Source: Vicinamibacterales bacterium
Lineage (GTDB): Bacteria; Acidobacteriota; Vicinamibacteria; Vicinamibacterales; UBA8438
Reading direction: 5' to 3'
Assembly (NCBI GenBank): GCA_965222265.1
Contig: CBDCTP010000003.1
Span: forward strand, 3,710,841-3,774,840
DNA length: 64,000 nt
Part shown: positions 1 to 64,000 of the stretch, piece by piece
Numbering within the stretch: the first letter of the stretch is position 1
How the letters are laid out: each line of letters opens with the position of its first letter
The notes under the pieces: generated by a model
Seen by the model: the letters and a program-made list of their open reading frames with translations, nothing else
Told to the model about the DNA's origin: nothing
The model's database searches: none
Program-made: the position numbers and the translations under genes

Positions 1-1126
1 CGAACGCGCCGATGGCGGCCACGCCCAGCAGTTGCACGCCGACACTGGCGCCCCCGGCGATGCTGACCGCCACGGTGCCCCAGGCGCTGGCGAACAGGTG
101 CGCCGGCACCGCGCCCACGACGTCGTCCACCTTGACCCTCTCCAGCAGCTTGATGCCGGCCGTGCAGAGGATGCCACCGATGGCGCCGATGATGATTGCC
201 CAGTAGTGTCCGACGAGATCCGGCCCGGCGGTGATGGAGACCAGCCCCGCGATGGCGCCGTTGAGGCCGGCCAGCAGGTCGACCCGGCCGAGAATCGGCC
301 GCGAGACGGCGATGGCCGCGATGACGCCGGCCGCACCTGCCAGGTTGGTGTTGACGAGCACATGGCTCATCGCCACGACGTCGGCGGCGCTGGCGAGCGC
401 GAGCTGGGAGCCGCCGTTGAAGCCGAACCAGCCGAACCAGAGGATGAAGACGCCCAGCGTCACGGCCGGCACGTTGGAGGGCGGCGTCGGCAGCACGCTG
501 CCCCCCTTCGGGAACTTGCCGCGCCGCGCGCCGATCACCAGCGCGCCTGCCAGCGCCGCCCAGCCGCCGGTCCCGTGGACGATGGTCGATCCGGCGAAGT
601 CCTGGAACCCCAGCGCGTCGAGCCAGCCGCCGCCCCACGTCCAGGCTCCGACGATGGGGTAGATCACGGCGGTCAGCACCAGCGTGAAGGCGAAGAACGA
701 CCAGAGGTGGACGCGTTCGGCCAGCGTGCCGGAGACGATGGAGGCGGCGGTGGCGACGAAGACCATCTGGAAGAACCAGTCGGACATCGTGGAGTAGCCG
801 CCCGCGATGACCGCGGCCCGTGCCTCCGCGTCGCCCGCCACCAGCGCGATCTCGTCGGCCGACGGACCGTGGAGGAACGAGAACGATCCGGCGAGCCCGC
901 CGACGTCGACGTACATCAGGTTGTAGCCGACGAGGTAGTAGGCCAACCCCGCGATGGCGTAGAGGCCGATGTTCTTGAGGCAGATGACGGAGGCGTTCTT
1001 GGTCCGCACCGAGCCGGCCTCGAGCATCGTGAAGCCGGCGCACATCCACATGACCAGGGCGCCCCACACGAGGAACGAGAACGTGTTCAGGATGAATTGC
1101 AGCTCGTCGGCCGGAAGCTCGCGCAT
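1..1126 (-). CDS. amtB: Ammonium transporter (Amt family); C-terminal end runs off the window
   Basis: The ORF is open at the window edge, so it is absent from the supplied track. The reverse complement from ATG at 1126 reads MRELPADELQFILNTFSFLVWGALVMWMCAGFTMLEAGSVRTKN... and later ...FAGSTIVHGTGGWAALAGALVIG... These are conserved Amt/MEP motifs within a series of hydrophobic helices. The + ORF 32..1213 is its Arg/Gly-rich shadow. Confidence 0.85.
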   Translation of the reverse strand, partial: MRELPADELQFILNTFSFLVWGALVMWMCAGFTMLEAGSVRTKNASVICLKNIGLYAIAGLAYYLVGYNLMYVDVGGLAGSFSFLHGPSADEIALVAGDAEARAAVIAGGYSTMSDWFFQMVFVATAASIVSGTLAERVHLWSFFAFTLVLTAVIYPIVGAWTWGGGWLDALGFQDFAGSTIVHGTGGWAALAGALVIGARRGKFPKGGSVLPTPPSNVPAVTLGVFILWFGWFGFNGGSQLALASAADVVAMSHVLVNTNLAGAAGVIAAIAVSRPILGRVDLLAGLNGAIAGLVSITAGPDLVGHYWAIIIGAIGGILCTAGIKLLERVKVDDVVGAVPAHLFASAWGTVAVSIAGGASVGVQLLGVAAIGAF

Positions 1127-1201
1127 CGTGTCGCTCCTCTCCTGGCGTTTCGCAGTCGCGGTCGACGGCGAAGGCTGCCGGCCTGTGTCGCGATCATGGC
1201 A

Positions 1202-2176
1202 TCAGCGCGGTAGGGCGTCGTCGACGTCGTACCGTACATGGGCCTCCATGACGAGGTCGTGCAGCGTGCGGCACCGCGCCTGCATCCGGCGGAGACGATC
1301 CTCGCGCTCGTCGAGGCTGGCGGCCACGGGCCACGGCCGGCGGGCGGTGGCGCCTAGTTCGGCAACCAGCTCCCGGGCCGCGCCGACCGGGCTCGGACGC
1401 CGGGCGATGCCGCCGAGCCTGGCGGCTGCCATTTCGAGCGAGCGGGACAGCGAGCGGGACAGCAGCGGATCGTCGACGAGCAGATCCAGCACCCGCTGCG
1501 GACGCAGCTCGATGCCGAAGCAGCGGCGGTACGCGTCGAAGGCCTCGCAGATGCGCAGCAGGCCCGCCCACTCCTCCTCGGCCGGATCGTTCCGCGTCCT
1601 GACCGCCTCCAACTGCGCAAGCAGCAGCACGATGGTCGACTGGGCCCGCTCGATGACGCGGCCCAGCTGCAGAAAGCGCCAGCCGTCGTCGCGGTACATT
1701 GTCGCGTCCATCACGCCCAGGAAGGTGCCCATGTCCTGGGCGACCTCCGCGTAGAAGCTCTCCGGGGCGGCCTTCCAGATGTCCTGGATGCGACGCTCCC
1801 GGAGGCGGAGCCAGGCCAGGTTCAGGCACGTCCACATCTCGCCGCTGATGCAGTGGCGCGTCTGGCGCGCGTTCTCGCGGCCATTCGAGAAGCAGTTCCT
1901 GACGGAGTCCGGGTTCGTGCGTTCGAAGGTGAGGTCGTCGGCCAGCGTGAACGAATCGGCCAGCGCGAAGTCGTCGTCGGCGCCCGCGAATCCGACGGCC
2001 GGACTGGGCGGCTGTCTGCCCACCGCGGCGTAGATCCGGCGCCATCCCAGGTTGATCTCACGGACCGGCCGGTCGACCAGCACCTCCATCTGCACGCGCA
2101 GCAGGCGGCAGACGTGCCCGGTCCGCTCGATGTAGCGCCCCAGCCAGTAGAGGCTCTCCGCACCGCGTGCCAGCAT
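1202..2176 (-). CDS. Alpha-E domain protein (DUF403-type)
   Basis: 324-aa ORF. The N-terminus MLARGAESLYWLGRYIERTGHVCRLLRV is the hallmark of the alpha-E family. Only 1 nt separates it from the upstream ATP-grasp gene, the usual operon partner. Confidence 0.8.
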   Translation of the reverse strand: MLARGAESLYWLGRYIERTGHVCRLLRVQMEVLVDRPVREINLGWRRIYAAVGRQPPSPAVGFAGADDDFALADSFTLADDLTFERTNPDSVRNCFSNGRENARQTRHCISGEMWTCLNLAWLRLRERRIQDIWKAAPESFYAEVAQDMGTFLGVMDATMYRDDGWRFLQLGRVIERAQSTIVLLLAQLEAVRTRNDPAEEEWAGLLRICEAFDAYRRCFGIELRPQRVLDLLVDDPLLSRSLSRSLEMAAARLGGIARRPSPVGAARELVAELGATARRPWPVAASLDEREDRLRRMQARCRTLHDLVMEAHVRYDVDDALPR

Positions 2177-2177
2177 G

Positions 2178-3611
2178 TCAGTCCTGCAGGACCCACACGT
2201 CCTTGCCGCCGCCGCCCTGGCTGGAGTTCACCACGATGCTGCCGCGCCGCAGCGCGACGCGGCAGAACGCGCCGGGCACGATGCGGGTCTCGCGGCCGGT
2301 GAGCACGAAGGGACGCAGGTCGACGTGCCGCGGCTCGGGCCGACCAGCGACGAGACAGGGCGCGCGCGAGAGCTGGAGCACCGGCTGCGAGATGAAGCCG
2401 GCCGGGTTGGCGCGCATTTCCTTCGCGTAGGCCTCGCGCTCCGCCGGGGTGGCGTGGGGCCCCACCAGCATGCCGTAGCCGCCGGACTCGCCGACGCGCT
2501 TCACGATGAGATCCTCGAGATTGTCGAGCGTGTACTCGAGCTCCGCGGAACGCCGGCAGACATGGGTCGGAACGCTGGCCAAAATGGGCTCCTCGTGCAG
2601 GTAGTAGCGGATTAGATCCGGCACGTAGGAGTACACGCTCTTGTCGTCGGCGACGCCCGTTCCCGGCGCGTTCGCGAGCGACACGTTGCCGAGCCGGTAC
2701 GCTTGCAGCAGCCCGGGCGCCCCGAGCAGCGAGTCCGGACGGAACGCGAGCGGGTCGAGGAAGTCGTCGTCCACGCGGCGGTAGATCACGTCCACCTGCC
2801 TGAGCCCCTCGGTCGTGCGCATGTAGACGAGCCCGTCGCGGGTCAGCAGGTCGCGGCCCTCCACCAGCTCCGCGCCGATCTCGCGGGCCAGGAACACGTG
2901 CTCGTAGAAGGCCGAGTTCCAGACGCCGGGGGTCAGCAGCGCGATGCACGGGTCGGGTCGGTCCGGCGGCGCGATTTCCCGCAGCGTTGCGAGCAGCAGG
3001 TTCCCGTAGTGTTCCACCTCGCGCACCCGGCAGCGGCGGTACAGGCGCCGCATGCTCGACTTGACCGCCTTGCGGTTGGCGATCATGTAGGACACCCCGG
3101 AAGGCACCCGCAGGTTGTCCTCGAGCACGAGGAAACCGTCGTTCGTGCGCACGACGTCGGTGCCGCAGACGGCCACCCAGGTGCCGTGAGGCGGGGAGAA
3201 GCCGCGCATCTCCGCGCGGTACTGGGGGCAGTCGTGGACCATTTCCTCCGGAATGACGCCGTCGGCGATGACGCGGCCGTCGCCGTAGACGTCGGCCAGG
3301 AAGAGATTCAGGGTGCGGACGCGTTGGGCGAGGCCCGCTTCGAGCTGCCGCCACTCGGCGTCCGGCAGGGTGCGCGGCAGGCAGTCGATGGGGATGATGC
3401 GCTCGTCCGCCTCGTCGTCGCCGTACACCGTGAAGGTGATCCCCTCGTTCAGGAACGAGCGGGTGACCCGCTCCTGAATCTCCCCGACTTCCGCGCTCGA
3501 CAGCTCGTTCAGCGCCTCGTGGATGCGCGCGCCGTGGGCCCGCGGGACCCCATCCGACTGGAACATCTCGTCGTAGATGGCGGGGTCGATCTCGTACTTG
3601 CTGAAGTCCAT
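2178..3611 (-). CDS. Circularly permuted type-2 ATP-grasp protein (DUF404/DUF407-type)
   Basis: Track ORF 2178..3785. I place the start at ATG 3611 (MDFSKYEIDPAIYDEMFQSDG...) because the upstream extension is Arg/Pro-rich. The body (...FLVLEDNLRVPSGVSYMIANR...GESGGYGMLVGP...) is typical of this family and pairs with the alpha-E gene. Confidence 0.8.
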   Translation of the reverse strand: MDFSKYEIDPAIYDEMFQSDGVPRAHGARIHEALNELSSAEVGEIQERVTRSFLNEGITFTVYGDDEADERIIPIDCLPRTLPDAEWRQLEAGLAQRVRTLNLFLADVYGDGRVIADGVIPEEMVHDCPQYRAEMRGFSPPHGTWVAVCGTDVVRTNDGFLVLEDNLRVPSGVSYMIANRKAVKSSMRRLYRRCRVREVEHYGNLLLATLREIAPPDRPDPCIALLTPGVWNSAFYEHVFLAREIGAELVEGRDLLTRDGLVYMRTTEGLRQVDVIYRRVDDDFLDPLAFRPDSLLGAPGLLQAYRLGNVSLANAPGTGVADDKSVYSYVPDLIRYYLHEEPILASVPTHVCRRSAELEYTLDNLEDLIVKRVGESGGYGMLVGPHATPAEREAYAKEMRANPAGFISQPVLQLSRAPCLVAGRPEPRHVDLRPFVLTGRETRIVPGAFCRVALRRGSIVVNSSQGGGGKDVWVLQD

Positions 3612-3771
3612 GCGGGCCTCGGCTGCCCAATGGCGGGATCTGGTGCGATTGTATACCCCGCCGGGTACGAACGCGGTCGGCGGCCTCCCCTCAGGCGCCC
3701 GCCGGCACGGCGCCCGGCTCGCATCGGTGTCGATCGATGCTTCTCGCGTCCCATGTTGATAGGATGACCAC

Positions 3772-5508
3772 GTGGAGCGCTTCATGAGACACCCGCTGAT
3801 CGCGTCGCTCGCGTTGCCGGCCCTCGGCGCGGCCCTCGTCGCGGTGGCCGTTCCGCCGGCCGGGGCCCAGTCGCCGGGCGCGTACCCGCCGGTGACGGAC
3901 GAGCGCCTGGCGAGCCCGGAGCCGGGGGACTGGCTGATGTACCGCCGGACCTACGACGGCTGGGGCTACAGCCCGCTCGACGAGGTCACGGCCGCCAACG
4001 TGGCGCGCCTGGCGCCGGTCTGGTCGCTTTCGACCGGCTTGCGGCCGGGCCACGAGTCGCCGCCGCTGGTGAACGGGCGCTTCATGTTCGTGACCACGCC
4101 ACGCAACAACGTCCTCGCGCTGGACGCGCGGACGGGCGAGCTCCTGTGGCGCTACGTCCGCCGGCTGCCCGGGGGACTCACGCACGGCCACCCCACCAAC
4201 CGCGGGGCCGCGCTCTTCGAGGACAAGGTGTACCTGGCGACGGTCGACGCGCACGTGGTGGCGCTCGACGCGACCACCGGTGAGGTCGTCTGGGAGCAGC
4301 CCGTCGAGGACTATCGCAGCGGGTACTACATGACGATGGCGCCGCTGGTGGTCAACGGCAAGGTCATGGTCGGGGTCTCGGGCGGTGAGCGGGGCATCCG
4401 CGGCTTCGTGGCGGCTCTCGATGCGCGCAGCGGGACCGAGGTGTGGAAGGCGTACTCCATTCCGACGCCCGATCAGCCGGGCGGCGACAGCTGGCCGGGC
4501 GACTCGTGGCGTACCGGCGGCGCGCCGGTCTGGGTCACCGGCACGTTCGACCCGGAGCTCAACCTCACCTACTGGGGCACGGGGAACCCGGGCCCCTGGA
4601 TGGGCGACCAGCGCCCCGGGGACAACCTCTACACGAACTCCGTCATGGCCGTGGATGCCGATACGGGCGAGCTGCGGGGATACCATCAGTACCACTGGAA
4701 CGGGTCGTGGGACTGGGACGAGGTCGACGCCCCGCTGCTCGTCGACATCGAACGCGGGGGACGGACGATCGACGCCCTGGTGCACCCGGGACGCAACGGC
4801 TACCTGTGGCTGCTCGGCCGCGGCGCGGACGGCATCTCCTTCATCGCTGCCGAGCCGTTCGTACGCCAGAACGTGTTCACGCGCCTCGATCCCCGGACCG
4901 GCCGCCCCGAGTACGATCCGCATCACCGTCCGGGCACCGGGGTGCGCGCGTCGTTCTGTCCGTCGCTGTGGGGCGGCAAGAACTGGCCGCCCGCGGCCTA
5001 CAACCCGCTGACGCGGTATCTCTACGTTCCCGCCAACGAGAACCTCTGCTCGTACATCGAGGGGCGCGAGGCGGAGTACGAGCCGGGCGAGCGGTTCATC
5101 GGCGCCTCGTCGCAGACGTTCGCCCACGAGGACGCCGATCACTTCGGCGAGCTGCAGGCCTGGGATCTCGACGCGGGCGAGAAGGTGTGGACCCGCGAGT
5201 TCGAATCGCCCAACTGGGGGCCGGTGCTGACCACGGCCGGCGGTCTGGTGTTCGCGGGCGGCACGAACGACCGCTACTTTCGCGCGTTCGACGCCCGCTC
5301 GGGCGAAATCCTGTGGCAGCAGCGCACGAGCTCGGGCATCATCGGCGTGCCGGTGTCGTACATGATCGACGGCGTGCAGCACATCGCGGTCCAGTCGGGG
5401 TGGGGAATCGATGCGCAGCGGATGCAGGGAGCGATCGACCGCAGCCTCGGGCAGACCACGCACGTGCCGCAGGGCGGCGTACTGTGGGTGTTCGCGCTGA
5501 GAGACTGA
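3772..5508 (+). CDS. PQQ-dependent dehydrogenase, methanol/ethanol family (8-bladed propeller), secreted
   Basis: 578 aa with a signal peptide (ALPALGAALVAVAVPPAGAQ). Family motifs include DWLMYRRTYDGWGYSPL, GGERGIRG, WGTGNPGPW and WDWDEVD (Asp314/Asp316 at nt 4711-4719). ATG 3784 is an alternative start. Confidence 0.9.
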   Translation: MERFMRHPLIASLALPALGAALVAVAVPPAGAQSPGAYPPVTDERLASPEPGDWLMYRRTYDGWGYSPLDEVTAANVARLAPVWSLSTGLRPGHESPPLVNGRFMFVTTPRNNVLALDARTGELLWRYVRRLPGGLTHGHPTNRGAALFEDKVYLATVDAHVVALDATTGEVVWEQPVEDYRSGYYMTMAPLVVNGKVMVGVSGGERGIRGFVAALDARSGTEVWKAYSIPTPDQPGGDSWPGDSWRTGGAPVWVTGTFDPELNLTYWGTGNPGPWMGDQRPGDNLYTNSVMAVDADTGELRGYHQYHWNGSWDWDEVDAPLLVDIERGGRTIDALVHPGRNGYLWLLGRGADGISFIAAEPFVRQNVFTRLDPRTGRPEYDPHHRPGTGVRASFCPSLWGGKNWPPAAYNPLTRYLYVPANENLCSYIEGREAEYEPGERFIGASSQTFAHEDADHFGELQAWDLDAGEKVWTREFESPNWGPVLTTAGGLVFAGGTNDRYFRAFDARSGEILWQQRTSSGIIGVPVSYMIDGVQHIAVQSGWGIDAQRMQGAIDRSLGQTTHVPQGGVLWVFALRD

Positions 5509-5569
5509 CCGGCGCGGGCCCCGGTGAGAAGCTTGTTCGGATCAGGAGCCGGATCAGGAGGAGGTAGCG

Positions 5570-6586
5570 ATGAGAAGGGGTTTCTTTGGTGTGTTGTACG
5601 TTCTGACGCTGGCAGCCGTCGTGGGGCTGCCCGGCATGGCGGAGGCCCAGGCGCCCGCGGAAGGCTGGACGGCGCCCCGCACGGCCCACGGCCATCCCGA
5701 TCTGCAGGGGGTGTGGGCCAACAACAGCGCCACGCCGTTGCAGCGGCCGACGGCCCTGACGGACCGCGAGTTTCTCACCGACGAGGAGGTGGCCAGCCTG
5801 AAGTCCCGCGCGGACGAGCTGTTCGCGCTCGACGCCGACGACGCGGCCTTCGGCGACAGCGTGTTCGCGGCGGCGCTGGCGGCGGCCGAGGACTTCTCGT
5901 CGGCCGACACGCAGACCGGCAACTACAACCAGTTCTGGATGGTCGAGCGCAACTGGGACAACCGCACGTCGCTCATCGTCGATCCGCCGAACGGGCGCCT
6001 GCCGCAGCGCACGGCGGCAGCCGAGGCGCGGCTGGAGGCGTACAACGCGGGCCGGCAGCGGCACGCCCACTGGACCGACGACCGGAGCCTCGGCGAGCGC
6101 TGCATCACGTTCGGCGCGCCGCGGCTCGGCGCGGGCTACAACTCGTACTATCAGGTCTTCCAGACGGCCGACCACGTGGTCCTGCTGATGGAGATGGCGC
6201 ACGACGCCCGCATCATCCCGCTGGCCGATCGTCCGCCGCTCGACGAGGACATCCGGCTCTGGCACGGCGACTCGCGGGGCCACTGGGACGGCGACACGTT
6301 GGTCGTCCAGACGGCCAACTACTCCCCGAAGAACTACTTCATGGGCGCCCAGGACAACCTGCGCATCGAGGAGCGCTTCACGCGCGTGGCGCCGGACGTG
6401 CTGGAGTACGAGGTCCGGGTGGATGACCCGACGACCTGGACCGACCCCTGGACGGCGGTCATCCGGATGAACCGGAGCGAGGACGCCCTCTACGAGTATG
6501 CCTGTCACGAAGGCAACATCGGCATGGAGGGGATCCTGTCCGGGGCGCGCGTGCTCGAGCGGGCGGAGGCGGAAGGCGAGCGCTAG
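5570..6586 (+). CDS. Secreted hypothetical protein, co-oriented 61 nt downstream of the PQQ dehydrogenase
   Basis: 338 aa with normal coding composition. AGGAGGAGG Shine-Dalgarno before the ATG and a signal peptide (VLTLAAVVGLPGMAEAQA). I recognise no family; the conserved-looking motif is HGHPDLQGVWANN. Confidence 0.7.
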   Translation: MRRGFFGVLYVLTLAAVVGLPGMAEAQAPAEGWTAPRTAHGHPDLQGVWANNSATPLQRPTALTDREFLTDEEVASLKSRADELFALDADDAAFGDSVFAAALAAAEDFSSADTQTGNYNQFWMVERNWDNRTSLIVDPPNGRLPQRTAAAEARLEAYNAGRQRHAHWTDDRSLGERCITFGAPRLGAGYNSYYQVFQTADHVVLLMEMAHDARIIPLADRPPLDEDIRLWHGDSRGHWDGDTLVVQTANYSPKNYFMGAQDNLRIEERFTRVAPDVLEYEVRVDDPTTWTDPWTAVIRMNRSEDALYEYACHEGNIGMEGILSGARVLERAEAEGER

Positions 6587-6600
6587 CCTCGTGAATCCGC

Positions 6601-6634
6601 GGCCGCGGCTCCGCCGGGCGGCGGAGCCGCGGCC
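6601..6634. terminator. Perfect 15-bp GC hairpin between convergent genes (candidate bidirectional terminator, no U-tract)
   Basis: GGCCGCGGCTCCGCC (6601-6615), loop GGGC, GGCGGAGCCGCGGCC (6620-6634). It lies 15 nt after the stop of 5570..6586 and upstream of the stop of the minus-strand kinase gene. Confidence 0.4.
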
Positions 6635-6745
6635 ACCGTGGGTCCCACCGTTGGAAGCTGGAGGCTGACGCGAGGTCGGCCCTGTCGGCAGCAGTGGCGG
6701 TCGGCGAGACCGCTTCGGCTCTCGCCGGTTCGACGCGGAGGGGCG

Positions 6746-9091
6746 TCACAGGTCGCCCGGTCCGGGCATGCGGTAGCCGACGCCGCGCTCGTTGAGGATG
6801 TACCTCGGCCTGGTCGCATCGTCGCCCAGCTTGCGGCGGAGCCGCTTCACGACGGCGTGGACCTGCTTCGGGTCGTCGCGGCCCCGATCCCGTCCGCCCC
6901 ACGCCTGGCGCTGCAACGAGTGGTACGTCACCACCCGTCCCGCGTTGACCGAGAGCACGCGGAGCAGTTCGAACTCGGTGGCCGTCAGTTCCACGAGCCG
7001 TTCCCCCACGGTGATACGGCGCTGCTCGTAGTGGATGGCCAGGTCCCCGAGCTGGAAAGGGGCAGGCTCGGCCAACCGGCGCAGTGCCGCCCGCACTCGC
7101 GCCGTCAGCTCGGACGGCGAGAAGGGCTTGACGATGTAGTCGGCGGCTCCCGCATCCAGCGTTCTGACGACCGACTCGTCGCCGCCGTAGGCGGAGATGA
7201 AGATGACCGGCAGGTCCTCCAGTTCGGGGGTGCGCTCCATCAACTCGATGCCGCTGGTCCCGGGCAGAAACAGGTCCAGCAGGACCAACCCGGGCTTGTG
7301 CTTTCTGACGAGGCCGGGCAGTTCCTCCGGGTCACCCGTCACTATCGGGGCGTAGCCCGCCTCGCTGAGCGCATCCCGAACGTACCGCAGCATCTGCGGG
7401 TCGTCGTCGACGACCAGGATGCGCGTCCGCTCCTGCCCCCTCCGAGACGGGCGCGGCCGGCCCGGTGACCGGCCGCCTGCGCCGCCGCCGGCCTCTTCGG
7501 CGACCGGCACCGTGAAGGTGAACCGCGTGCCGCGGCCCACCCCCCCGCTCTCGGCCCTGATGCGGCCCCCATGCGCCTCGACCAGCCCCTTGCAGATGGC
7601 CAAGCCCAGGCCGTACCGCCCGAGCCCGGGCTCCCGCTCGCCGCCGGCCGCGCCGACGTGCCTGCGGAACAGGTGCGGCAACTGCTCCGGCGGCACGCCC
7701 CGGCCTTCGTCGGAAACAGAGATCGCCACATGCTCACCGCCCCGCTCCGCGGCGACGCGGATGGGGGACGACTCCGAGGAATGCCTCGCCGCGTTCGAGA
7801 AGAGGTTGCCGAGGACCTGGACGATGCGCGCCGGGTCGGCCATCACTCGCGGCAGGTTGTCCGGCAGGTCGATGCGCAAGGCGTGCCTGCCGCCGCCGCC
7901 CAGGAACGTGTTCCAGGCCTGGTCCACCAGGCCGGCCACGTCCGCCGGCTCGGGAGCGACCGCCAGCGTGCCGGTCTCGATGCGTCCCTGGTCCAGAAGG
8001 TCGCCGATCAGGCTGCGCATGTGGTCGGCCTGCTCGTCGATGACTCGGAAGAACTGCAGCATCTCGGCTGGGTCCGGGGGCCGTGAGGCGCCCAGCACAG
8101 TGGCAGTCGAGCCCTTGATCGAGCTCAGCGGCGTTCGCAGTTCGTGGCTCACCATGCCCAGGAATTCGGTCCGCAGTTGCTCGATCTCCTCCAGCGGCGC
8201 CAGATCCTGCAGCGTGACCACGACCGATTCGACCGCGCCGGTCCCCGCACGGATAGGCGTCGAGTTGACCAGCATGGTGACGCTCCGGCCGTCGGGAACC
8301 GATAGTGTCATCTCCTCCGCACGCACCGTTTCGCCGTTACTGAATTGCTGCGCCAGAGGGAAATCCCCCAAGGCAATCTCGCGCCCGTCTCCGCGCCGGC
8401 ATGTGACCAGGTCCAGCAGTTGCTCCGGGGAGCGGCCCGGCGTCTGCAGGGCCTCGACAAGCCGCAGCGCTTCCCGGTTGAACGACACGGGCCTGCCGCC
8501 GCCGTCGAAGACCACGACGCCAACCGGCGACGTCTCGATCAAGGCCTCCAGGTCGGCCCGCGCCAGCCGCTCGTGGCGGTGGATCCGCGCGTTGGCGATA
8601 GCCGTCGCCGCCTGCGATGCGAAGAGCACGAGAATTTCCTCGTCGGCGCTGGTGAATTCCCGACCACCTTCCTTCTCGGCCAGAAAGAAGGTGCCGACGT
8701 GCGCGTCGCGGTGCCGCATCGGCGTCCCCTGGAAGGTCTTCGATCGCATCAGGTCCGACGAGAAGCCGAGCGACCGGACATAGGCGGGCAGGTCTCCCAG
8801 CCGCAGCGGCGCGGCCAGGTCGCGAAAGTGCTCGAAGAGCCGCGGCCCGTCAGACCAGGCGGCCATCTGCTGCTTCTCCTTCGGCGTGAAGCCGGAGGTG
8901 ACGAACCCCTCGATGTGCCCGGCGTCGTCGACGGTCACGATCACGCCATAGCGGGCGCCGGTCAGGCCGCGGGCGCTGTCGACGACCTCCTGCAGCACGG
9001 TGTCGGGGTCGAGGCTCGAGCTGATGCGCAGGAGGGCCGCAATCAGCCTGGAGACGCGCTCCTGGAGCGCCGCGTCGGGATTGTCCTGCAT
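6746..9091 (-). CDS. Fused sensor histidine kinase / OmpR-type response regulator (GAF-PAS-HisKA-HATPase-REC-winged helix), no TM segment
   Basis: 781 aa with, in order: a GAF-like N-terminus; a PAS-like region (LIETSPVGVVVFDGGGRPVSFN); the H-box FLGMVSHELRTPLSSIKG; an ATPase region (VLGNLFSNAARHS...DEGRGV...GLGLAICKGLVEAHGG); a Gly/Pro linker; a receiver (RILVVDDDPQM...LVLLDLFLPGTSG...DYIVKPF); and a C-terminal wHTH (LTATEFELLRVL...VKRLRRKLGD...ILNERGVGYRM). Confidence 0.9.
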   Translation of the reverse strand: MQDNPDAALQERVSRLIAALLRISSSLDPDTVLQEVVDSARGLTGARYGVIVTVDDAGHIEGFVTSGFTPKEKQQMAAWSDGPRLFEHFRDLAAPLRLGDLPAYVRSLGFSSDLMRSKTFQGTPMRHRDAHVGTFFLAEKEGGREFTSADEEILVLFASQAATAIANARIHRHERLARADLEALIETSPVGVVVFDGGGRPVSFNREALRLVEALQTPGRSPEQLLDLVTCRRGDGREIALGDFPLAQQFSNGETVRAEEMTLSVPDGRSVTMLVNSTPIRAGTGAVESVVVTLQDLAPLEEIEQLRTEFLGMVSHELRTPLSSIKGSTATVLGASRPPDPAEMLQFFRVIDEQADHMRSLIGDLLDQGRIETGTLAVAPEPADVAGLVDQAWNTFLGGGGRHALRIDLPDNLPRVMADPARIVQVLGNLFSNAARHSSESSPIRVAAERGGEHVAISVSDEGRGVPPEQLPHLFRRHVGAAGGEREPGLGRYGLGLAICKGLVEAHGGRIRAESGGVGRGTRFTFTVPVAEEAGGGAGGRSPGRPRPSRRGQERTRILVVDDDPQMLRYVRDALSEAGYAPIVTGDPEELPGLVRKHKPGLVLLDLFLPGTSGIELMERTPELEDLPVIFISAYGGDESVVRTLDAGAADYIVKPFSPSELTARVRAALRRLAEPAPFQLGDLAIHYEQRRITVGERLVELTATEFELLRVLSVNAGRVVTYHSLQRQAWGGRDRGRDDPKQVHAVVKRLRRKLGDDATRPRYILNERGVGYRMPGPGDL

Positions 9092-9303
9092 CGGCTCATC
9101 CTGGTCGGGCTTGGCGTGTCCCGTGCGGTGAGGCTAGACGCACGGACGACAGATCTTGATAAAATCGTCAAATAACTACCAAGTAATTCATTATTATCGC
9201 TCAATAATCAGAAATAATCAGCAACAATTCAATGCTGGCCGCGCGCGCCGCCGGAGAACGAGACAGCCGTTTGCCAGATGTTCGCCTAAAGGGAGCAATT
9301 GAT

Positions 9304-9432
9304 ATGGCCTCGACTCTCGGTGCGGACCGCGATGACAGCCGACGCGCTCGCGCTCTGGGCATCAACCGAACGACTCTGCACGGAAGCTGAAGAAGCATGG
9401 CCTCGTCGGATCTCGAACCCGAGGCTCCGAGC
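9304..9432 (+). pseudogene. Remnant of a Fis-type (HTH_8) DNA-binding domain, frameshifted
   Basis: AGGGAG Shine-Dalgarno then ATG 9304: MASTLGADRDDSRRARALGINRTTLHGS*. The motif continues in the +1 frame as RKLKKHGLV. Together this is the ...AA..LGI.R.TL..KLKK.GL signature of NtrC/Fis C-terminal HTHs, interrupted by a 1-nt frameshift near 9382-9388. Confidence 0.4.
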
Positions 9433-10640
9433 GGTGAGGATTCGCGGCACAGTGTCGAAGCGGGGATCTTTGAGGGCGGCTGGCTGGCGCATCTGCGGTG
9501 CTTTCTGACGACAGCGTGTTGAAGGGGGGCACGCGTCGGTCCAGCCGCCCGCCAGGAGCGACGCGACAGGGGACCGAAATGGCAACCAGGACAAGGAGCA
9601 CCCGTTGCAGTCGATGTCACCGCGCCGGGGCGAGAGGGAGAAACCGACCCGATGGCACGATGAGAGCGATGCCAAGGTTGAGGTGGACGGGTTGACCGCG
9701 GTTGTCGTCGCGCTCGCGATGTTCATTTTCGGGCTTGGCGTGGGGGTCGTGCTGGGATGCTGACCGACCGCGACATAGGCCTCCTGCTGGTCGAGATCAA
9801 GCGGCAGGTGGGAGAGGCTCACCTTTGATCAGCGGCTCCTGAGCATCGAGGAGCAGCTGCGGGCGCTCAACGGGCGCGCCCACTGTATCCCCCGAATTGC
9901 GCTGCCGGGCACTCCCAGTAGCCGTCGGTGAGTAGACGGGAGATCGCGTCGTAGGTGCCGACACGGAGGACCGGGACTCGGCCTCCGAGTCGAGCACAAT
10001 TGCAGGTGAGTCTCCAAAAAGTCGCTCTTAGATGCTAATAGATCGTTAAACAATAATGCTAGTATGCGAGAATGCGTGCGGGCGGGCAGTTGAACCTCGC
10101 TACGGCGGAGACTCAGTGTCGGCTGGCGGCGCTCGCGCGCATGACGAAGCAGGCGACCATTGAAGAGAGAGAGCCCGCCGTCGAGGCGGTCGCTCTATGA
10201 GGCGAGCATGTGAACCAGCGCCCGATGGTCCTCTATGGCCACGCCAAGGACCTCAGGCGTGTCGTGTTCGACCTGGACTTGTTCGAGCGGATCCTTGCGT
10301 TGAATGGTGAAGTGGTCGGCGACCCCGTCGAGTACGCCCCGGTCGGCATACTGTACGGCGGCCGACGGATGGTCCACGAATCGAGGCTCGGCCGCGTCGC
10401 CGAGCAACTGGCCCGTCGGCGCTGCTTATGCTGGCGTGCTGACGGCCTCCCGCGTCGAGACTCCTGCCGGTGAGCGTGTCACGCATCCCAGAAGCGGCAC
10501 TCTACCCGAGATTGGGGATCTGATCGTGAACGAACTTCCCTCGGTGGCCTTGACGCAGCGCTTCGTGGCTTTGTCCCAGGACTACGGTTCGGAGCTCCTA
10601 GCCTGGAAAATTCACCACGGCCCCGTCCGCGGTAGAGACA

Positions 10641-10704
10641 CAAGAGCCTCCGTGTGCTAAAACGCTGTTGCCCACAAACGTTTTTGGCACAACGGAGGCT
10701 CTTG
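10641..10704 (+). promoter_or_regulatory. Long hairpin sequestering the transposase Shine-Dalgarno
   Basis: CAAGAGCCTCCGTGTGC (10641-10657) pairs with GCACAACGGAGGCTCTTG (10687-10704), giving 17 bp with one bulged A. The 3' arm contains GGAGG, 7 nt upstream of the GTG start at 10706. An inner AAAACG/CGTTTT pairing extends the stem. Confidence 0.55.
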
Positions 10705-10705
10705 C

Positions 10706-12088
10706 GTGACGAACGCCACGATACCACAGACTGTTCGGTTCCCGGATCTGTTCGACAAGCCGCTCGTGGCCACCTTCGACCGCGAGCAGGCGAGTTCGGA
10801 TGGCGGGGCCGTGTTGCTCAAGGCGGCCGAGCGGGTGTATGGCTTGGTCAAGGCGTTCGCCCGCTGTCTGGTGGATGAACGCGCGCCGGAGAAGATTCGG
10901 CACACGCTCGAGGACCTGGTCGGCCAGCGGGTCTTCGGGATTGCCTGCGGCCATCCCGACGGCAATGATGCCGACCATCTCGCCGACGATCCGATCCACA
11001 AGCTGCTGCTGGGACGCGACCCGGTGGCCGGGCGGCGGCTGGCGTCGCAACCGACGATCTCGCGGTTTGAGAACGACGCGGGCCGCTCGGCCCTCTATCG
11101 GATGGGGCGTGAGTTGGCGGCGAGCGTCATCGAGCGGCATCGGCGCCGACTGGGCGGGCGGGCGCGACGCATCACGATCGATCTGGACCCGACCGACGAC
11201 CGGACGCATGGCGCGCAGCAGTTGACGTTTTTCAACAGCTACTACGACAGCTGGTGTTACCTCCCGTTGCTGGCCTTCGTGCGCTTCGACCGCGAGGTCG
11301 AGCAGTATCTGTGCGCCGCTGTGCTGCGGCCGGGCAAGGCGGTGGCTGCCGACGGGACGCTGGGGGTGTTGTCTCGGTTGCTCCCGCTACTGCGCTGCGC
11401 GTTTCCGCGGGCGCGCTTGCTCGTCCGGCTCGACGGGGGCTTTGCCACCCCGGAAATCTTCGACTTTCTCGACGCCGAGCCGCGGCTCGACTACGTCGTG
11501 GCGATGGCCAAGAACGCCGTCCTGCTGCGGCACGCCGCGTCCGCCCTGGTCGAGGCGCGGGCCAAGAGCGCGCACGACGACCAGACGGCGCACGTCTACA
11601 CCGACACCCGTTGCTATCGAGCGGGCACGTGGGACCATGAGCGCCGTGTCGTGATCAAAGCCGAAGTCGTGCGGCTCGCCGGCCGCGAGCCGCGCGACAA
11701 TCCGCGCTTCGTCGTCACCAATCTGCGCCAGACGCCGCGCTTTATCTACGAGAAGATCTACTGTGCCCGCGGCGATATCGAGAACCGCATCAAGGAGTTG
11801 CTCGACGGCCTGCAGATCGACCGTACGAGCTGCTGCAAGTTCTGGGCGAACCAGTTGCGCGTCTTCCTGACGGCCGCCGCCTACGTGCTCATGCAGGAAC
11901 TCCGCTTGCGCGCCGCACGCACCGCCTGCGCCCGCACGCAGGTGACGTGGCTGCGCGACCGGCTGCTCAAACTCGGCGTTGACGTCCGCCGCTCTGTCCG
12001 CCGCCTCGTCCTGCATCTGCCGCGGGCGACGCCATACCTCGATGCTTGGCGCCACATCGCCCTCGCCCTTGGCGCGCGCGCCGGGTAG
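10706..12088 (+). CDS. IS1380-family DDE transposase
   Basis: 460 aa. The N-terminal FDREQASSDGGAVLLKAAERVYGL..., HTLEDLVGQRVFGIACGHPDGNDADHL and SQPTISRFEN, and the C-terminal CARGDIENRIKELLDGLQIDRTSCCKFWANQLRVFL, are characteristic of IS1380 transposases. Confidence 0.9.
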   Translation: MTNATIPQTVRFPDLFDKPLVATFDREQASSDGGAVLLKAAERVYGLVKAFARCLVDERAPEKIRHTLEDLVGQRVFGIACGHPDGNDADHLADDPIHKLLLGRDPVAGRRLASQPTISRFENDAGRSALYRMGRELAASVIERHRRRLGGRARRITIDLDPTDDRTHGAQQLTFFNSYYDSWCYLPLLAFVRFDREVEQYLCAAVLRPGKAVAADGTLGVLSRLLPLLRCAFPRARLLVRLDGGFATPEIFDFLDAEPRLDYVVAMAKNAVLLRHAASALVEARAKSAHDDQTAHVYTDTRCYRAGTWDHERRVVIKAEVVRLAGREPRDNPRFVVTNLRQTPRFIYEKIYCARGDIENRIKELLDGLQIDRTSCCKFWANQLRVFLTAAAYVLMQELRLRAARTACARTQVTWLRDRLLKLGVDVRRSVRRLVLHLPRATPYLDAWRHIALALGARAG

Positions 12089-12377
12089 CCTGTTCTCCTG
12101 CCGTCTGCCAGCCAAATCCCACAGCCGCTCTCACGCGCCCCAGCCGGCGGCGCTGTCGTTGCCGCGCGCTTCGGGCACGCCGTCACCCTGCCACGGCGGC
12201 TCAACCACGCCGCAACCTGCCGCCGACACAGTCCGCAGGCTGCGCTCGTCCGACAATCAGACCCCACCCGTGACCGATTCGACAGCCTCAGGAATAATGC
12301 AGGCTAGCGGTCCGGATGGTCGCCGGCGGCCGTAGCGCCGGCGTGTCGGGTCTGCCTACAAGTGACGACTGGACGGC

Positions 12378-13391
12378 GTGGGATGCCGACGAGATGCGGG
12401 CGGCGGTCGACTACCTCGAGCGCCAGCGAGTTGTCCGGAAAACCTACTCATGAGGCGCGACCGACAGGCGCCCGACCCGCCGGCCGTGGCGCGGCGGGGC
12501 GCAGCACCCGCCGCGGCTAGCCCGACCTGGCGCGCGGCCCCCGTGTCGGCGCGCGAGCAGACGCGGATCCCCTGGGCGGTCGCTGGCGCCCGCGCGGCAA
12601 ACACCCGCCGCACGTATGCGGGACAATGGGTACGCTTCGAGTCCTGGTGCCGAACCCGCGGGACCGTGCCGCTGCCCGCCGCGCCCCTCATCGTCGCCGC
12701 CTATCTGGCCGAGCGCGCCGACACAACCAAGACCGCGACCGTCCGCGTGGTCGCCGCCGCCATCGGGTCAGCGCACCGCGCCTGCGGCCTGGCCGATCCG
12801 ACGGCTGCGGCGAGCGTGCGCGCCGTCGTCGCCGGCATCCCCGGGCAGCACGCCTCGCGCCCGGACGCTGCGCCGCGCCAAGCCGCGCCGCTCTCGCTAG
12901 AGAGCGCCGTCAGGCTGCTGGCGCTGGCCCCCCGACCCCGACGCACAGGCCGCGGCCTCGAATCGCCCCGAGTGGCCGCTGCCCGCGGCCTGGAGGATGG
13001 CGCAATCGTCAGTCTCGCCTTCTGCGCCGGCCTGCGCCGCTCGGAGATCGCCGCGCTCCACTGGCCGGACGTTGCCGACACGGACCGGCGGGGGCAATTG
13101 CGGGTTCGCGTCCGCGCCTCGAGAACCAACCCGAAGGCCGTCCGCGAGGACTACCGGCTGCTCGTTGGCGGATTCGCCGGGGCCGTCGACGCCCTGCGCG
13201 GCGCGCGGGCACCGGCCGCCGCCGACCGCGTGATTCCGCTCTCCGCCGGCCAGATCAACCGGCGCCTCCAGACCCTCGCCGAGCTGGCCGGCCTCAGTGG
13301 CGTCTCGTCGGACTCCGTGCGCCGCGGCTTGGCCGCCAAGCTCGTCCGCCACGGTGCCTCGACCGCGGCCATCCAGCAGGCCGGCGGCTAG
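12378..13391 (+). pseudogene. Cre-like tyrosine recombinase/integrase, catalytically decayed
   Basis: Has an N-terminal SAM-like domain (TRRTYAGQWVRFESWC) and box I (FCAGLRRSEIAALHWPDV). Box II reads SSDSVRRGLAAKLVRHGASTAAIQQAGG*. His is replaced by Asp, and a TAG stop at 13389-13391 sits where the conserved Trp (TGG) of ...AGGW is expected. The in-frame continuation QSLRLVVARAT lacks the catalytic Tyr (ARYT becomes ARAT). Confidence 0.7.
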
Positions 13392-13525
13392 CAGAGTTTG
13401 CGGCTGGTTGTCGCCCGCGCCACCGCCGCAGCATTGGTTCCATCTCGACCATGCTGCAGCTCAGGAGGTAGATGCCGGTCACCGCGCCGACCGGCGCGGC
13501 GGGCCTTGCACCGTAGCGGTTTCGG

Positions 13526-15238
13526 CTACAACGCCGGCAGGGTGAAGACGAACAGCGCATTGGGCGCGCCCGGCGCCCGTCCGCCGCCCACCGGAATGGC
13601 CAGGTACTGCTTGCCGTGCACCGCGTACGTCATCGGATAGCCCTGGACAGGCGAGGGCAGGCGCGTCCGGTACAGGACCTGCCCGGTCTCCACATCGTGC
13701 AGGAACAGGTGCCGATCGGTGTCGCCACTGACCACCAGCCCGCCGCCGGTGGTCAGCGCCGCCGCCAGGGGGCGCGTGGTCGTGCGGTGCCGCCACAGGA
13801 TTTCTCCCGTGTCGATGTCCATGGCGATGAGCTGGCCGGCGTGCTCCGGGCTCAGCGGATGCGGGTTGCTGCCGGTGGTGCGCCATCCCGTCCAGGCCGG
13901 ATTGAAATAGAAGTAGAGGTCGCCCTCCGGGTGCGCCGTGCGCTCGACCTCGGAGAAGATGCCTCGGGTGCAGCTGGGCGTGATGGGGATGTAGAGCGCC
14001 CTCGTCTCCGGATGGTAGGCCGTGGCCATCACGTTCCGGATGCCCCGGAAGTCCGGGCAGAACTCGAGCTCCACGCCCGCCTCCGGGATCATGCCCGGGA
14101 GGTAGGACACGGCGCCTGTCTGCCGGTCGAGCGACACGAGCGTCTGGAAGCCGAGGTCATGGGCGTCGATGAACTCGCCGGTCGCCGCGTCGAGCTCCCA
14201 CAGGATCCCGAGCTTGCCCATCTTGAAGACCGAGCGCCGCCCGCCATTGTCGATCAGGACGCTCTCGAACACTTCGTCCAGGTCGTGCGATTCACCGGGC
14301 ACGAACTGGTGGTACCAGCGCAGGTCGCCGTCGGCGGGCTCGATCGCCAGCACGCTGTTCGTATACAACGCGTCGCCGTCCGTGCCGCGCGATACCCGCG
14401 CCCAGGGCTTCGCCTGCGCGGTGGACCAGTACATCAGGCCCGTCGTCGCGTCGAAGCTGCCGGGGATCCAGGCGTCCCCGCCGGCCCGGAACAGCAGGGG
14501 CAGGTCGCCCCAGGTATCACCTCCGGGCGCGCCGGGCCCCGCGATGGTCGAGGTGCGCCACAGCTCGCGCCCGGTGTCGGGATCGTGGCCGGAGATGAAG
14601 CACACCTCGTTCTTGTAGCGCTCGCAGCCGGTGATGCCGGCGACGATCCTGCCGTCCGCCACGATGGCGCCGCTCGTGTAGCGGTAGCCGAGCCGGTGGT
14701 CGGCCACCACGTGGTCCCACACGACCTCGCCCGTCCGCGCGTCGAGGGCGAGCAGGTGCGCATCGGCCGTGGTGACGTAGATGTTGCTGCCGTAGATGGC
14801 CAGCGAGCGCATCCGGTTGCGGAAGTTCTCGTCCGGCGTGTTCTCGAAGATCTTGCGGTACTCCCAGATCCGGTCGCCGCTCACGGCATCGAGGGCCTGG
14901 ACGTAGCCGTCGGGGTTCGGCAGGTACATGATCCCGTCGTAGACCAGCGGCGTCGGCTGGCTGAGCCCGGGCCGCATCTGCCACGACCAGGCGAGCTGGA
15001 GCTGGTGGACGTTGTCCCGGTTGATCTGGTCGAGCGGGCTGTAGCCCCAGCCATCGAGCGTCCGCCGCCAGTGCAGCCAGTCGGACGGGTCGGGGTTCTC
15101 GAGGACGGCGTCGGTGAGCGGCTCGAACGCCTGCGCCCGCGCCTCCGCGTCGGACGCCTCCTGGATCTGCGCCCGCGCCGACGCCGCGAGTCCGATGCCG
15201 ACCGCCAGCACGCCGCACGCGACCAGATGCCGTTTCAT
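13526..15238 (-). CDS. PQQ-dependent dehydrogenase, methanol/ethanol family, divergent; secreted
   Basis: 570 aa with a signal peptide (VACGVLAVGIGLAASARAQ). Contains DWLHWRRTLDGWGYSPL, ALDARTGEVVWD and HDLDEV (Asp319/Asp321 at nt 14284-14276). The propeller repeats align with the 3772..5508 paralogue. Confidence 0.88.
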   Translation of the reverse strand: MKRHLVACGVLAVGIGLAASARAQIQEASDAEARAQAFEPLTDAVLENPDPSDWLHWRRTLDGWGYSPLDQINRDNVHQLQLAWSWQMRPGLSQPTPLVYDGIMYLPNPDGYVQALDAVSGDRIWEYRKIFENTPDENFRNRMRSLAIYGSNIYVTTADAHLLALDARTGEVVWDHVVADHRLGYRYTSGAIVADGRIVAGITGCERYKNEVCFISGHDPDTGRELWRTSTIAGPGAPGGDTWGDLPLLFRAGGDAWIPGSFDATTGLMYWSTAQAKPWARVSRGTDGDALYTNSVLAIEPADGDLRWYHQFVPGESHDLDEVFESVLIDNGGRRSVFKMGKLGILWELDAATGEFIDAHDLGFQTLVSLDRQTGAVSYLPGMIPEAGVELEFCPDFRGIRNVMATAYHPETRALYIPITPSCTRGIFSEVERTAHPEGDLYFYFNPAWTGWRTTGSNPHPLSPEHAGQLIAMDIDTGEILWRHRTTTRPLAAALTTGGGLVVSGDTDRHLFLHDVETGQVLYRTRLPSPVQGYPMTYAVHGKQYLAIPVGGGRAPGAPNALFVFTLPAL

Positions 15239-15338
15239 CGTGGACCCTCCTCCCGACCGGTTCCGGGTGCGTCCGCCGGTTCCCGCCGGCGATTATCAGC
15301 CACGCGGACGGCGGGGCGCAACCGGCGCGAGCGCCGTC

Positions 15339-15367
15339 TTGACCGGGGTATCGTCGTGATATACAGT
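15339..15367 (+). promoter_or_regulatory. Candidate sigma70-type promoter for the 15439.. operon
   Basis: TTGACC (15339-15344), 17-nt spacer, TACAGT (15362-15367). A GAGGAGG Shine-Dalgarno lies 8 nt before ATG 15439. Confidence 0.4.
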
Positions 15368-15438
15368 CGGCGGTCCAAGCCCGGGCGTACCACGCAAGTA
15401 GATCACGGCTGCTGTCATACGCGAGGAGGCAGGCACGG

Positions 15439-15969
15439 ATGTCGTTACGCAGCGTGTTCGAGTGGCTGGAAGCGATGCCGATGAGCACGGCATTGCGCGA
15501 GTCGATCTTCGGCTATCCGATTCTGCTGACGTCGCACGTGGTGAGCATGTGCGTGATTGCGGGTCTGCTGGTGATGATGGACCTGCGGCTGACGGGGGCG
15601 GGGAATGTGCGCACGCCGGTGTCGCACATTCAGAACCGGCTGTTCAAGTGGCAGATGCTGGGTCTGGCGATGTCGGTGGTCAGCGGGGGGCTGTTGTTCT
15701 ACGGGCAGCCGATGCGCTTCTACGGCAACTTCTGGTTCTGGATGAAGAACCTGCTGTTGCTGGCGGCGCTGGCCAACGCGATGATTTTCCACTGGACGAT
15801 CTACCGCTCGGTGGACAAGTGGGACAACGACGTGCTGCCGCCGGTGTCGGCGCGGGTGGCCGGCGCGTTGGGTCTGGTGCTGTGGGCGGCGGTCATCGTG
15901 ACGGGTCGGATGATTGCCTACAGCGGTCTGGTTCCGCAGTGGTGGCTGGACCTGGGGCTGACACCGTAG
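15439..15969 (+). CDS. Integral membrane protein (about 4 TM), paralogue 1 of a tandem pair
   Basis: 176 aa with hydrophobic helices. The N-terminal motif FEWLEAMPMSTALRESIFGYPILLTSHVVSMCVIAGLLVMMDLRLTG is shared with the next gene. I do not recognise a characterised family. Confidence 0.75.
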   Translation: MSLRSVFEWLEAMPMSTALRESIFGYPILLTSHVVSMCVIAGLLVMMDLRLTGAGNVRTPVSHIQNRLFKWQMLGLAMSVVSGGLLFYGQPMRFYGNFWFWMKNLLLLAALANAMIFHWTIYRSVDKWDNDVLPPVSARVAGALGLVLWAAVIVTGRMIAYSGLVPQWWLDLGLTP

Positions 15970-15987
15970 GCTGCGAGGGCAAGGGCG

Positions 15988-16461
15988 ATGGTCCTGGAAT
16001 TTTTCGAGTGGATAGAAGGCAGCGCGCTGAGCCTGACGTTTCAGTCGGCGGTCTGGTACAGCCCCATCATTCAGGTGATGCACCTGGTGGCGGTGGCCTT
16101 CTTCTCGGGGGCCTTGCTGGTGGTGGACCTGCGGCTGTTGGGCGTGGGTCTGACGGCGCAGCCGTTGCGGCAGGTGGCCGAGGACGCGCAGCCCTGGCTG
16201 GTGGGGGCGCTGGTGGCGCTGGCCATCACGGGCACGCCGACGATGGCCTCGACGTCGATCAAGCAGTACTACAGCCCGTTCTGGTGGTGGAAGATGGAGA
16301 TGCTGCTGTTGGGCATCATCTTCATCTTCACGGTGCGGCGCAAGGTGATCGATGCCGACGAAGGGTCGCTCGGCCCCGTCTGGCCGAAGGTCGTCGCGCT
16401 GACCTCGATGGGCCTGTTCCTCGGCGTCACCATCGGCGCCCGACTCATCGGACTGTCCTAG
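15988..16461 (+). CDS. Integral membrane protein (about 4 TM), paralogue 2 of a tandem pair
   Basis: 157 aa. FEWIEGSALSLTFQSAVWYSPIIQVMHLVAVAFFSGALLVVDLRLLG aligns with the preceding gene, with a conserved His in TM1 and a DLRL motif. Confidence 0.75.
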   Translation: MVLEFFEWIEGSALSLTFQSAVWYSPIIQVMHLVAVAFFSGALLVVDLRLLGVGLTAQPLRQVAEDAQPWLVGALVALAITGTPTMASTSIKQYYSPFWWWKMEMLLLGIIFIFTVRRKVIDADEGSLGPVWPKVVALTSMGLFLGVTIGARLIGLS

Positions 16462-16476
16462 GAGGCCGTGGTACCC

Positions 16477-17715
16477 ATGAGCACAACGCGGAGCATCGTG
16501 TGCACCGGGTTGGTGGCAACGCTCGTGCTTCCGGCGTTCGCGCCGGCCGCCGCGGCGCAGGAGTGGACGCAGTGGCGCGGACCGAACCGCGACGGCGTCG
16601 CCGCGGCGTTCGACGTTCCCGCGCCCTGGCCCGACCGGTTGCGCCAACGCTGGGCCGTCGAGGTCGGTTCGGGCTACGCCACGCCGCTGCTGATCGGCGA
16701 GCGCCTGTACCTGTACGTCCGGCAGGCGGAGGACGAGGTGCTGCTGGCGCTCGACCCGGCGACGGGCGAGACGATCTGGCGTTCGGCCTATCCGGCGCCG
16801 TTCGCGATGAATCCGGCCACGAATCCGCACGGACCGGGGCCCAAGTCGACGCCGGCCTACGCGGCCGGCCGGCTGTTCACCCTCGGCATGAGCGGCATCG
16901 TGAGCGCGTTCGACGCGGACGACGGCGCGCTGCTGTGGCAGGTGCCCGGAGACGCAGTCGAGCCGTTCTATCATACGGCGATGTCCCCCGTGGTCGAAGG
17001 CGATCTCGTGATCTTCCATGTCGGCGGACATGACGACGGCGCGCTGACCGCCTTCGACACGGCAACCGGGGACGTTCGCTGGAGCTGGGACGGCGACGGG
17101 CCGTCGTACGGCTCGCCGCTGGTGCTCGACATCGAGGGGGTCCGCCAGGTCGTCACCTACACGCAGGACAACCTGGTCGGCGTCGCGGTGCGGACCGGCG
17201 AGCTGCTGTGGAGCCGGCCGTTCACGACGGCCTACACGACCAACTCGCAGACGCCCATATGGCATGGGGACAGGCTGATCGAGTCGGGCCAGGGGAACGG
17301 CGTCACCGCCTTCCGGGTGTTGCGCGAGGGCGACGCCTGGACGACCGACGACGTCTGGCACGCCAGCGAGGTGGCCCTGGACATGACGAACGGCGTCGTC
17401 GCGGACGGGGTGCTGTTCGGGCTCTCGCACCTCAACAGCGGCCAGTACTTCGCGCTCGATCTGGACACCGGCGAGGTCTTGTGGACCGGCAATCCGCGGC
17501 AGGCGGAGAACGCCGCGATCCTGCGCTCGGACCGGACGCTGCTGTCGCTGCAGGACGACGCGGAGCTGCTCGTGCTCAACGCTACCCGGACGGGCCTCGA
17601 GGTGGTGGAGCGGTACGACGTCGCCGACAGCGCGACGTGGACGCAACCAACGCTCGCCGGCAACCGGCTGTTCGTCAAGGATGTCTCGACGCTGACCCTG
17701 TGGACGCTCGACTGA
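16477..17715 (+). CDS. PQQ-like beta-propeller repeat protein (BamB/PQQ_2-type), secreted
   Basis: Track ORF starts at GTG 16468. ATG 16477 has better spacing to GGAGG (16461-16465). Signal peptide LVLPAFAPAAAAQ, then WTQWRGPNRDG and repeated ...A.D..TGE.LW... blades. Confidence 0.85.
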   Translation: MSTTRSIVCTGLVATLVLPAFAPAAAAQEWTQWRGPNRDGVAAAFDVPAPWPDRLRQRWAVEVGSGYATPLLIGERLYLYVRQAEDEVLLALDPATGETIWRSAYPAPFAMNPATNPHGPGPKSTPAYAAGRLFTLGMSGIVSAFDADDGALLWQVPGDAVEPFYHTAMSPVVEGDLVIFHVGGHDDGALTAFDTATGDVRWSWDGDGPSYGSPLVLDIEGVRQVVTYTQDNLVGVAVRTGELLWSRPFTTAYTTNSQTPIWHGDRLIESGQGNGVTAFRVLREGDAWTTDDVWHASEVALDMTNGVVADGVLFGLSHLNSGQYFALDLDTGEVLWTGNPRQAENAAILRSDRTLLSLQDDAELLVLNATRTGLEVVERYDVADSATWTQPTLAGNRLFVKDVSTLTLWTLD

Positions 17716-17748
17716 GCGGCCGCCGCCGGTGGGAAGGATGGAAGGAAC

Positions 17749-18405
17749 GTGGCATTGAGGATCAACGACGAAGCGCCCAACTTCGAGGCCGAGACGACCC
17801 AGGGGCCGATCGACTTCCACGAGTGGATCGGCGACGGGTGGGCCATCCTGTTCTCGCATCCGAAGGACTTCACGCCGGTCTGCACGACCGAGCTCGGCTA
17901 CATGGCCGGCCTCAAGCCCGAGTTCGACAAGCGCAACTGCAAGATCCTCGGCATCAGCGTCGACGGCGTGAGCAATCACGAGCGGTGGTCGCGGGACATC
18001 GAGGCGTCGCAGGGCCACCGGGTCACCTATCCGCTGATCGGGGATCCCCGGCTCGAGATCGTCAAGCTGTACGACATGCTGCCGGCCGAGGCAGGCGACA
18101 CGTCCGAGGGGCGCACGCCGGTCGACAACGCGACCGCGCGGTCGGTCTTCGTCATCGGCCCCGACAAGAAGATCAAGGCGACGCTGACCTATCCCATGAG
18201 CACCGGCCGGAACTTCGACGAGGTGCTGCGGCTGCTCGATTCCTGCCAGTTGACGGCCGGCAAGAAGGTGGCGACCCCGGTCAACTGGCAGCAGGGTGAC
18301 GACGTCATCATCCTGCCGGCGGTGTCGGACGACGAAGCCCGGCAGAAATACCCCGATGGGTGGCGCTCGCCGCTGCCGTACATCCGCATCGTCCCCCAGC
18401 CCTGA
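17749..18405 (+). CDS. 1-Cys peroxiredoxin (Prx6 subfamily)
   Basis: 218 aa. (M)ALRINDEAPNFEAETTQGPIDFHEWIGDGWAILFSHPKDFTPVCTTELG contains the peroxidatic Cys motif PVCTTE. The C-terminal ...NWQQGDDVIILP... is typical. Confidence 0.92.
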   Translation: MALRINDEAPNFEAETTQGPIDFHEWIGDGWAILFSHPKDFTPVCTTELGYMAGLKPEFDKRNCKILGISVDGVSNHERWSRDIEASQGHRVTYPLIGDPRLEIVKLYDMLPAEAGDTSEGRTPVDNATARSVFVIGPDKKIKATLTYPMSTGRNFDEVLRLLDSCQLTAGKKVATPVNWQQGDDVIILPAVSDDEARQKYPDGWRSPLPYIRIVPQP

Positions 18406-18478
18406 CGGGCCGCGCGGCGTTCTGCCCGCCGCCGGCAGCCCGCGGAGCCGATTGCGCTCGCGCTGCGCGGCCGGACAC

Positions 18479-18826
18479 ATGGGCGCGGCCGTCGCCGTCT
18501 GGCTCCTGGTGTCCTGGGGCTGCGGGGTCGCCGGCCCGGACGGAGACGCCGCGCGCCCGGCCGCGCCCGACAATGGGCTCCCGCTCGTCAACGAAAACTG
18601 GCGCATCGCCGAGATGGCGACCGCCCACGGCGCCTTCACCGTCGAGGTTGAGGTGGCGGACGGGGTGGACACGGCCGCCCTCGCGCGCGAGCTGATCCGG
18701 CCGCTGCAGGACCGGTACACGGAAGTGCTGGTCTATTTTTACGCGCGGGATTCCGCCGGCGATCTGCCGCAGCTGCGGGTGCAGTGGACGGCCGAGCACG
18801 GCTACATCGAGACCCGCTACAGGTAG
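18479..18826 (+). CDS. Small putative lipoprotein, hypothetical
   Basis: Within track ORF 18296..18826. I start at ATG 18479 (MGAAVAVWLLVSWGCGV..., a lipobox-like SWGC). The downstream composition is normal (LVNENWRIAEMATAHGAFTVEVEVADG...). Confidence 0.55.
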   Translation: MGAAVAVWLLVSWGCGVAGPDGDAARPAAPDNGLPLVNENWRIAEMATAHGAFTVEVEVADGVDTAALARELIRPLQDRYTEVLVYFYARDSAGDLPQLRVQWTAEHGYIETRYR

Positions 18827-18834
18827 CAGGAGAC

Positions 18835-18961
18835 CAGGAGTCTGCGCCGCAGACTCCGCAAGGCGCGCACAGCGCGCCTCGGCGGGAGCGGCGCGGGGCG
18901 CAGGGGTCCCCGCAAGCGGACGCCGGGGGTTCGGAGCACAGCCCCGTCTGATTGAGGCTAG
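18835..18961 (+). repeat. GC-rich multi-hairpin intergenic repeat, copy A (full length, short hairpin-1 loop)
   Basis: CAGGAGTCTGCGCCGCAGACTCCGCAAGGCGCGCACAGCGCGCCTCGGCGGGAGCGGCGCGGGGCGCAGGGGTCCCCGCAAGCGGACGCCGGGGGTTCGGAGCACAGCCCCGTCTGATTGAGGCTAG. It fills the gap between the convergent stops at 18824-18826 (+) and 18958-18960 (-). Confidence 0.9.
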
Positions 18962-20298
18962 CCGAACAGGGCGTTGACGATGAACGTGGCGGCCAGGATG
19001 CCGGCAACGTCCGCCAGCAGGCAGGCGGGCACCGCGTGGCGGGTGTCCTTGACGCCGACGGCGCCGAAGTAGACGGCCAGCACGTAGAACGTGGTCTCGG
19101 TGCTGCCCTGGTAGGTGCTGACCAGGTAGCCGATCAGCGAATCGGGACCGTACTCCGTCATCGCCTCCGAGGCCACCCCCATGGCGCCCGAGCCGGACAG
19201 CGGGCGCAGCAGGGCCATTGGCAGGGCCTCGGCCGGGATGCCGACCAGGCCGGTCAGCGGCGCCGCGAGCCCGATCAGCACGTCCAGCGCCCCGGACGCC
19301 CTGAACATCCCGACCAGCACGAGAATGGCGACCAGATACGGAATGATGCGGATGGCGACCTGAAACCCGTCCCGGGCGCCCTCGACGAGCGACTCGTACA
19401 CGCGCACGCCGCGGACCCAGCCGTAGAGCACGAGCGCGGCGACGACCGCCGGCAGAAGCCACGACGAGGCCATGTCGCGCAGCACGTCGCCGGCCGGGAC
19501 GGCCGGGTCGCGGTTGAAGAGGACGCTCGCGGCCGCGATCAGGAAGGTCGCCCAGAACCCCCAGCCCAGCGCCCGGCGCCCTGCGGCGGGACGGGCGGCG
19601 CTGACGGTTGCCGCCGCCGGGTCGGCCGCCGGCGTCTCGCGCCCGGGTGCGGCCGCGTCGGGGGCCGGCGCCGCGAGCGGTGGCGGGGCCGAGGCACGAT
19701 AACGGGGCAGGCGGGCCAGAAGCAGCGCGGCCGTCACCCCGACGACGGTGGCCGCCGCGGTGGCGAACCACGTGGGCAGCAGGATGCCGGCCGCGTCGCC
19801 CGAGCCGAGCGCCGCACGGATGCCGATCATCCCGGTCGGGAGCAGGGCCAGCCCCGAGGTATTGATGGCCAGGAAGAGCACCATGTGATTCGTGGCCACC
19901 CCGTGCCGGCTGTTGTGCTTGTCGAGCTCCTCGATCGCCTTGATGCCGAAGGGCGTGGCCGCATTCGCCAAACCCATCATGTTGGCCGCGATGTTCAGGA
20001 GCATGGCGCTCATGGCCGGGCTGTCCGGAGGCAGTCCCGGGAAGAGCAGGCGCATGACCGGGCTGACGAGCCGCGCCAGGCGCGCCATCAGCCCGGCGTC
20101 GGACGCGACGCGCATGAGGCCGAGGAAGAAGGCCATGACCCCCACGAGGCCGATCGCAAGGTCGACGGCGCCGCGCGCCGACGAGACGACCGCATCGGTC
20201 AGGGCCCGCATCTCCCCGCTGAGCGCCGCGGCGAGAATCGAGGCGAGGGCGACGACGACGAAGATGCCGTTCAGCATGCGCGTCTGCTGCGGCTCCAT
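18958..20298 (-). CDS. Nucleoside-recognition-domain membrane protein (SpmA/SpmB-like fusion)
   Basis: Track ORF 18958..20352. The likely start is MEPQQTRMLNGIF (20298) or MLNGIF (20277). Motifs LLNIAANMMGLANAATPFGIKAIEEL and ...GSGAMGVASE...STETTFYVLAVYFG are typical of Gate/nucleoside-recognition proteins. Confidence 0.8.
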   Translation of the reverse strand: MEPQQTRMLNGIFVVVALASILAAALSGEMRALTDAVVSSARGAVDLAIGLVGVMAFFLGLMRVASDAGLMARLARLVSPVMRLLFPGLPPDSPAMSAMLLNIAANMMGLANAATPFGIKAIEELDKHNSRHGVATNHMVLFLAINTSGLALLPTGMIGIRAALGSGDAAGILLPTWFATAAATVVGVTAALLLARLPRYRASAPPPLAAPAPDAAAPGRETPAADPAAATVSAARPAAGRRALGWGFWATFLIAAASVLFNRDPAVPAGDVLRDMASSWLLPAVVAALVLYGWVRGVRVYESLVEGARDGFQVAIRIIPYLVAILVLVGMFRASGALDVLIGLAAPLTGLVGIPAEALPMALLRPLSGSGAMGVASEAMTEYGPDSLIGYLVSTYQGSTETTFYVLAVYFGAVGVKDTRHAVPACLLADVAGILAATFIVNALFG

Positions 20299-20437
20299 GG
20301 TAGCAGGACGCCGTCCGGGCCGGCGTCCGCCGCCGCAGAGGCCGTTGCGCACGACGGGCGGCGGCGGAGGATGTGCGGGGCGCCGTGGCGAACCGCGCTA
20401 TGCTGTAGCGGAACGCTCTCATTGTCAGGAGATACCG

Positions 20438-21703
20438 ATGCTGAACGGAGCTGTATCTGGTGGTTCGTTCGCCGCCGCCGCGGTGTCCGCCGCCCTCGTG
20501 GCGGCCTTGAACGTACCGGCCGCGGCGCAGGAGACCCAACAGCGGCAGGGCTGTCGCGGTTGCGAATCGTCGGCCGCGCTGTCCGCCGAGCCGCAGGTCT
20601 TCCACACGCAGGAGCAGAGCTTCCGGGTGGTGCCGATGAAGGGCCTGGTGCGCCCCTGGGCGCTGGCCTTCCTGCCGAACGGCGACCTGCTGATCACCGA
20701 GCACGACGGCCGGCTCCGCATCGTGCGCGACGGCGTGCTCGATCCCGAGCCGCTAGCCGGCCTGCCAGAGGTGTTCACACCCCGCCGCAAGGGGCTGATG
20801 GACGTCGCGCTGCATCCCCGCTTCCTGGAGAACCAGTTCGTCTACTTCACCTACCACAAGGCGAGCCCCAAGCACCGGCTGGCCGCCACGACGGTGCTCG
20901 CCCGCGGCAAGTTCGAGGGGCGGGGCGCACTGGTGGAGGTGCGGGACCTCTTCGTGGCGGACGCCGACTACATGGGCGCGGCGCAGACCTCGCGCATCGT
21001 CTTCGGACCCGACGGCAAGCTGTACATGGTGATCGGCCAGCCGGCGCGTTACGAGGTGGGCTCGGCCGACTACGCGCAGGACCCGTCCAACCACGCCGGC
21101 AAGATGCTGCGCCTCAACGACGATGGCAGCGTTCCCGACGACAATCCGTTCGTCGACGCGCCGGGGCATCGCCCCGAGATCTACGCCCTCGGCATCCGCA
21201 ACGCGAACGGGCTGGCCTGGCACCCGGACACCGGCGAGCTGTGGGAGACCGAGAACGGGCCGCAGGGCGGCGACGAGGTCAACATCATCCGCGCCGGCGC
21301 CAACTACGGCTGGCCGGTCGTCTCGTACGGACGGGCGTACTCGGGCGACCTGACCGGGACGCATTCCGGGCCGCAGCAGACCGCCCGGCAGGCGGAGGGG
21401 ATCGAGGACCCGGTCTTCTTCTGGAGCCCGTCGATCTCGCCCGCCGGGCTGATGTTCTATACCGGCGACCGCTTCCCGAACTGGCAGGGCGACCTGTTCG
21501 TCGGCGGGCTGCGGGGCGCGGAGCTCCAGCGCCTGATCTTCAACGATCGCGGCCTGCTGGTACGCCAGCAGTCGCTGCTTCGCGAGCTCAGGCAGCGCAT
21601 CCGGGAGGTCAAGCAGGGGCCGGACGGCCTGATCTACCTGCTGACCGACGAGCAGGACGGCGCACTGCTGCGGCTCGAGCCCGTCGACCCGGAGAAAGGC
21701 TAG
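20438..21703 (+). CDS. PQQ-dependent sugar dehydrogenase (soluble glucose/sorbosone dehydrogenase family), paralogue 1
   Basis: Start at ATG 20438 (MLNGAVSGG..., with a CAGGAG Shine-Dalgarno). Signal peptide, then LAFLPNGDLLITEHDGRLRIV, GIRNANGLAWHPDTGELWETENGPQGGDEVNII and GANYGWP. Confidence 0.88.
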   Translation: MLNGAVSGGSFAAAAVSAALVAALNVPAAAQETQQRQGCRGCESSAALSAEPQVFHTQEQSFRVVPMKGLVRPWALAFLPNGDLLITEHDGRLRIVRDGVLDPEPLAGLPEVFTPRRKGLMDVALHPRFLENQFVYFTYHKASPKHRLAATTVLARGKFEGRGALVEVRDLFVADADYMGAAQTSRIVFGPDGKLYMVIGQPARYEVGSADYAQDPSNHAGKMLRLNDDGSVPDDNPFVDAPGHRPEIYALGIRNANGLAWHPDTGELWETENGPQGGDEVNIIRAGANYGWPVVSYGRAYSGDLTGTHSGPQQTARQAEGIEDPVFFWSPSISPAGLMFYTGDRFPNWQGDLFVGGLRGAELQRLIFNDRGLLVRQQSLLRELRQRIREVKQGPDGLIYLLTDEQDGALLRLEPVDPEKG

Positions 21704-21707
21704 CTGC

Positions 21708-21846
21708 TGGGAGTCTGCGCCCTAGTCAAGGGTGCAGACTCCGCAAGGCGCGCACAGCGCGCCTCGGCGGGAGCGGCGCGGGGCGAAGGGTCCCCGCAAG
21801 CGGACGCCGGGGGGTTCAGGGCGCAGCCCCGTCTGATTGCAGCTAG
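21708..21846 (+). repeat. GC-rich multi-hairpin intergenic repeat, copy B
   Basis: Same sequence family as copy A, with hairpin-1 loop GCCCTAGTCAAGGGT. It is bounded by TAG 21701-21703 (stop of the + gene) and CTAG 21843-21846 (stop of the - gene). Confidence 0.9.
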
Positions 21847-24071
21847 CGGGACGCAGCCGTGGCCGCGTTGCCCAGCGCGTCGGCGGCCCGGATGGCGAGC
21901 CGGTCGATCTGATCGCGGTCGACGGACAGCTGGAAGCGCTCGACCCTGGAATCGGCGATCCCGTCGAGCGGATACAGCACCTCCCAGCGTGCGGTGTCGA
22001 GCGAATACTCGACGCGGCGCACCGGAGACTGCCCGTCGGTGACGACGAACGAGACCGCGAACCCGCCCGCGTCCGGGCGCGGGGCATCGATGTCGATGCG
22101 GGGCGGCGAGTTGTCCACGTCGAACGGCTTGCTCTCGGCGAGGCCCTCGAGGCCTGTCCCTGGCGCGTTGGTGTCGGCGTCGGAGGCGACGAGGCGGACG
22201 AGGTAGGTCCCGTCGGGAGCGGACGTCGTATCCCACGTGTAGATGGAGCTCCCGATCCCGGTCCGCAGCGCGCGCCACGACGTGTCCGTCTCGGTGCGCA
22301 CCAGCAGATCGAAACGCAGCGTGTCGTTGTTCGGGTCGCGCGCCGTCCAGACGAACGTGCGGAGCCCTCGCCGGTAGACGCGGCGTCCCAGCGCCGTCTG
22401 CTGGGTGTCACTCTGCGCTCCGCCGGCGCCGTTCCCGGAACCCGCTTCCAGACGGTCGTCGAGACCCGCGATGGGCGGATCTCCGCTCGCGAACGGCCGC
22501 TGGAAGGCCACGCCCGGGTCGTGCACGGTCAGCGTCGTGATCTCGGGCCGCAGGTTCTGCGGCAGGTACGCGGCCGTGACCGAGAGCAGCGTCGGGGTGT
22601 CGGCGCCGCCGCGCAGCTCGGCCTTCCATTGCAGATAGCGTGCCCTGGGGCTGGTGATGGGGGAGCCGTCCGCGTCGCTGTAGGCCACTGACCAGGGGCT
22701 CCACGCGTCGTTGGGCGTGGACGTGTTGCCCGACCGGGTGAAGAGCTGCACCGAGCTGTCGCCGGGGATCAGCGCTTGCCAGCGCAACGTGCCCCACCTG
22801 GCGACCGTCCGGGCATCGCGCACGTCCGACAGGTACGCGCCCTGGCCGGCCTGACCGGGCAGCAGTCGATAGACCTTGCCGGGGTTGGCCGTGGCGTAGT
22901 AGCGGGCGCCGCCGGCGCCGGCCGCAAAGCTGGTGACCTGCCGCGCGGGCGCCCGTGCGAGCAGCCGGACCCGCGGCGGATCCTCGGCGACGTGGTAGAT
23001 GCGGCCGCTGGGGCCGGTGCCGATCAGCAGGTCGCCGCGCGCGTCGATCGAGACATCGTACGGCGTCTCCCGCGAGGATTCCCACACCGTGTCCCACACG
23101 CCGTCGGCGCGAATCCGGTAGACGGCGCCCCGCACCGGCGATGTCGGCCCGGCCGTCTGCGCCGGGCGGGCGGTTGTCGCCGAGGTTTGCCCGGCATCGC
23201 CCACGACGACGGCGGTGACCGAGGTGGACGTCGTCACGCGCGGGACGCCGGGCGAGCGTGTGGGCGGCGCTGGCCGGGACGCGGCGCCGCGCGGCGCCGA
23301 CTCGCCGACGGCGACCGCGTAGAGCGTGCCGTCGCCCGCGACGCGGAGCGCCCGAATCTCCGCGTACGGCGAGTCGAGGACGACGAAGCCGCGCCCGTCG
23401 GCGCCGATTCGCAGCACCTGTCCCGGCGTGCCGGTGCCCGCCAGCAGGTTGCCCTCGGCGTCGCGGGCCAGGGCGAGGACGTGCGACGCGTCCGCCTCGT
23501 AGAACACGCTCGCCTCGCCGTCGGGGGACAAGTGGTAGATGCGGCCCGCGTCACCGGTGGCCACGAGGCGGTTGCCCGCCGCGTCGGCCGCGATCGCCCA
23601 GATATAGCGGTCGTCGGGGTCGAAGACCTGCTCGGAGCGGCCGCTGCCGACCCGGAACAGCGCGCCGTCGGGAGAGGTGCCGACCAGGGCTTCGCCCGCA
23701 CCATAGGGGTGGACGGCATGGACGTTCTGCTCCGCGGTCTCGAAGACCGTCGAGGCGGTGCCGTCCGGCCCCAGGCGAAACACCCTGCCGTCGCCGCCGC
23801 TGCCGATCCACAGCGCGCCGCCCGCCGGCGCGAGCGACCACAGGAACGGGGCGGTCGCTTCGTAGAGCAGCTCCGCGTCGCGGGCCAGCGTCAGCCGGCC
23901 GTCCGCGTCGATCGACACCCTGTCGGCCTCGCCGGCGAGGAACTCCGCCTGCGTCGAGATCCGCCAGAAAACGGGCGCGGATGCGTGGAGCACGACGACC
24001 GGCAGGCAGGCTGCGGCCGCAATTGCGGCGCGGCGGAGGCCCGTTCGCCAGCGCGAGCGCGGGCTCGTCAT
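21843..24071 (-). CDS. Large secreted beta-propeller plus Ig-like/beta-sandwich repeat protein, hypothetical
   Basis: Track ORF 21843..25277. The real start is ATG 24071 (MTSPRSRWRTGLRRAAIAAAACLPVVVLHA), overlapping the upstream gene stop as ATGA. Repeated blades follow (GGDGRVFRLGPDG, SPDGALFRVGSG, GDAGRIYHLSPDG, GTPGQVLRIGADG, GPSGRIYHVAED, ANPGKVYRLLPG). C-terminal beta-sandwich-like modules follow (ARYLQWKAELRG..., FDVDNSPPRIDI...). Confidence 0.8.
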   Translation of the reverse strand: MTSPRSRWRTGLRRAAIAAAACLPVVVLHASAPVFWRISTQAEFLAGEADRVSIDADGRLTLARDAELLYEATAPFLWSLAPAGGALWIGSGGDGRVFRLGPDGTASTVFETAEQNVHAVHPYGAGEALVGTSPDGALFRVGSGRSEQVFDPDDRYIWAIAADAAGNRLVATGDAGRIYHLSPDGEASVFYEADASHVLALARDAEGNLLAGTGTPGQVLRIGADGRGFVVLDSPYAEIRALRVAGDGTLYAVAVGESAPRGAASRPAPPTRSPGVPRVTTSTSVTAVVVGDAGQTSATTARPAQTAGPTSPVRGAVYRIRADGVWDTVWESSRETPYDVSIDARGDLLIGTGPSGRIYHVAEDPPRVRLLARAPARQVTSFAAGAGGARYYATANPGKVYRLLPGQAGQGAYLSDVRDARTVARWGTLRWQALIPGDSSVQLFTRSGNTSTPNDAWSPWSVAYSDADGSPITSPRARYLQWKAELRGGADTPTLLSVTAAYLPQNLRPEITTLTVHDPGVAFQRPFASGDPPIAGLDDRLEAGSGNGAGGAQSDTQQTALGRRVYRRGLRTFVWTARDPNNDTLRFDLLVRTETDTSWRALRTGIGSSIYTWDTTSAPDGTYLVRLVASDADTNAPGTGLEGLAESKPFDVDNSPPRIDIDAPRPDAGGFAVSFVVTDGQSPVRRVEYSLDTARWEVLYPLDGIADSRVERFQLSVDRDQIDRLAIRAADALGNAATAASR

Positions 24072-25900
24072 CCTGCCTCGATGTCCACCGTGAGCATGCG
24101 GGAGCCGGACACCGCGTGGTCGGTGCGGATCTCCCACTCGCCGAGCGTGGCCTGGGAGAGCCGCCGGAGTCCGCTGCCGCTCCGGTCGCCCTCGAGCACC
24201 GCCAGCACCGACGGCGGCAGTGCCGGCATCGGCGCACCCCGAACGACCGCGCCCGGCTGGGAGCTGAGCAGCTTGACGTAGAGGCGGTTGTTGCGCCGGG
24301 TCGCGTTGAGGGTGCGGATGATCTGCTCGACCGTGCCGGGTGCCTGCGTCGATCGCGACCCGCGGAGCTCGCGCGCATTCAGCTGCGGCGCATCCGACAC
24401 GAGCAGCTGCAGCCGCCCGGCCGCGTGGCGCGGGATGTCGACCGTGACCGTCTCGACCAGCTCGGCGCCGCCGTAGCCGCGCGCGAGCACATGGACCCGC
24501 ACGGCATCGCCGGGGCGGATGCGCGGCGTGTCGAGCCAGACGCGCTCGATAATCGCCGTGCGCGGCTTCTCCGCCGACGTGATCTCGATGTCGATCCCAT
24601 CCAGCTCGAGGGGTGCGATGCGGTTGTTCAACAGCGTGGTCAAGGGATTGGCAATCGCCCCGGCCGCGCCGAACAGGGCGGTGTCGCCGCTGTAGATGTC
24701 CTCGAACGCGACGTCGGCGTGGCCGCGGACGCGCGTCGTGCTGCTGAGGGCATAGGTCGACGCCCCGCGCTCGCGGGTCCAGGACAGGAACGTGCTCAGT
24801 ACGCCGGTGTAGGTCAGCAGCGGAGTGAACAGCCGGTCCTCGACGACCTCGAACGCGAACTCGCGTGTCAGTTGACGCTCCGGCTCGTGCAGCTTGACGC
24901 TGACGGGGACGAGAGCCGGCCCCGGTCCGAGCGCGCCGAAGATGCCGGTCGAGCGGTCCTGATCCAGCGTCCCGACGACCTCCCCGATCGCCGCGATCTT
25001 CGACGACAGGGCCAGGCTCGGCAGCAGCGTCGTCACGGAGGCCCGGGTCATCGGGAAGCGTATCGGCCCGAGGTTGTAGAACGGGTGGCCGAAGGCGTAG
25101 ACGCGGCCGTCGTCCACGAGCGTCACGGTGCCCGTGCCGGCCATCGTCAGGTCGCCCCGCACGAGCGTCGCCCCGATCGGATCGCCTGGCTGCAGGGGTG
25201 CGGCCGGCGCCGCGCGTGGGGTCTGGCCGGCGCCGACGGCGGCGACGAAACCGCCGCCGTGGAACGCGGCGGTCCACAGCTCCCGGACGCGCGGATCGAA
25301 TCCGTTGAGCACGACCGGCGTGGCGATGGGCCGCAGCAGGGTGCCCAGCCGCTGGCCGGCCGCCGGCGGCAGGCCGAGCGCGCGCACGTGATCGGGCTGC
25401 CGGGCGAACGGGCGCAGCCGGTCGAATGCCGCGCCGATCGCCGCCTGCAGGTCGGCGGGCGTCGCCGGAAACGCCGGCGGCAGCATCGCCGGCCGCACGA
25501 CCGCGGCCCGGTTGGCGTCCGCCGCCGCCATCTCGCCGATCGGGGTGATGCCGGCAATCGGCTCCTTCGGAAACGAGCCGAGCGCGTACGAGACGGCGCC
25601 GACCAGACGGTCGTCGATGTAGACCGGGCTGCCGCTCATGCCCTGGATGACGCCGGTCTCGGCCAGCGGTCCGCCGGACAACCTGGCCACGATGACGCTG
25701 CGGCGCGGGCCCATGACGTTGCGCAGGACGCCGAGGATCTCGACGCCGAACTCCTCACGGCGGGTCCCGTCGAACACGGTGAGGCCGACGCCGCGCATGC
25801 CCGGCCGCACCTCTTCCAGGAGCATGCGCGCCGTGGTCGCCGGGAGCGTCACGGTGCACAGGCCCGCCGCCAGGAAGAGGATGGGGGCGATGCGTCTCAT
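24068..25900 (-). CDS. Peptidase S55 (SpoIVB-like) family serine protease, secreted
   Basis: 610 aa with a signal peptide (APILFLAAGLCTVTLPA). Contains VIQGMSGSPVYIDDRLVGAVSYA (GxSGSP serine-protease motif) and ...VYAFGHPFYNLGPIRFPM..., typical of S55 domain proteins. Confidence 0.8.
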   Translation of the reverse strand: MRRIAPILFLAAGLCTVTLPATTARMLLEEVRPGMRGVGLTVFDGTRREEFGVEILGVLRNVMGPRRSVIVARLSGGPLAETGVIQGMSGSPVYIDDRLVGAVSYALGSFPKEPIAGITPIGEMAAADANRAAVVRPAMLPPAFPATPADLQAAIGAAFDRLRPFARQPDHVRALGLPPAAGQRLGTLLRPIATPVVLNGFDPRVRELWTAAFHGGGFVAAVGAGQTPRAAPAAPLQPGDPIGATLVRGDLTMAGTGTVTLVDDGRVYAFGHPFYNLGPIRFPMTRASVTTLLPSLALSSKIAAIGEVVGTLDQDRSTGIFGALGPGPALVPVSVKLHEPERQLTREFAFEVVEDRLFTPLLTYTGVLSTFLSWTRERGASTYALSSTTRVRGHADVAFEDIYSGDTALFGAAGAIANPLTTLLNNRIAPLELDGIDIEITSAEKPRTAIIERVWLDTPRIRPGDAVRVHVLARGYGGAELVETVTVDIPRHAAGRLQLLVSDAPQLNARELRGSRSTQAPGTVEQIIRTLNATRRNNRLYVKLLSSQPGAVVRGAPMPALPPSVLAVLEGDRSGSGLRRLSQATLGEWEIRTDHAVSGSRMLTVDIEAG

Positions 25901-26032
25901 GGAGCAGGCCGCAGCGTCGACTGCCTATAGCCGATGTGTATAGCGGACCGCAGGCGGCAGGTCAAGGATGTTCGGGCGCCGGGGGAACCGCGCTATGCTG
26001 TAGCGGAACCTTCTCATGGTCAGGAGATGCCG

Positions 26033-27316
26033 ATGCTGAACGGAGCCATTCCACGTGAGCTGCTGGCTGTCGCGAGCGTCGCCGTCGCGGTGCTGCTGGG
26101 CGTGCCGGCCGCGGCGCAGGAGTTCGAGCCGGCGATCGACGAAAGGCAGCGGCGGACCGACTGTCAGGGCTGCGAGCCGTCGGCCGCCCTGTCCGACGAG
26201 CCGCGGATCTTCCACACGCAGGAGCAGAGCTTCCGGGCGGTGCCCATGACGGGCCTGGTGCGCCCGTGGGCGCTTGCCTTCCTGCCGAATGGCGACCTGT
26301 TGATCACGGAGCACGGCGGCCGGCTTCGCATCGTGCGCGACGGCGTGCTCGACCCCGAGCCGCTGGCCGGCATCCCGGAGGTGTTCACCAGGCGCCGCAA
26401 GGGGTTGATGGACATCGCACTCCATCCCCGCTTCGCGGAGAACCAGTTCGTCTACTTCACCTACCACCAGCAGAGCTCGGCGCACCGCATGGCGGGCACG
26501 CCGGTACTCGCCCGCGGCAAGTTCGAGGGGCGGGGCGCGCTCGTGGAGGTGCGCGACCTGTTCGTGGCGGAAGCGCCGTACATGGGCGGAGCCCAGACGG
26601 CTCGCATCGCGTTCGGGCCGGACGGCAAGGTGTACATGGTCATCGGTGTCCCGACCCGCAACCCGGTGGGCCAGGCCGAGAGCGCCCAGGACCCGGCCGA
26701 CCACGCCGGCAAGGTGCTGCGGCTGAACGACGACGGAACCGTTCCCGAGGACAACCCGTTCGTCGACACGCCGGGCCACCGGCCGGAGATCTACGCGCTC
26801 GGCATCCGCAACGCGAACGGGCTCGCGTTCCACCCGGAGACCGGCGAGCTGTGGGAGACGGAGAACGGCCCCCAGGGCGGCGACGAGGTGAACATCATCC
26901 GCGCCGGCGCCAACTACGGCTGGCCGGTCGTCTCGTACGGACGGGCGTACTCCGGCGATCTCACCGGCACGTACTCCGGGCCGCAGCAGACCGCCCGGCA
27001 AGCGGAGGGCATCGACGACCCGGTCTTCTTCTGGAGCCCGTCGATCTCGCCGGCGGGCATGCTGTTCTACACGGGCGACCGCTTTCCGAACTGGACCGGA
27101 GACCTCTTCGTCGGCGCGCTGCGCGGGCGGGAGGTGCAGCGCCTGATCTTCAACGATCGCGGCCTGCTGGTGCGCCAGCAGTCGCTGCTGCGCGAGTTCA
27201 GGCAGCGCATTCGGGAGGTGAGGCAGGGGCCGGACGGCCTGATCTACGTGCTGACCGACGAGGAGGACGGCGCGCTGCTCCGGCTCGAGCCGGTCGACGC
27301 GGAGGCGGCGCCGTAG
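26033..27316 (+). CDS. PQQ-dependent sugar dehydrogenase, paralogue 2
   Basis: Start at ATG 26033 (MLNGAIPRELL...). It is highly similar to 20438..21703 along the whole length, including about 80 nt of 5' leader. Confidence 0.88.
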   Translation: MLNGAIPRELLAVASVAVAVLLGVPAAAQEFEPAIDERQRRTDCQGCEPSAALSDEPRIFHTQEQSFRAVPMTGLVRPWALAFLPNGDLLITEHGGRLRIVRDGVLDPEPLAGIPEVFTRRRKGLMDIALHPRFAENQFVYFTYHQQSSAHRMAGTPVLARGKFEGRGALVEVRDLFVAEAPYMGGAQTARIAFGPDGKVYMVIGVPTRNPVGQAESAQDPADHAGKVLRLNDDGTVPEDNPFVDTPGHRPEIYALGIRNANGLAFHPETGELWETENGPQGGDEVNIIRAGANYGWPVVSYGRAYSGDLTGTYSGPQQTARQAEGIDDPVFFWSPSISPAGMLFYTGDRFPNWTGDLFVGALRGREVQRLIFNDRGLLVRQQSLLREFRQRIREVRQGPDGLIYVLTDEEDGALLRLEPVDAEAAP

Positions 27317-27397
27317 CCACCCCGGGGCGTCGCGCCGCGTGAGAGGCTTCGCATGCGGGGCTCGAAGGGGAGCGGCCTGGGCGGCCAGGCACGGAAA

Positions 27398-27427
27398 TTG
27401 ACAGCCCGTTGCACCGTCTGCTAGGGT
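27398..27427 (+). promoter_or_regulatory. Candidate sigma70-type promoter of the trp/aro leader
   Basis: TTGACA (27398-27403), 18-nt spacer, TAGGGT (27422-27427). The leader ATG at 27438 would be at or very near the transcript 5' end. Confidence 0.45.
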
Positions 27428-27437
27428 CAGGCATCAC

Positions 27438-27548
27438 ATGATCTCCGGTCGAGCCTTGCGCTACGCCCGTTTCGGTTACGCCACGGCCAGTTGCGGCTGG
27501 TGGTGGCGCTACGTGTTCAGCGTGCCCGCTGGAGGGGCTGACATGTAG
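27438..27548 (+). CDS. Trp-rich leader peptide (trpL-like), 36 codons
   Basis: Below the track size cut-off. ATG 27438 ... TAG 27546-27548 encodes MISGRALRYARFGYATASCGWWWRYVFSVPAGGADM, with TGG TGG TGG at 27498-27506. It is followed by an intrinsic terminator and lies upstream of the Trp biosynthesis genes. Confidence 0.7.
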   Translation: MISGRALRYARFGYATASCGWWWRYVFSVPAGGADM

Positions 27549-27585
27549 GCCGGCAGGTCGACATTCAGGACGAGACGGATTTTCG

Positions 27586-27622
27586 AGCCTCTTCAGCCGC
27601 AACGGTTGAAGAGGCTTTTTTT
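27586..27622 (+). terminator. Intrinsic terminator (attenuator) upstream of aroDE
   Basis: AGCCTCTTCA (27586-27595) pairs with TGAAGAGGCT (27607-27616). The stem is extended by G-U plus CCG/CGG, with loop CAA, and is followed by a T-run to 27622. It lies 19 nt before GTG 27641. The alternative pairing CTGGAGGGGCT (27529-27539) with AGCCTCTTCAG (27586-27596) would form an antiterminator. Confidence 0.8.
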
Positions 27623-27640
27623 GTCGGAAACGGTGAGCGG

Positions 27641-29098
27641 GTGCGAGCCAGGCTGTGCGCGACGGTAACGGGCCGAACGATGGCGGAGCTGCGGGCGCGC
27701 CGCGACGGGACGGACGGGGCGGACCTGGTCGAGCTGCGCCTCGATCAGGTGCGCGACCCGGATGTCGCCGCCGCGCTCGCGGGCCGGCGCACCCCCGTGG
27801 TGGTGACCTGCCGGCCCGCCTGGGAGGGAGGCGGCTTCCGCGGCTCCGAGGAGGAGCGCCGCGGCCTGCTCGAGCGGGCGCTGGAGCTCGGCGCCGACTA
27901 CGTCGATCTGGAATGGCGGGCCGGACTGGACGACCTGATTCGGGCCCGGCGCGGGCGGAACGTCGTCCTGTCGACGCATGATTTCGAGCGGATGCCCGGC
28001 GACCTCGCCGACCGCTACCGGGCCCTGCGGGCGACCGGCGCCGAGGTCGTGAAGATCGCCGCCCGGGCGCGCAGCCTGACCGAGACCCTGGCCCTGCTGG
28101 AGGTCGGCGCCGGCGAGCCGGGCCGCGTGCTGGTCGCGATGGGGCCGGCGGGCACGGCGTCCCGCGTGCTGCCCGACCGCTTCGGGTCGGCCTGGACCTA
28201 CGCCGGCGACGGCGTCGCCCCGGGTCAGATCGCCCTGCGCCGCATGCTCGACGAGTTCCGGGTCCGCTCGGTCTCGGACTCGACACGGCTGTACGGCGTG
28301 CTCGGTGCGCCGGTAGGGCACTCGCTGTCGCCCGCGATGCACAACGCCGCCTTCGCCGCCGCCGGGTGCGATGCCATCTACCTGCCCCTGGAGGCGGCGA
28401 GCGCGGACGACTTCTGGACGTTCGCGCGGGCGCTGAGGCTGCGCGGCGCGAGCGTGACGGCGCCCTTCAAGGAGGCCGTTCTGCCGGGCCTGGCCGCGAC
28501 GGACGCGCTGGTGCGTCAGGTCGGCGCCGCCAACACCCTGCGGATCGGCGAGCGCGGGTGGGAGGGTATCAACACGGACGTGCCGGGCTTTCTGGAGCCG
28601 CTGGCCGGCCGCATGGCGCTGCAGGGCAGCCGTGCGACCGTGCTCGGCGCCGGCGGCGCGGCGCGCGGCGTGGCGGTGGCGCTCGACGGCGCGGGGGCGC
28701 AGATCACGGTCTGCGCGCGCAACGCCGAGCGCGCCGCCGGCGTGGCGCGGCTGGTCGGCGGCAGCGCCCGCGGGCTGCCGCCGGCGGCCGGCTCGTGGGA
28801 CCTGCTCGTCAACACGACGCCGGTCGGCACGGCCCCCGGCGTCGGGGACAGCCCGCTGCCCGGGGGACCGTTCGACGGCCGCCTGGTGTACGACCTGGTC
28901 TACAACCCGGCCACGACCCGGTTGCTGGCGGACGCGTCGGCCGCCGGATGCGGCATCCTCGGCGGGCTGCCGATGCTGGTGGCCCAGGCCGTCAGGCAGT
29001 TCGAATGGTGGACGGGCAAGGCCGCGCCGCGCGACGCGTTCGCGGCGGCGGCGCGGCGGCGGCTGGCCGCAGCGGAAGACCAGGAGTCTGCGCCGTAG
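27641..29098 (+). CDS. aroDE: Bifunctional 3-dehydroquinate dehydratase (type I) / shikimate 5-dehydrogenase
   Basis: 485 aa. The N-terminal half is AroD-like (LVELRLDQV..., VVLSTHDF..., VKIAA). The C-terminal half is AroE-like (LYGVLGAPVGHSLSPAMHNAAF, VTAPFKEAV, GAANTL, INTDVPGF, VLGAGGAARGVAVAL, LVNTTPVG). The last codons, QESAP*, lie inside repeat copy C. Confidence 0.9.
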   Translation: MRARLCATVTGRTMAELRARRDGTDGADLVELRLDQVRDPDVAAALAGRRTPVVVTCRPAWEGGGFRGSEEERRGLLERALELGADYVDLEWRAGLDDLIRARRGRNVVLSTHDFERMPGDLADRYRALRATGAEVVKIAARARSLTETLALLEVGAGEPGRVLVAMGPAGTASRVLPDRFGSAWTYAGDGVAPGQIALRRMLDEFRVRSVSDSTRLYGVLGAPVGHSLSPAMHNAAFAAAGCDAIYLPLEAASADDFWTFARALRLRGASVTAPFKEAVLPGLAATDALVRQVGAANTLRIGERGWEGINTDVPGFLEPLAGRMALQGSRATVLGAGGAARGVAVALDGAGAQITVCARNAERAAGVARLVGGSARGLPPAAGSWDLLVNTTPVGTAPGVGDSPLPGGPFDGRLVYDLVYNPATTRLLADASAAGCGILGGLPMLVAQAVRQFEWWTGKAAPRDAFAAAARRRLAAAEDQESAP

Positions 29099-29214
29099 AA
29101 CCGGTGCAGACTCCGCAAGGCGCGCACGGCGCGCCTCGGCGGGAGCGGCGCGGGGCGCAGGGGTCCCCGCAAGTGGACGCCGGGGGTTCGGGGCAAAGCC
29201 CCGTCTGAGTAAAG
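29081..29214 (+). repeat. GC-rich multi-hairpin repeat, copy C (inside the operon, between aroDE and trpE)
   Basis: Same family. The aroDE stop TAG (29096-29098) lies in the hairpin-1 loop GCCGTAGAACCGGT. The element's right end abuts trpE ATG 29215. Confidence 0.9.
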
Positions 29215-30729
<1,515 letters not shown>

Positions 30730-30734
30730 GCGTC

Positions 30735-31301
<567 letters not shown>

Positions 31302-32324
31302 ATGTTTGCCGGCCTCATCGAGAAGCTGCAGCGGCGCCGCGATCTGACGGAGCAGGAGGCGGCCGCGGCGATGACCGAGATCATGGCCGGGCGGGCGGTT
31401 CCGGCGCAGATCGCCGGATTGCTCATCGGCCTGTCGATGAAGGGCGAGCGCCCGGACGAGATCGTCGGTCTGGCCAGGACCATGCGCGCGGAGTCGGTCG
31501 CTCTGACCCGTTCCTTCAGCGGCGCGTTCGACACCTGCGGGACCGGCGGCGACGGGCTGGGCACGTTCAACGTGTCGTCGCTGGCCGCGCTGGTGCTGGC
31601 TGCCTGCGGCGTGCGCGTGGCCAAGCACGGCAACCGCTCGGTGTCGAGCCGCTGCGGCAGCGCCGACCTGTTCGCGGCGTTGGGCGTCGACGTGTCGGCT
31701 CCGCCGGCGGTGGTCGAGCGGTGTTTGGCCGATGTCGGCATCGCCTTCTTCTTCGCGCCCACGTTCCACCCGTCGATGCGGCATGCAGGCCCGACGCGGC
31801 GCGAGCTGGGAGTGCGCACGACGTTCAACCTGCTGGGTCCACTCACGAATCCGGCAGGCGCGACGCGGCAGGTGATCGGTGTGCCGAGCCCGGAGTACAC
31901 GGACCTGATCGCGCATGCCCTCGTGCGGCTCGGATCCGAGCACGCGTGGGTGGTGCATGGCGCCGAGGGGCTCGACGAAATCTCCGTCGGCGGGCACACC
32001 AAGGTCTCGGAATGCCGGGACGGTGCGGTGCATACCTTCTACCTGCACCCGGCCGATTTCGGGGTGGAGCCCGCGTCGCTCGAGCGCGTGCGCGTTGCGG
32101 GCCTCGAGGAGAGCGTCGCGATGGCCCGCAGCGTGCTGGACGGCGAGCCCGGCGCCGCGCGCGACTTCGTGGTGGTCAACGCGGCGGCCGGACTGCTCGT
32201 CGCGGGACGCGCTTCGTCGCTCCGTGAGGGGACGCGGATGGCGGCCGCAGCCCTCGACGACGGATCGGTCGCAGCCAGGCTGCGGGAGCTGGCCGACGCG
32301 TCGACGGCGGTGGCGGAGCCTTGA
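31302..32324 (+). CDS. trpD: Anthranilate phosphoribosyltransferase
   Basis: 340 aa. Contains FDTCGTGGDGLGTFNVS, KHGNRSVSSRCGSADL and NLLGPLTNPA. Its ATG directly follows the trpG TAG. Confidence 0.95.
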   Translation: MFAGLIEKLQRRRDLTEQEAAAAMTEIMAGRAVPAQIAGLLIGLSMKGERPDEIVGLARTMRAESVALTRSFSGAFDTCGTGGDGLGTFNVSSLAALVLAACGVRVAKHGNRSVSSRCGSADLFAALGVDVSAPPAVVERCLADVGIAFFFAPTFHPSMRHAGPTRRELGVRTTFNLLGPLTNPAGATRQVIGVPSPEYTDLIAHALVRLGSEHAWVVHGAEGLDEISVGGHTKVSECRDGAVHTFYLHPADFGVEPASLERVRVAGLEESVAMARSVLDGEPGAARDFVVVNAAAGLLVAGRASSLREGTRMAAAALDDGSVAARLRELADASTAVAEP

Positions 32325-33166
32325 GCATGGTCGAGAATCTCGCCGGGCGGAGCCAGGCGGCGCGAGCTCCGGATCTGCTCGCGGCGATCGTGGCCGCCAC
32401 CCGGCGCGAGGTGCTGCTGCGCGAGGAGCAGGTGAGCAGGGCGGCCCTGGAGCGGGCGGCGGCCCGCCGTGCGCCGCGGGCCGACGCGTTTCGCGCCGGC
32501 CTGGCCGCGGGCGGCCGCTTCAACGTCATCGCAGAATGCAAGCGGCGGTCGCCGTCGCGGGGAGTCCTGCGCGCGGACTACCGGCCGGAGCGGATCGCGC
32601 GGGAGTACGCGGGCGCCGGCGCCGCGGCCGTTTCGGTGCTGACGGAGCCGACGTTCTTCGACGGCAAGCTGAGCGATCTGGCGGCCGTCCGCGCCGCCAC
32701 CGAGTTGCCGCTGCTGCGCAAGGACTTCATCGTGTCGCGCTATCAGCTGCTCGAGGCGCGCGTGGCGGGGGCCGATGCCGTGCTGCTGATAGTGGCCGCC
32801 CTCGACGAGTCCCGGTTGCGCCTGCTGCATGGCGCGGCCGCGGAGTACGAGCTGGCCGTCCTCGTCGAGGTCCACGACGCCGCCGAGCTGTCGCGCGCGC
32901 TCGACGCCGGCGCGCGGATCGTCGGCGTGAACAATCGCGATCTGCGGACGCTGGAGGTCGACATCGAGGCATCGCATGCGCTGATCGAGGAGATCCCGGC
33001 AGCGACGGTTTCCGTGGCCGAGAGCGGGCTGCGCAGCGCCCTGGATCTGGTCGAGCTGCGCCGGGCCGGGTACGACGCGTTCCTGATCGGCGAGTCGTTG
33101 ATGACCCGCGAGAGCCCCGGCGAGGCGCTGGCGGCGCTGCTGCGCGCCGCAACCGCGGCGGCATGA
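32321..33166 (+). CDS. trpC: Indole-3-glycerol phosphate synthase
   Basis: Track start TTG 32321 overlaps the trpD stop. ATG 32327 is an alternative start. Contains NVIAECKRRSPSRG, LTEPTFFDG, LRKDFIV and VGVNNRDLRTLEVD. Confidence 0.93.
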   Translation: MSMVENLAGRSQAARAPDLLAAIVAATRREVLLREEQVSRAALERAAARRAPRADAFRAGLAAGGRFNVIAECKRRSPSRGVLRADYRPERIAREYAGAGAAAVSVLTEPTFFDGKLSDLAAVRAATELPLLRKDFIVSRYQLLEARVAGADAVLLIVAALDESRLRLLHGAAAEYELAVLVEVHDAAELSRALDAGARIVGVNNRDLRTLEVDIEASHALIEEIPAATVSVAESGLRSALDLVELRRAGYDAFLIGESLMTRESPGEALAALLRAATAAA

Positions 33167-33828
33167 ACATGGTGAAGGTCAAGGTCTGCGGCATCACACG
33201 GCTGTCGGACGCGCTACTGGCCAGCGATCTGGGGGCGTCGGCGATCGGCTTCGTCTTCTGGGAGCGCAGTCCGCGGGCGGTCGATCCGCGGTCGGCGGCG
33301 CGGATAGCGGCCCGGGTGCCGGTCGACGTGGCGCCGATCGGCGTGTTCGTCGACGCGTCGCCGGCGTGGGTCCGGGACGTCGCGCAGCACGTCGGTCTGG
33401 CGGCGGTCCAGCTGCATGGCGACGAGCAGGTCGAGCGTTGGACCGATCTGCCGGCGCGGGTCATCAAGGCGGTGGGCGTGCGCTCGACGGCCGATGTGGA
33501 GGCGGCGCTGCGGCTGCCGGCGCACGTGACCGTCCTGCTCGACGGGCACGACCCTGTCCGGCGCGGCGGCACGGGACGGACGCTGGACTGGACGCTCGCC
33601 GCCGAGGTGGCCCGCGGGCGGCGGACATTTCTGGCCGGTGGGCTGCGGCCCGAGAACGTGTCGGCGGCGATCGCGGCGGTCGGCCCGTACGGGATCGACG
33701 CGTCGTCGGGACTCGAGGCGTCGCCGGGCGTCAAGGCGCCGGACAGGCTGCGGGCCTTTTTCGCCGCGGTCCGGGCCGCGGCGGCGGCCGGAGGGATGGT
33801 GGACGAAACCGATGGGCAATGCTGCTGA
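33163..33828 (+). CDS. trpF: Phosphoribosylanthranilate isomerase
   Basis: ATG 33163 overlaps the trpC stop (ATGA). [17 protein letters not shown]..., AVQLHGDE and ...[11 protein letters not shown]... The longer track ORF 31915..33828 is a shadow extension. Confidence 0.9.
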
Positions 33829-35044
33829 CACCCCACTGCCCGTGTTCGGGCAGAGAGACCCGGACGAGCGCGGCTACTTCGGGCCGTACGGCGGCCGCTT
33901 CGTGCCGGAGACGCTCGTCGAGCCCGTCGAGGCGCTCGAGCGCGCCTACCTGGCGGCCCGGCGCGATCCCGCGTTCGGCCGGGAGCTGTCCGCGCTGCTG
34001 ACACGCTATGCGGGCCGCCCGACGCCGCTCTGGGAGGCTACGCGGCTGGCGGCCGATGCGGGTGGGGCACGCCTCTTTCTGAAGCGCGAGGACCTCGCGC
34101 ACACCGGCGCCCACAAGATCAACAACGCCCTCGGCCAGGCGCTGCTCGCCGGCCGCATGGGCAAGCAGCGCGTGGTGGCCGAGACCGGCGCCGGCCAGCA
34201 CGGCGTGGCGACGGCGACCGCGTGTGCGCTCCTGGGACTCCGCTGCGAGGTCTACATGGGCACGGAAGACATGCGGCGGCAGGCGCTCAACGTCGTCCGC
34301 ATGCACCTGCTGGGCGCGACGGTCACCGGTGTCGAGGGGGGCAGCCGCACGCTCAAGGACGCCATCAACGAGGCGATGCGCGACTGGGTCACGAACGTCG
34401 GCGACACCTACTACCTCCTGGGATCGGTCCTCGGCCCGCACCCGTATCCGCTCATGGTCAGGGAGTTCCAATCGGTGATCGGACGGGAGGCGCGCGCGCA
34501 GTTCGCGGCGCAGGTGGGCCGGGCTCCCGATGTCGTCGTCGCCTGCGTCGGCGGAGGCAGCAACGCGCTCGGCATATTCGACGGCTTCGTCGCCGACGAA
34601 GCCGTCCGGCTCGTCGGCGTGGAAGCCGGGGGAGAGGGGCTGGTGCCGGGACGCCACGCCGCCCGCTTCGCCACCGGGACCGCGGGCGTGCTGCAGGGCA
34701 CCCGCAGCTACGTGCTCCAGGACGTTCACGGCAACATCGATCCGACTCACTCGGTCTCGGCGGGGCTGGACTATGCCGCGGTCGGTCCCGAGCACGCCTG
34801 GCTCCGCGACCTGGGACGGGCGGAGTACACGCACGTCTCCGACGCCGAGGCGCTGGCTGCGTTCGAGCGTCTCGGCCGCCTGGAAGGGCTTCTCCCTGCG
34901 CTCGAGTCGGCCCATGCGGTGGCGTACGCGTGCCGGTTGGCGGCGGAGCTCGGCAAGGACCGGGCGATCCTGATCAACCTGTCGGGGCGGGGCGACAAGG
35001 ACGTCGAAACGATCAGCGGCCGCAAGGCCGGTCAGGAAGCGTAG
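33812..35044 (+). CDS. trpB: Tryptophan synthase beta chain
   Basis: ATG 33812 ([35 protein letters not shown]). Contains [28 protein letters not shown] and GGGSNALG. Overlaps the trpF end by 17 nt. Confidence 0.95.
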
Positions 35045-35848
35045 ATGTCGCGCATCGACGAGACGTTCACACGGCTGCGGTCGGATGGCCGGACAGGTCT
35101 GGTGACCTTCGTCACCGCCGGCGATCCGGACATGGAGCGCTCGGCGCTCGTGCTCGAGACGCTGGACCGGGCGGGGGCGGACGTGCTGGAGGTCGGTATT
35201 CCGTTCTCCGATCCGCTGGCGGACGGCCCGGCAATCCAGCGGTCGTCGGAGCGGGCGCTCGCGGCCGGCACGACGCTGGCGTCGAGCCTGGACCTGGTAG
35301 GGCGCGTCCGGCCCCGGATCGACGGCGCGGTGGTCGTCTTCAGCTACGTTAATCCGGTGCTGGCGATGGGACTCGATCGCTTCGTCCGGCGGGCGGCCGA
35401 CGCCGGCGTCGACGGGGTGCTGGTGCTCGACCTGCCGATCGAGGAGGCCGACGATCTGCGCGACGCGGCGGTCAGCGTGGCGATCGACCCCATCTTCCTG
35501 CTGAGCCCGACGACGACGGAGGCGCGTATTCGGCGCGCCGCAACACTGGGCCGGGGCTTTCTGTACGGCATCTCGCGATTGGGCGTCACGGGCGAGCGCG
35601 ATACGATTGCAACGGGCGCCCGCGAGCTGGTCGGGCGCATCCGGGCAATCACGGAGCTGCCTGTCGCGCTCGGTTTCGGCATCTCGCGTCCCGAGCACGT
35701 GGCCCAGGTCGGCGCCTGGGCGGACGCCGCGGTGGTCGGGAGCGGGCTGGTGAACACGGTGGCGCGGGCATCGCGCGGCGGCGACCTGGCAGGCGAGGTG
35801 GACCGCTACATACGTTGGTTGAAGGGCGGGAGCTCGACAAGCCGATGA
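35045..35848 (+). CDS. trpA: Tryptophan synthase alpha chain
   Basis: 267 aa. Contains LVTFVTAGDP, LEVGIPFSDPLADGPAIQ and GFGISRPEHV. Its ATG directly follows the trpB TAG. Confidence 0.95.
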   Translation: MSRIDETFTRLRSDGRTGLVTFVTAGDPDMERSALVLETLDRAGADVLEVGIPFSDPLADGPAIQRSSERALAAGTTLASSLDLVGRVRPRIDGAVVVFSYVNPVLAMGLDRFVRRAADAGVDGVLVLDLPIEEADDLRDAAVSVAIDPIFLLSPTTTEARIRRAATLGRGFLYGISRLGVTGERDTIATGARELVGRIRAITELPVALGFGISRPEHVAQVGAWADAAVVGSGLVNTVARASRGGDLAGEVDRYIRWLKGGSSTSR

Positions 35849-36201
35849 CCGACAAGCCGAAGGATCCGGCGGACGACCAGGACAGCGCGACGGCGGACGC
35901 GGCGGGGCAGATGCGCCAGTTTCGGGAGCGCATCGACCGGCTGGACGCCGAGATCGTCCGGTTGTTGAACGCTCGCGCGGAATGCGCCCTGGCGCTCGGC
36001 CGGCTCAAGGAGGCGGTCGGTCTGGACACCTACCAGCCGGACCGGGAGCTTGCGGTGCTCGCGCACGCGCGGGCGACGAACGACGGGCCGCTCGATGCCG
36101 GCGCCATCACGCGCCTGTTCGAGCGCATCATCGACGAGAACCGCCGGCTCGAGCGGCTGGCGGAGTGCAAGGACACGCCCTCGCAGGAGTCTGCGCCGTA
36201 G
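35845..36201 (+). CDS. Chorismate mutase (AroQ class)
   Basis: Start ATG 35845 overlaps the trpA stop (ATGA); the track offers 35815. FRERIDRLDAEIVRLLNARAECALALGRLK and RELAVLAHAR...ITRLFERIIDENRRLE match the CM_2 helices. The C-terminal QESAP* is encoded by repeat copy D. Confidence 0.85.
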   Translation: MTDKPKDPADDQDSATADAAGQMRQFRERIDRLDAEIVRLLNARAECALALGRLKEAVGLDTYQPDRELAVLAHARATNDGPLDAGAITRLFERIIDENRRLERLAECKDTPSQESAP

Positions 36202-36318
36202 AAGGTGCAGACTCCGCAAGGCGCGCACAGCGCGCCTCGGCGGGAGCGGCGCGGGGCGCAGGGGTCCGCGCAAGCGGACGCCGGGGGTGCGGGGCGCAGC
36301 CCCGTTTGATTGAAGCTA
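36184..36318 (+). repeat. GC-rich multi-hairpin repeat, copy D (inside the operon, between chorismate mutase and DAHP synthase)
   Basis: Same family. The stop TAG 36199-36201 lies in the hairpin-1 loop GCCGTAGAAGGT. Hairpin 3 is perfect here (GTCCGC GCAA GCGGAC). Confidence 0.9.
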
Positions 36319-36335
36319 TGGAGGTTGCAGAACCT

Positions 36336-37385
36336 ATGGTTGTGGTAATGGAGGAGCGGGCGTCGGAGGATCAGATTCAACACATCATCGCGACGCTGGT
36401 CGACAAGGGATTCGACGTCCACCGCTCGACCGGCGCGTTGCGGACCGTGCTCGGCGCCGTCGGCGGCAATCGATCGTTCGACGAGCGGTTGATCGAGGTG
36501 ATGGACGGCGTGCACGAGGTGCTCCGGATCACGGAGCCCTACAAGCTGGCGAGCCGGACGTTCAAGCCCGAGCGGACCGTCGTGTCGATCGGCGACGTGC
36601 GGATCGGAGGCGACGAGGTGCTGGTCATCGCCGGCCCGTGCTCGGCGGAATCCGAGGAGCAGGTGGAGGCGGCCGCCGCGGTGCTGGCCAAGGCGGGCGC
36701 GAAGATGCTCCGCGGCGGCGCGTTCAAGCCGCGCAGCTCGCCCTACAGCTTCCAGGGGTTGGGCGAGGAGGGACTCAAGCTGCTCCGCGGGGCGGCCGAC
36801 CGGCACAACCTCAAGCTGGTGTCCGAGGTGATGGACATCAGCCAGATCGAGCTCGTTGCCCGCTATGCCGACATGCTGCAGGTCGGCGCCCGCAACATGC
36901 AGAACTTCACGCTCCTGCGCGAGCTCGGCCGGACCAGGACGCCGGTGCTGCTCAAGCGGGGCATCTCCGCGACGATCGAGGAGTGGCTCCTGTCGGCCGA
37001 GTACGTGCTCTCCGGCGGCAACACCGACGTGGTGCTGTGCGAGCGGGGCATTCGCACGTTCGAGCGCTACACCAGGAACACCCTCGATATCTCCGCGGTC
37101 CCCGTGATCCACAAGCTGAGCCACCTGCCGATCATCGTGGACCCGAGCCACGGCATCGGGCTGCGGGACAAGGTCGCGCCGATGGCCCGCGCGGCCGTGG
37201 CGGCGGGCGCGGACGGCCTGATCATCGAGGTCCATCCCGATCCGGACCATGCCCTCAGCGATGGAGCGCAGTCGCTGTTCCCGGTCCAGTTCGAGCACCT
37301 GATGGCCGAGCTCCGGATCATCGCGCCGGCCATCGGCCGCGGCATCTGCGTCGAGCCCGTACCACGGCGCAGGTGGGGCACCTGA
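36336..37385 (+). CDS. aroF: 3-deoxy-7-phosphoheptulonate (DAHP) synthase, type I-beta with N-terminal ferredoxin-like regulatory domain
   Basis: Within track ORF 35982..37385. Start ATG 36336 (MVVVMEERASEDQIQHIIATL..., with GGAGG 11 nt upstream); ATG 36318 is an alternative. Contains IAGPCSAESEEQ, LRGGAFKPRSSPYSFQGLG, KRG and IVDPSHG. Confidence 0.9.
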   Translation: MVVVMEERASEDQIQHIIATLVDKGFDVHRSTGALRTVLGAVGGNRSFDERLIEVMDGVHEVLRITEPYKLASRTFKPERTVVSIGDVRIGGDEVLVIAGPCSAESEEQVEAAAAVLAKAGAKMLRGGAFKPRSSPYSFQGLGEEGLKLLRGAADRHNLKLVSEVMDISQIELVARYADMLQVGARNMQNFTLLRELGRTRTPVLLKRGISATIEEWLLSAEYVLSGGNTDVVLCERGIRTFERYTRNTLDISAVPVIHKLSHLPIIVDPSHGIGLRDKVAPMARAAVAAGADGLIIEVHPDPDHALSDGAQSLFPVQFEHLMAELRIIAPAIGRGICVEPVPRRRWGT

Positions 37386-37393
37386 TCGCCGGC

Positions 37394-38317
37394 ATGGCAG
37401 ACACGAGTCGCCGCCTGCCCGTCATCCAGCCGGGCAAGTCCGCGACGGAGCCCCCGATCTTCGGCAAGGTCGCGATCATCGGGCTGGGCCTCGTCGGCGG
37501 GTCGATTGCGCTTGCCGCCCGCGAGCGGTGGCCGGGCGGCCTGGTGATCGGGGTCGATCGCAAGGACGTGCTCGAGCTGGCCATGGTCCGCCACGCCATC
37601 GACGTGGCGGCCGACGACCCGGTGGTGATCGCGGAGGCGGAGCTGGTCATCCTCGCCGCGCCCGTACGGCAGAACGTCGAGCTGCTGGCGGCCCTGGACG
37701 ACCATGTTCCCGGATCGGCCATCGTGACGGACGTCGGGAGCACGAAACGCGAAATCGTCGCGCGAGCACAGTCGCTCCCGCGGCGCTTCACGTTCGTGGG
37801 CGGGCATCCGCTCGGCGGGGCCCCGCGCGGCGGACTCGGCAACGCGCGCCCCGACCTGTTCGTCGACCGGCCCTGGCTGTTCACGCCGACCAGCGATGCG
37901 GACGGCCCGGCACTGGAACGCCTGCAGCAGTTCGTGGCGGGGCTCGGCGCCCGGCCGCACGTGATGTCTCCGGCCCGGCACGATCGCCTGCTGGCATTTC
38001 TGAGTCATCTCCCCCAGCTCACCGCCAGCGCGCTGATGCACGTGGTCGGGACCGCCGCGGGAGCGGACGGCCTGGCCCTGACCGGGCGCGGACTCGTCGA
38101 TACCACCCGCCTGGCCTCCAGCCCCGTGAGCGTCTGGCGCGACATCTGCGCCAGCAACGCCGACGAGCTCGGCCTGGCGCTCGACACGTTGATCAGAGAG
38201 CTGCGGCAACTGCGCGGGCAGCTCGAGACCGGCGACGCCGTCGAGCGCGTGTTCGAATCGGCGGCGGCCTGGCGCGCCGTGCTGACCGAGCGCGGCGGAC
38301 GGCGGGCCGGGTCCTGA
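37394..38317 (+). CDS. tyrA: Prephenate dehydrogenase
   Basis: Within track ORF 36638..38317. Start ATG 37394 (MADTSRRLPVIQ...). Contains the Rossmann motif VAIIGLGLVGGSIALA, plus TDVGSTK, FVGGHPLGG and HDRLLAFLSHLPQL. Confidence 0.88.
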   Translation: MADTSRRLPVIQPGKSATEPPIFGKVAIIGLGLVGGSIALAARERWPGGLVIGVDRKDVLELAMVRHAIDVAADDPVVIAEAELVILAAPVRQNVELLAALDDHVPGSAIVTDVGSTKREIVARAQSLPRRFTFVGGHPLGGAPRGGLGNARPDLFVDRPWLFTPTSDADGPALERLQQFVAGLGARPHVMSPARHDRLLAFLSHLPQLTASALMHVVGTAAGADGLALTGRGLVDTTRLASSPVSVWRDICASNADELGLALDTLIRELRQLRGQLETGDAVERVFESAAAWRAVLTERGGRRAGS

Positions 38318-38340
38318 GCCGGCGCGGCCGGGGATGACCG

Positions 38341-38775
38341 TTGCATGACAGCGTCGTGCCGGCAGCCAGCCTGACGATCCGCCGCGCCGCCGTGGACGTC
38401 ATCCGCGGGCACGCCGCCGACGACCTGCCGAACGAGTGCTGCGGGCTGCTGATCGGCCGCGCGGGGTCGATCGAGCGCGCGGCCCGGGCGCGCAACCTCC
38501 GTTCGGCGCCTGACCGGTACCTCGTCGACCCTGCCGATCACTGCGCGGCGCTGCGGTCGGCGCGCGCCAGCGGGCTCCACGTCGTGGGCGTCTACCACTC
38601 GCACCCCGCCGGCTCGCTCCGGCCGTCGGCCGTCGACCGGCGGGAGGCGTCCTACCGGGAGTTCGTCTACCTGATCGTGTCGCCACGGGCGGCAACCCAC
38701 GGGGCGGCCGACTTGGCAGCGTACTGCTTGACGTCCGACGACTTCCGGGAAATCGCGCTGCGGATTGTCCGCTGA
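38341..38775 (+). CDS. Mov34/MPN/JAB-domain metalloprotease (JAMM motif)
   Basis: 144 aa. Contains NECCGLLIG and VGVYHSHPAGSLRPSAVD (the HxHx7Sx2D JAMM motif). Non-ATG (TTG) start per the track. Confidence 0.8.
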   Translation: MHDSVVPAASLTIRRAAVDVIRGHAADDLPNECCGLLIGRAGSIERAARARNLRSAPDRYLVDPADHCAALRSARASGLHVVGVYHSHPAGSLRPSAVDRREASYREFVYLIVSPRAATHGAADLAAYCLTSDDFREIALRIVR

Positions 38776-38782
38776 CCGGCCT

Positions 38783-38803
38783 GCCTGCCCGTGGTGGGCA
38801 GGC
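38783..38803. terminator. 8-bp GC hairpin between convergent genes (candidate bidirectional terminator)
   Basis: GCCTGCCC (38783-38790), loop GTGGT, GGGCAGGC (38796-38803). It lies between the stop at 38775 (+) and the stop at 38834 (-). Confidence 0.4.
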
Positions 38804-38833
38804 GCGGGGATGGCGGGAGGGCGGCAGGGGTGC

Positions 38834-39301
38834 TCAGTCGAAACGACCGAAGCGGCCGCCGCGCAGCTCGACGACGGTGCGGGCCGACGCGACCGTGTCG
38901 CCGCGTCTCTTCAGGTTGATGCGCACCTCGTACCGCCCGCCGTAGTCGAAGCGCCGGCGCGTCGAGTAGCGGCGGCGAATCTTCGTGGTCCCCGGCTCGT
39001 ACGGCTCGCAGTCCGGGGTCGACTCGGACCGCGTATCATCGTCCCAGTCCCACTCGACGGTCGCGCAGTAGAAATCCTCGTAGTCGTCGGCCCCGCCCCG
39101 CAACTGCGCCACGAACAGGATCTCGGCGGGCGCGAAGGCGACGCGCGGCGAGGCGCGCAGCGACAGGTCGGGCCGCTCGTCTCCGCCGCGCTGCGCCAAG
39201 CCGATGGACCCGGGCTGGGTCGTCCCGGCCCACAGCAGCGCCGCGAGGAGCGCCAGAATCGGCCGACGGAAGCTGGCGGAGGGTGACGCGCGCATACTCA
39301 T
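38834..39301 (-). CDS. Secreted hypothetical protein
   Basis: 155 aa with a signal peptide (PILALLAALLWAGTTQPG) and normal composition (FYCATVEWDWDDDTRSESTPDCEPYEPG...). No family recognised. Confidence 0.65.
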   Translation of the reverse strand: MSMRASPSASFRRPILALLAALLWAGTTQPGSIGLAQRGGDERPDLSLRASPRVAFAPAEILFVAQLRGGADDYEDFYCATVEWDWDDDTRSESTPDCEPYEPGTTKIRRRYSTRRRFDYGGRYEVRINLKRRGDTVASARTVVELRGGRFGRFD

Positions 39302-39307
39302 TTCCGG

Positions 39308-39444
39308 CTACCTTCAATCAAACGGGGCTACGCCTCGAACCCCCGGCGTCCGCTTGCGGGGACCCCTGCGCCCCGCGCCGCTCCCGCCGAGGCGCGCCGT
39401 GCGCGCCGTGAGGAGCCTCACTATTCTACGGTGCAGACTCCTAG
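39308..39444 (-). repeat. GC-rich multi-hairpin repeat, copy E (inverted orientation, most diverged)
   Basis: The reverse complement matches the family consensus. Hairpin 1 is degenerate (GGAGTCTGC...GAGGCTCC). It lies in the divergent spacer between 38834..39301 (-) and pepA (+). Confidence 0.85.
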
Positions 39445-39507
39445 CCTACCGCAGAGCGTCCAGCGTGTGAAGCAGGAACCGGGCCAGGCGCCCACTATAA
39501 TGCACGG

Positions 39508-41037
<1,530 letters not shown>

Positions 41038-41068
41038 GCTTCGGACTCTCCAACTTGCGGCCGTCGAC

Positions 41069-41305
41069 ATGTCGCTCCAACCTGCAACGCCGTTCGTCTA
41101 CGAGGTCGTCGAGCCCACGACTGCGCAGACGACGGTGGTCGACGTGGTCGTGGGTGCCGTGGCCGTTACCGGTGCCGTGGCCGGCGTCGCCCTGGTGCTC
41201 GGTTTGGCGCTTGCCGGCCTGCTGATCGGGATCCGCCGGATGCGTGGAGAGAGCGGGCTGACAGGCCGCGGTGGCGAGGGTGCCCGGCTGGGCCTCGGCT
41301 CCTAA
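41069..41305 (+). CDS. Small single-pass membrane protein, hypothetical
   Basis: 78 codons from ATG 41069 (MSLQPATPFVYEVVEPTTAQTT...VVGAVAVTGAVAGVALVLGLALAGLLIGIRRMR). It lies inside the longer track ORF 40847..41305. Support is hydrophobicity and composition only. Confidence 0.4.
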   Translation: MSLQPATPFVYEVVEPTTAQTTVVDVVVGAVAVTGAVAGVALVLGLALAGLLIGIRRMRGESGLTGRGGEGARLGLGS

Positions 41306-42960
41306 TCCTGCTGCGCCAGCCGCGTCACGGCGTGCAAGTGGTGCCGGTAGCGCAGGATGCCCTCGAAGAGCGCGTCGGCGATGCGATCGCGATAGTCGTC
41401 GCTCGACAGCAGCCGCGCCTCGCGACTGTTCGTCAGGAACGATATCTCCGCCAGCACGCTGGGCATGCGGGCGCCGATGAGGACGATGAACGGCGCCTGC
41501 TTGACGCCGAGATCCGGCAGGTCCGGATCCGCCTGCCGCAGCGCGGTCACCATCGAGCTCTGGATGACACCCGCGAAGTCACGGGACTCGTTGGCCTTGC
41601 TGTTGCTGGCGATCGTTTCCAGCAGGTCCCCCAGGTTGTTCATCGCGCCGCCCCCGCCCACGTTCTCGCGCGCGGCGATGCGCTCGGCGGTCGGATCGGG
41701 CGCGAAGTTCAGGAAGTAGGTCTCGACGCCCCGCGCGCGGCCGTTGTGGCTCGCGTTGGCGTGAATCGACAGGAACAGGTCGGCCTGCTCGCGATTTGCC
41801 AGGGCCGTGCGCGCCGCGAGCGGCACGTAGGTGTTGTCGCGGCGGGTGAGCACCACCTCGATGCCCGGCTGCGTCAGGAGCCGCCGCTCGAGGCGGTGCG
41901 CGACGTCGAGCACGACCTCCGACTCGCGCAGCCCGTGCGACCGGGCGCCGGGGTCGTGTCCGCCATGGCCGGGGTCGATCACGATGCGCGAAACCTGCAG
42001 CCCCAGCTGGCGGGCCAGGGAGAAGGCGCCACTCTCGCCCGGCAGCGGCGTCGACCACGTGGACTCGGCGGTCGCGGCCGCCGCGGGCACCACCGGCGCC
42101 GCGGCGGCCGCGGACCGGTCCTGCCGCAGCGCCTCGGCCACGACATGGAGCGGCGAGCGCGGAGCGTGCATCAGCGCGGCCAGCAACGGCTGCAGGGGCG
42201 CGGAGGGAATGGCCTCGTGCAGCTCGGGACGCCGGCAGTCGACGACGACGCGATAGGGCTCGTACACGGTGAAGACGCTGCAGGCATCCGCGTCCGCCGT
42301 GTCGACCACGACGCGGGTGGTTCGGTTCGGATGGCGACCGAACCTGATCCCGTGCACGATGCGGTGGTCGTCGTCGTAGGTCAGGGTGGCGTCGCGGAGC
42401 GCGGCGAGAGCGTCGGTGTGGGGAAAGTCGAAGAACAGGCGGTCCGGGTCCGCAAGCCGCTCCGAGTGAAACGCCACGTCGCGATCGAGACGGATCATCA
42501 CCCGCACCACGTCGTCCCAGACCTCTCGCTCGATCCCGGTCAGCCGCGCGAAGCGGGTGAGCGCCTCGAGCTGGCCGCGTCGCTCGGCCACGCGCGCGGC
42601 AAACGGACTGCCATGATGAAAGCGCGCGAGCCGGCGCAGCAACCGGACGCCGACCTCGAGGTCGAGGTCTTCACGGTACCGGTCATAGGCTTCGACCGCC
42701 AGCCCCGCGGCCTGCCAGAGGGCACGATCTTCGTAGCTGCTCGCCGGAAAGGCGAGGACGATCGATTCGTACGCCGCGATGAGGTCTCGCAGCTCGCCCA
42801 CCGCCGGCCTGGCGCCGGGCTGGCGCAGGCTTCGCTCGCGGGCGAGCGTGTCCTGGTAGCGCTCGGCCGGCGATCCGCCGGCGGCCTGCAGCGCAGGCAT
42901 CAGCCACACACCGGCAACGATGCCGGCGATCAGGGTCAGCGGGACATACGATCTGGTCAT
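41302..42960 (-). CDS. N-acetylmuramoyl-L-alanine amidase (Amidase_3) with N-terminal repeat and AMIN-like regions
   Basis: 552 aa. Contains IVIDPGHGGHDPGA, LFLSIHANAS, GVETYFLN and ISFLTN. There is an AMIN-like segment (VRVMIRLDRDVAFHSERLADPDRLFFDF). Confidence 0.9.
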   Translation of the reverse strand: MTRSYVPLTLIAGIVAGVWLMPALQAAGGSPAERYQDTLARERSLRQPGARPAVGELRDLIAAYESIVLAFPASSYEDRALWQAAGLAVEAYDRYREDLDLEVGVRLLRRLARFHHGSPFAARVAERRGQLEALTRFARLTGIEREVWDDVVRVMIRLDRDVAFHSERLADPDRLFFDFPHTDALAALRDATLTYDDDHRIVHGIRFGRHPNRTTRVVVDTADADACSVFTVYEPYRVVVDCRRPELHEAIPSAPLQPLLAALMHAPRSPLHVVAEALRQDRSAAAAAPVVPAAAATAESTWSTPLPGESGAFSLARQLGLQVSRIVIDPGHGGHDPGARSHGLRESEVVLDVAHRLERRLLTQPGIEVVLTRRDNTYVPLAARTALANREQADLFLSIHANASHNGRARGVETYFLNFAPDPTAERIAARENVGGGGAMNNLGDLLETIASNSKANESRDFAGVIQSSMVTALRQADPDLPDLGVKQAPFIVLIGARMPSVLAEISFLTNSREARLLSSDDYRDRIADALFEGILRYRHHLHAVTRLAQQD

Positions 42961-43050
42961 AGGATAGCCGCGGCGATCCCGGGGCCGCGTGAGATCTATC
43001 GACCGACGACGACCCGAGCCTTACCCGCCCGCAAGAAATAGCCGGCCGCC

Positions 43051-43150
43051 GCGAGGCGCGCACAGCGCGCCTCGGCGGGAGCGGCGCGGGGCGCAGGGGT
43101 CCCCGCAAGCGGACGCCGGGGGTTCGGGGCATAGCCCCGTCTGATTGATG
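43051..43150 (+). repeat. GC-rich repeat, copy F (5'-truncated: lacks hairpin 1)
   Basis: GCGAGGCGCGCACAGCGCGCCTCGGCGGGAGCGGCGCGGGGCGCAGGGGTCCCCGCAAGCGGACGCCGGGGGTTCGGGGCATAGCCCCGTCTGATTGATG. It abuts copy G directly. Confidence 0.88.
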
Positions 43151-43251
43151 CCGCGCACGGCGCGCCTCGGCGGAGCGGCGCGGGGCGCAGGGGTCCCCGC
43201 AAGCGGACGCCGGGGGTTCGGGGCGCAGCCCCGTCTGATTGAAGCCACTAG
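43151..43251 (+). repeat. GC-rich repeat, copy G (5'-truncated), tandem to F
   Basis: CCGCGCACGGCGCGCCTCGGCGGAGCGGCGCGGGGCGCAGGGGTCCCCGCAAGCGGACGCCGGGGGTTCGGGGCGCAGCCCCGTCTGATTGAAGCCACTAG. The terminal CTAG contains the ftsK stop (43248-43250). Confidence 0.88.
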
Positions 43252-45542
43252 CGCGGCTGCAGGTCAACTTCCTCGAAGTAGTCCTGCTTGACGAGCACCT
43301 CACGCGCCTTGCCGGACGCGGCCGCCGACACCAGCCCGTCGGCTTCCATCATGTCGACCAGCCGTGCGGCGCGGCTGAAGCCGATGCGCAGGCGGCGCTG
43401 CAGGTAGGAAATCGACGCCTGGCCGCTCGATACCACGATACGCGCGGCCTGGTCGTACAGATCGTCGCGATCGAAAGCGGGCGTGCCGGTCGGTTGCTCC
43501 TCCTCGGTGATGGTGTCGTCGTACCCGGGCTCGCCCTGCTTGCGCAGAAAGCTGGCCAGCCGTGCGGTCTCCTGCTCGGAAATGTACGGGCCGTGGAGTC
43601 GGATGGTGCGGGAGGAGGACGGTGGAGCGTACAGCATGTCGCCCTTGCCGAGCAGCTGCTCGGCGCCGTTCGCGTCGAGGATCGTTCGGGAGTCGACCTT
43701 CGACGACACACGGAACGCGATTCGCGACGGAAAGTTGGCCTTGATCAAGCCGGTGATGACGTCGACCGATGGACGCTGGGTGCAGAGGATCAGGTGAATG
43801 CCCACGGCGCGCGCCATTTGCGCCAGTCGGGCGATCGACTCCTCGACCTCGTTGCCGGCCACCATCATGAGGTCCGCCAGTTCGTCGATCGCGACGACGA
43901 TGTACGGGAGCGGCTTCAACTCCTCCCCGTCGTCCGACGCGGTCTTGTCTTCCGACTCGCGCAGCTGTGCGGCAATGTTGCGGTTGTACTGCTCGATGTT
44001 GCGCACCCCCTCCGTGGCGAGTTGCTTGTAGCGGCCCTCCATCTCCCGCACCGCCCAGCGCAGCGCATTGGCGGCTCGCTTCGGATCGACGACGACGGGG
44101 GTGAGCAGATGCGGGATCTCCTCGTACATCCCGAGTTCGAGGCGCTTGGGATCGATGAGGATGAGACGGACGTCGTCCGGGGTGGACCGATACAGGATGC
44201 TGGTGAGGATCACGTTGAGGGCGACCGACTTGCCGGTGCCCGTCGAGCCCGCGATCAGCAGGTGCGGCATCCGCGTGAGATCCGTCACGGCCGGTTCGCC
44301 GTGGATCGACTTGCCCAGAGCCAGCGTCAGCTTCGACGGCGAGCGCTGATAGGCCTCCGACTCCAGCAGCTCCCGGATCGAGATCTCGTCGCGGATCTGA
44401 TTCGGGATCTGTATGCCGACGGTCGATTTTCCCGGAATCCGCTCGATCAGCACCGACTCGGCCTGCATCGCGAGGCTGAGATCCTCGGCAAGCCTCGTCA
44501 CCTTGCTGTACTTGACGCCCGCATCGGGCTTGAACTCGAACGTCGTGACCACGGGACCGGGGTGAAACTGTGAGACCGAACCGGCGACGGAGAACTCGCG
44601 ACACTTCTCCTCGAGCAGGGCCGCGTTGTCCATGAGCATGCGCTCGTCGAACTTCTGGACGGCCTTCGGGGAGTCGAGCAGCGCCAGGGGCGGATGGACG
44701 AACGAGCCGTTGCGCTGCTCCGTGGACGTCTTGAGCGGCAGGTCCTCCAGGGGCAGCATGGGTGTCATGCCTGGGGGATCCTCGGCGTCGTCCTCCTTGG
44801 GCGGGGCGGGCGGCGGCTCCGTCGTCTCCGGGCGCGGCGCGCGGGCCGGCGGCTGGCTCTTGGCCAGCACCTCGGTGCGTGCGGTCGATGCGCCGGCCTT
44901 CTCGAGGTGCTTGCGCACGACGCCGCGCCGCTGCCGGTCGCGCCGGCGCTTCGTCCACCACTGCCGAACGGCGCCGCGCGCGCGTCCCAGGCCCTGGCCG
45001 AGGGTGCGGGCGGCCTGGATGAACAGACGGCCGAAGGAGAACTGCGTCACCAGGATCAGGGCCAGGGACAACAGTGCCAGCAGGACGATGATCGAACCGG
45101 CGCGGTTCAGGTACGGGGCGAGCAGCCCGGCCAGGCTCTCCCCGACGTACCCGCCGGCCCGCACCGTCTTGCCCAGCACGTCGACCATGTCGAACGCGAG
45201 GGTCAACAGCGTCGCGCTGCATCCGAACAGCAGGATGGAGCCGACGAGCTTCGTGTACGCAGCGTCGATCTGCAGGCACCAGAAGTAGTACCAGCCCGCG
45301 ACCACGAGCACCGCCGGCACGAGGTACGACGCCAGCCCGAATATCTGATACGAGACTTCCGCCAGGAAGGCGCCGGCCAGGCCGGCGAGGTTCATCGGCG
45401 GCACCTCGCCGCCGGCGTTGAAGAACCAGACCGCGTCGGTCGGATCGTACGTCACCAGGGCGATGAGCCAGACCGACGCAATCGCGAAGAATACGACTCC
45501 GAGGAACTCGCTTATCAGATGTGGCAGCGCGGCTCGCGGCAC
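43248..45542 (-). CDS. ftsK: DNA translocase FtsK
   Basis: 764 aa with N-terminal TM helices and a Pro-rich linker. The motor domain has PHLLIAGSTGTGKSV, the Walker B-like LPYIVVAIDELADLMM, and a gamma domain (YDQAARIVVSSGQASISYLQRRLRIGFSRAARLVDMME). Confidence 0.95.
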   Translation of the reverse strand: MPRAALPHLISEFLGVVFFAIASVWLIALVTYDPTDAVWFFNAGGEVPPMNLAGLAGAFLAEVSYQIFGLASYLVPAVLVVAGWYYFWCLQIDAAYTKLVGSILLFGCSATLLTLAFDMVDVLGKTVRAGGYVGESLAGLLAPYLNRAGSIIVLLALLSLALILVTQFSFGRLFIQAARTLGQGLGRARGAVRQWWTKRRRDRQRRGVVRKHLEKAGASTARTEVLAKSQPPARAPRPETTEPPPAPPKEDDAEDPPGMTPMLPLEDLPLKTSTEQRNGSFVHPPLALLDSPKAVQKFDERMLMDNAALLEEKCREFSVAGSVSQFHPGPVVTTFEFKPDAGVKYSKVTRLAEDLSLAMQAESVLIERIPGKSTVGIQIPNQIRDEISIRELLESEAYQRSPSKLTLALGKSIHGEPAVTDLTRMPHLLIAGSTGTGKSVALNVILTSILYRSTPDDVRLILIDPKRLELGMYEEIPHLLTPVVVDPKRAANALRWAVREMEGRYKQLATEGVRNIEQYNRNIAAQLRESEDKTASDDGEELKPLPYIVVAIDELADLMMVAGNEVEESIARLAQMARAVGIHLILCTQRPSVDVITGLIKANFPSRIAFRVSSKVDSRTILDANGAEQLLGKGDMLYAPPSSSRTIRLHGPYISEQETARLASFLRKQGEPGYDDTITEEEQPTGTPAFDRDDLYDQAARIVVSSGQASISYLQRRLRIGFSRAARLVDMMEADGLVSAAASGKAREVLVKQDYFEEVDLQPR

Positions 45543-45543
45543 G

Positions 45544-47226
45544 TCAGGTCTCCAGTATCACCGGCAAGACGAGCGGGCGCCGGCCCGTCCGCTTGCGAAG
45601 GAAGCGTTGCAGCTCGACTCGGATCTGCTCCCGAACGAGGCATTGGTCGGTGCGTTCCTCGATGCTCTTTACGTCGAGGACGCCGCGGACGAAACCGGGG
45701 ACCTCCTCGAGCACGGCCTCGGTCCGGTCGTCGACGACGAAGCCGCGGGTGGTCACGGTCGGCTCCGCCTCGACCAGGCCGTCGCGCGAATTGATGGCGA
45801 TGACCAGCACCACCAGGCCGTCACCGGCGAGATGCCGCCGGTCGCGGAGGACCTCGTCCGCAACTTCGCCCGCCCGCGTGCCGTCGATCAGCACGCGGCC
45901 GGCGGGCACCGTGTCGGCGATCCACCCGCCGTCGGCGTCGAAGCCGAGCCGGCTGCCATTCTCCACCAGCAGCACCGCGGCACGGCCGTTCGTGACCTGC
46001 TCGGCAACCTGTGCATGACGGACGAGGTAGCGATACTCGCCGTGGATCGGCACGAAATAGCGCGGGCTCACGAGCGAGAGCATCAGCTTGAGCTCCTCCT
46101 CGCTGGCGTGCCCGGAGACGTGCACCGCCTTCGTGCTCGCGTCGATGCAGCCGGCGCCCCGCCGTGCGATGTGGTCCTGGAGACGCCCGATCGCACGCTG
46201 GTTGCCGGGAATGGCGCGGGCGGAGAAGACCACGACGTCGCCGCGCTCCAGCTTCACGTAGCGGTGGGCGTCGACCGCAATGCGGGAGAGCGCCGCGAGG
46301 GGCTCGCCCTGCGAGCCGGTGACGATGCACAGCACCCGCTCCGGCGGGTACTGTGCGACATCACGGTCTCGAATCTGCACGCCGGCCGGGATGTCGAGAT
46401 AGCCGAGCCGCTGCGCGGCAGCCGCGTTCTGCTGCACGCCGCGGCCGACGAGAGCCACCTTGCGATTGAACCGCACCGCAAGGTCGACCAGAATCTGCAC
46501 CCGATGGATGCTCGAGGAGAACGGCGTGACGATCAGTCTCCCCCGGGTGCTGGCGAATATCTCCTCGAAGGCGGCGACGACGTCGCGTTCGGATCCGGTA
46601 TGTCCCTTGCGGGCGATGTTCGTGCTGTCGGCGAACAGGGCCAGCACGCCCTCCGTGCCGAGCTGGGCGAGGCGGTGGGTGTCGACGAGCTCGCCGTCGA
46701 TGGGCGTCTGATCGATCTTGAAATCGCCGGTGTGCACGATCGTGCCGGCCGGGGTGTGGACCGCGAGCGCGACGCAGTCCGGCATGCTGTGAGTGACCCG
46801 GATGAACTCGACTTCCAGGCTGCCGATGGCGACCCGTTCCCGCGGCGCAACCGCCACGAGCCGATCCGCCGTGTCGATCGCGTGCGCTTCGAGCTTCGGC
46901 TCGAGCAGCGCAAGCGTCAAGGGCGTGCCGTACACCGGGCCGTCCAGCAGGTGCCATACGTAGGGTACGGCGCCGATGTGGTCCTCGTGGCCGTGCGTCA
47001 GGACGAGAGCCGACAGGCGGCGCGCCGACTGCTGCAGGAACGTGAGGTCGGGAACGATCAGATCCACCCCCAAGTGTTCCGGCCCCGGGAGCATCGCGCC
47101 CGCGTCGAGCAGCACGGTCGTGCTCGCGGAGGCGACCGCCATCATGTTCATGCCGAACTCGCCGACGCCGCCGAGCGGGACGACCTCGAGCAGCGGCTCT
47201 CGTTCCGATCGTGTTGACGAAGGCAC
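45544..47226 (-). CDS. rnj: Ribonuclease J
   Basis: 560 aa. Metallo-beta-lactamase motif LTHGHEDHIGAVPY, plus the beta-CASP and C-terminal domain pattern (HVSGHASEEELKLML, IHGEYR). Confidence 0.9.
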   Translation of the reverse strand: MPSSTRSEREPLLEVVPLGGVGEFGMNMMAVASASTTVLLDAGAMLPGPEHLGVDLIVPDLTFLQQSARRLSALVLTHGHEDHIGAVPYVWHLLDGPVYGTPLTLALLEPKLEAHAIDTADRLVAVAPRERVAIGSLEVEFIRVTHSMPDCVALAVHTPAGTIVHTGDFKIDQTPIDGELVDTHRLAQLGTEGVLALFADSTNIARKGHTGSERDVVAAFEEIFASTRGRLIVTPFSSSIHRVQILVDLAVRFNRKVALVGRGVQQNAAAAQRLGYLDIPAGVQIRDRDVAQYPPERVLCIVTGSQGEPLAALSRIAVDAHRYVKLERGDVVVFSARAIPGNQRAIGRLQDHIARRGAGCIDASTKAVHVSGHASEEELKLMLSLVSPRYFVPIHGEYRYLVRHAQVAEQVTNGRAAVLLVENGSRLGFDADGGWIADTVPAGRVLIDGTRAGEVADEVLRDRRHLAGDGLVVLVIAINSRDGLVEAEPTVTTRGFVVDDRTEAVLEEVPGFVRGVLDVKSIEERTDQCLVREQIRVELQRFLRKRTGRRPLVLPVILET

Positions 47227-47313
47227 TCGTGCTCGGATGCGCGCCGTATTGCCCCCGGACGGGCGTCCGGGTCCTGCAGGCCGCTGGGATCGCCTGCGCG
47301 GGTAGGAGGCCGA

Positions 47314-47322
47314 ATTATATCA
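47314..47322 (-). promoter_or_regulatory. Candidate extended -10 promoter (TGaTATAAT) for rnj
   Basis: The reverse complement of 47314-47322 is TGATATAAT. It abuts and overlaps the rsmA stop codon (47320-47322). It would give an rnj 5' UTR of about 80 nt containing the hairpin CCCGGAC GGGC GTCCGGG (47254-47271). Confidence 0.35.
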
Positions 47323-48129
47323 CGGCTGTCCGCGGGGTGCGGCCAGAACCTCCGACAGTTCAGCGAGTTCCGCCAACTCGAGCTGTTCCGGGCGCTGCAT
47401 CGGGTCGACGCCGGCGCGGGCCAGCAGCTCGCTCGCCGGTACGGTGGTGTGCTGCGCGGCGAACGCGCGCAGGGCGTTGCGGGCCGTCTTGCGACGCCGG
47501 CTGAAGAGGGCGCGCACCAGTGCGTCGAACAGGGTGGGATCGCGGAGGCGTACCGGTGCCGGCCGCAGGCGCAACTGGACGACCGCCGAGCGCACGCGGG
47601 GCATCGGGCGGAACGCGCCCGGCGGCAGCGTCATCAGGCGCTGCGGCGTGGCGTGCAGCCGCGTCGCGATGGCCAGCGGCCCCCAGTCGCGGGAACCGGG
47701 CGCGGCCGTGACGCGGTCGGCCACCTCGTGTTGGAGCATCAGCGTCGCATCGCTCAGGCCGGCGCCATGCGCGCCGCAACGAAGCAGCTTCAACAGGATT
47801 CTGGGCGACACGTTGTAGGGCAGGTTTCCGACCGCGCGCGCCGGCCGCGCGAGCGCCAGGCTGTCGACGTCGAGGCGGAGGAAGTCTGCCCGGACGACGG
47901 TCACGGCTGCTGGGGCGCGGGCCGCCAGATCGTCGGCAAGCTCGCCATCGATCTCGACCGCGGTGACGGAGGCGCCACGCTCGGCCAGGGCCAGCGTCAG
48001 GACGCCGAGGCCGGCGCCGACTTCGAGGAACGTCTGGCCGCGTCCCGGACGGATTGCCGCGACCAGCTTTGCGACCCACGCCGGCTCGAGGAAGTGCTGC
48101 CCGAGGCGGCGCTTCGGGCGCGGCCTCAT
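47320..48129 (-). CDS. rsmA: 16S rRNA (adenine1518/1519-N6)-dimethyltransferase
   Basis: Real start ATG 48129 (MRPRPKRRLGQHFL), overlapping the nth stop as ATGA. Contains FLEVGAGLGVLT and VGNLPYNVS. The track ORF extension to 48681 is a shadow. Confidence 0.92.
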   Translation of the reverse strand: MRPRPKRRLGQHFLEPAWVAKLVAAIRPGRGQTFLEVGAGLGVLTLALAERGASVTAVEIDGELADDLAARAPAAVTVVRADFLRLDVDSLALARPARAVGNLPYNVSPRILLKLLRCGAHGAGLSDATLMLQHEVADRVTAAPGSRDWGPLAIATRLHATPQRLMTLPPGAFRPMPRVRSAVVQLRLRPAPVRLRDPTLFDALVRALFSRRRKTARNALRAFAAQHTTVPASELLARAGVDPMQRPEQLELAELAELSEVLAAPRGQP

Positions 48130-48836
48130 CCTCGCGTCCCGCGCACGGGGCGGTGGGGCGTGCCTGCGTCCACGCCGGTTGCGGCCGCGCGGAAGTCGCA
48201 GTGCTCCGACGCCGCGCAGCGATCGCAGAGCGGGCGCGGCTTGCAGATGCGCCGGCCGTGAAGGATCAGGGTGTCGGAGGCACGGGTCCAGCGCGCCGGC
48301 GGCAGCGCGCTGCCCAGCTGCGCCTCGACGCGTACGGGATCGTCGCCTCTGGCAATGCCCAGACGATTCGCGACCCGCAAGACATGGCGGTCGACCGGGA
48401 GGCCGGGCACGCCCAGCGCATGCCCCAGCACCACGTTGGCGGTCTTCCGGCCCACGCCCGGCAATTCCACCAGCTCGTCGATGCTCGCGGGAATCCGGCC
48501 AGCGTGCCGCGTGGCGATGGCACGGGCCATGCCCGCCAGCGACCGCGACTTGGATCGGAAGAAGCCGGTCGAACGGATGCGGGGCTCCAGCTCCGCCGGC
48601 TCGGCTGCCGCGAGCGCACTCACGTCCGGGTAACGTGCGAACAGCGCCGGCGTCACCTGGTTCACGCGCTCGTCCGTGCACTGGGCGGAGAGAATCGTGG
48701 CGACCAGCAGCTCGTAGGCATTCCGGAACCGCAGCTCGGTAGTGGCTCCGGGATGCTGGCTCGACAGCAGGTCCAGAATCCTCATCACGGCCGCAACGGG
48801 ACGTGGGGGCCGTTCGCGGCGCTTGCGTGCAGCCAA
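48126..48836 (-). CDS. nth: Endonuclease III
   Basis: 236 aa. Contains ELLVATILSAQCTDERVN, the HhH-GPD motif LPGVGRKTANVVL, and the FeS cluster C-x6-C-x2-C-x5-C (CKPRPLCDRCAASEHC). Confidence 0.93.
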   Translation of the reverse strand: MAARKRRERPPRPVAAVMRILDLLSSQHPGATTELRFRNAYELLVATILSAQCTDERVNQVTPALFARYPDVSALAAAEPAELEPRIRSTGFFRSKSRSLAGMARAIATRHAGRIPASIDELVELPGVGRKTANVVLGHALGVPGLPVDRHVLRVANRLGIARGDDPVRVEAQLGSALPPARWTRASDTLILHGRRICKPRPLCDRCAASEHCDFRAAATGVDAGTPHRPVRGTRG

Positions 48837-48851
48837 GGCCTGCGTGCCGAG

Positions 48852-49166
48852 CTAGTGGACCGGCTCCGGCGGGGGGCCGATCTTGAGCGTGCCCTCGCCG
48901 AACGATCGCATGTGCTCCTGGAGCGCGGTGATCAGATTCGGGACGAACTGGATCGGCACCACGATGCGGGCCCGCACCGGCGCGCGCAGCACACGCTGGG
49001 TCTCGGCTTCGCGGACCTCCTTCTCGGACGGCGGCAGCACCTCGCAGAACGTCAACGTGAAGTCGAACGGCGTATGCGAGATCGCGCAGAAATTGGCGTA
49101 CGTCCTGGGCGAGTCACTCGATTCGTCCGGCACGATCGTGAAATTGATCTGTTTTCGCTCGCTCAT
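48852..49166 (-). CDS. DUF3467-type small protein
   Basis: 104 aa. The YANFCAISHTPFDFTLTF core is typical of DUF3467. Confidence 0.7.
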   Translation of the reverse strand: MSERKQINFTIVPDESSDSPRTYANFCAISHTPFDFTLTFCEVLPPSEKEVREAETQRVLRAPVRARIVVPIQFVPNLITALQEHMRSFGEGTLKIGPPPEPVH

Positions 49167-49191
49167 TGCTCTCCTTCGGTCGGGAAGCTCC

Positions 49192-49809
49192 TCAGTAGCG
49201 CCGCAGGACGCCCACCACCACGCCCTGAATCTGAACCTGGTCGGCCCCCACCACGAGCGGCTGAACCGCGGGGTTGGCCGGCTGCAGGCGGATCCGCCCG
49301 CCGGCGAGATAGAACTTCTTGAGGGTGACCTCGGTCCCGTTCAGCAGCGCGATCACCATCTCGCCGTTGCGGGCGGTCTTGCGGTCCTCCACAACGACTA
49401 TGTCACCGTCGCGTATCTGCTCGTCGATCATCGAGTTGCCGTGCACGCGCAGCGCATAGGCATCGCGCTGCCCGACGAGGTCCTCCGGCACCCCGACGGT
49501 CTCCGAGCTGACGACCGCCTCGATGGGAACGCCCGCGGCCACGGTGCCCAGCAGGGGCAGGTCGAGCGCGCGCGCGCCGACGCGGGTGGGGATCAGTTCG
49601 ACGGACCGGCTGCGGTTCCAGGCACGTCGAATGAACCCCTTCTCCTGCAGGTTGGTCAAATGCTTGTGCACCGTCGCCAGCGAGGACAGACCGAACCGCC
49701 GCCCGATTTCCTCGAGACTCGGTGCATAGCCGTGCTGCTCGATGAACTCGTTCAGGAAGTCCAGGATCTCCCGCTGGCGCCTGGTAGGCGGTTGCCCGTG
49801 CGGACGCAC
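49192..49809 (-). CDS. lexA: LexA repressor
   Basis: I place the start at GTG 49809 ((M)RPHGQPPTRRQREILDFLNEFIEQHGYAPSLEEIG). Cleavage site VAAG, and the Ser/Lys dyad region GNSMIDEQI...VTLKKF. The track ORF extends to 49944 without an obvious alternative start. Confidence 0.9.
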   Translation of the reverse strand: MRPHGQPPTRRQREILDFLNEFIEQHGYAPSLEEIGRRFGLSSLATVHKHLTNLQEKGFIRRAWNRSRSVELIPTRVGARALDLPLLGTVAAGVPIEAVVSSETVGVPEDLVGQRDAYALRVHGNSMIDEQIRDGDIVVVEDRKTARNGEMVIALLNGTEVTLKKFYLAGGRIRLQPANPAVQPLVVGADQVQIQGVVVGVLRRY

Positions 49810-49815
49810 GCGGCA

Positions 49816-49844
49816 ACTATATGCAAACAAAAGGCGAAGATCAA
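49816..49844 (-). promoter_or_regulatory. Candidate lexA promoter giving a leaderless mRNA
   Basis: On the minus strand: TTGATC (49844-49839), 17-nt spacer, TATAGT (49821-49816), then 6 nt to GTG 49809. The direct repeat GTTTGC-N5-GTTGC overlaps the -10. Confidence 0.45.
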
Positions 49845-49873
49845 GATCGCAACGCCGATGGTAGCATCGGGTC

Positions 49874-50857
49874 GTGAAGCTCCCGGTCCGGCTGGCTTCG
49901 GCCGGCGACAAGCCGTTCGACGCGGTCGGGTTGGGCCTGAACACGACCGATCTCCTGGCGGTGGTCGCCGGTCATCCGCAGCCGGGCTCCAAGGTGCCCA
50001 TCGTGGAGCTCGCCTCGCGCCCGGGAGGACAGGCCGCGTCGGCAATGACTGCCGTGAGCCGGCTCGGGTGGGCGGCCCGCTACATCGGCCGTTTCGGCGA
50101 CGACGAGAACGGTCGGGTGGGACGGGCCAGCCTGGCAGCGGACGGCGTCGACATCGCGGCCTGCGCGACCGTGCCCGGCGCGACGAACGCGCTCTCCGTG
50201 GTCGTCGTCGACCAGCGCTCGGGACAGCGTACCGTTCTCTGGTCGCGGCACCCGGCGCTGGCGATCGATCCGGCGGATCTGCCGGTGCAGGCAGTGGGGT
50301 CGGGCCGGGTGCTGCTGGTCGATTGCCACGAGACGGCCGCCGCGACGGCCGCGGCACGCCACGCGCGGGCGGCGGGCGCGGCCACCGTCGTGGACGTCGA
50401 GCACGTCCGGCCCGGAGTCGAGGCGCTGCTGGCGGAGATCGACGTGATCATCACCGCGCAGGAGTTTCCGACCGCGCTGACGGGGCAGGCGGACCTGGGC
50501 CGGGCACAGCAGATGCTGCGCTCGACGTTCGGGGCAGGCGTCGTCTGCACGACGCTCGGCGCGGAAGGCAGCCTCGCGCTGGTCGGCGGCACCGAGATCC
50601 GGACTCCGGGTTTCGGCGTGGACGTGGTGGACACGACCGGCGCCGGCGACGTGTTCCGCGGCGGCTTCATCGCGGGCTGGCTGCGCGGCGGCGCGGGTGC
50701 CGACGCCGAGGACGTGCTGCGCTACGCGAACGCGGTGGCCGGGCTGAAGTGCCGGGCGCTCGGGGCCCGCGCCGGCATCCCGACACGCGCGGAGGTCGAG
50801 GCACTGCTGCGCGGAGGGACCCCGCGCCGCACCGAGACGGGTGAGGCGCCCGGCTGA
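49874..50857 (+). CDS. PfkB-family carbohydrate/ribokinase-like kinase
   Basis: 327 aa. Contains GGQAASAMTAVSRLG and the C-terminal DTTGAGDVFRGGF motif. Confidence 0.85.
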   Translation: MKLPVRLASAGDKPFDAVGLGLNTTDLLAVVAGHPQPGSKVPIVELASRPGGQAASAMTAVSRLGWAARYIGRFGDDENGRVGRASLAADGVDIAACATVPGATNALSVVVVDQRSGQRTVLWSRHPALAIDPADLPVQAVGSGRVLLVDCHETAAATAAARHARAAGAATVVDVEHVRPGVEALLAEIDVIITAQEFPTALTGQADLGRAQQMLRSTFGAGVVCTTLGAEGSLALVGGTEIRTPGFGVDVVDTTGAGDVFRGGFIAGWLRGGAGADAEDVLRYANAVAGLKCRALGARAGIPTRAEVEALLRGGTPRRTETGEAPG

Positions 50858-51343
50858 CCTGTCAGGACGGGCCTCCCGCCCGCCAGCCTTGCGTGAACCG
50901 GCACATCGCGGACGAGAGTGAGCCGAGCCTGTATGGATCCGTAACCGGAGCGGGCGGCAGGGCCGCGAAGCGCTTAGGCCCGTGCTCACGGGCGTATTCG
51001 CGGGCTGACCGGTGGCGAGGCGGGGTTGGCGGAACGCGGCCCATAGAACGCCGGCCAGATCGCTCTCGACCAGCAGGTCCGCGCCCTCGAGCCACGGGGC
51101 CCGCAGGCCCCAGGCGCGCCGGCAAGGCTGACCAAGAACTCGCGGCCGCGGCGTTCACCTCGAAGCAGCATCGCTCTCAGGTCACGCCGCTCGCCCTTTC
51201 CGCCAAACCGTCCCGCACGGGGTCGCCGGCTTTCCACGAGGCGCGGTGCTCCCGGCGGGCCCACGCCTCCTGCGCGCGCCCTCGGCGCTCCTGGCGCCCG
51301 TCGGACGATTGAGGATTGCCCGGTGATCATGTAACTTGAAGCA

Positions 51344-51635
51344 GTGATCCGGTCGTTCGACGATGCGGCGACAGCCGATGTCTACTACGGCCGCGATACG
51401 AAAGTCGCCCGCCGGCTACCGAAGCCGTTGTGGCCGGTGATCCGGCGGAAACTGGACGCGCTGCACCGTGCGCTGACGACTCAGGATCTGCGGCTACCCG
51501 CGGGCAATCGTCTCGAGGCGCTCAAGGGGCGACCGGAGCGGGTTCTATAGCGTGCGGGTGAACGAGCGGTACCGGATCACGTTTCGGTTCCGAGGGGGCC
51601 ATGCCGATGCGGTCGCATGCGAGGACTACCACTGA
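51344..51635 (+). pseudogene. higB: HigB-type toxin (RelE/ParE superfamily) with a +1 frameshift in a G-run
   Basis: MIRSFDDAATADVYYGRDTKVARRLPKPLWPVIRRKLDALHRALTTQDLRLPAGNRLEALKG, then a frame break. Removing one G from GGGG (51526-51529) restores ...LKGDRSGFYSVRVNERYRITFRFRGGHADAVACEDYH* (stop 51633-51635), a full-length HigB pattern. Confidence 0.75.
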
Positions 51636-51648
51636 GGGGCCGCGGTCT

Positions 51649-51921
51649 GTGCTGGATCTGGAGCGTCCACCGACGCCGCCCGGGGAGATGCTGCTCGAGG
51701 AGTTTCTGCGGCCGGCAAACCTCACGCAAGTCGAGGCGGCCCGGCGCATGCAGATTCCGTTGAACCGCCTGAATGAAGTGGTCCGCGGTCGGCGGGGGAT
51801 CACGGCCGATACCGCGCTCCGACTCGCCCGGTTGTTCGACATGTCCCCGGAGTTCTGGATGGGCATTCAGGCCGACTGGGATCTCTGGCAGGCGGCCGCG
51901 GCGTTACGCAAGACCGGGTAG
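51649..51921 (+). CDS. higA: HigA-type antitoxin (XRE-family HTH)
   Basis: PPGEMLLEEFLRPANLTQVEAARRMQIPLNRLNEVVRGRRGITADTALRLARLFDMSPEFWMGIQADWDL is the canonical HigA pattern. Start is GTG 51649, or ATG 51601 per the track. Confidence 0.85.
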   Translation: MLDLERPPTPPGEMLLEEFLRPANLTQVEAARRMQIPLNRLNEVVRGRRGITADTALRLARLFDMSPEFWMGIQADWDLWQAAAALRKTG

Positions 51922-52057
51922 CTTGCGTCCCCACGTGTCGAGCCCGCCGGCCAAAGCGCACGGCGACGTCCTCACTCGGCGTCCAGCGCCGGGTATCGAG
52001 GCGACAGCCCGTGCGGGGAATCAGGTCGCTATCCTCGGCGCATGGGAGAGGGACGGG

Positions 52058-53278
52058 ATGAAGGCACTTGTGCAGTCGTGGCTCGTTGCCGGCGCTTTCC
52101 TGTGCGCCACGGTTCCGACCGGGGCGCAGCCGCCAGCGGGCGCACTGGCGATCGATGAGCGGCAGGGCGACCAGTACGGGTGGGCGGTGGACTACGAGAC
52201 GCCTGCCGCCGCCCGGGCAGCCGCGATGAGCAAATGCGGCGCGGGGTGCGCGGTGGTGCTGACGTTCAACCGGTGCGGTGCGTATGCGGCCGACCAGGAC
52301 ACCGACAGCACGGCGGTGGGCTGGGCGGAGTCGTACGCCGCGGCGGATGGCGCCCGTCAGGCTGCGCTGACCGAGTGCCGTGCCCGAGGCGGGTCGGGGT
52401 GCATCGTTCGCGTATGGGGTTGCAACGGGCAGGTGGTCGAAGAGGGGCTGGGTCTGGACCAAGCTGTCCGTCGTCAGATCCAGGAAGGCCTCGAGGCCGC
52501 GGGCTTCGATCCCGGCGTCGCCGACGGGGTGTTCGGTCCGCGGACGCGCGCGGCGATTCGTAGCTGGCAGTCGTCACGGGGTGGTCGGACGACCGGGTAC
52601 TTGGACGCCAGGCAAGTCGAGGCGCTGCGTGACAGGGGCAGGTCGGAACCACCGGCAACGGCGAGCCCGACGCCGGCGTCGGACGTGTGTCGACCGGCAG
52701 TGATGCTGTTGCTCGTTGCAGGCCTGCTGCCCGCCGCGGCGCAGCGCGACGCCCCGCCGACAGCCGAGGACGGGTGGCGCTTGGCCGCGAAGCTCGCCCG
52801 CATCATCGACCGCGGCAGCCGTGATGCGGACCGGCGCCAGACGGTCGTGCTGCTCGAGCGGGAGGTCAACGCCTATCTCCGCTTCCAGGCGGTGTCGCAG
52901 CTGCCAGCGGGCGTTACCGAGCCGCGCATCACCATGACGCGCGATGGCCGCGTGGCGGCGCGCGCCCGGATCGACCTCGACGCGGTGGCCGCGGGGCGGG
53001 AGCGCAGCGCCCTCGATCCGCTGAGCTACCTGCGCGGAAGCCTGCCGGTGGCGGCCAGCGGGGTCCTCGAGGCCCACGGCGGCATCGGCAGGATCCAGAT
53101 CGAGTCGGTGACGGTCGCCGATCTGCCGGTCCCGGCGTTCGTGCTCGACGTGCTGGTTCGTTTCCACTCGCGCAGCGAGGCCTACCCGCTCGGGTTCGAC
53201 CTGGCCGATCCGTTCGAGCTTCCCTACCGCATTCGCGAGATACACGTCGCTGCAGGCGAAGCGGTCGTTGTGCAGTGA
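52058..53278 (+). CDS. Secreted DUF4189-like x2 plus peptidoglycan-binding domain protein, with an internal hydrophobic segment and extra C-terminal module
   Basis: Start ATG 52058 (MKALVQSWLVAGAFLCATVPTGAQ). There are two Cys-containing DUF4189-like repeats (GWAVDYETPAAARAAAMSKCGAGCAVV; GWAESYAAADGARQAALTECRARGGSGCIV). PG_binding_1 follows (LEAAGFDPGVADGVFGPRTRAAIRSWQ). Then comes AVMLLLVAGLLPAAA and a 200-aa module of unknown family. The track ORF begins at 51773. Confidence 0.7.
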   Translation: MKALVQSWLVAGAFLCATVPTGAQPPAGALAIDERQGDQYGWAVDYETPAAARAAAMSKCGAGCAVVLTFNRCGAYAADQDTDSTAVGWAESYAAADGARQAALTECRARGGSGCIVRVWGCNGQVVEEGLGLDQAVRRQIQEGLEAAGFDPGVADGVFGPRTRAAIRSWQSSRGGRTTGYLDARQVEALRDRGRSEPPATASPTPASDVCRPAVMLLLVAGLLPAAAQRDAPPTAEDGWRLAAKLARIIDRGSRDADRRQTVVLLEREVNAYLRFQAVSQLPAGVTEPRITMTRDGRVAARARIDLDAVAAGRERSALDPLSYLRGSLPVAASGVLEAHGGIGRIQIESVTVADLPVPAFVLDVLVRFHSRSEAYPLGFDLADPFELPYRIREIHVAAGEAVVVQ

Positions 53279-55371
53279 CCGACGAGCTGCAGGCCCCGCT
53301 CCAATACGTCAAGGGCGTCGGCCCGCGCCGGGCGTCCGACCTCGCGGGCGCGGGATTCCACGTTCTCGAAGACCTTCTGCTGCGCCTCCCCCTGCGCTAC
53401 GAGGATCGTGATCGCGTCCGGCCGATCGCGGAGCTCGGCGCCGGCGACCTGACGGCGGTGGTCGGCGAGATCCTCGCCCGCGGCGTCCGCCCGACCCGCC
53501 GGCGAGGGTTTCACGTCCTCGAGGTGGTGGTCGCCGATGCTTCCGGCCGGATGCGGGCGGTGTACTTCAACCAGCCGTTCCTGGCCGACGTCCTCGCGCC
53601 GGGGAGCCGGGTCGCGTTGTTCGGCAGGGTGGAGCGCGCCCGTGTGGGCGGGGGCCTGCAGCTGACGAACCCGGCCTACGAGCTGCTGGCGGCCGATACC
53701 GACGACGACGCACGGATTCATACGGGCCGGACCGTGCCGGTCTACGAGAAGGCCGGCGGCGTGACGTCGAAGACGATGCGCCGGATCGTGTACGCGGGAC
53801 TCGAGCTCTTGCCGGCCGCGGTCGCGGATCCGCTGCCGCCGGAGGTGTGTCGCGAGCACGGGCTGATCGATCGGCGCACCGCGCTGACCCAGGCGCACTT
53901 TCCCGCGCAGGGCACCTCGCTGGAGGACCTCGAGCGCTGCCGCACGCCCGCGCAGAAACGCCTGATCTTCGAGGAGTTCTTCCTCTTTCAGCTCGGACTC
54001 GCGCAGCGGCGGCGAGCCACCGCCGCGGCACGGAAGCCGCGGACCATCCGCGTCGACGAGCGGATTCGCCGGGCAGCCCTCGACGTGCTGCCATTTCGAC
54101 TCACCGGCGATCAGCGGCAGGCGCTCAAGGAGATCGTGAGCGATCTGACCGGCGACCGGCCGATGAATCGTCTGCTCCAGGGGGACGTCGGCTCGGGGAA
54201 AACCATCGTGGCCCTGCTGGCGGCGCTCGTCGCGATGGAGAACGGCCTGCAGGTGGCCGTGATGTCGCCGACGGAGCTGCTCGCGGAGCAGCACCATCTC
54301 AACATCGCGCGCATCCTGGGGCCGGCCCGTTTCGACGTCGTGCTGCTCACCGGCGCGCTGGCGGCCGGTGCCCGCCGCGAGGCGTGGGACAGCCTGGCCG
54401 CCGGACGCTCGCAGCTGGCGGTGGGCACCCACGCGCTGATGCAGGACGCGGTGCGCTTCAAGGAGCTCGGCCTGGTGATCATCGACGAGCAGCACCGCTT
54501 CGGCGTGATCCAGCGCGCGGCCCTGCGTCGGAAGGGGGTGCAGCCGGACGTGCTGGTGATGACGGCGACGCCGATTCCCCGCACCCTGGCGCTGACGGCG
54601 TATGGCGACCTCGACGTATCGGTCATTCGCGAGCTGCCGCCGGGCCGGCAGCCGGTCGCGACGCGTCTGGCGCCCGAGGGCAAGCGCCGGGAGGTGTACG
54701 AGCTCGTGCGCCGCCAACTGCGCGCGGGCCGTCAGGGCTACGTCGTGTACCCGCTCGTCGAGGAGTCCGAGAAGGTCGATCTGAAGGCGGCGACCGAGAT
54801 GGCGAGGCACCTGGCGGTGGACGTCTTTCCCGATTTCACGGTCGGACTGGTGCACGGCCGCATGAAGCCGGGCGAGCGTGACGCCATCATGACGGCGTTC
54901 GGCGCCGGCGAGACGGACCTGCTCGTAGCCACGACCGTGGTCGAGGTCGGCATCGACGTGGCCAACGCGACGGTCATGCTGGTCGAGCATGCCGAACGGT
55001 TCGGGCTGGCGCAACTGCACCAACTGCGGGGGCGGGTGGGACGCGGACCCCACCGCGCGTACTGCATCCTGCTGCATCAGGGCCGGCTGTCGGAAGCGAC
55101 CGGGGCCCGACTCGACGCCGTGGCCCGGACCGGCGACGGCTTCGAGATTGCCGAGCGCGACCTGGAGATTCGAGGTCCCGGCGACTTCTTCGGCACGCGG
55201 CAGTCCGGCCTGCCGACCCTGAGGGTGGGCGACCTGCTGCGCGATTACGCGACCATGGACGAGGCGCGGCGGGCGGCTCACGCCTGGCTCGCGCTGGATC
55301 CAGCGCAGCCGGCGCTGGATGCCCTGGCTGCCGGCTGGGCGGAGCGCTTCGGCCTCGTGGGAGTCGGCTGA
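53275..55371 (+). CDS. recG: ATP-dependent DNA helicase RecG
   Basis: 698 aa. Wedge domain, Walker A GDVGSGKT, DEQHRFG, TATPIPRT and HQLRGRVGRG. The GTG start overlaps the upstream stop (GTGA). Confidence 0.95.
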   Translation: MTDELQAPLQYVKGVGPRRASDLAGAGFHVLEDLLLRLPLRYEDRDRVRPIAELGAGDLTAVVGEILARGVRPTRRRGFHVLEVVVADASGRMRAVYFNQPFLADVLAPGSRVALFGRVERARVGGGLQLTNPAYELLAADTDDDARIHTGRTVPVYEKAGGVTSKTMRRIVYAGLELLPAAVADPLPPEVCREHGLIDRRTALTQAHFPAQGTSLEDLERCRTPAQKRLIFEEFFLFQLGLAQRRRATAAARKPRTIRVDERIRRAALDVLPFRLTGDQRQALKEIVSDLTGDRPMNRLLQGDVGSGKTIVALLAALVAMENGLQVAVMSPTELLAEQHHLNIARILGPARFDVVLLTGALAAGARREAWDSLAAGRSQLAVGTHALMQDAVRFKELGLVIIDEQHRFGVIQRAALRRKGVQPDVLVMTATPIPRTLALTAYGDLDVSVIRELPPGRQPVATRLAPEGKRREVYELVRRQLRAGRQGYVVYPLVEESEKVDLKAATEMARHLAVDVFPDFTVGLVHGRMKPGERDAIMTAFGAGETDLLVATTVVEVGIDVANATVMLVEHAERFGLAQLHQLRGRVGRGPHRAYCILLHQGRLSEATGARLDAVARTGDGFEIAERDLEIRGPGDFFGTRQSGLPTLRVGDLLRDYATMDEARRAAHAWLALDPAQPALDALAAGWAERFGLVGVG

Positions 55372-55372
55372 C

Positions 55373-55930
55373 GTGCGTATCATCGCCGGCTCGCTGAAGG
55401 GACGCCGCCTCCGTCCTCCACGCTGGGCCGGCCTCAGGCCCACGTCCGACCGCCTGCGGGAGACGCTGTTCAACGTGCTGGGCGACCGCGTGCTCGCCGC
55501 AGGCGTCCTGGACGCCTGCGCCGGCACGGGCGCGCTGGGATTCGAGGCGCTCAGCCGTGGGGCGCGCGCGGCGGCGTTCGTGGAGGAGGACCGGCGGGCG
55601 GCGGCCCTGATCGCCGAGCACGCCGCCCGCTTCGGCGTCGCCGAGCTCTGCCGGATCGTCCGGGGTCCGCTCCCGGACGTCGTCGACGACGGCAGGCTCG
55701 CGGGCACCTACGACGTGATCCTGCTCGACCCGCCCTATGACAACCCCCGGATTGGTGCGATACTGTCTGCAGTGGGACGGCGGCTGGCCGGTGGGGGAGT
55801 CCTGGTGCTGGAGCGCGCACGGCGGGCGGGCCGGCCGCCGGCGGCGGGTCTGGTGTGGGGCCGTGAGATCGTCGCCGGCGACAGCGTGCTGGACTTCTAC
55901 GGACGGCTGCCAGGAAGTAGTCGGGACTGA
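55373..55930 (+). CDS. rsmD: 16S rRNA (guanine966-N2)-methyltransferase
   Basis: GTG 55373: (M)RIIAGSLKGRRLRPP...LRPTSDRLRETLFNVL..., DACAGTGALGFEALSRGA and ILLDPPY. Confidence 0.88.
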   Translation: MRIIAGSLKGRRLRPPRWAGLRPTSDRLRETLFNVLGDRVLAAGVLDACAGTGALGFEALSRGARAAAFVEEDRRAAALIAEHAARFGVAELCRIVRGPLPDVVDDGRLAGTYDVILLDPPYDNPRIGAILSAVGRRLAGGGVLVLERARRAGRPPAAGLVWGREIVAGDSVLDFYGRLPGSSRD

Positions 55931-55947
55931 TCCGGAGAAGCAGCGGA

Positions 55948-56460
55948 ATGCAGGGCGATCATTCTCCGCGTCTGGCCGTGTACCCCGGGTCGTTCGACCC
56001 GCTGACCAACGGTCACGTCGACATCATTCAGCGGGGCGCGCGGCTGTTCGACCGGATCGTGATAGCGCTGCTGGTCAATCCCGACAAGTCGGCCCTGTTC
56101 TCGACCGCGGAACGCGCCGAGATGGCCCGCGAGGTATTCGTGGGCCAGCCCAGCGTCGAGATCGACACGTTCGACGGGCTGCTCGTCGACTATGCTCGCA
56201 GCCGCCGCGCGAACGTCATCGTGCGCGGCCTGCGGGCGATCTCGGACTTCGAGTACGAGATGCAGATGGCGCTCATGAATCGGCGCCTGAGCGCCGAGCT
56301 CGAGACCGTCTTCATGATGCCCGCCGAACCGTACACCTATGTCAGCTCCCGGCTGGTCAAGGAGGTGTTCGCCCTCGGCGGCTCCGTGGCCGGACTGGTG
56401 CCCGAGGTGGTCGAGACCCGGCTCGCGGCCAAGCACGGCCTCGGCGCGGTGAGCGTCTGA
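55948..56460 (+). CDS. coaD: Phosphopantetheine adenylyltransferase
   Basis: 170 aa. Contains AVYPGSFDPLTNGHVDII, RGLRAISDFEYE and SSRLVKEV. Confidence 0.95.
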   Translation: MQGDHSPRLAVYPGSFDPLTNGHVDIIQRGARLFDRIVIALLVNPDKSALFSTAERAEMAREVFVGQPSVEIDTFDGLLVDYARSRRANVIVRGLRAISDFEYEMQMALMNRRLSAELETVFMMPAEPYTYVSSRLVKEVFALGGSVAGLVPEVVETRLAAKHGLGAVSV

Positions 56461-56474
56461 CCCGGCCGACCGGC

Positions 56475-57686
56475 ATGCTCTCTCCACGGACGGCCCGCGT
56501 CTCCGCCTCGGCAACCCAACAGGTGACCCTCGAGGTGACCCGGCTGCGACGGCGGGGCATCGATGTCATCGACCTCGGCGCCGGCGAGCCCGACTTCCCG
56601 ACGCCCGCCCACATCAAGGCGGCCGGCATCTCGGCCATATCCGGGGACTTCACCCGCTACACGCCGAACGCGGGCGTGCGGGAGCTCCGCGAGGCGATCT
56701 GTGCCCGGTACCGCGCGGACTACGACGTCTCGTTCGAACCCGACGACGTCATCGTGACGGCGGGCGGCAAACAGGCCCTCTTCAATGCGGCGATGGCGCT
56801 CTGCGGCGCGGGTGATCAGGTGATCACCCACGCGCCGGGCTGGCCCAGCCTCCCGGCTCAGGTGCAGTTGGCGGACGCCGAGGTCGTGACGGTGCGCACC
56901 CATCCGGAAGACGGCTTCCGGCTGCATGCCGCGTCGGTACTCGAGGCCTTCACGCCCCGGACGCGGGCCGTCGTCGTCAACTCGCCGGGAAACCCGACCG
57001 GGGCGCTCGTGCGCGAGCAGGATCTGGCCGAGATTGCCGACGCGGCGGGCCGCAGCGGGGCGTGGATCGTGCTCGATCTGTGCTACGAGCGGCTCATCTA
57101 CGATGATGTTGCCCACAACCTGCCGCGGGTGCTGCGCGAACACCTGCCCGAGCGCTCGGTTCTCGTGGGCAGTCTGTCGAAGAGCTACGCCATGACCGGC
57201 TGGCGCTGCGGGTGGGCAATCGGGCCGTCCGAGCTGATTGCCGCGTGCAACGTCGTGCAGAGCCACGCCACGTCGAACGTGTCGTCGATTACCCAGCAGG
57301 CGGCGATCGAGGCGCTGGCCGGGCCGCAGGACTGCGTGGCCGCCATGCGCGCCGCCTATCGTGAGCGGCGCGACCAGGTGCTGGCATGGCTCGCCGCGGA
57401 GAGCCGCATCCGCTGCGTGCGCCCCGGCGGCGCGTTCTATCTCTTTCCGGACATTTCGGAGCTGTTGTCGCCCGACGGCCTCCGGACGTCCGCCGACTTC
57501 GCGCAGGCGCTGCTGCGCGAGGCGCACGTCGCCGTGACGCCGGGTGAGGCGTTCGACGCGCCCGGCTTCCTGCGCCTGTCGTACGCCGCGTCGCTCGCGC
57601 GCCTGGAAGCGGGGATCGAGAGGATGCGTGCCTTCGCAGGCGCCCTGCACCGGGGTGCGAACCCCGCGCCCACGACGCGCGCCTGA
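56475..57686 (+). CDS. Class I/II pyridoxal-phosphate-dependent aminotransferase (aspartate aminotransferase-like)
   Basis: Start ATG 56475 within track ORF 55737..57686. Contains LGAGEPDFPTP, YTPNAGVRELREAI, NSPGNPTG and SLSKSYAMTGWRCG (PLP lysine). Confidence 0.88.
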   Translation: MLSPRTARVSASATQQVTLEVTRLRRRGIDVIDLGAGEPDFPTPAHIKAAGISAISGDFTRYTPNAGVRELREAICARYRADYDVSFEPDDVIVTAGGKQALFNAAMALCGAGDQVITHAPGWPSLPAQVQLADAEVVTVRTHPEDGFRLHAASVLEAFTPRTRAVVVNSPGNPTGALVREQDLAEIADAAGRSGAWIVLDLCYERLIYDDVAHNLPRVLREHLPERSVLVGSLSKSYAMTGWRCGWAIGPSELIAACNVVQSHATSNVSSITQQAAIEALAGPQDCVAAMRAAYRERRDQVLAWLAAESRIRCVRPGGAFYLFPDISELLSPDGLRTSADFAQALLREAHVAVTPGEAFDAPGFLRLSYAASLARLEAGIERMRAFAGALHRGANPAPTTRA

Positions 57687-57694
57687 CCGCGTTC

Positions 57695-59077
57695 ATGCTG
57701 TCCCCCGGCCTCATCGAGGCGCTCGTGCAGATCGTCGGACCGGGCCACGTCCGTCAGGACGACGAGAGCTGTCGCGAGTACGGCGCAGACGCACTGGGCA
57801 GAGGCCGTCCGGCCGACGCGGTGGTCTTTCCAGGCTCGACCGCCGACGTGGCGGCGGTCGCACGGCTCTGCGACCGCGAACGGATACCGCTGACGCCGCG
57901 CGGCGCCGGAACCGGGTACACCGGTGGCGCGGTACCGTCCGCAGGCGGCGTAGTGCTGGCCATGGAGCGGCTGCACCGGATCCTCGAGATCGACGCGGGG
58001 AGCCTGCTGGCGGTCGTCGAGCCGAACGTCGTCACCGCGCGCCTGCAGCAGGCAGTCGAGGAGCTCGGCCTGTTCTATCCGCCGGACCCCGCCAGCCTGC
58101 AGCGGTCGGTGATCGGCGGGAACGTGGCCGAATGCGCCGGCGGCCCCCGGGCGTTCAAATACGGGACGACGAAGCGCTACGTGCTGGGGCTGGAGGCCGT
58201 GCTGCCGACCGGCGAGATCATCGAGACCGGCGGCCGCTCCGTCAAGAACGTGGTCGGCTACGATCTGACGCAGTTGCTGGTGGGATCCGAGGGAACACTG
58301 GCGATCATCACGAAGATCATCCTGCGGCTCATCCCGAAGCCGCCGGCGCGCGCGACGATCCGCGCCGGGTTCCGGAGCGTGGAAGACGCGGTGGGCGCGG
58401 TGGGCCGCCTGCTGGCCGAGCGGGTCGTTCCGGCCGCGCTCGAGTTGATCGACAGCGACTGTCTCGATGCGCTGGCCGCGGCGGCGGGCCGCCGCATGGC
58501 GGATCCGGGAACCGGCGCGATGCTGCTGATGGAGGTCGACGGGATGCCGGAAGCCGTCGCCGCCGAGGCCGAGCGCGTGAGGCTCGCCTGCGAGTCGCAG
58601 GGGGCCACCCGCGTTCGACAGGCCGGCAACGCGGCCGAGCGAGCCGAGCTCTGGCGGCTGCGCCGCGAGCTGTCGTTCGCCTTGCGGGCGCAGGCGCCGC
58701 TCAAGATCAACCACGACGTCGTGGTGCCCAAGGCAAGGATTCCGGAGCTGTTCGCGGCCGTCGATGCCCTGCGGCGGTCTCTTCGGCTCCGCATGTCGAG
58801 CTTCGGGCACGTCGGCGACGGCAACATCCACGTCAACATCCTGCTGGATCCGCAGGACCAGGCCGCGCTGGCGCGGGCGCGCGAGGCCGAACGCCGCCTG
58901 TTCGAGCAGGTCGTGCGCCTCGAGGGCTCCATCAGCGGCGAGCACGGCATCGGGCTCTCCAAGGCGGCCTACCTGCGGCTGGAGCTCTCCGACGACGTGA
59001 TTGCCCTGATGCGGCGGCTGAAGGCGGCCTTCGATCCGCATGGCATTCTCAATCCCGGCAAGATCTTTCCGCCCTAG
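57695..59077 (+). CDS. FAD-linked oxidase (GlcD / D-lactate dehydrogenase-like)
   Basis: 460 aa. FAD_binding_4 pattern (VVFPGSTADVAAVARLC...PRGAGTGYTGGAVP) and the C-terminal SGEHGIG motif. The stop TAG 59075-59077 lies in the CTAG end of repeat H. Confidence 0.88.
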   Translation: MLSPGLIEALVQIVGPGHVRQDDESCREYGADALGRGRPADAVVFPGSTADVAAVARLCDRERIPLTPRGAGTGYTGGAVPSAGGVVLAMERLHRILEIDAGSLLAVVEPNVVTARLQQAVEELGLFYPPDPASLQRSVIGGNVAECAGGPRAFKYGTTKRYVLGLEAVLPTGEIIETGGRSVKNVVGYDLTQLLVGSEGTLAIITKIILRLIPKPPARATIRAGFRSVEDAVGAVGRLLAERVVPAALELIDSDCLDALAAAAGRRMADPGTGAMLLMEVDGMPEAVAAEAERVRLACESQGATRVRQAGNAAERAELWRLRRELSFALRAQAPLKINHDVVVPKARIPELFAAVDALRRSLRLRMSSFGHVGDGNIHVNILLDPQDQAALARAREAERRLFEQVVRLEGSISGEHGIGLSKAAYLRLELSDDVIALMRRLKAAFDPHGILNPGKIFPP

Positions 59078-59211
59078 CTTCAATCAGACGGGGCTGCGCC
59101 CCGAACCCCCGGCGTCCGCTTGCGGGGACCCCTGCGCCCCGCGCCGCTCCCGCCGAGGCGCGCTGTGCGCGCCTTGCGGAGTCTGCACCGTTCTACGGCG
59201 CAGACTCCTAG
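59074..59211 (-). repeat. GC-rich multi-hairpin repeat, copy H (inverted orientation, best-formed hairpins, CTAG at both ends)
   Basis: The reverse complement reads CTAGGAGTCTGCGCCGTAGAACGGTGCAGACTCCGCAAGGCGCGCACAGCGCGCCTCGGCGGGAGCGGCGCGGGGCGCAGGGGTCCCCGCAAGCGGACGCCGGGGGTTCGGGGCGCAGCCCCGTCTGATTGAAGCTAG. Confidence 0.9.
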
Positions 59212-59232
59212 CCCTAGCCTCCCAGGCCTGGC

Positions 59233-60330
59233 TCAGGGCCCGGGCTGGAACGGCCTGGCGGCGGCTTGCCCGCCGAAGACGGGATCCCAGCGCCCCGGTA
59301 TCGCCGTGCCGCACGCGGGACAGGCTCCGCCGGGCGTGAGCCTGTACGCGTGGATGCGGTATCCGTGCCGCTCGATGACCCGCGTCCCGCAGGCGGGGCA
59401 ATGGGAGTGCTCGAGATGGCCTACCCGCCCGGGCCGGTTGCCCGCGTACACGAACCGCAGGCCGTTCGCGCGCCCGATCGCGGCCGCTCGCAGCAGCATG
59501 TCGGCCGAGGTGTCGTGGCGATCGGTCATCTTGTAGTCCGCGTGGAACGCCGTCACGTGCCAGGGCAGATCCGGTGACACGCCGGCCAGGAACCGGGTGA
59601 GCCGCTCGATCTCGCCGTCGGTGTCGTTGAAGCCGGGAATCAGCAGCGTCACGACCTCGACCCAGGTGCCCAGCGCGTGGAGCCTCCCGATCGTGTCCAG
59701 GATGGGCTGCAGGCGCCCGCCGAGCTGGCGGTAGCGCGAGTCGTCGAAGCTCTTCAGGTCCACCTTGTAGAGATCGATCCAGGGCCGCAGGTAGTCGAGC
59801 GCGCGCGGGGTCGCGTTGCCGTTGGAGACGAACGCCGTGGCGAGCCCCGCCTGGCGCGCCTCCCGGAACACGGCGACGGCCCATTCCGCGGTGATCAGCG
59901 GCTCGTTGTACGTGCTGACGACTACCCGCGCGCCCAGCCGCGCGGCGTCGTCGACGAGCCGGGCCGGCGACACCGGGCGCGGATCGACCACGGCGCCCGG
60001 GTCGCGCAGCGCCTGGGACGTCACCCAGTTCTGGCAGTACGCGCAGTGCAGATCGCAGCCCAGCATCCCGAAGCTGTACGCCAGTCCGCCGGGGTAGGCG
60101 TGAAAGAACGGCTTCTTCTCGATCGGGTCGCACTGCACGCCGCCGACGTAGCCCCAGGGCACCCGCAGGCGTCCGCCGCGGTTGAAGCGCACCTTGCAGA
60201 CGCCGAGCGCGCCCTCCGGGAGCGGGCACTCGTGACCGCAGGCATAGCAGCGGATCCGGTGCCCGTCCAGCGGTTCCCACAGATCGCCCTCGCGCGTGCG
60301 CGCCGCCAGCGCCTGGGCGAGCGTTGCCAT
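59233..60330 (-). CDS. AmmeMemoRadiSam-system-type radical SAM enzyme
   Basis: Real start ATG 60330 (MATLAQALAARTREGDLWEPLDGHRIRCYACGHECPL). Radical SAM CDLHCAYCQNW and a C-terminal zinc ribbon (HCPACG...ACPACG). The track ORF to 61971 is a shadow extension. Confidence 0.85.
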   Translation of the reverse strand: MATLAQALAARTREGDLWEPLDGHRIRCYACGHECPLPEGALGVCKVRFNRGGRLRVPWGYVGGVQCDPIEKKPFFHAYPGGLAYSFGMLGCDLHCAYCQNWVTSQALRDPGAVVDPRPVSPARLVDDAARLGARVVVSTYNEPLITAEWAVAVFREARQAGLATAFVSNGNATPRALDYLRPWIDLYKVDLKSFDDSRYRQLGGRLQPILDTIGRLHALGTWVEVVTLLIPGFNDTDGEIERLTRFLAGVSPDLPWHVTAFHADYKMTDRHDTSADMLLRAAAIGRANGLRFVYAGNRPGRVGHLEHSHCPACGTRVIERHGYRIHAYRLTPGGACPACGTAIPGRWDPVFGGQAAARPFQPGP

Positions 60331-60341
60331 CCGTGACCCTG

Positions 60342-62003
60342 CTATCGATTCGCCACCAGCTCGACCCGCTGCAGGCGATCGGGCCGCGGGTCGAGGAGGG
60401 TGCGCAGATTCAGCCCGCCGGTGTCCAGGTACCTGACCTGCCCCAACCGTTCGAGCGGTACGCCCTGCGCTGCGAGGCGGTCCGCGTCCTCCACCCGCAG
60501 CACGCACAGGACCCGCGCCGGGGCCCGCAGGAAATCGGAGGCCGCCTGCAGGGCGGGCAGCTCGACGAAGGCGGTGCGAGTATAGAACACGAGGTTCCTG
60601 GCGAAGACCGCGTACCGGCCGTACCGCTCGTCCTCCTGGCGGTTGGCCGCGATCAGTGACGCCATCCGCTCGACTGGCGCCGGGCCCGGCGAGGCGAGCA
60701 CCACGCAATGCGCAACCAGGGTCGCGACGATCGCGGCGGCAGTCAGCGCCGCGGGTGTCCAGCGGTGTCGGACAACCGTGAGACAGACACCGATTCCGGC
60801 GGCCCAGAACGCGCCGGCGGCGGCCGTGGTCCACAGCACGTCCCAGTCCACGAGCAGCGGCCGGGCACGATAGGCCAGGATGCCCAGCAGCACCAGCACC
60901 GCGCCGGCCAGGGTGGTGCAGATGGTGAGCAGATGGTCCCGCGACGACCGGCGGCCGAGCTGTTCGCGGAGCGTGGCGGCGAGCAGGACGGCCAGCGGGC
61001 TGACCATCGGCAGGATGTAGCGCGGCTGCTTGCCGACGGCCAGCGTGTAGAACAGGAGGGGAGCCAGGGCCCACCAGAGCAGGCGCGCGGTCGCGGGGTC
61101 GACGCGGCGCGTCCTGACGAACCGGCCCAGCGCCGGCAGCCACAGCAGCATGTACGGCGACCAGGGCAGCATGCCGCCGATCGCGATCGGCAGGTAGTAC
61201 CACCACGGCCGGGGCTCGTTGAAGCGGGCCGTCGCGAACCGGTCGAGGTTCTCGGTAACGAAGAACCGGTCGAGGTAGTCGATGCCGTGCACGAGGGTCA
61301 TCCCGAGGAACCAGGGCGCGGTCACTATCAGGAACGCGAGCGCCGCCGGCACGAGATGGGCAGGCCGGAGGTGCCAGCGCGAGCGGCCCGCGAGATACTC
61401 GTAGCCGGCGAGGGGCAGGACGACCAGGACCGGAAGCGCGAGACCCACCGGGCCCTTGACGAGCACGCCTCCCGCGGCGGCGACCGCCGCGACGACGAGC
61501 CAGCGCCGTCGGCGATCCGCGCCGAGCGCGCCGCGCCGCCGCGGGGGGTTCAGCCCGGCCAGCAGTGCGCTCCACGTTGCGAGCGTGACGAGGAACGCCA
61601 GCGTCAGATCCGGAAGGGCCTGCCGCGCCATCGCGACGTGGCCGAAGCTCGTGGCGGCAATCAGGCCGGCGAGCAGCCCGGTGGTGTCGTCGAACCACCG
61701 GCGGGCAGCCAGGAAGGCGAGCAGCGTGAGGCCCAGCCCGGCCAGCGCCGAGGGCAGGCGGGCAGCGGCCTCGCCGACGCCGACCAGGCGGTAGGCGCCG
61801 GCGGCGAGCCAGTAGTAGAGCACCGGCTTCTCGAAGCGGTAGGCGTAGTTGAAGTGCGGCGTCAGCCAGTCGCCGCTCTCGACCATCTCGCGGGCGCTCT
61901 CGGCATAGTATCCCTCGTCGGAATCGGTGATGGCAGGCTGCCCCAAGCCGGCAAACAAGGTGAGCGCGCAAACGCCGATGAGCAGGAGCACGTGACGCGG
62001 CAC
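60342..62003 (-). CDS. ArnT/PMT-like (GT39-type) membrane glycosyltransferase
   Basis: 553 aa and polytopic. The N-terminal DSDEGYYAESAREMVESGDWLTPHFNYAYRFEKPVLYYW is the typical DE/loop-1 motif of this family. Confidence 0.85.
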   Translation of the reverse strand: MPRHVLLLIGVCALTLFAGLGQPAITDSDEGYYAESAREMVESGDWLTPHFNYAYRFEKPVLYYWLAAGAYRLVGVGEAAARLPSALAGLGLTLLAFLAARRWFDDTTGLLAGLIAATSFGHVAMARQALPDLTLAFLVTLATWSALLAGLNPPRRRGALGADRRRRWLVVAAVAAAGGVLVKGPVGLALPVLVVLPLAGYEYLAGRSRWHLRPAHLVPAALAFLIVTAPWFLGMTLVHGIDYLDRFFVTENLDRFATARFNEPRPWWYYLPIAIGGMLPWSPYMLLWLPALGRFVRTRRVDPATARLLWWALAPLLFYTLAVGKQPRYILPMVSPLAVLLAATLREQLGRRSSRDHLLTICTTLAGAVLVLLGILAYRARPLLVDWDVLWTTAAAGAFWAAGIGVCLTVVRHRWTPAALTAAAIVATLVAHCVVLASPGPAPVERMASLIAANRQEDERYGRYAVFARNLVFYTRTAFVELPALQAASDFLRAPARVLCVLRVEDADRLAAQGVPLERLGQVRYLDTGGLNLRTLLDPRPDRLQRVELVANR

Positions 62004-62042
62004 GGCAACGTCATTCTACGCGACGGGGTATATACTCGAAAC

Positions 62043-62411
62043 ATGAAGACGGTGGCGGTGGTCGGCGCGTCGCGGGACCGCCGGAAGTTCGGCAACAAGG
62101 CGGTGCGGGGATTCCTGCACGCCGGCTACACCGTGATTCCGATCAACCCGCACGACGACGAAATCGAGGGGCTGCCGTCCTATCCCTCCGTGCTCGACGT
62201 CCCGGTCGACATCGACATGGCAACCCTCTATGTGCCCCCGGAGATTGGCGAGCGGATCGTCGACGAGGTGGCCCGCAAGAAGATTCCGGTACTGTGGCTC
62301 AACCCGGGCAGCGACGGACCCGGGGTCCTGCAACGCGCCCGGGAGGTCGGCCTGGAACCGACCGTGGGATGCAGCCTGATTGCGCACGGGGAGTCGCCGG
62401 CCCAGTACTGA
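62043..62411 (+). CDS. CoA-binding domain protein (YccU-like)
   Basis: ATG 62043: MKTVAVVGASRDRRKFGNKAVRGFLHAGYTVIPINP..., 122 aa. Confidence 0.85.
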   Translation: MKTVAVVGASRDRRKFGNKAVRGFLHAGYTVIPINPHDDEIEGLPSYPSVLDVPVDIDMATLYVPPEIGERIVDEVARKKIPVLWLNPGSDGPGVLQRAREVGLEPTVGCSLIAHGESPAQY

Positions 62412-62421
62412 TCGCGGCGTG

Positions 62422-62450
62422 TTGACATGGCCGGACGCCGATCCTATACT
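62422..62450 (+). promoter_or_regulatory. Near-consensus sigma70 promoter upstream of rho
   Basis: TTGACA (62422-62427), 17-nt spacer, TATACT (62445-62450). It would give a leader of about 135 nt before ATG 62591. Confidence 0.55.
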
Positions 62451-62590
62451 CGTTTTTTTCTGTAGGATCCCAACCGGCTGTCGCGTCCCGACTCATTGCA
62501 CATCACGCTTCCGGCGCACCTGCACGTCGGTGTCTGGCTGAACGGCAGGCTGGCGCAGAGTCTCTAACCACTCTCCCCAATCCGACCCTT

Positions 62591-63982
<1,392 letters not shown>

Positions 63983-64000
63983 GAGAATCGAACGTGCCAA

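Follow-up and report, generated by a model that had tools for sequence, protein, structure and literature searches.

Several genes in the window, which is the whole 64,000-nt stretch of DNA analyzed here, end inside or against copies of a repeat of about 135 nt with four hairpins that is abundant in genomes of Vicinamibacterales (Acidobacteriota). This placement raises the question of whether the repeat is a transposon that is inserted at stop codons, a terminator that is selected between genes, an RNA gene, or a repeat that spreads and survives at gene ends. The best reading is that it belongs to a mosaic, hairpin-rich intergenic family of Vicinamibacterales which behaves like REP/BIME repeats and is not a MITE of a DDE transposon. 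The data make it reasonably probable that the repeat is a young, mobile hairpin element of this REP/BIME-like kind, located at gene ends and probably acting as a putative RNA structure of the 3' end.

Copies of the repeat in the window

For A, B, and H, the end of the copy coincides exactly with a convergent stop. Copy A (18834-18961, plus strand; blastn, alignment, and cmsearch with 132 bits) is a full element whose hairpin-1 loop is shortened, and it fills a convergent gap. The TAG stop of a conserved 115-aa gene (18479-18826; codon scoring, ortholog called in L090, L093, and L094) is located at 18824-18826 on the plus strand, 6 nt upstream of this copy, and the TAG stop of a Gate-domain transporter gene (18958-20298; Pfam PF07670), seen as CTA at 18958-18960 on the minus strand, overlaps its last bases. 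Copy B (21708-21846, plus strand; blastn, alignment, and cmsearch) is also a full element and occupies the gap between a glucose/sorbosone dehydrogenase (GSDH) gene (Pfam PF07995) and a convergent gene at 21843-24071 (GC3 profile). The GSDH stop TAG (21701-21703, plus strand) lies 2 nt upstream of the copy, and the stop of the convergent gene (TAG, seen as CTA at 21843-21845, minus strand) directly follows the ...GATTGCAG of the element. By sequence and fold, TAGCTGC (21701-21707) and GCAGCTA (21839-21845) at this site are complementary. Copy H (59074-59211, minus strand; blastn, alignment, and cmsearch with 161 bits), the copy of the window that is nearest to the family consensus, lies between an FAD-linked oxidase gene (Pfam) and a convergent gene at 59233-60330, with the oxidase stop TAG (59075-59077, plus strand) directly abutting its 3' end.

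Copy C (29080-29217, plus strand; blastn, alignment, Pfam, and cmsearch) makes up the whole intercistronic gap from the fused aroD/aroE gene to trpE, and copy D (36184-36319, plus strand; blastn, alignment, and Pfam) is located in the gap between the genes for chorismate mutase and DAHP synthase. The stops of AroDE (TAG, 29096-29098, plus strand) and chorismate mutase (TAG, 36199-36201, plus strand) lie in the hairpin-1 loops of copies C and D, respectively, and both proteins end in QESAP*, as does the chorismate mutase of L087. Copy E (39308-39444, minus strand; blastn and alignment), with the 5' end GCTAGGAG, was found in a divergent gap directly upstream of the start of a minus-strand gene at 38834-39295. 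G1 and G2 (43037-43247, plus strand; blastn and cmsearch) are two head-to-tail core units without hairpin 1, which are antisense to both neighbors and lie between two minus-strand genes rather than in a convergent gap. The ftsK stop (TAG, seen as CTA at 43248-43250, minus strand; Pfam) is located 2 nt past the conserved GAAGC end of G2 and therefore adjoins the element instead of lying within it.

The flanking genes in the window are real as judged by GC3 and codon scoring, Pfam, or conservation in relatives. All coordinates of copies and stops in the preliminary description of this locus were correct in the window. Its picture of an element that fills convergent gaps fits A and B and fails for the divergent copy E and for G, and of the stops that it placed in or at element ends, those at A, B, and H hold, and that of ftsK adjoins the element without lying in it. 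Other convergent gaps in the window also contain GC-rich hairpins near or flush with stops.

Extent and architecture of the repeat family

Family-wide counts cover the 64,000-nt window and 89 loci. All 89 loci of the genome scan were Vicinamibacterales MAGs, representing at least nine genomes. A total of 196 matches in 136 arrays were detected by nhmmer and 140 matches by cmsearch. Genes at these loci were called with a home-made codon-score caller, in which stops are robust and starts are not.

The repeat is built of an optional palindrome of 31-35 nt (hairpin 1), a near-invariant core of hairpins 2-4, and an unpaired 12-nt tail after hairpin 4, GTCTGATTGAAG. Hairpin 1 is missing from most copies, and a similar palindrome also occurs with another partner module in a second ('type 2') repeat family. 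Units are single or arranged in head-to-tail arrays of up to six, with a spacing of about 95 or about 115 nt. In an alignment of 33 copies from several species, 55 columns of the core were invariant. The termini of the 196 copies, which come from at least nine genomes of Vicinamibacterales, were GCCAGGAG... at the 5' side and ...GATTGAAGC at the 3' side. The family consensus runs from 5'-GCCAGGAGTC... to ...GATTGAAGC-3' with the conserved 3' end ...GAAGC, and its 5' end reads GCCAGG, whereas a minority of copies have GCTAGG there and two have CGTAGG. The tetranucleotide GTAG is located in the hairpin-1 loop and not at a terminus. On the forward strand of the consensus, exactly one stop occurs in each reading frame, and the reverse strand is free of stops.

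Contacts with gene ends

Contact of the element with gene ends exceeds chance across the family. The convergent stop began at most 15 nt from hairpin 4 in 49 of the 63 arrays with a convergent downstream gene, and the distances peaked at +12, +8, and +2. On the 5' side, the TAG or TAA of the hairpin-1 loop was the stop of 17 of the 29 co-oriented upstream genes of hairpin-1 copies, always in the same frame, compared to a chance expectation of 1/3 (binomial p = 0.0045). Proteins using the loop TAG carry the tail QESAP*, and four genes reach a TGA in the tail of the element by reading through its core. Among stops abutting either end, TAG accounted for 60% vs 34% elsewhere (Fisher p about 4e-4). 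The gene context of 115 arrays was co/co in 40, convergent in 34, anti/anti in 26, and divergent in 15 cases, and orientation relative to transcription was nearly random, with a weak bias in tandem gaps (40 vs 26, p = 0.11).

Orthologous sites in relatives

Copies A, B, and C were missing in L090, L093, and L094, which are relatives with 90-94% identity, and the respective gaps held a 14-bp palindrome or the second repeat family, which shares a hairpin-1-like palindrome. At site A, the element was absent from the orthologous gap in three relatives. The stop of the 115-aa gene at this site is TGA in OY762226 and TAG in L093. Among the 70 homologues listed for the Gate gene, 69 share its C-terminus ...FG*, and its stop was found at the same position without the element as CTAC in L090 and L092 (OY762226 and the outgroup) and as TCA in L093. 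As the Gate stop is in place in element-free relatives, it is ancestral and not donated. At site B, the gap of the relatives contains the different 'type 2' repeat. In L090, L093, and L094, the convergent gene (...R*) ends in TAG at an unchanged C-terminal length, in the context CTAT in L090 and L094 (CTAT also for OY762226) and CTAG in L093, so that the orthologs identify this stop, too, as ancestral. The FtsK C-terminus ...VDLQPR* was essentially invariant across the 49 homologues listed, with CTAC at the stop in L097, where site G holds one unit and another hairpin, and the ftsK stop is likewise ancestral. With the Gate, site-B, and ftsK stops being ancestral, the element simply abuts them.

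Copy C was absent in L093, a 94% relative, and in the outgroup L092, in which aroDE and trpE overlap by ATGA without an element. OY762226 has only TGATGGAAGC at this site, which resembles the tail of the element. Relative to L093 and L092, the AroDE of the window has gained the tail QESAP*. The proposed donation of stops by the element thus applies to C, D, and the family copies that are entered from the 5' side, and not to A, B, and G, whose stops are ancestral. At site D, the element is also present in OY762226 (L087) and L097, with two units in each. Homologues of the FAD oxidase share a conserved GKIFP followed by a variable tail, and the ending GKIFPQESAP* in a 93% relative implies that hairpin 1 is located there at the same gene end in the opposite orientation.

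Copies A, B, D, and H share 95-98% identity with one another. Copy D is closer to A, B, and H than to its own orthologs, with which it shares 90-91% identity. Copy E is 88% identical to its L097 ortholog, which is about neutral divergence and argues against strong constraint on each copy. These comparisons indicate rapid turnover of copies at gene ends, with other hairpin cassettes in the gaps of relatives. None of the comparisons of filled and empty sites yielded a clean empty site whose flanks were intact, and the apparent replacement of spacers could be insertion followed by deletions.

CTAG and IS5-type insertion

The preliminary description attributed CTAG termini to the repeat and proposed an insertion into CTAG, a YTAR target as used by IS5-type elements. 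As an IS5-type MITE, the repeat would be a non-autonomous DDE transposon that duplicates CTAG and whose CTAG ends become the stops of its neighbors. In the window, copies A, B, and H do end in CTAG, copies E and H begin with it, and the enrichment of TAG among abutting stops fits such an origin as well. CTAG was also rightly assumed to be uncommon outside stops: it is strongly under-represented, with 23 occurrences compared to expected numbers of about 60 from a Markov model or about 172 from a mononucleotide model, and it is concentrated at stop codons, which account for 10 of the 23.

Across the family, however, CTAG is confined to a minority of copies at each of the two ends. The abutting TAG was followed by G in 15 of 34 cases, which equals the expectation from codon usage, compared to 4 of 4 in the window alone (p about 0.04). 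Terminal inverted repeats were absent from the element, as the 5' GCCAGGAGTC and the 3' ...GTCTGATTGAAGC are not complementary and hairpins are internal only, and no conserved target was found next to the left end, where the bases upstream of GCCAGG vary among copies. Sites A and B of element-free relatives show CTAC or CTAT, and in L013, which is the empty counterpart of L060, the stop is TAA and CTAG is missing. A CTAG duplication, which the preliminary description had suggested looking for at empty sites, was not seen in any comparison of filled and empty sites, since the entire spacer differed each time and none was split by an insertion with duplication. The junction with the stop varies as well, with the distances given above. 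The sole IS4/IS5-like element seen, in L093 (14032-15736), has 24-nt inverted repeats that are unrelated to the ends of the repeat. Judged from the aligned copies, the CTAG ends are a coincidence of the window and not a property of the element, and CTAG in the window consists of TAG stops with G or C at codon position 3. An IS5-type DDE MITE was rejected on the missing terminal inverted repeats, the termini other than CTAG, and the missing target duplication; this reading is already largely refuted and is extremely improbable.

RNA structure and possible function

The forward strand of copy H folded with -85.8 kcal/mol (z = -3.7), and folding was strong on both strands. In the alignment, 96.4% of cells were paired, and changes on both sides were found in 23 pairs, compared to 10 in shuffles. 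Hairpin 4 is closed by C-G in 90 copies and by U-A in 33, and at two positions the forward strand alone allows G-U pairs.

The second option of the preliminary description, a compact terminator for both directions or a stabilizer of 3' ends, is plausible. Overall, the observation of that description is partly confirmed and its interpretation partly supported. The repeat could also be a domesticated cassette under site-by-site selection as a bidirectional terminator, 3'-end stabilizer, or regulator of translation termination, with mobility being secondary. In relatives and in further gaps, its position is held by other GC-rich hairpins, both strands fold strongly, compensatory changes keep the hairpins, the core is near-invariant across species, and hairpin 4 is located 2-15 nt from convergent stops. 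At about 2-15 nt, E. coli REPs are said to affect translation termination, as reportedly described by Liang, Rudd, and Deutscher in 2015. No T-tract follows hairpin 4, where GTCTGATTGAAG is found instead, and the terminator scan reported no copy of the element, although it did report a canonical site nearby at 27585-27617. Copies are gained and lost between genomes of 90-94% identity, an old orthologous copy is just 88% identical, and among 115 arrays, 26 run antisense to both neighbors and 15 lie in divergent gaps. Recent amplification from master copies would explain the invariance of the core equally well, and a cassette selected at each site is on these grounds rather unlikely.

The near-invariant core also fits a multi-copy structured RNA gene, in which hairpins 2-4 would be a trans-acting small RNA or a protein-binding site in RNA or DNA and the closeness to genes would be a by-product of a compact genome. 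The G-U pairs specific to the forward strand and the z-score of the structure are in line with this. Searches of the whole window against Rfam gave no match at the gathering score, however, and the best sub-threshold match was naRNA4 with 18.8 bits compared to a cut-off of 59.5 (E = 0.23). Promoter-like sites were not found for the element, many copies are cut down or overlapped by coding sequence, and the tandem arrays, the random orientation, and the fast gain and loss of copies match a repeat rather than a family of genes. An RNA gene is consequently very improbable.

Proposed mechanism

For the REP/BIME-like repeat favored here, the single stop in each forward frame and the stop-free reverse strand suggest that surviving copies are those which keep the neighboring ORFs closed. 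A gene entering the 5' end would be ended after six codons in one frame (QESAP*) and by the TGAs of the tail in the other two. A gene approaching the 3' end would have to retain a stop of its own, placed within or at the unpaired tail, and for this reason A, B, G, and H may stand flush on TAG stops. Copies would spread by a hairpin or single-strand route, or by recombination or gene conversion, and not by a cut-and-paste reaction that duplicates CTAG. One or both neighboring mRNAs would carry the hairpin cluster in their 3' untranslated region, where its role may be that of the hairpins it replaced, either blocking 3' exonucleases or serving as a structure for factor-dependent or non-canonical termination. 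A mobilizing enzyme was not found, as the C-terminal motif of RAYT/IS200-type transposases was absent from about 0.85 Mb of sequence. Genes flanked by (inverted) arrays were ordinary housekeeping genes.

Comparison with known repeats

Convergent REPs lie <20 bp from both ORF ends, and GTAG-REP termini frequently provide a TAG stop (Di Nocera, De Gregorio and Rocco 2013, PMC3733652), so that both the abutting of stops and the donation of TAG are already described for REPs. Like REPs of the GTAG and CGTC types, the element is an abundant, GC-rich, palindromic intergenic repeat that is placed within about 20 bp of ORF 3' ends, mostly in convergent and co-directional gaps. Further similarities are convergent copies near both ORF ends, some copies inside ORF ends, and modular clusters. 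Hairpin 1 is REP-sized compared to a palindrome of 20-40 nt, whereas the whole unit is four times longer than a classical REP and comprises four hairpins and an unpaired tail. The element also differs in its termini, which have no GTAG or CGTC tag, in its one stop per forward frame, and in that no RAYT gene was found in the about 0.85 Mb scanned. Enterobacterial BIMEs consist of alternating REP units with conserved linkers, whereas the arrays of the element are head-to-tail and not inverted.

MITEs of the ERIC and Correia (NEMIS) type and IS5-derived MITEs resemble the element in their length of 100-150 nt, their many intergenic copies, their frequent co-transcription with neighbors, and their ability to alter mRNA processing and gene ends. 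They are, however, long imperfect palindromes or carry inverted repeats at their termini and duplicate their target (TA, or YTAR for IS5), and the element has neither. IS200/IS605-derived PATEs and REPINs, which depend on HUH (Y1) transposases, share with it the lack of inverted termini and target duplication, a hairpin near each end, and a short unpaired 3' tail. Unlike these, the element has no conserved target of 4-5 nt at the left end, its units are not inverted pairs, and no Y1 transposase was found with it in the motif scan of about 0.85 Mb. A lagging-strand bias of the element was not detected, with mixed strands along OY762226 and CBDCCO contig_7, two long chromosomes.

The MIRUs of Mycobacterium, reportedly described by Supply and coworkers in 1997, are said to be head-to-tail units of 50-100 nt in the intercistronic gaps of operons in a GC-rich genome. 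Their unit ends overlap the flanking stop and start codons, as at copy C. MIRUs differ in being defined by small ORFs in phase with their neighbors and in not having the four-hairpin architecture.

Architecture and distribution of the repeat

The window has a G+C content of 70.5% and holds eight copies of a repeat of about 135 nt, or roughly one unit per 8 kb. Genes were called from codon-position GC, Pfam and a codon log-odds caller trained on the Pfam-supported genes. Copies A (18834-18961, +), B (21708-21846, +) and H (59211-59074, -) lie between convergent genes. Copies C (29080-29217, +) and D (36184-36319, +) occupy the aroD/E-trpE and chorismate mutase-DAHP synthase gaps of the co-directional aromatic amino-acid cluster. 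Copy E (39444-39308, -) sits in a divergent gap immediately 5' of a gene start, and copies G1 and G2 (43037-43247, +) form a head-to-tail pair lacking hairpin 1, antisense to both minus-strand flanking genes.

The window consensus, GCCAGGAGTCTGCGCCGTAGAACGGTGCAGACTCC GCAA GGCGCGCACAGCGCGCC TCGGCGGGAGCGGCGCGGGGCGAAGGGGTCCCCGCAAGCGGACGCCGGGGG TT CGGGGCGCAGCCCCG TCTGATTGAAGC, comprises four hairpins and, behind the last of them, an unpaired tail of 12 nt. For copy H, the predicted folding energy is -85.8 kcal/mol in the forward direction (z = -3.7) and -75.9 kcal/mol for the reverse strand. In copy B, the convergent stop regions TAGCTGC (21701-21707) and GCAGCTA (21839-21845) are perfectly complementary over 7 bp, owing to an A-to-C change in the tail (GATTGCAG), and are predicted to pair into a stem enclosing the entire element; the corresponding complementarity in copy A covers 4 bp. 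A translationally coupled small ORF embedded in the repeat (GTG at 25 to TGA at 127) was considered but is not favoured, its AGGAG being 16 nt away on the 5' side and buried in hairpin 1.

A genome scan with a 27-mer of the core (hairpins 2-4) matched at least 89 stretches; those listed are all from MAGs of Vicinamibacterales or Vicinamibacteraceae (Acidobacteriota) and represent at least nine genomes. Across the window and the 89 listed loci, a profile built from the window copies detected 196 units in 136 arrays, and a covariance model gave 140 matches. Hairpin 1 is missing from about 60% of units. The core is near-invariant, with 55 invariant columns among 33 full copies, and its slight variation tends to be compensatory: hairpin 4 is closed by C-G in 90 copies and by U-A in 33. 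Overall, 96.4% of cells were paired and both-side changes occurred in 23 pairs compared with 10 in shuffles; because the alignment was made to the model itself, the values for hairpin 1 are inflated. No Rfam family matched at the gathering threshold anywhere in the window, and a permissive scan of copy H returned chance-level matches only. This very abundant family of Vicinamibacterales, a dominant but little-studied soil lineage, appears to be undescribed.

In a second repeat family of about 85 nt (type 2), CCCGCCAAkCGTCGCC...GGCGCCCAACCAACCCTG precedes a palindrome resembling hairpin 1, CAGGAGTCCGCGCCGTTCCACGGCGCAGRCTCCTGG. Copies were located in stretches of related genomes at L090 8571-8660, L093 11341-11425, 2952-3033 and 12518-12592, L062 807-889, L026 1167-1245 and L008 2360-2417, and none was present in the window. 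Type-2 repeats are also flush with stop codons and are sometimes fused to cores of the first type.

Contacts with stop codons

Every coordinate in the preliminary description proved correct when checked against the window sequence. The stop CTA of the gene converging on the element comes immediately after GAGG, GCAG or GAAG in copies A, B and H; in copy G it comes after GAAGCCA, 2 nt beyond the conserved end. In copies C and D, the upstream gene continues for 18 nt within the element before the TAG in the loop of hairpin 1 stops it, in both cases in the reading frame CAG GAG TCT GCG CCG TAG.

Family-wide contacts were assessed from our own gene calls, in which stop positions are reliable and start positions are not. 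Both neighbours were called for 115 arrays. The upstream and downstream genes were both co-oriented in 40 arrays and both antisense in 26; a co-oriented upstream gene was paired with a convergent downstream gene in 34, and 15 arrays lay in divergent gaps. In the loci sampled across the family, the stop of a convergent downstream gene begins within 15 nt of the hairpin-4 end in 49 of 63 cases, with distance peaks at +12 (GAAG followed by CTA or TTA), +8 and +2 (GT followed by CTA, i.e., GTCTGA mutated to GTCTAA). On the upstream side, the loop TAG or TAA is the stop of the co-oriented gene for 17 of 29 hairpin-1 copies, always in one frame (p = 0.0045 against one-third). Three further upstream genes stop at the TAG of GC[TAG]GAG, and four run through the entire core to end at a tail TGA.

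The forward strand of the consensus carries one stop per frame (TAG at 18, TGA at 127 and TGA at 131), while the reverse strand carries zero across its three frames. Stop supply is therefore asymmetric between the 5' and 3' sides, and a convergent ORF must keep or create its stop at or inside the unpaired tail. TAG accounted for 60% of stops abutting either end of the element but for 34% of those of other genes in the same loci (p ~4e-4 and 3e-4), a background of element-rich neighbourhoods, as the loci were chosen for containing the element. Only 15 of the 34 abutting TAG stops form CTAG, as the composition of codon position 3 predicts; it is the stop codon rather than CTAG that the element contacts.

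Gene ends are rewritten by the repeats: the tail QESAP*, encoded by hairpin 1, is common to the unrelated AroDE, chorismate mutase, the FAD oxidase of a relative and at least 14 other proteins. Spurious long ORFs run through the stop-free reverse strand, antisense to real genes, at 18952-21846 (+), 21843-25277 (-), 39421-41070 (-) and 41332-43041 (+) in the window. Automatic annotation of these 70% GC genomes likely mis-calls gene ends because of this open strand, and short-read assemblies are broken by the repeats.

Orthologous sites and the proposed CTAG target

Orthologous loci were fetched via homologues of the Gate-domain transporter, the FAD oxidase and FtsK. At sites A, B and C, the element was absent in all three relatives of 90-94% identity (OY762226.1, which is L090, as well as L094 and L093). 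The site A spacer in OY762226 is 55 nt long and essentially a single perfect 14-bp palindrome; L093 has an 85-nt type-2 repeat there, with its hairpin-1-like palindrome flush on the transporter stop (TGA in L093), and the outgroup spacer is 18 nt. The transporter C-terminus ...FG* is identical in 69 of the 70 homologues listed, and the stop position is the same in all compared, reading CTAC in two relatives and CTAG in the window only. At site B, relatives carry a type-2 repeat in either orientation, and in every one of them the convergent gene is equally long and ends with TAG, which reads CTAT in OY762226. At site C, stop and start overlap as ATGA in the outgroup; the gap holds 14 unrelated nt in L093 and TGATGGAAGC, a possible tail remnant, in OY762226. 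In the window, AroDE has acquired QESAP*.

FtsK at site G ends ...VDLQPR* in essentially all of the 49 homologues listed, and a 93% relative has the element present with a CTAC stop. FAD oxidases at site H end with GKIFP plus a variable tail. In a 93% relative (L095 3700-3790), the oxidase ends GKIFPQESAP*, hairpin 1 is oppositely oriented and a reversed hairpin-4-plus-tail module is present, with about 20 nt between the two convergent stops. Both this gene and the one converging on it apparently terminate within repeat modules there, at the loop TAG and a reversed tail stop, respectively. Donation of stops by the element holds for ORFs entering from its 5' side, as at the loop TAG of C and D. 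It does not hold at A, B and G, since the TAG that the element adjoins there is ancestral.

No clean empty sites were found: L070, which retains just GCGCCGTAGAAC of the element present in L027, and OY762226 with TGATGGAAGC at site C resemble deletion remnants rather than virgin sites. In another pair, L060 is filled, its stop CTG TAG directly abutting the element, and L013 has no element, a TAA one codon later and no CTAG. Between filled and empty sites the entire stop-to-stop or stop-to-start interval differs, and no comparison showed a spacer simply split by the element with target duplication. Intergenic spacers turn over between genomes of more than 90% identity. At 6598-6640 in the window, a perfect 20-bp GC hairpin (CCGCGGCCGCGGCTCCGCCGGGCGGCGGAGCCGCGGCC...) occupies a convergent gap whose homologous position in L008 (77% identity) holds a two-unit repeat array.

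CTAG is rare in the window, as had been supposed: it occurs 23 times, where trinucleotide frequencies would predict about 60 and base composition about 172, and 10 of the 23 are stop codons. IS5-like targeting of CTAG fails its defining tests. The family begins with GCCAGGAGTC, GCTAGG, the source of the CTAG in E and H, being a minority 5'-end variant; it ends with ...GATTGAAGC, beyond which sequences diverge, and no terminal inverted repeats were found at these termini. The junction is variable, the target is not duplicated and empty sites lack CTAG, with CTAC or CTAT in relatives and TAA in L013. Family termini and orthologous sites together lead us to reject CTAG as a target or as a duplication. 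At L093 14032-15736, a 94% relative carries an insertion sequence of IS4/IS5-like type (DDE_Tnp_1) whose inverted repeats are 24 nt long (TCCTAGCCCGGATTATGCGTGAAG) and which is missing from this position in the window and in OY762226. It was dismissed as parent of the repeat, as its ends are unrelated.

Mobilisation and age of copies

No RAYT/IS200-type transposase motif was found in the approximately 0.85 Mb of sequence scanned. Genes bracketed by inverted arrays (e.g., L077 2908-4137) encode products such as an MFS transporter, malate synthase or a short-chain dehydrogenase, with no transposase or recombinase among them. The L077 arrays, of four units at 2396-2830 (-) and six at 4137-4719 (+), are inverted relative to each other and the largest seen (OY762226), the latter being the longest head-to-tail array; the gene between them is an ordinary MFS transporter. 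The replichore or strand bias expected for single-strand transposition was not visible along two long chromosomes.

Pairwise identity is 95-98% among copies A, B, D and H but only 90-91% between D and the units at the orthologous OY762226 site. The orthologous E copies share 88% identity and have thus diverged about as far as the genomes. Given these identities, recent amplification, or replacement, out of conserved sources is a more likely cause of the family-wide invariance than strong constraint on each copy.

Relation to known repeats and possible function

REPs in convergent gaps are separated from either ORF by less than 20 bp, and TAG stops are frequently supplied by the termini of GTAG-REPs (PMC3733652). 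The Vicinamibacterales repeat likewise adjoins ORF ends and can supply a TAG stop, but is a larger multi-hairpin element; it extends the stop-abutting habit of REPs and does not amount to a new class. Based on its stop-flush behaviour and these published parallels, we interpret it as a mobile hairpin repeat that resides at gene ends and resembles REP/BIME elements, in what would be a new, larger architectural variant. Other hairpins likewise lie near stops in the window's convergent gaps at 6586-6746 and 38775-38834; together with the palindromes and type-2 repeats of relatives, they indicate that this repeat is not alone in such close contact.

The preliminary description had also considered a bidirectional terminator or 3'-end stabiliser. 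A canonical intrinsic terminator does not fit, as the repeat has no T-tract and a scan found a classical terminator solely at 27585-27617, a textbook 15-bp stem followed by TTTTT, 3' of the second of two GSDH genes. Canonical terminators thus exist in this genome beside the T-less hairpin repeats. If the repeat has a role, it is probably the one played by the hairpins it displaces, as an RNA structure at the 3' end of the transcript on one side or on both. Liang, Rudd and Deutscher (Mol Cell 2015) reportedly found reduced translation in E. coli where a REP lies no more than 15 nt from the stop codon; the spacing of the Vicinamibacterales repeat is 2-15 nt.

A further, rather improbable reading is that stop-to-stop gaps are filled by interchangeable hairpin cassettes, swapped precisely by a putative machinery recognising hairpins or stop-proximal sequence, with the repeat's layout adapted to re-terminating neighbouring ORFs inside gene ends. 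That layout comprises the forward stop in each frame, the absence of reverse stops, the flexible tail and the loop TAG yielding QESAP* in many unrelated proteins. If this is right, mobile DNA would be inserted here in a targeted way specific to gene ends, a mode not known from REPs or MITEs.

Paralogous GSDH genes

Two paralogous glucose/sorbosone dehydrogenase (GSDH) genes occur in the window, the first of which is missing from one outgroup (L092). Their 5' regions, at 20387-20836 and 25982-26446, are 87-92% identical, including 50 nt 5' of the start (GGsGAACCGCGCTATGCTGTAGCGGAAC...); the duplication therefore included its leader or promoter.

Follow-up and report, generated by a model that had tools for sequence, protein, structure and literature searches.

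Repeat copies and their neighbouring genes

The window (that is, the whole 64-kb stretch of DNA analysed here) carries eight copies of an interspersed repeat that consists, in order, of hairpin 1 (hp1), hairpin 2 (hp2), an almost invariant C domain of about 46 nt, hairpin 4 (hp4) and a purine-rich tail ending in ..GTCTGATTGAAG or ..CCCCGTCTGATTGAAG. A sequence-only reading had listed eight copies; a profile built from six long copies and run over the whole window (nhmmer) recovered exactly these eight and no more (E values of 1e-41 to 6e-25), as did a repeat search, with the earlier coordinates correct to a few bases and the earlier consensus accurate. The next-best matches in the window (E ≥ 0.1) were hp1 read on the reverse strand or noise. 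Mean identity among the core units inside the window is 94%. The copies have no open reading frame of their own and lie between genes, as had been stated, and these flanking genes were confirmed by Pfam.

c1, 18835-18961 (+): between convergent genes 18479-18826 (+) and 18958-20298 (-, Gate-domain protein); hp1 18838-18856 (a short palindrome of 19 nt), hp2 18862-18878, C 18884-18929, hp4 18932-18946, tail 18947-18957; CTAG 18958-18961 provides the TAG stop of the minus-strand gene
c2, 21708-21846 (+): between convergent genes 20483-21703 (+, GSDH) and 21843-23993 (-); hp1 21711-21741, hp2 21747-21763, C 21769-21814, hp4 21817-21831, tail 21832-21842; CTAG 21843-21846 is the stop of the minus-strand gene
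c3, 29081-29217 (+): fills the aroD/aroE–trpE junction (fusion gene 27680-29098, trpE 29215-30729); hp1 29084-29113, hp2 29119-29135, C 29141-29186, hp4 29189-29203, tail 29204-29214, immediately followed by the trpE ATG; the upstream gene stops at the hp1-loop TAG 29096-29098 (protein end ..QESAP)
c4, 36184-36319 (+): between the genes for chorismate mutase (35815-36201) and DAHP synthase (36348-37385); hp1 36187-36214, hp2 36220-36236, C 36242-36287, hp4 36290-36304, tail 36305-36315; chorismate mutase stops at TAG 36199-36201 in the hp1 loop
c5, 39308-39444 (-): divergent region between 38834-39295 (-) and pepA 39541-41037 (+); CTAC 39308-39311, tail 39312-39322, hp4 39323-39337, C 39340-39385, hp2 39391-39407, hp1 39413-39440, CTAG 39441-39444
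c6, about 43045-43150 (profile match 43025/43045-43152) (+): unit 1 of a head-to-tail pair, antisense between an amidase gene (41302-42960, -) and ftsK (43248-45542, -); hp2 43055-43071, C 43077-43122, hp4 43125-43139, tail 43140-43150
c7, 43150-43251 (profile match 43148-43248) (+): unit 2 of the pair, its junction with c6 lying at the AAG/ATG of the tail; hp2 43150-43166, C 43171-43216 (one G deleted), hp4 43219-43233, tail 43234-43244, then CCA and CTAG 43248-43251, whose TAG is the ftsK stop
c8, 59074-59211 (-): between a FAD-linked oxidase gene 57695-59077 (+) and a radical-SAM gene 59233-60330 (-); CTAG 59074-59077 (its TAG the stop of the plus-strand gene), tail 59078-59088, hp4 59089-59103, C 59106-59151, hp2 59157-59173, hp1 59179-59207, CTAG 59208-59211; nearest to the consensus of all copies

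The overlap with terminal codons described earlier is real and goes further at c3 and c4, where the upstream genes have their last five codons and stop inside hp1. The two copies at 43 kb, previously called truncated, are both present and are better described as a pair of units without hp1.

Distribution

At least 11 related Vicinamibacterales genomes carry the family, with one copy roughly every 7–8 kb. Nine genome assemblies from this order contributed a minimum of 95 loci, which hold 192 copies in 699 kb, and two more metagenome contigs (L176 and L179) have copies or remnants. An assembly artefact is ruled out by copies inside megabase-scale long-read contigs of several genomes. The family was not found in more distant relatives, sampled viral contigs or plasmids, and relatives in which trpE shares 70% identity or less with the window's gene lack it. 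As the sequence-only reading had recognised no known family, so a search of Rfam gave no match to the repeat. The family is a high-copy mobile ‘junk-DNA’ of soil Acidobacteria (Vicinamibacterales) that has apparently gone undescribed so far.

CTAG target and borrowed stop codons

CTAG occurs 23 times in the window against 172 expected (a seven-fold depletion in a genome of 70% GC), with 3 occurrences within genes, 10 at TAG stops and 9 at element edges. Because CTAG is rare and almost confined to TAG stops and intergenic DNA, insertions fall exactly at gene ends and stop codons are borrowed: at c1, c2, c7 and c8, the TAG stop of the neighbouring gene is the CTAG that adjoins the tail or lies 3 nt past it. 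Across loci, 105 of 106 arrays are strictly intergenic. The CTAGs at both ends, which had been counted as part of the element, are flanking target sequence. At the c5 site, the window reads CTAC-element-CTAG, whereas L176, L182 and L183 have a single, empty CTAG; a second site is filled in L069 and empty in L095, again with a duplicated CTAG bracketing an hp1-bearing element. These two sites, the only clean filled/empty pairs with a duplication, show at the level of aligned sequence that CTAG is duplicated around whole hp1-bearing elements. Elsewhere the flanks have the appearance of a degenerate CTAG, both 5′ (CCAG 26, CTAG 9, CCGG 7, GCAG 7 and CTGG 4) and 3′ of the tail (pattern C[TC][AG]N).

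The element can also provide a backup stop: where L182 reads TCG TAG, the window reads TCG CAG and then GAG TCT GCG CCG TAG. An overlap of exactly 17 nt with the upstream gene recurs in nine arrays, and GlcD has 464 amino acids in a relative against 460 in the window.

Modular anatomy and turnover

Rather than the fixed four-hairpin unit first described, the layout is modular, with a head (hp1), a repeatable GC-rich body of about 100 nt (hp2, C domain and hp4) and a tail. Between genomes that are only 77–90% identical in their coding DNA, identity of the body is about 90%. Only about one quarter of the copies in other genomes carry hp1. Units of about 95–118 nt form direct (that is, head-to-tail and not alternating) arrays of up to 9, in which the junctions are accounted for by AAG microhomology. 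Truncation is about 2.5 times commoner at the 5′ than at the 3′ end, and isolated 5′-truncated copies keep intact tails.

Comparison of aligned loci shows that copies have been gained, lost, inverted, 5′-deleted and tandemly duplicated between close relatives, with the element in opposite orientations at one orthologous site. At c3, L176 retains hp4 and the tail alone and has lost native codons; at c4, hp1 and native codons are missing in CBDCCO, the copy is lost from L176, and the orthologue in OZ244900 has decayed (an estimated 65% identity, by eye from the alignment), the window copy being near the consensus although the site is old. Given that native upstream nucleotides are also missing from the truncated copies of L176 (at c3 and c2) and L183 (at c4), at least three truncated copies are deletion derivatives of fuller ancestors. 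Two lineage-specific insertions lack hp1, the c6/c7 pair in the window and one at trpB/trpA in L177; both show microhomology on the 5′ side and a sharp junction on the 3′ side, and at c6/c7 CTAG is not duplicated.

Hairpin 1 and an IS1182-family insertion sequence

Although terminal inverted repeats had been thought absent, sequence comparison traces hp1 to an IS1182-family insertion sequence (IS-A, 1.6 kb) of related genomes: the hairpin, of about 30 bp, is a fusion of its two 15-bp terminal inverted repeats (GAGTCTGCGCCGCAG). Three copies of this IS, in three unrelated contexts, read CTAG-GAGTCTGCGCCGCAG...CTGCGGCGCAGACTC-CTAG (that is, with CTAG duplicated), and weaker subterminal similarity extends their repeats. 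The transposase belongs to the IS1182 family (NF033551, 376 bits against a cut-off of 270) and has the Pfam domains DUF772 and DDE_Tnp_1. The IS has the same build as the characterised member ISPse1, which is 1653 bp long, ends in inverted repeats of 16 bp and duplicates 4 bp (PMC3281130). Solo hp1 copies exist with CTAG-like sequence on either side, one of which (L179) inserted by itself beside an element tail, and hp1 also adjoins a different repeat, X. The 64-kb window holds no IS-A copy, and none of the IS copies is followed by the leader and hp2 of the repeat. Since hp1 consists of IS ends and full-length copies have a CTAG-like duplication around them, the tie to an IS end or MITE that the sequence-only reading had named as contrary to its view exists in part, and it emerged through comparison with relatives rather than from a database match.

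Proposed origin and spread

We suggest, with a probability of roughly 0.6, that a clade of Vicinamibacterales (Acidobacteriota) harbours a MITE-like, non-autonomous mosaic element, of which the repeats are the copies and which an IS1182 transposase would move in trans. The full-length element, with hp1 as a head of fused IS ends followed by body and tail, would insert at the palindromic CTAG in either orientation and duplicate it as the parent IS does, after which one of the two CTAGs may stay as the stop codon of a neighbouring gene. Were the left CTAG to mutate to CCAG, translation would enter hp1 for five codons and end at the in-frame TAG of its loop. Deletions centred on hp1 probably account for the 5′ truncation, stripping the 5′ part and sometimes native codons, with the part beside the start or stop codon of a neighbour kept. 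Units have also multiplied head-to-tail at AAG microhomologies, and copies have decayed or vanished in some lineages. Orientation is random both with respect to transcription (30 the same and 27 opposite in co-directional gene pairs) and to replication (GC skew), as expected for a palindromic target. Also in favour are the compensatory changes that keep the hairpins and the balanced G-U and A-C mismatches of the stems (counts given below), the mark of palindromes at the DNA level.

Several observations count against the IS1182 explanation, among them the lack of hp1 in most copies, the absence of an IS-A copy from the window and the small number (two) of clean filled/empty sites. A transposase needing terminal repeats alone would not account for the conserved body, and the c6/c7 pair is an insertion without hp1. 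The whole element also has no right-end inverted repeat, which makes cutting of that end by a DDE transposase hard to explain: its tail (..CCCCGTCTGATTGAAG) is unlike the IS right end, and the similarity of hp4 to the IS repeat (10–11 of 16) is by estimate at chance level. The composite is not simply hp1 inserted beside a body, as there is no duplication at the hp1–body junction (..GACTC/CGCAAGG..).

Alternative explanations

An unlikely alternative is a REP/BIME-like, host-adapted element, of which the body is the real unit. A dedicated enzyme, such as a RAYT-type Y1 transposase, or else gene conversion would both spread it and keep its copies alike, and stabilisation or punctuation of mRNAs by its hairpins would account for its retention; hp1 would be a frequent hitch-hiker because both borders carry the CTAG favoured by the IS. 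This would suit the majority of copies without hp1, the solo hp1 of L179 and the one beside repeat X, the conservation of the full-length body between species, the near-consensus c4 at an old site, the modular, mosaic and array-forming layout in the fashion of BIMEs, the excess of convergent over divergent gene pairs (32 versus 16) and the compensatory changes that keep the hairpins (39 double-change cells versus 9.1 in shuffles). However, there is no GTAG/CGTC head (GTAG precedes hp1 in just 2 catalogued 5′ flanks), the arrays do not alternate, a Y1 gene was not noticed among the 679 proteins predicted for the loci (where only IS1182/IS5-type queries were run), no U-tract terminator or promoter consensus was detected, and whole hp1-bearing elements have an IS-type CTAG duplication. 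Moreover, orthologous copies have decayed or been deleted in some lineages, so that a host function is not required at each site, and we suspect that the family has no required host function.

We consider it improbable that the 5′-truncated copies are primary products of a one-ended or template-copying process with a fixed 3′ and a variable 5′ end, such as target-primed reverse transcription, rolling-circle or one-ended transposition, or break repair copying an ectopic element. The 5′ bias of truncation, the intact tails and the junctions of the hp1-less insertions (c6/c7 and L177) would fit, and whole-body conservation is expected if a folded template is recognised. Yet at least three truncated copies derive from deletion, AAG microhomology accounts for the in-array junctions, near copies, neither a reverse transcriptase nor an HUH gene was seen, and full-length copies bear the duplication typical of a DDE transposase. 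The stems also show no strand asymmetry (28 G-U versus 24 A-C mismatches), which is a signature of a DNA-level palindrome.

The same lack of asymmetry speaks against another reading, very improbable in our view, in which the repeat encodes a structured, strand-specific RNA; this would be a family of small RNAs or else a cis-regulatory leader giving the downstream gene a ribosome-binding site. The element strand does fold about 10 kcal/mol better than its complement, the tail frequently lies just upstream of a start codon and some covariation exists; however, Rfam has no match, orientation is random, neighbouring genes have unrelated functions, close relatives have gained and lost copies within essential operons, and the family is missing at the trpE divergence given above.

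Just as remote is an IS that inserts into the centre of pre-existing hp1 palindromes, its apparent ends (GAGTCTGCGCCG halves) being a split target: hp1 palindromes far outnumber IS copies and some insertion sequences (IS1397 and IS110-family members) target REP-type palindromes, but all three IS copies share the 15-bp repeats, subterminal similarity and CTAG directly outside in unrelated contexts, the build is normal for IS1182, and the leader and hp2 follow no IS copy.

Comparison with known systems

The likeness to REP/BIME and Correia-type elements proposed earlier holds for density and placement, and BOX is also similar. REP/BIME elements (enterobacteria and pseudomonads, with RAYT transposases) share the density of about one copy per 7–8 kb, GC-rich palindromes between genes and within operons, a mosaic of few modules, enrichment at convergent pairs and targeting by another IS family; they differ in their GTAG/CGTC head, alternating units and RAYT (not found here in a non-exhaustive search), whereas the present element has a specific tetranucleotide target with duplication. 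BOX (Streptococcus pneumoniae) and the BrickBuilt MITE (Porphyromonas gingivalis; PMC4596501) likewise combine a leader, a variable-number tandem unit and a tail, are always intergenic, have stable predicted secondary structure and a limited host range; however, their sequences are unrelated, their tandem units are shorter (23 nt in BrickBuilt and 45 nt in boxB, against about 95–118 nt), the leader here is a demonstrable IS1182 inverted-repeat pair, and no promoter consensus was detected here.

The mosaic, IS1182-mobilised element that we favour resembles MITEs derived from DDE insertion sequences (IS5/IS1182-type MITEs, MITEAba12 and the Neisseria Correia/CREE), which are likewise short, non-coding, high-copy and intergenic, bear the same terminal inverted repeats as an IS of the same genome, show its target duplication (CTAG here) on full-length copies, vary in insertion among relatives, can provide stop codons and are placed in transcribed regions. 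In a normal MITE, however, the body lies between the repeats, whereas here both IS repeats form a hairpin at one end with the body of about 100 nt outside them, there is no inverted repeat at the right end, the head is gone from most copies and units form head-to-tail arrays.

Mycobacterial interspersed repetitive units (MIRUs) are tandem units of 40–100 bp at intercistronic operon junctions of a high-GC genome, overlapped by the stop and start codons of flanking genes, and share these junctions and overlaps with the present element; to our knowledge, they are not multi-hairpin and have neither an IS-derived head nor a CTAG target. In ISEcp1-type one-ended mobilisation, a known route for IS1380-family elements with a transposase of their own, the normal left end is used with a poorly matching, more distant surrogate right end, so that DNA outside the IS repeats moves and acquires an IS-type duplication. 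We know of no demonstration of this for IS1182 or for a gene-less repeat pair; by analogy, such a mechanism would explain how the present element came to have its body outside the repeats.

Copies in the window and extent of the family

The window harbours members of a modular, intergenic repeat family whose head hairpin (hp1) corresponds to the ends of an IS1182-family insertion sequence. The sequence-only reading had claimed eight copies (c1 to c8, numbered by position), and a profile built from six long copies recovered exactly these eight at the same coordinates (E values of 1e-41 to 6e-25, with everything else at E >= 0.1), as did a repeat finder run on the window; its consensus was likewise accurate. 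The two copies at about 43 kb form a head-to-tail pair without the first hairpin. The element measures 95–140 nt and has no gene of its own, in a window that is about 70% G+C throughout. All copies lie between genes, as called by a codon-usage log-odds scheme and checked around the copies with Pfam.

Position of the window copies relative to genes
c1, c2 and c8: between convergent genes
c3: at the junction of the aroD/aroE fusion gene and trpE
c4: between chorismate mutase and DAHP synthase, within the aromatic amino-acid operon
c5: in the divergent region adjoining pepA
c6 and c7: antisense, between ftsK and the amidase gene

An assembly artefact, which the sequence-only reading had considered, can be set aside, given that the core also occurs in megabase-scale long-read contigs and chromosomes of other assemblies. 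The exact 23-nt core CTCGGCGGGAGCGGCGCGGGGCG was found in at least 95 stretches in a scan of a species-representative genome collection and, among the listed matches, all but one chance match belonged to nine Vicinamibacterales/Vicinamibacteraceae assemblies; a single Segniliparus 23-mer match (L017) was rejected as a family member because its flanks are unlike the element. The listed loci (699 kb of metagenome-assembled genomes, recruited by exact core match and therefore biased toward well-conserved copies) contain 192 profile matches, and their density is about one copy per 7 kb once the bait match of each locus is removed, the same as in the window. The window genome is distinct from the scan assemblies (77–85% identity in coding DNA) and is 86–91% identical in coding DNA to the closer loci L176 and L177, which were fetched later. 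Unit identity between genomes (about 0.90) is similar to that within genomes (0.87–0.96), and the same subfamily markers are present in most genomes.

The element was absent from 80 metagenome trpE loci (930 kb), which are usable only as distant empty sites given that their best trpE is only 65–70% identical, from viral contigs in an exact-core scan and from plasmids in a blastn search. In the window, no Rfam family was matched at gathering thresholds, and the best match to c8 in E-value mode was naRNA4 (18.8 bits against a threshold of 59.5, E = 0.23); no description of the element was found in Rfam or the literature searched. An exact-protein look-up of the window trpE returned no record. 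A 437-aa fragment of the window amidase (41302-42957) is 100% identical on a 4166-bp ENA metagenome contig (P0262), so that the same organism or a near-identical strain is represented in a public metagenome assembly.

Anatomy and structure

The element is built from the modules listed here, of which hp2, the C domain and hp4 (with or without the tail) form a body of about 100 nt.

Modules of the repeat, 5' to 3'
hp1: GAGTCTGCGCCG-(T/C)AGAA-CGGTGCAGACTC
Leader: CGCAAGG
hp2: GGCGCGC-ACR-GCGCGCC
C domain: GGGAGCGGCGCGGGGCGMAGGGGYCCCCGCAAGCGGACGCCGGGGG, nearly invariant
hp4: YGGGGC-GCA-GCCCCR
Tail: TCTGAWKGARG, purine-rich

In related genomes, hp1 is carried by only about a quarter of copies and always stands at the 5' end of the copy or array; copies without it start with a different GC-rich palindrome or are 5'-truncated. 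Arrays of two to nine units (40 of 137) are all head-to-tail, with a period of about 95 or 116–118 nt, and their junction types all fall at an AAG common to the leader (CAAGG), an internal site (CAAGC) and the tail (GAAGC), which fits duplication or deletion at microhomology. The element's ends lack complementarity to each other, and neither a promoter nor a terminator consensus was found within the copies.

Pairing was assessed on an alignment of 110 distinct units, with the structure specified by hand because the RNAalifold consensus mis-drew hp4. In this structure 97.6% of cells are paired, against 37–56% when the partners are slid. Compensatory changes occur in hp2 (G-C to C-G in 14 sequences and C-G to U-A in 2), in the C stem (C-G to U-A in 2 sequences) and in the closing pair of hp4 (C-G to U-A in 21 sequences); across these four pairs, 39 double-change cells were counted against 9.1 in shuffles, some of them inherited subfamily markers, such that the independent events are few.

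The head hairpin and an IS1182-family insertion sequence

A 1.61-kb segment, present at three loci in two genomes, codes for a transposase of 441 aa that scores 376 bits against the IS1182 model NF033551 (cut-off 270) and contains the Pfam domains DUF772, DDE_Tnp_1 and DDE_Tnp_1_6. This insertion sequence (hereafter IS-A) has 15-bp inverted repeats and a 4-bp duplication, its ends reading CTAG-GAGTCTGCGCCGCAG....CTGCGGCGCAGACTC-CTAG in three unrelated contexts, with CTAG on both sides of all three copies. Its model score above the curated cut-off, size, repeats and short duplication place it in the IS1182 family (about 1.3–1.9 kb, with inverted repeats of roughly 16 bp). ISPse1, a characterised member, is 1653 bp long and has 16/16-bp inverted repeats and a 4-bp duplication (PMC3281130).

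In its arms, hp1 agrees with the 15-bp repeats of IS-A at 12–15 positions, so that it represents the left end of the insertion sequence fused to its right end. Within the element, the two arms are confined to the 5' end: no inverted repeat was found at the 3' end, and hp4 was rejected as a right-end IS repeat, given that its similarity (10–11/16) is what we estimate for chance at this base composition. Solo hp1 hairpins with CTAG-like tetranucleotides on either side also exist, one of them, in a relative, located precisely at the CTAG in which the gene adjoining c8 terminates. The window contains no copy of IS-A, and the IS 15-mer (up to 2 mismatches) occurs in it 9 times against 1.0 expected, with seven of the nine matches inside the six hp1 hairpins.

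A search of 679 predicted proteins (from 8-kb pieces around copies, with two DDE transposases as queries) returned only two IS types. The second (L022 2719-4222; L037 5744-7247, with a second copy at 3734-5062; L084 2456-3949) encodes a 460-aa IS1182/IS5-like transposase, has ends CAGCCYGTGG...CCACGGGCTG and is flanked by 4-bp duplications of CTAA, ATAG and TTTT-like type; its ends are unrelated to the repeat, in which it plays no part. A further small repeat, repeat X (TGAGGGTTGGTTGGGCGGCAAYCGGAGCC...), was seen at L041 2150-2197, L018 1314-1331 (minus strand), L060 2486-2503 (minus strand) and L062 663-680, in each case immediately following a solo hp1 plus a CTAG-like tetranucleotide, and is absent from the window; the order in L041 (CTAG-hp1-CTAG-X-CTAG-IS-CTAG) suggests that several small elements nest at CTAG sites. 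Within the window, about 1.1 kb without a confident gene (9134-10210) contains a very AT-rich stretch (9150-9235), a CTAG (10059) and, on the minus strand, a lone half-site similar to the IS repeat (GAGTCTCCGCCGTAG, 10100-10114); it may represent the remains of an IS end or have a regulatory role.

CTAG as the target

Whole head-bearing elements are bracketed by a duplication of CTAG. Clean comparisons of filled and empty sites are available at two sites only: at c5, where the window reads CTAC-element-CTAG, only one CTAG immediately precedes CCTACCGCAGAG in the relatives L176, L182 and L183, and a four-unit, hp1-bearing array in L069 is bracketed by CTAG where L095 has one CTAG. A polymorphic site in L018/L075 was left out as too diverged to read. 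Across copies, the tetranucleotide before hp1 is CCAG (26), CTAG (9), CCGG (7), GCAG (7), CTGG (4) or GTAG (2), and that after the tail is C[TC][AG]N; from their sequence, both flanks look like decayed CTAG.

CTAG is scarce and sits at stop codons: the window has 23 against 172 expected (a seven-fold depletion), of which 3 are intragenic, 10 form TAG stop codons and 9 border an element. The need for this scarce, stop-codon tetranucleotide would confine insertion almost entirely to gene ends, and as CTAG is palindromic the element can land in either orientation, matching the random orientation observed. A duplicated CTAG supplies a TAG at either border of the element, which accounts for the genes next to c1, c2 and c8 ending in the CTAG that flanks the copy; ftsK also terminates at a CTAG, 3 nt past the tail of c7, but this one belongs to the native sequence and is no duplicate. 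If the left CTAG has become CCAG by mutation, the frame reads CAG GAG TCT GCG CCG TAG and ends at the TAG of the hp1 loop; the c4 site thus reads TCG TAG in L182 and TCG CAG-GAG.. in the window, and a GlcD homologue with a solo hp1 has 464 rather than 460 aa. The window shows strong tetranucleotide biases: GATC is found 457 times against 172 expected, CTAG, TTAA, CTAA and TTAG are 7- to 25-fold depleted, and CCAG and CTGG (the products expected from T-to-C or A-to-G decay of CTAG) are at expected levels.

Placement relative to genes

On the basis of our own gene calls in the related loci, 105 of the 106 arrays for which both neighbours could be called are intergenic, with 32 between convergent and 16 between divergent gene pairs. 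The tail end is nearly always at a gene boundary (that is, in a 3-nt overlap with a convergent stop codon or 0–60 nt from a start), and a co-directional upstream gene often stops at the TAG of the hp1 loop, with nine arrays (including c3 and c4) overlapping the upstream gene by exactly 17 nt. The orientation bias raised in the sequence-only reading did not emerge, either relative to transcription (in co-directional pairs, 30 with and 27 against) or relative to local GC skew (42:42 and 28:18).

Copies also lie inside the aro-trp operon. Such operon-internal copies, the random orientation and the finding that none of the terminator-like sites between 18.5 and 38.4 kb falls within an element led us to reject the repeat as an intrinsic terminator. 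A textbook intrinsic terminator (27585-27617; a 15-bp stem followed by TTTTTTG) is located just upstream of the aroD/aroE gene; as the window thus has a canonical U-tract terminator, the repeats are not the usual terminators of this organism. In two related loci, orthologous copies on the same strand as tRNA-Leu(CAA) end 1 nt (L073 1645-1826) or about 13 nt (L088 7018-7226) upstream of it, which would place them in the 5' leader of the tRNA.

Turnover between close relatives

Copies are often gained, lost, truncated, inverted and tandemly duplicated. Orthologous loci fetched with trpE, glcD and amidase homologues reveal the insertion polymorphism that the sequence-only reading had proposed to look for, with gain, loss or truncation at the sites of c1 to c7 and at two further sites. 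The c1 site is empty in L177, as is the c2 site, whose copy is 5'-truncated in L176. At c3, the copy is full in the window and reduced to hp4 and the tail in L176 (about 90% nucleotide identity), from which native C-terminal codons are also gone; L177 and L178 are empty, with a TGATG overlap. The c4 copy is intact in the window, decayed to about 65% identity (estimated by eye) in OZ244900, a remnant in OZ244229 and lost in L176, and the copy in CBDCCO is without hp1 and eats into native codons. The c6/c7 array, absent in three relatives, replaces about 38 nt of native sequence, with its 5' junction in microhomology and no CTAG duplication. Conversely, the window is empty at trpB/trpA, where L177 has a truncated copy, and at the junction of a JAB gene, where L182 has a solo hp1 and L183 has hp1 with three units. 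At one orthologous site, the element is in opposite orientations in two genomes.

Gene content also varies in this region: the window has two paralogous glucose/sorbosone dehydrogenase (GSDH) genes (20483-21703 and 26027-27316) with stretches of 87% identity and, upstream (20387-20451 and 25982-26046), a shared leader of 65 nt, start codon included, that is 92% identical. Of the two genes, L176 retains the second alone and L177 the first alone, which points to differential loss or a window-specific duplication.

Proposed origin and competing explanations

We propose that the repeat is a non-autonomous, MITE-like composite element that targets CTAG, and assign a probability of roughly 0.6 to the full scenario of IS1182 mobilisation in trans, secondary truncation, slippage at AAG and no required host function. 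The IS1182 transposase would mobilise head-bearing elements in trans and may make use of a surrogate right end, as ISEcp1-type elements do. Copies that are 5'-truncated or headless would mostly be secondary, having arisen by deletions that start at hp1 (the one module that the transposase could cut) and are sealed at microhomologies, with the 3' part surviving because it abuts the start or stop codon of a neighbour; that three truncated copies also lack native upstream nucleotides supports a deletion origin. Arrays may have grown by slippage at AAG sites and, given that orthologous copies decay or vanish, a host function is probably not required at any given site.

This scenario leaves several observations unexplained: the right end has no inverted repeat; the junction of hp1 and the body shows no duplication (CCAG on one side of hp1, CGCA on the other), so that the composite would have had a single origin and then spread whole; many copies are headless, among them at least one array that was inserted recently; the body of 100 nt is conserved at full length between species whose silent sites have presumably diverged heavily; and at c4, an old site, the window copy has stayed close to the consensus. 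Together, these keep three rivals alive, of which a REP/BIME-like system, spread by its own enzyme or by gene conversion and of some benefit to the host, appears doubtful. Distinctly less probable is spread from a fixed 3' end by one-ended transfer or template copying, and an origin by insertion of the IS into pre-existing hp1 palindromes is very improbable.

A related reading, to which we give little credence, is that the body itself is a self-propagating unit whose folded nucleic acid is what is recognised, new copies starting from a fixed 3' end and being joined at the 5' end by microhomology. The IS1182 hairpin would then be a secondary passenger, and the element the bacterial counterpart of a SINE, or of elements that move by a one-ended or rolling-circle mechanism; if true, this would explain the full-length conservation across species, the excess of 5' truncations and the insertions without hp1. 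A strand-specific RNA function is very unlikely, given that the stems do not have the expected G-U versus A-C signature (28 G-U and 24 A-C mismatches, that is, equally common), a parity that resembles constraint on a DNA palindrome or an orientation-independent hairpin rather than on a one-strand RNA.

Implications for genomes and annotation

Vicinamibacterales are abundant, poorly studied soil bacteria, and at about one copy per 7–8 kb the family would make up about 1–2% of these genomes. It breaks short-read assemblies (many copies are at contig ends) and shifts annotated gene ends through C-terminal extensions of the ..QESAP type. Arrays, for example the nine-unit array at L048 2507-3576, also contain spurious opposite-strand ORFs of 340–1050 aa, and gene callers have likely put repeat-derived 'proteins' into public databases. 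As differences in copy number and presence separate close relatives, the copies could serve as strain markers.

The family further provides a worked example of gene-end repeats, in which the target is a purged tetranucleotide containing a stop codon and the element carries a backup stop. The unusual pairing of both IS repeats at one end with a conserved, structured body outside them raises the questions of how IS1182 transposases choose their ends and whether the body has a role of its own.

Comparison with known systems

The element lacks defining features of REP/BIME, Correia and ERIC elements, PATEs and terminators. REP/BIME elements have a similar distribution; however, their units alternate, whereas all 40 multi-unit arrays here are head-to-tail, and of the REP head (GTAG/CGTC on a 20–40-nt palindrome) only GTAG was seen, before hp1 and just twice, with none at the other hairpins. 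ERIC elements are imperfect palindromes over their whole length, unlike an element with non-complementary ends, and Correia elements have 26-bp terminal inverted repeats, a TA duplication and an IHF site, whereas the duplication here is CTAG. PATEs of the IS200/IS605 type are without duplication and show replication bias, in contrast to the CTAG duplication of the present element and its lack of replication-strand orientation bias relative to local GC skew. BOX/BrickBuilt elements, which consist of a leader, repeated units and a tail (PMC4596501), are alike in construction.

The likeness to IS-derived MITEs lies in target, duplication and polymorphism: the element is small, non-coding, multi-copy and polymorphic at orthologous sites, and a target duplication of the parent IS type is present at c5 and in L069, and absent at the hp1-less c6/c7 pair. 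Terminal repeats are present in the hp1 module and not in the element as a whole, as both arms are 5'; with both IS repeats at one end and the body outside them, it would be an atypical MITE.

Follow-up and report, generated by a model that had tools for sequence, protein, structure and literature searches.

What controls the long aromatic operon that begins with aroDE in this DNA of 64,000 nucleotides from a Vicinamibacterales bacterium (the window, meaning the whole stretch that was analysed)? The spacer before aroDE measures 324 nt, from the end of the upstream gene at 27316 to the aroDE GTG start at 27641, and the original prediction had placed in it a tryptophan attenuator operated by the ribosome. 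We consider it highly probable that the element is a classical ribosome-mediated (leader peptide) transcription attenuator, as every prediction of this reading that is open to sequence comparison held. The genes that would be gated by it were assigned by NCBIfam and Pfam matches:

27641 to 38317, plus strand: the putatively gated operon as a whole
27641 to 29098, plus strand: aroDE, starting with GTG
29215 to 30729, plus strand: trpE
30735 to 31301, plus strand: trpG
31302 to 32324, plus strand: trpD
32321 to 33166, plus strand: trpC
about 33163 to 33828, plus strand: trpF
about 33827 to 35044, plus strand: trpB
35045 to 35848, plus strand: trpA
within 35815 to 36201, plus strand: chorismate mutase, type II
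about 36330 to 37385, plus strand: DAHP synthase with ferredoxin-like regulatory domain
about 37430 to 38317, plus strand: prephenate dehydrogenase
38341 to 38775, plus strand: JAB-domain gene, 3' of the operon

The original prediction had counted 12 enzymatic functions downstream of the spacer, and these matches bear the number out. Prephenate dehydratase is absent from the gene list, so the operon would make Trp and Tyr, not Phe. Structured 112-nt sequences lie in the aroDE-trpE and chorismate mutase-DAHP synthase spacers; these were considered as a second, aromatic-specific regulator and rejected, since they belong to a dispersed repeat that occurs at least eight times in the 64-kb window.

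The elements of the spacer that enter the argument are the following:

27398 to 27427, plus strand: promoter, with the -35 hexamer TTGACA at 27398-27403, the -10 hexamer TAGGGT at 27422-27427 and an 18-nt spacer (from sequence and conservation)
27438 to 27548, plus strand: leader peptide ORF of 36 codons plus TAG (27546-27548), MISGRALRYARFGYATASCGWWWRYVFSVPAGGADM (from sequence and open frame)
27498 to 27518, plus strand: putative regulatory codons TGG TGG TGG (27498-27506), then CGC TAC GTG TTC (R Y V F)
27509 to 27548, plus strand: local hairpin 3' of the Trp codons, 27509-27527 with 27534-27548, -20.6 kcal/mol
27528 to 27539, plus strand: antiterminator 5' strand (segment 2), GCTGGAGGGGCT, inside the ORF and ending two codons before its stop (from pairing and covariation)
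27585 to 27622, plus strand: intrinsic terminator, with 5' arm 27585-27599 (segment 3), loop 27600-27602, 3' arm 27603-27617 (segment 4) and T run to 27622

Most of this anatomy had been proposed beforehand. The coordinates given for the TTGACA/TAGGGT promoter candidate, for the 36-codon ORF and for its three consecutive TGG codons were right, and the intrinsic terminator with a T run to 27622 was confirmed: its stem counts 15 bp, closes on a loop of 3, folds at -25.0 kcal/mol and is followed by T7. The alternative helix is real as well, but one pair longer than the 11 positions that had been claimed, since 27528-27539 pairs with 27586-27597 over 12 bp (10 Watson-Crick and 2 G-U); the antiterminator structure 27528-27597 folds at -30.5 kcal/mol. 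Both helices use the terminator 5' arm and are mutually exclusive. The 192-nt leader as a whole folds at z = -5.1 against shuffles. Within the 64-kb window (70.5% G+C), the attenuator hairpin is by far the strongest of three hairpin-plus-T-run sites on both strands, and runs of at least six T occur twice on the plus strand, one of them at the terminator, and never on the minus strand.

For the comparison across genomes, 80 aroDE loci were used. The AroDE fusion protein of the window has its close relatives in Acidobacteria, and a genome scan puts the window in Vicinamibacterales (Acidobacteriota), with L001 and L050 as best matches, both with 92% protein identity. Sixty-six of the loci are of the Vicinamibacterales type (L001-L063, L069, L073 and L076; AroDE identity 47-92%), two of which, L022 and L054, come without upstream DNA, leaving 64 usable related loci with a gene G+C of 49-78%. 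The MAFFT alignment A2 has 64 sequences, and the window itself is one of the 64 in which Trp codons were counted. The remaining 14 loci (identity 34-44%) serve as an outgroup and belong, by label, to Blastocatellia, Acidobacteriaceae, Acidiferrales, Desulfobulbales relatives and Thermodesulfobacteria.

The original prediction had proposed an alignment of related spacers and a search for compensatory changes in both helices as a check. Promoter, Trp-codon ORF, antiterminator segment and terminator are shared by 63 of the 64 related loci with upstream DNA, and in these 63 Vicinamibacterales loci the Trp codons, the position of the stop codon and both helices are kept. The exception, L060, lies on a very low-coverage contig; its leader ORF is present, but its hairpin is weak. 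All 64 have an ORF with Trp codons whose end falls shortly 5' of the terminator, and none of these relatives keeps the operon while missing the Trp run or the terminator. Among the carriers is L059, the genome of an uncultured Luteitalea. Four loci outside the 80 (L081-L084, AroDE identity 60-72%) likewise carry the attenuator and have an operon of identical gene order, and the order aroDE-trpE-trpG-trpD is found in all attenuator loci that have downstream DNA. Among the 14 outgroup loci no such element was seen, a strong terminator being present in 0 of 14 within 230 nt upstream; aroDE adjoins trpE in three of them. Judged by these alignments, the putative attenuator is conserved across the whole order Vicinamibacterales, with compensatory changes.

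At the 5' end, the window promoter carries a TG at 27419-27420 and thus an extended -10. A consensus promoter scan of the window did not flag it, TAGGGT matching TATAAT at 3 of 6 positions; we kept the call despite this result because the promoter is conserved in related loci. The pattern TTGAC(N)-N17/18-TAnnnT recurs in at least 50 of the 64, nearly all with TGn before the -10, and the remaining loci show near variants. The leader ATG of the window lies 10 nt 3' of the -10 hexamer, and in about 36 of the 50 promoter-matching loci the first in-frame start follows the -10 by 6-19 nt, most commonly by 9-12 nt. On the assumption, taken from E. coli, of a transcription start about 7 nt past the -10, the position of the promoter implies a leader 5' UTR of 0-5 nt, at most about 5 nt in the window, which leaves no room for a Shine-Dalgarno site; none was found before the leader ORF. 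Initiation on the leader ORF is therefore probably leaderless or nearly so.

The hairpin could in principle be an ordinary terminator or insulator between transcription units, with a Trp-rich ORF that is fortuitous. A same-strand, PQQ-dehydrogenase-like gene does end at 27316, 270 nt upstream of the hairpin, but the conserved promoter stands between this gene and the hairpin, and in L081-L084 the gene upstream of the spacer lies on the opposite strand (divergent), for which reasons the hairpin was rejected as the terminator of the upstream gene. Moreover, 63 loci keep the Trp cluster, the position of the stop and the antiterminator, far above the rates in controls. The comparative data thus contradict an ordinary terminator, which we regard as barely conceivable.

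Trp codons are the most distinctive content of the leader. Counted over 64 sequences, window included, the cluster holds three Trp codons in 34 sequences, two in 20, four in 7 and one in 3. With 2420 random 200-nt segments from the same loci as control, at least two Trp within a span of eight codons are found in 61 of 64 leaders and in 8.5% of controls, and at least three in 41 of 64 leaders and in 0.7% of controls. A single Trp codon, as in the aligned loci L002, L004 and L037 and also in L082, counts against attenuation. TGG triplets that are not adjacent stay in frame with a spacing of three, giving peptides such as WYW, WRWYW and WHYW (examples are TGGTATTGGTATTGG, TGGCGGTGGTATTGG and TGGCACTACTGG), and the counts of TGG by frame in the leaders are 173, 20 and 41. 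Starting 60 nt upstream, the TGG frame stays open as far as its own stop codon in 61 of 64 loci, compared with 42 and 35 for the other frames. By our estimate the leaders of relatives run to roughly 30-45 codons; their peptides are unalignable except for the Trp cluster and the C-terminal stretch that encodes the antiterminator (PAGGA, TEGA, TGEA). Codon spacing, open frame and stop placement all suggest that the ORF is read as codons, its translation being what we infer from them.

Covariation was followed in alignment A2 (64 sequences). The terminator helix is paired in 91.8% of cells, compared with 34-61% for slid controls, and 10 of its 15 pairs show changes on both sides. For the antiterminator helix, 85.7% of cells are paired, compared with 43-57% for slid controls; nine central pairs are close to 100% paired, and 7 of the 12 pairs have changes on both sides. 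For each of the two helices, both the covariation score and the number of doubly changed cells lie above all 500 shuffles, a comparison that related sequences can win without any structure, whereas the slid controls and the following C-to-G rule are free of that problem. At three positions, the shared strand (the terminator 5' arm) usually has U and sometimes C, so that covariation can be followed three ways. With C in the shared strand, G stands opposite in the antiterminator in 6 of 6, 8 of 9 and 7 of 7 sequences and in the terminator in 7 of 7, 8 of 9 and 5 of 7; with U, the share of sequences that have A as antiterminator partner varies by position, at roughly 45-75%. Compensatory changes are thus present in both helices. 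RNAalifold independently recovers the terminator as its sole consensus helix. Of the 64 loci, 59 have the antiterminator motif in a common frame; in the other five (L041, L042 and L044 among them) the motif overlaps the stop, lies past it or falls in a different frame, and its conservation there points to a constraint on the RNA.

Individual loci agree with the alignment. A strong terminator (-15 to -32 kcal/mol) stands 7-138 nt before aroDE in 63 of the 64 related loci, and in 63 relatives a purine-rich segment near the 3' end of the ORF pairs with the terminator 5' arm at -10.7 to -28 kcal/mol. The antiterminator duplex has a median energy of -18.4 kcal/mol and the terminator one of -24.3 kcal/mol. 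Median distances to the antiterminator are 23 nt from the first and 13 nt from the last Trp codon; from the end of the antiterminator to the stop the median is 9 nt (range -10 to 26), and from the stop to the terminator 5' arm 29 nt. In constrained folds of the window RNA, which mask an assumed ribosome footprint with sizes taken from E. coli, RNA transcribed as far as segment 3 has the antiterminator as its fold of lowest energy when the ribosome sits on any of the three Trp codons, and the terminator forms when the ribosome sits at the stop. Within this assumption on the footprint, the constrained folds and the median distances fit the geometry of classical attenuation that had been proposed for the locus.

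The mechanism would run in the following steps. A constitutive-looking promoter of the sigma-70 type would yield a transcript with the leader start codon in its first few bases. With plentiful charged tRNA-Trp, the ribosome would pass the Trp codons, reach the stop at 27546 and cover 27528-27539; 27586-27597 would then be free to pair with 27603-27617, the terminator would form, and polymerase would halt at the T run 19 nt upstream of aroDE. A shortage of charged tRNA-Trp would stall the ribosome at 27498-27506, and scarce tRNA-Tyr at the adjoining Tyr codon may act likewise. Such a stalled ribosome would expose 27528-27539, which could pair with 27586-27597 once this strand is made and so pre-empt the terminator, and polymerase would continue into aroDE-trpEGDCFBA-chorismate mutase-DAHP synthase-prephenate dehydrogenase.

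Folding of the free RNA adds a complication. When no ribosome is present, window RNA that has been made as far as segment 3 already favours the antiterminator at equilibrium, which counts against attenuation. The full-length free RNA contains the terminator together with the local hairpin 27509-27548, and this hairpin sequesters the stop codon along with the antiterminator strand's 3' half. In this genome alone the hairpin might serve as a 1:2 element; its lower stem is already broken in L001, the relative with 92% identity. A conserved 1:2 hairpin (anti-antiterminator or pause hairpin) was not found in the per-locus folds, in which the antiterminator strand has an upstream partner in only 25 of the 64 loci and a downstream one in 18. 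As an anti-antiterminator we also considered a duplex between the Trp-codon run and a CCACC-like segment upstream or downstream of it; about ten loci made this attractive, but it was discarded, its energies being no better than those of shuffles (median z about 0). With no conserved 1:2 hairpin, it seems to be the ribosome itself that conceals the antiterminator strand in this family.

The switch might also be real and be set by something other than a ribosome, namely a TRAP-like protein, a T-box-like uncharged tRNA or a small ligand, the Trp codons then being an RNA motif. Such a factor would suit a leader without a Shine-Dalgarno site or a conserved 1:2 hairpin, whose translation we infer. 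TRAP is the regulator of the Bacillus subtilis aro-trp supraoperon, where the protein, of 11 subunits, binds (G/U)AG repeats; TRAP-controlled trp leaders carry 9-11 such triplets, 2-3 nt apart and overlapping the antiterminator. That supraoperon resembles the present one in that the trp genes sit in a larger aromatic operon behind a choice between leader terminator and antiterminator, but it differs in gene order, and here there is an ORF with Trp codons and, on reading the leader by eye, no TRAP-type (G/U)AG array. The T-box reading was rejected along with the TRAP reading: neither a match to the T-box covariance model, which captures the fold and sequence of that class, nor any other Rfam match was obtained for 26500-29500 at E up to 10 or at gathering score in 14 further loci, and no conserved structure lies upstream of the antiterminator. 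Indeed, beyond the TGG run and the two helices the leaders share no conserved sequence or structure, and no candidate aptamer or binding platform was seen; the TGG triplets, on the other hand, keep codon spacing in a frame that is open from the promoter to a stop at the antiterminator. Control by a factor other than the ribosome is thus improbable.

Another possibility is that the main product is the short terminated transcript or the peptide, acting in trans like rnTrpL and peTrpL of Sinorhizobium, with cis control being secondary. There is precedent for small RNAs derived from attenuators, and for leader peptides, that act in trans (PMC6614838, PMC7298713), and the terminated RNA would here be stable, structured and about 190 nt long. 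However, the peptide is conserved solely in the Trp/Tyr cluster and the antiterminator-encoding stretch, the RNA is not conserved outside the helices, and a product acting in trans would add to attenuation in cis, not replace it. As the main role of the element, we regard this as very improbable, and attenuation in cis by a translating ribosome remains the preferred reading.

Compared with known systems, the element is close in design to the trp attenuator of E. coli (trpL; RF00513). Both have a short leader ORF with tandem Trp codons, antiterminator and terminator helices that exclude each other, a stop codon at which a terminating ribosome would mask the antiterminator strand, and a U-tract terminator directly before the first structural gene. 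Unlike trpL, with its 14 codons, the leader here has 36, lacks a Shine-Dalgarno site, begins a few bases after the promoter and has Tyr codons flanking the Trp run; no conserved 1:2 hairpin was found, and the operon adds genes of the common pathway and of the tyrosine branch. The sequence bears no resemblance to that of trpL, and the Rfam covariance model Trp_leader (RF00513) gave no match at E up to 10 in 26500-29500, and Rfam 15 gave no family at gathering score in 14 related loci.

Attenuators of trp genes have been predicted or shown in Corynebacterium and Streptomyces, with double or triple UGG and G+C-rich terminators with U tracts, and their antiterminators and terminators share a conserved complementary triple (PMC1262725). 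The genomes here are likewise rich in G+C, and the equivalent triple is GAAGAGGC / GCCUCUUC / GAAGAGGC; the phylum is a different one, however, the sequence is unrelated, the first gated gene would be aroDE, and chorismate mutase, DAHP synthase and prephenate dehydrogenase also belong to the operon. According to the same study, some leaders that look like attenuators, such as that of S. coelicolor ilvB, have failed the mutational test for classical attenuation (PMC1262725), which is a point against the attenuation reading. For a leader with a 5' UTR of a few bases at most, a parallel is given by the leaderless polycysteine short ORFs of mycobacteria, which are amino acid-responsive attenuators of the downstream operon (bioRxiv 10.1101/834739). 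They too place a regulatory short ORF at or beside the 5' end of the transcript, but they sense cysteine. An earlier comparative study found no terminator hairpins upstream of mycobacterial cys operons (PMC1262725), whereas a canonical terminator/antiterminator pair is present here.

For Acidobacteria, a 2010 survey noted that the predicted attenuators almost all lacked an assigned function (PMC2965389), and full-text literature searches, which cover subscription journals thinly, returned no description of a trp leader or attenuator in this group. As far as could be found, an order-wide family of RNA and leader peptide is therefore new for the phylum, and its mechanism would be textbook. Acidobacteriota are abundant soil bacteria whose gene regulation has been little studied, and the present family offers a clear order-wide example of what is probably classical attenuation among them, the gain being one of breadth more than of principle. 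It also provides a ready alignment for a new RNA family, and annotation would profit in hundreds of Vicinamibacteria genomes, where the leader ORF is uncalled. If the leader is leaderless as its promoter suggests, attenuation by a leader peptide would be workable from a transcript with essentially no 5' UTR.

Finally, the residues around the Trp codons bear on what the leader may sense. Beside the Trp run 15% of residues are Tyr, compared with 1.5% in the remainder of these leaders, a tenfold enrichment, while Phe is not enriched (4.2% beside the run versus 4.3% elsewhere in the leaders). As the operon has the Tyr branch and lacks the Phe branch, a multivalent attenuator for Trp plus Tyr is a reasonable reading of the codon enrichment and the operon content; UAU or UAC beside UGG may also be kept for a reason at the level of the RNA. 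Multivalent leaders are familiar from the thr and ilvGMEDA operons of E. coli, which mix codons for several amino acids related to the operon, in the same way as Trp and Tyr codons are mixed here before an operon that would make both. We know of no described attenuator that combines Trp and Tyr. In this way the synthesis of Trp and Tyr and the entry into the shikimate pathway may be co-ordinated by one switch. The fullest form of the proposal, a first leader-peptide attenuator family of Acidobacteriota that is multivalent, in which a leaderless ORF reads the supply of Trp and of Tyr, the latter often at the rare codon TAT, and, with no 1:2 hairpin, sets DAHP synthase, aroDE and the Trp and Tyr branches, is tentative, and we would place it a little below an even chance.

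Typical cores of the cluster are YWWWY, WYWYW and WWYY, and that of the window is WWWRYVF. The pattern of enriched Tyr and unenriched Phe matches an operon with a Tyr branch and not a Phe branch. With regards to codon choice, TAT accounts for 55% of the Tyr codons by the Trp run, compared with 26% in the aroDE genes of the same loci.

Tyr codons are enriched tenfold beside the Trp codon run of the leader ORF, as counted at positions 27507-27518 of the window and in the leader ORFs of the compared aroDE loci (L001-L084), whereas those for Phe show no such enrichment. At the same place, the rare codon TAT is over-represented, accounting for 55% as compared to 26% in the aroDE genes. An enrichment of Tyr without Phe is consistent with an operon whose products are Trp and Tyr, not Phe. 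Within the switch itself, the antiterminator strand (27528-27539) and the terminator 3' arm (27606-27614) resemble Shine-Dalgarno sequences (GGAGGGGC and GAAGAGGC, respectively), and the shared strand at 27586-27597 (GCCUCUUC) resembles an anti-Shine-Dalgarno sequence.

Near the leader promoter, a stretch of the form TTATACGG...GCTTGC.GGTCAAGGAGAA is conserved in the loci L023, L028, L003, L035, L041, L053, L062, L063, L081, and L084. It is located about 60-120 nt 5' of the leader start, upstream of or overlapping the leader promoter, and adjoins the start of the divergent neighbour gene. At some loci, the stretch seems to provide the -35 element (TTGCCT or TTGCAG), and at others a separate TTGACA follows 3' of it. 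The window does not carry this stretch.

The outgroup locus L066 (1685-1903), an aroDE-trpE locus of an uncultured bacterium with 40% identity, contains no terminator. An ORF at this locus terminates with ...SLIRSLWWWPSAPR, and its stop overlaps the aroDE start. This arrangement could have arisen by chance, or it could represent a translationally coupled Trp-sensing leader of a different kind.

The window furthermore contains a dispersed repeat of approximately 112 nt, which is G+C-rich, includes several hairpins, begins with GCAGACTCCGCAAGGCGCGCAC, and is REP- or MITE-like. At least eight copies are present within the 64 kb, and every copy found lies within an intergenic spacer or at a spacer edge.

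Copies of the dispersed repeat in the window
18849-18960, + strand, repeat copy
21734-21845, + strand, repeat copy
29106-29217, + strand, repeat copy
36207-36318, + strand, repeat copy
43042-43153, + strand, repeat copy
43136-43247, + strand, repeat copy
about 39308-39418, - strand, repeat copy
about 59074-59184, - strand, repeat copy

Two copies are situated inside the operon, one in the aroDE-trpE spacer and one in the spacer between the chorismate mutase and DAHP synthase genes, and both also have the final codons of the preceding gene (CAGGAGTCTGCGCCGTAG) in common. The 3' end of the copy at 36207 consists of a hairpin followed by TTTGATTG (36282-36304, -16.2 kcal/mol), a possible weak internal terminator.

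Two paralogous PQQ-dehydrogenase-like genes are separated by approximately 5.6 kb. At the 5' ends of the two genes, and in the region upstream of them, the DNA is 76-92% identical (20387-20836 and 25982-26446; families D2, D6, and D7).
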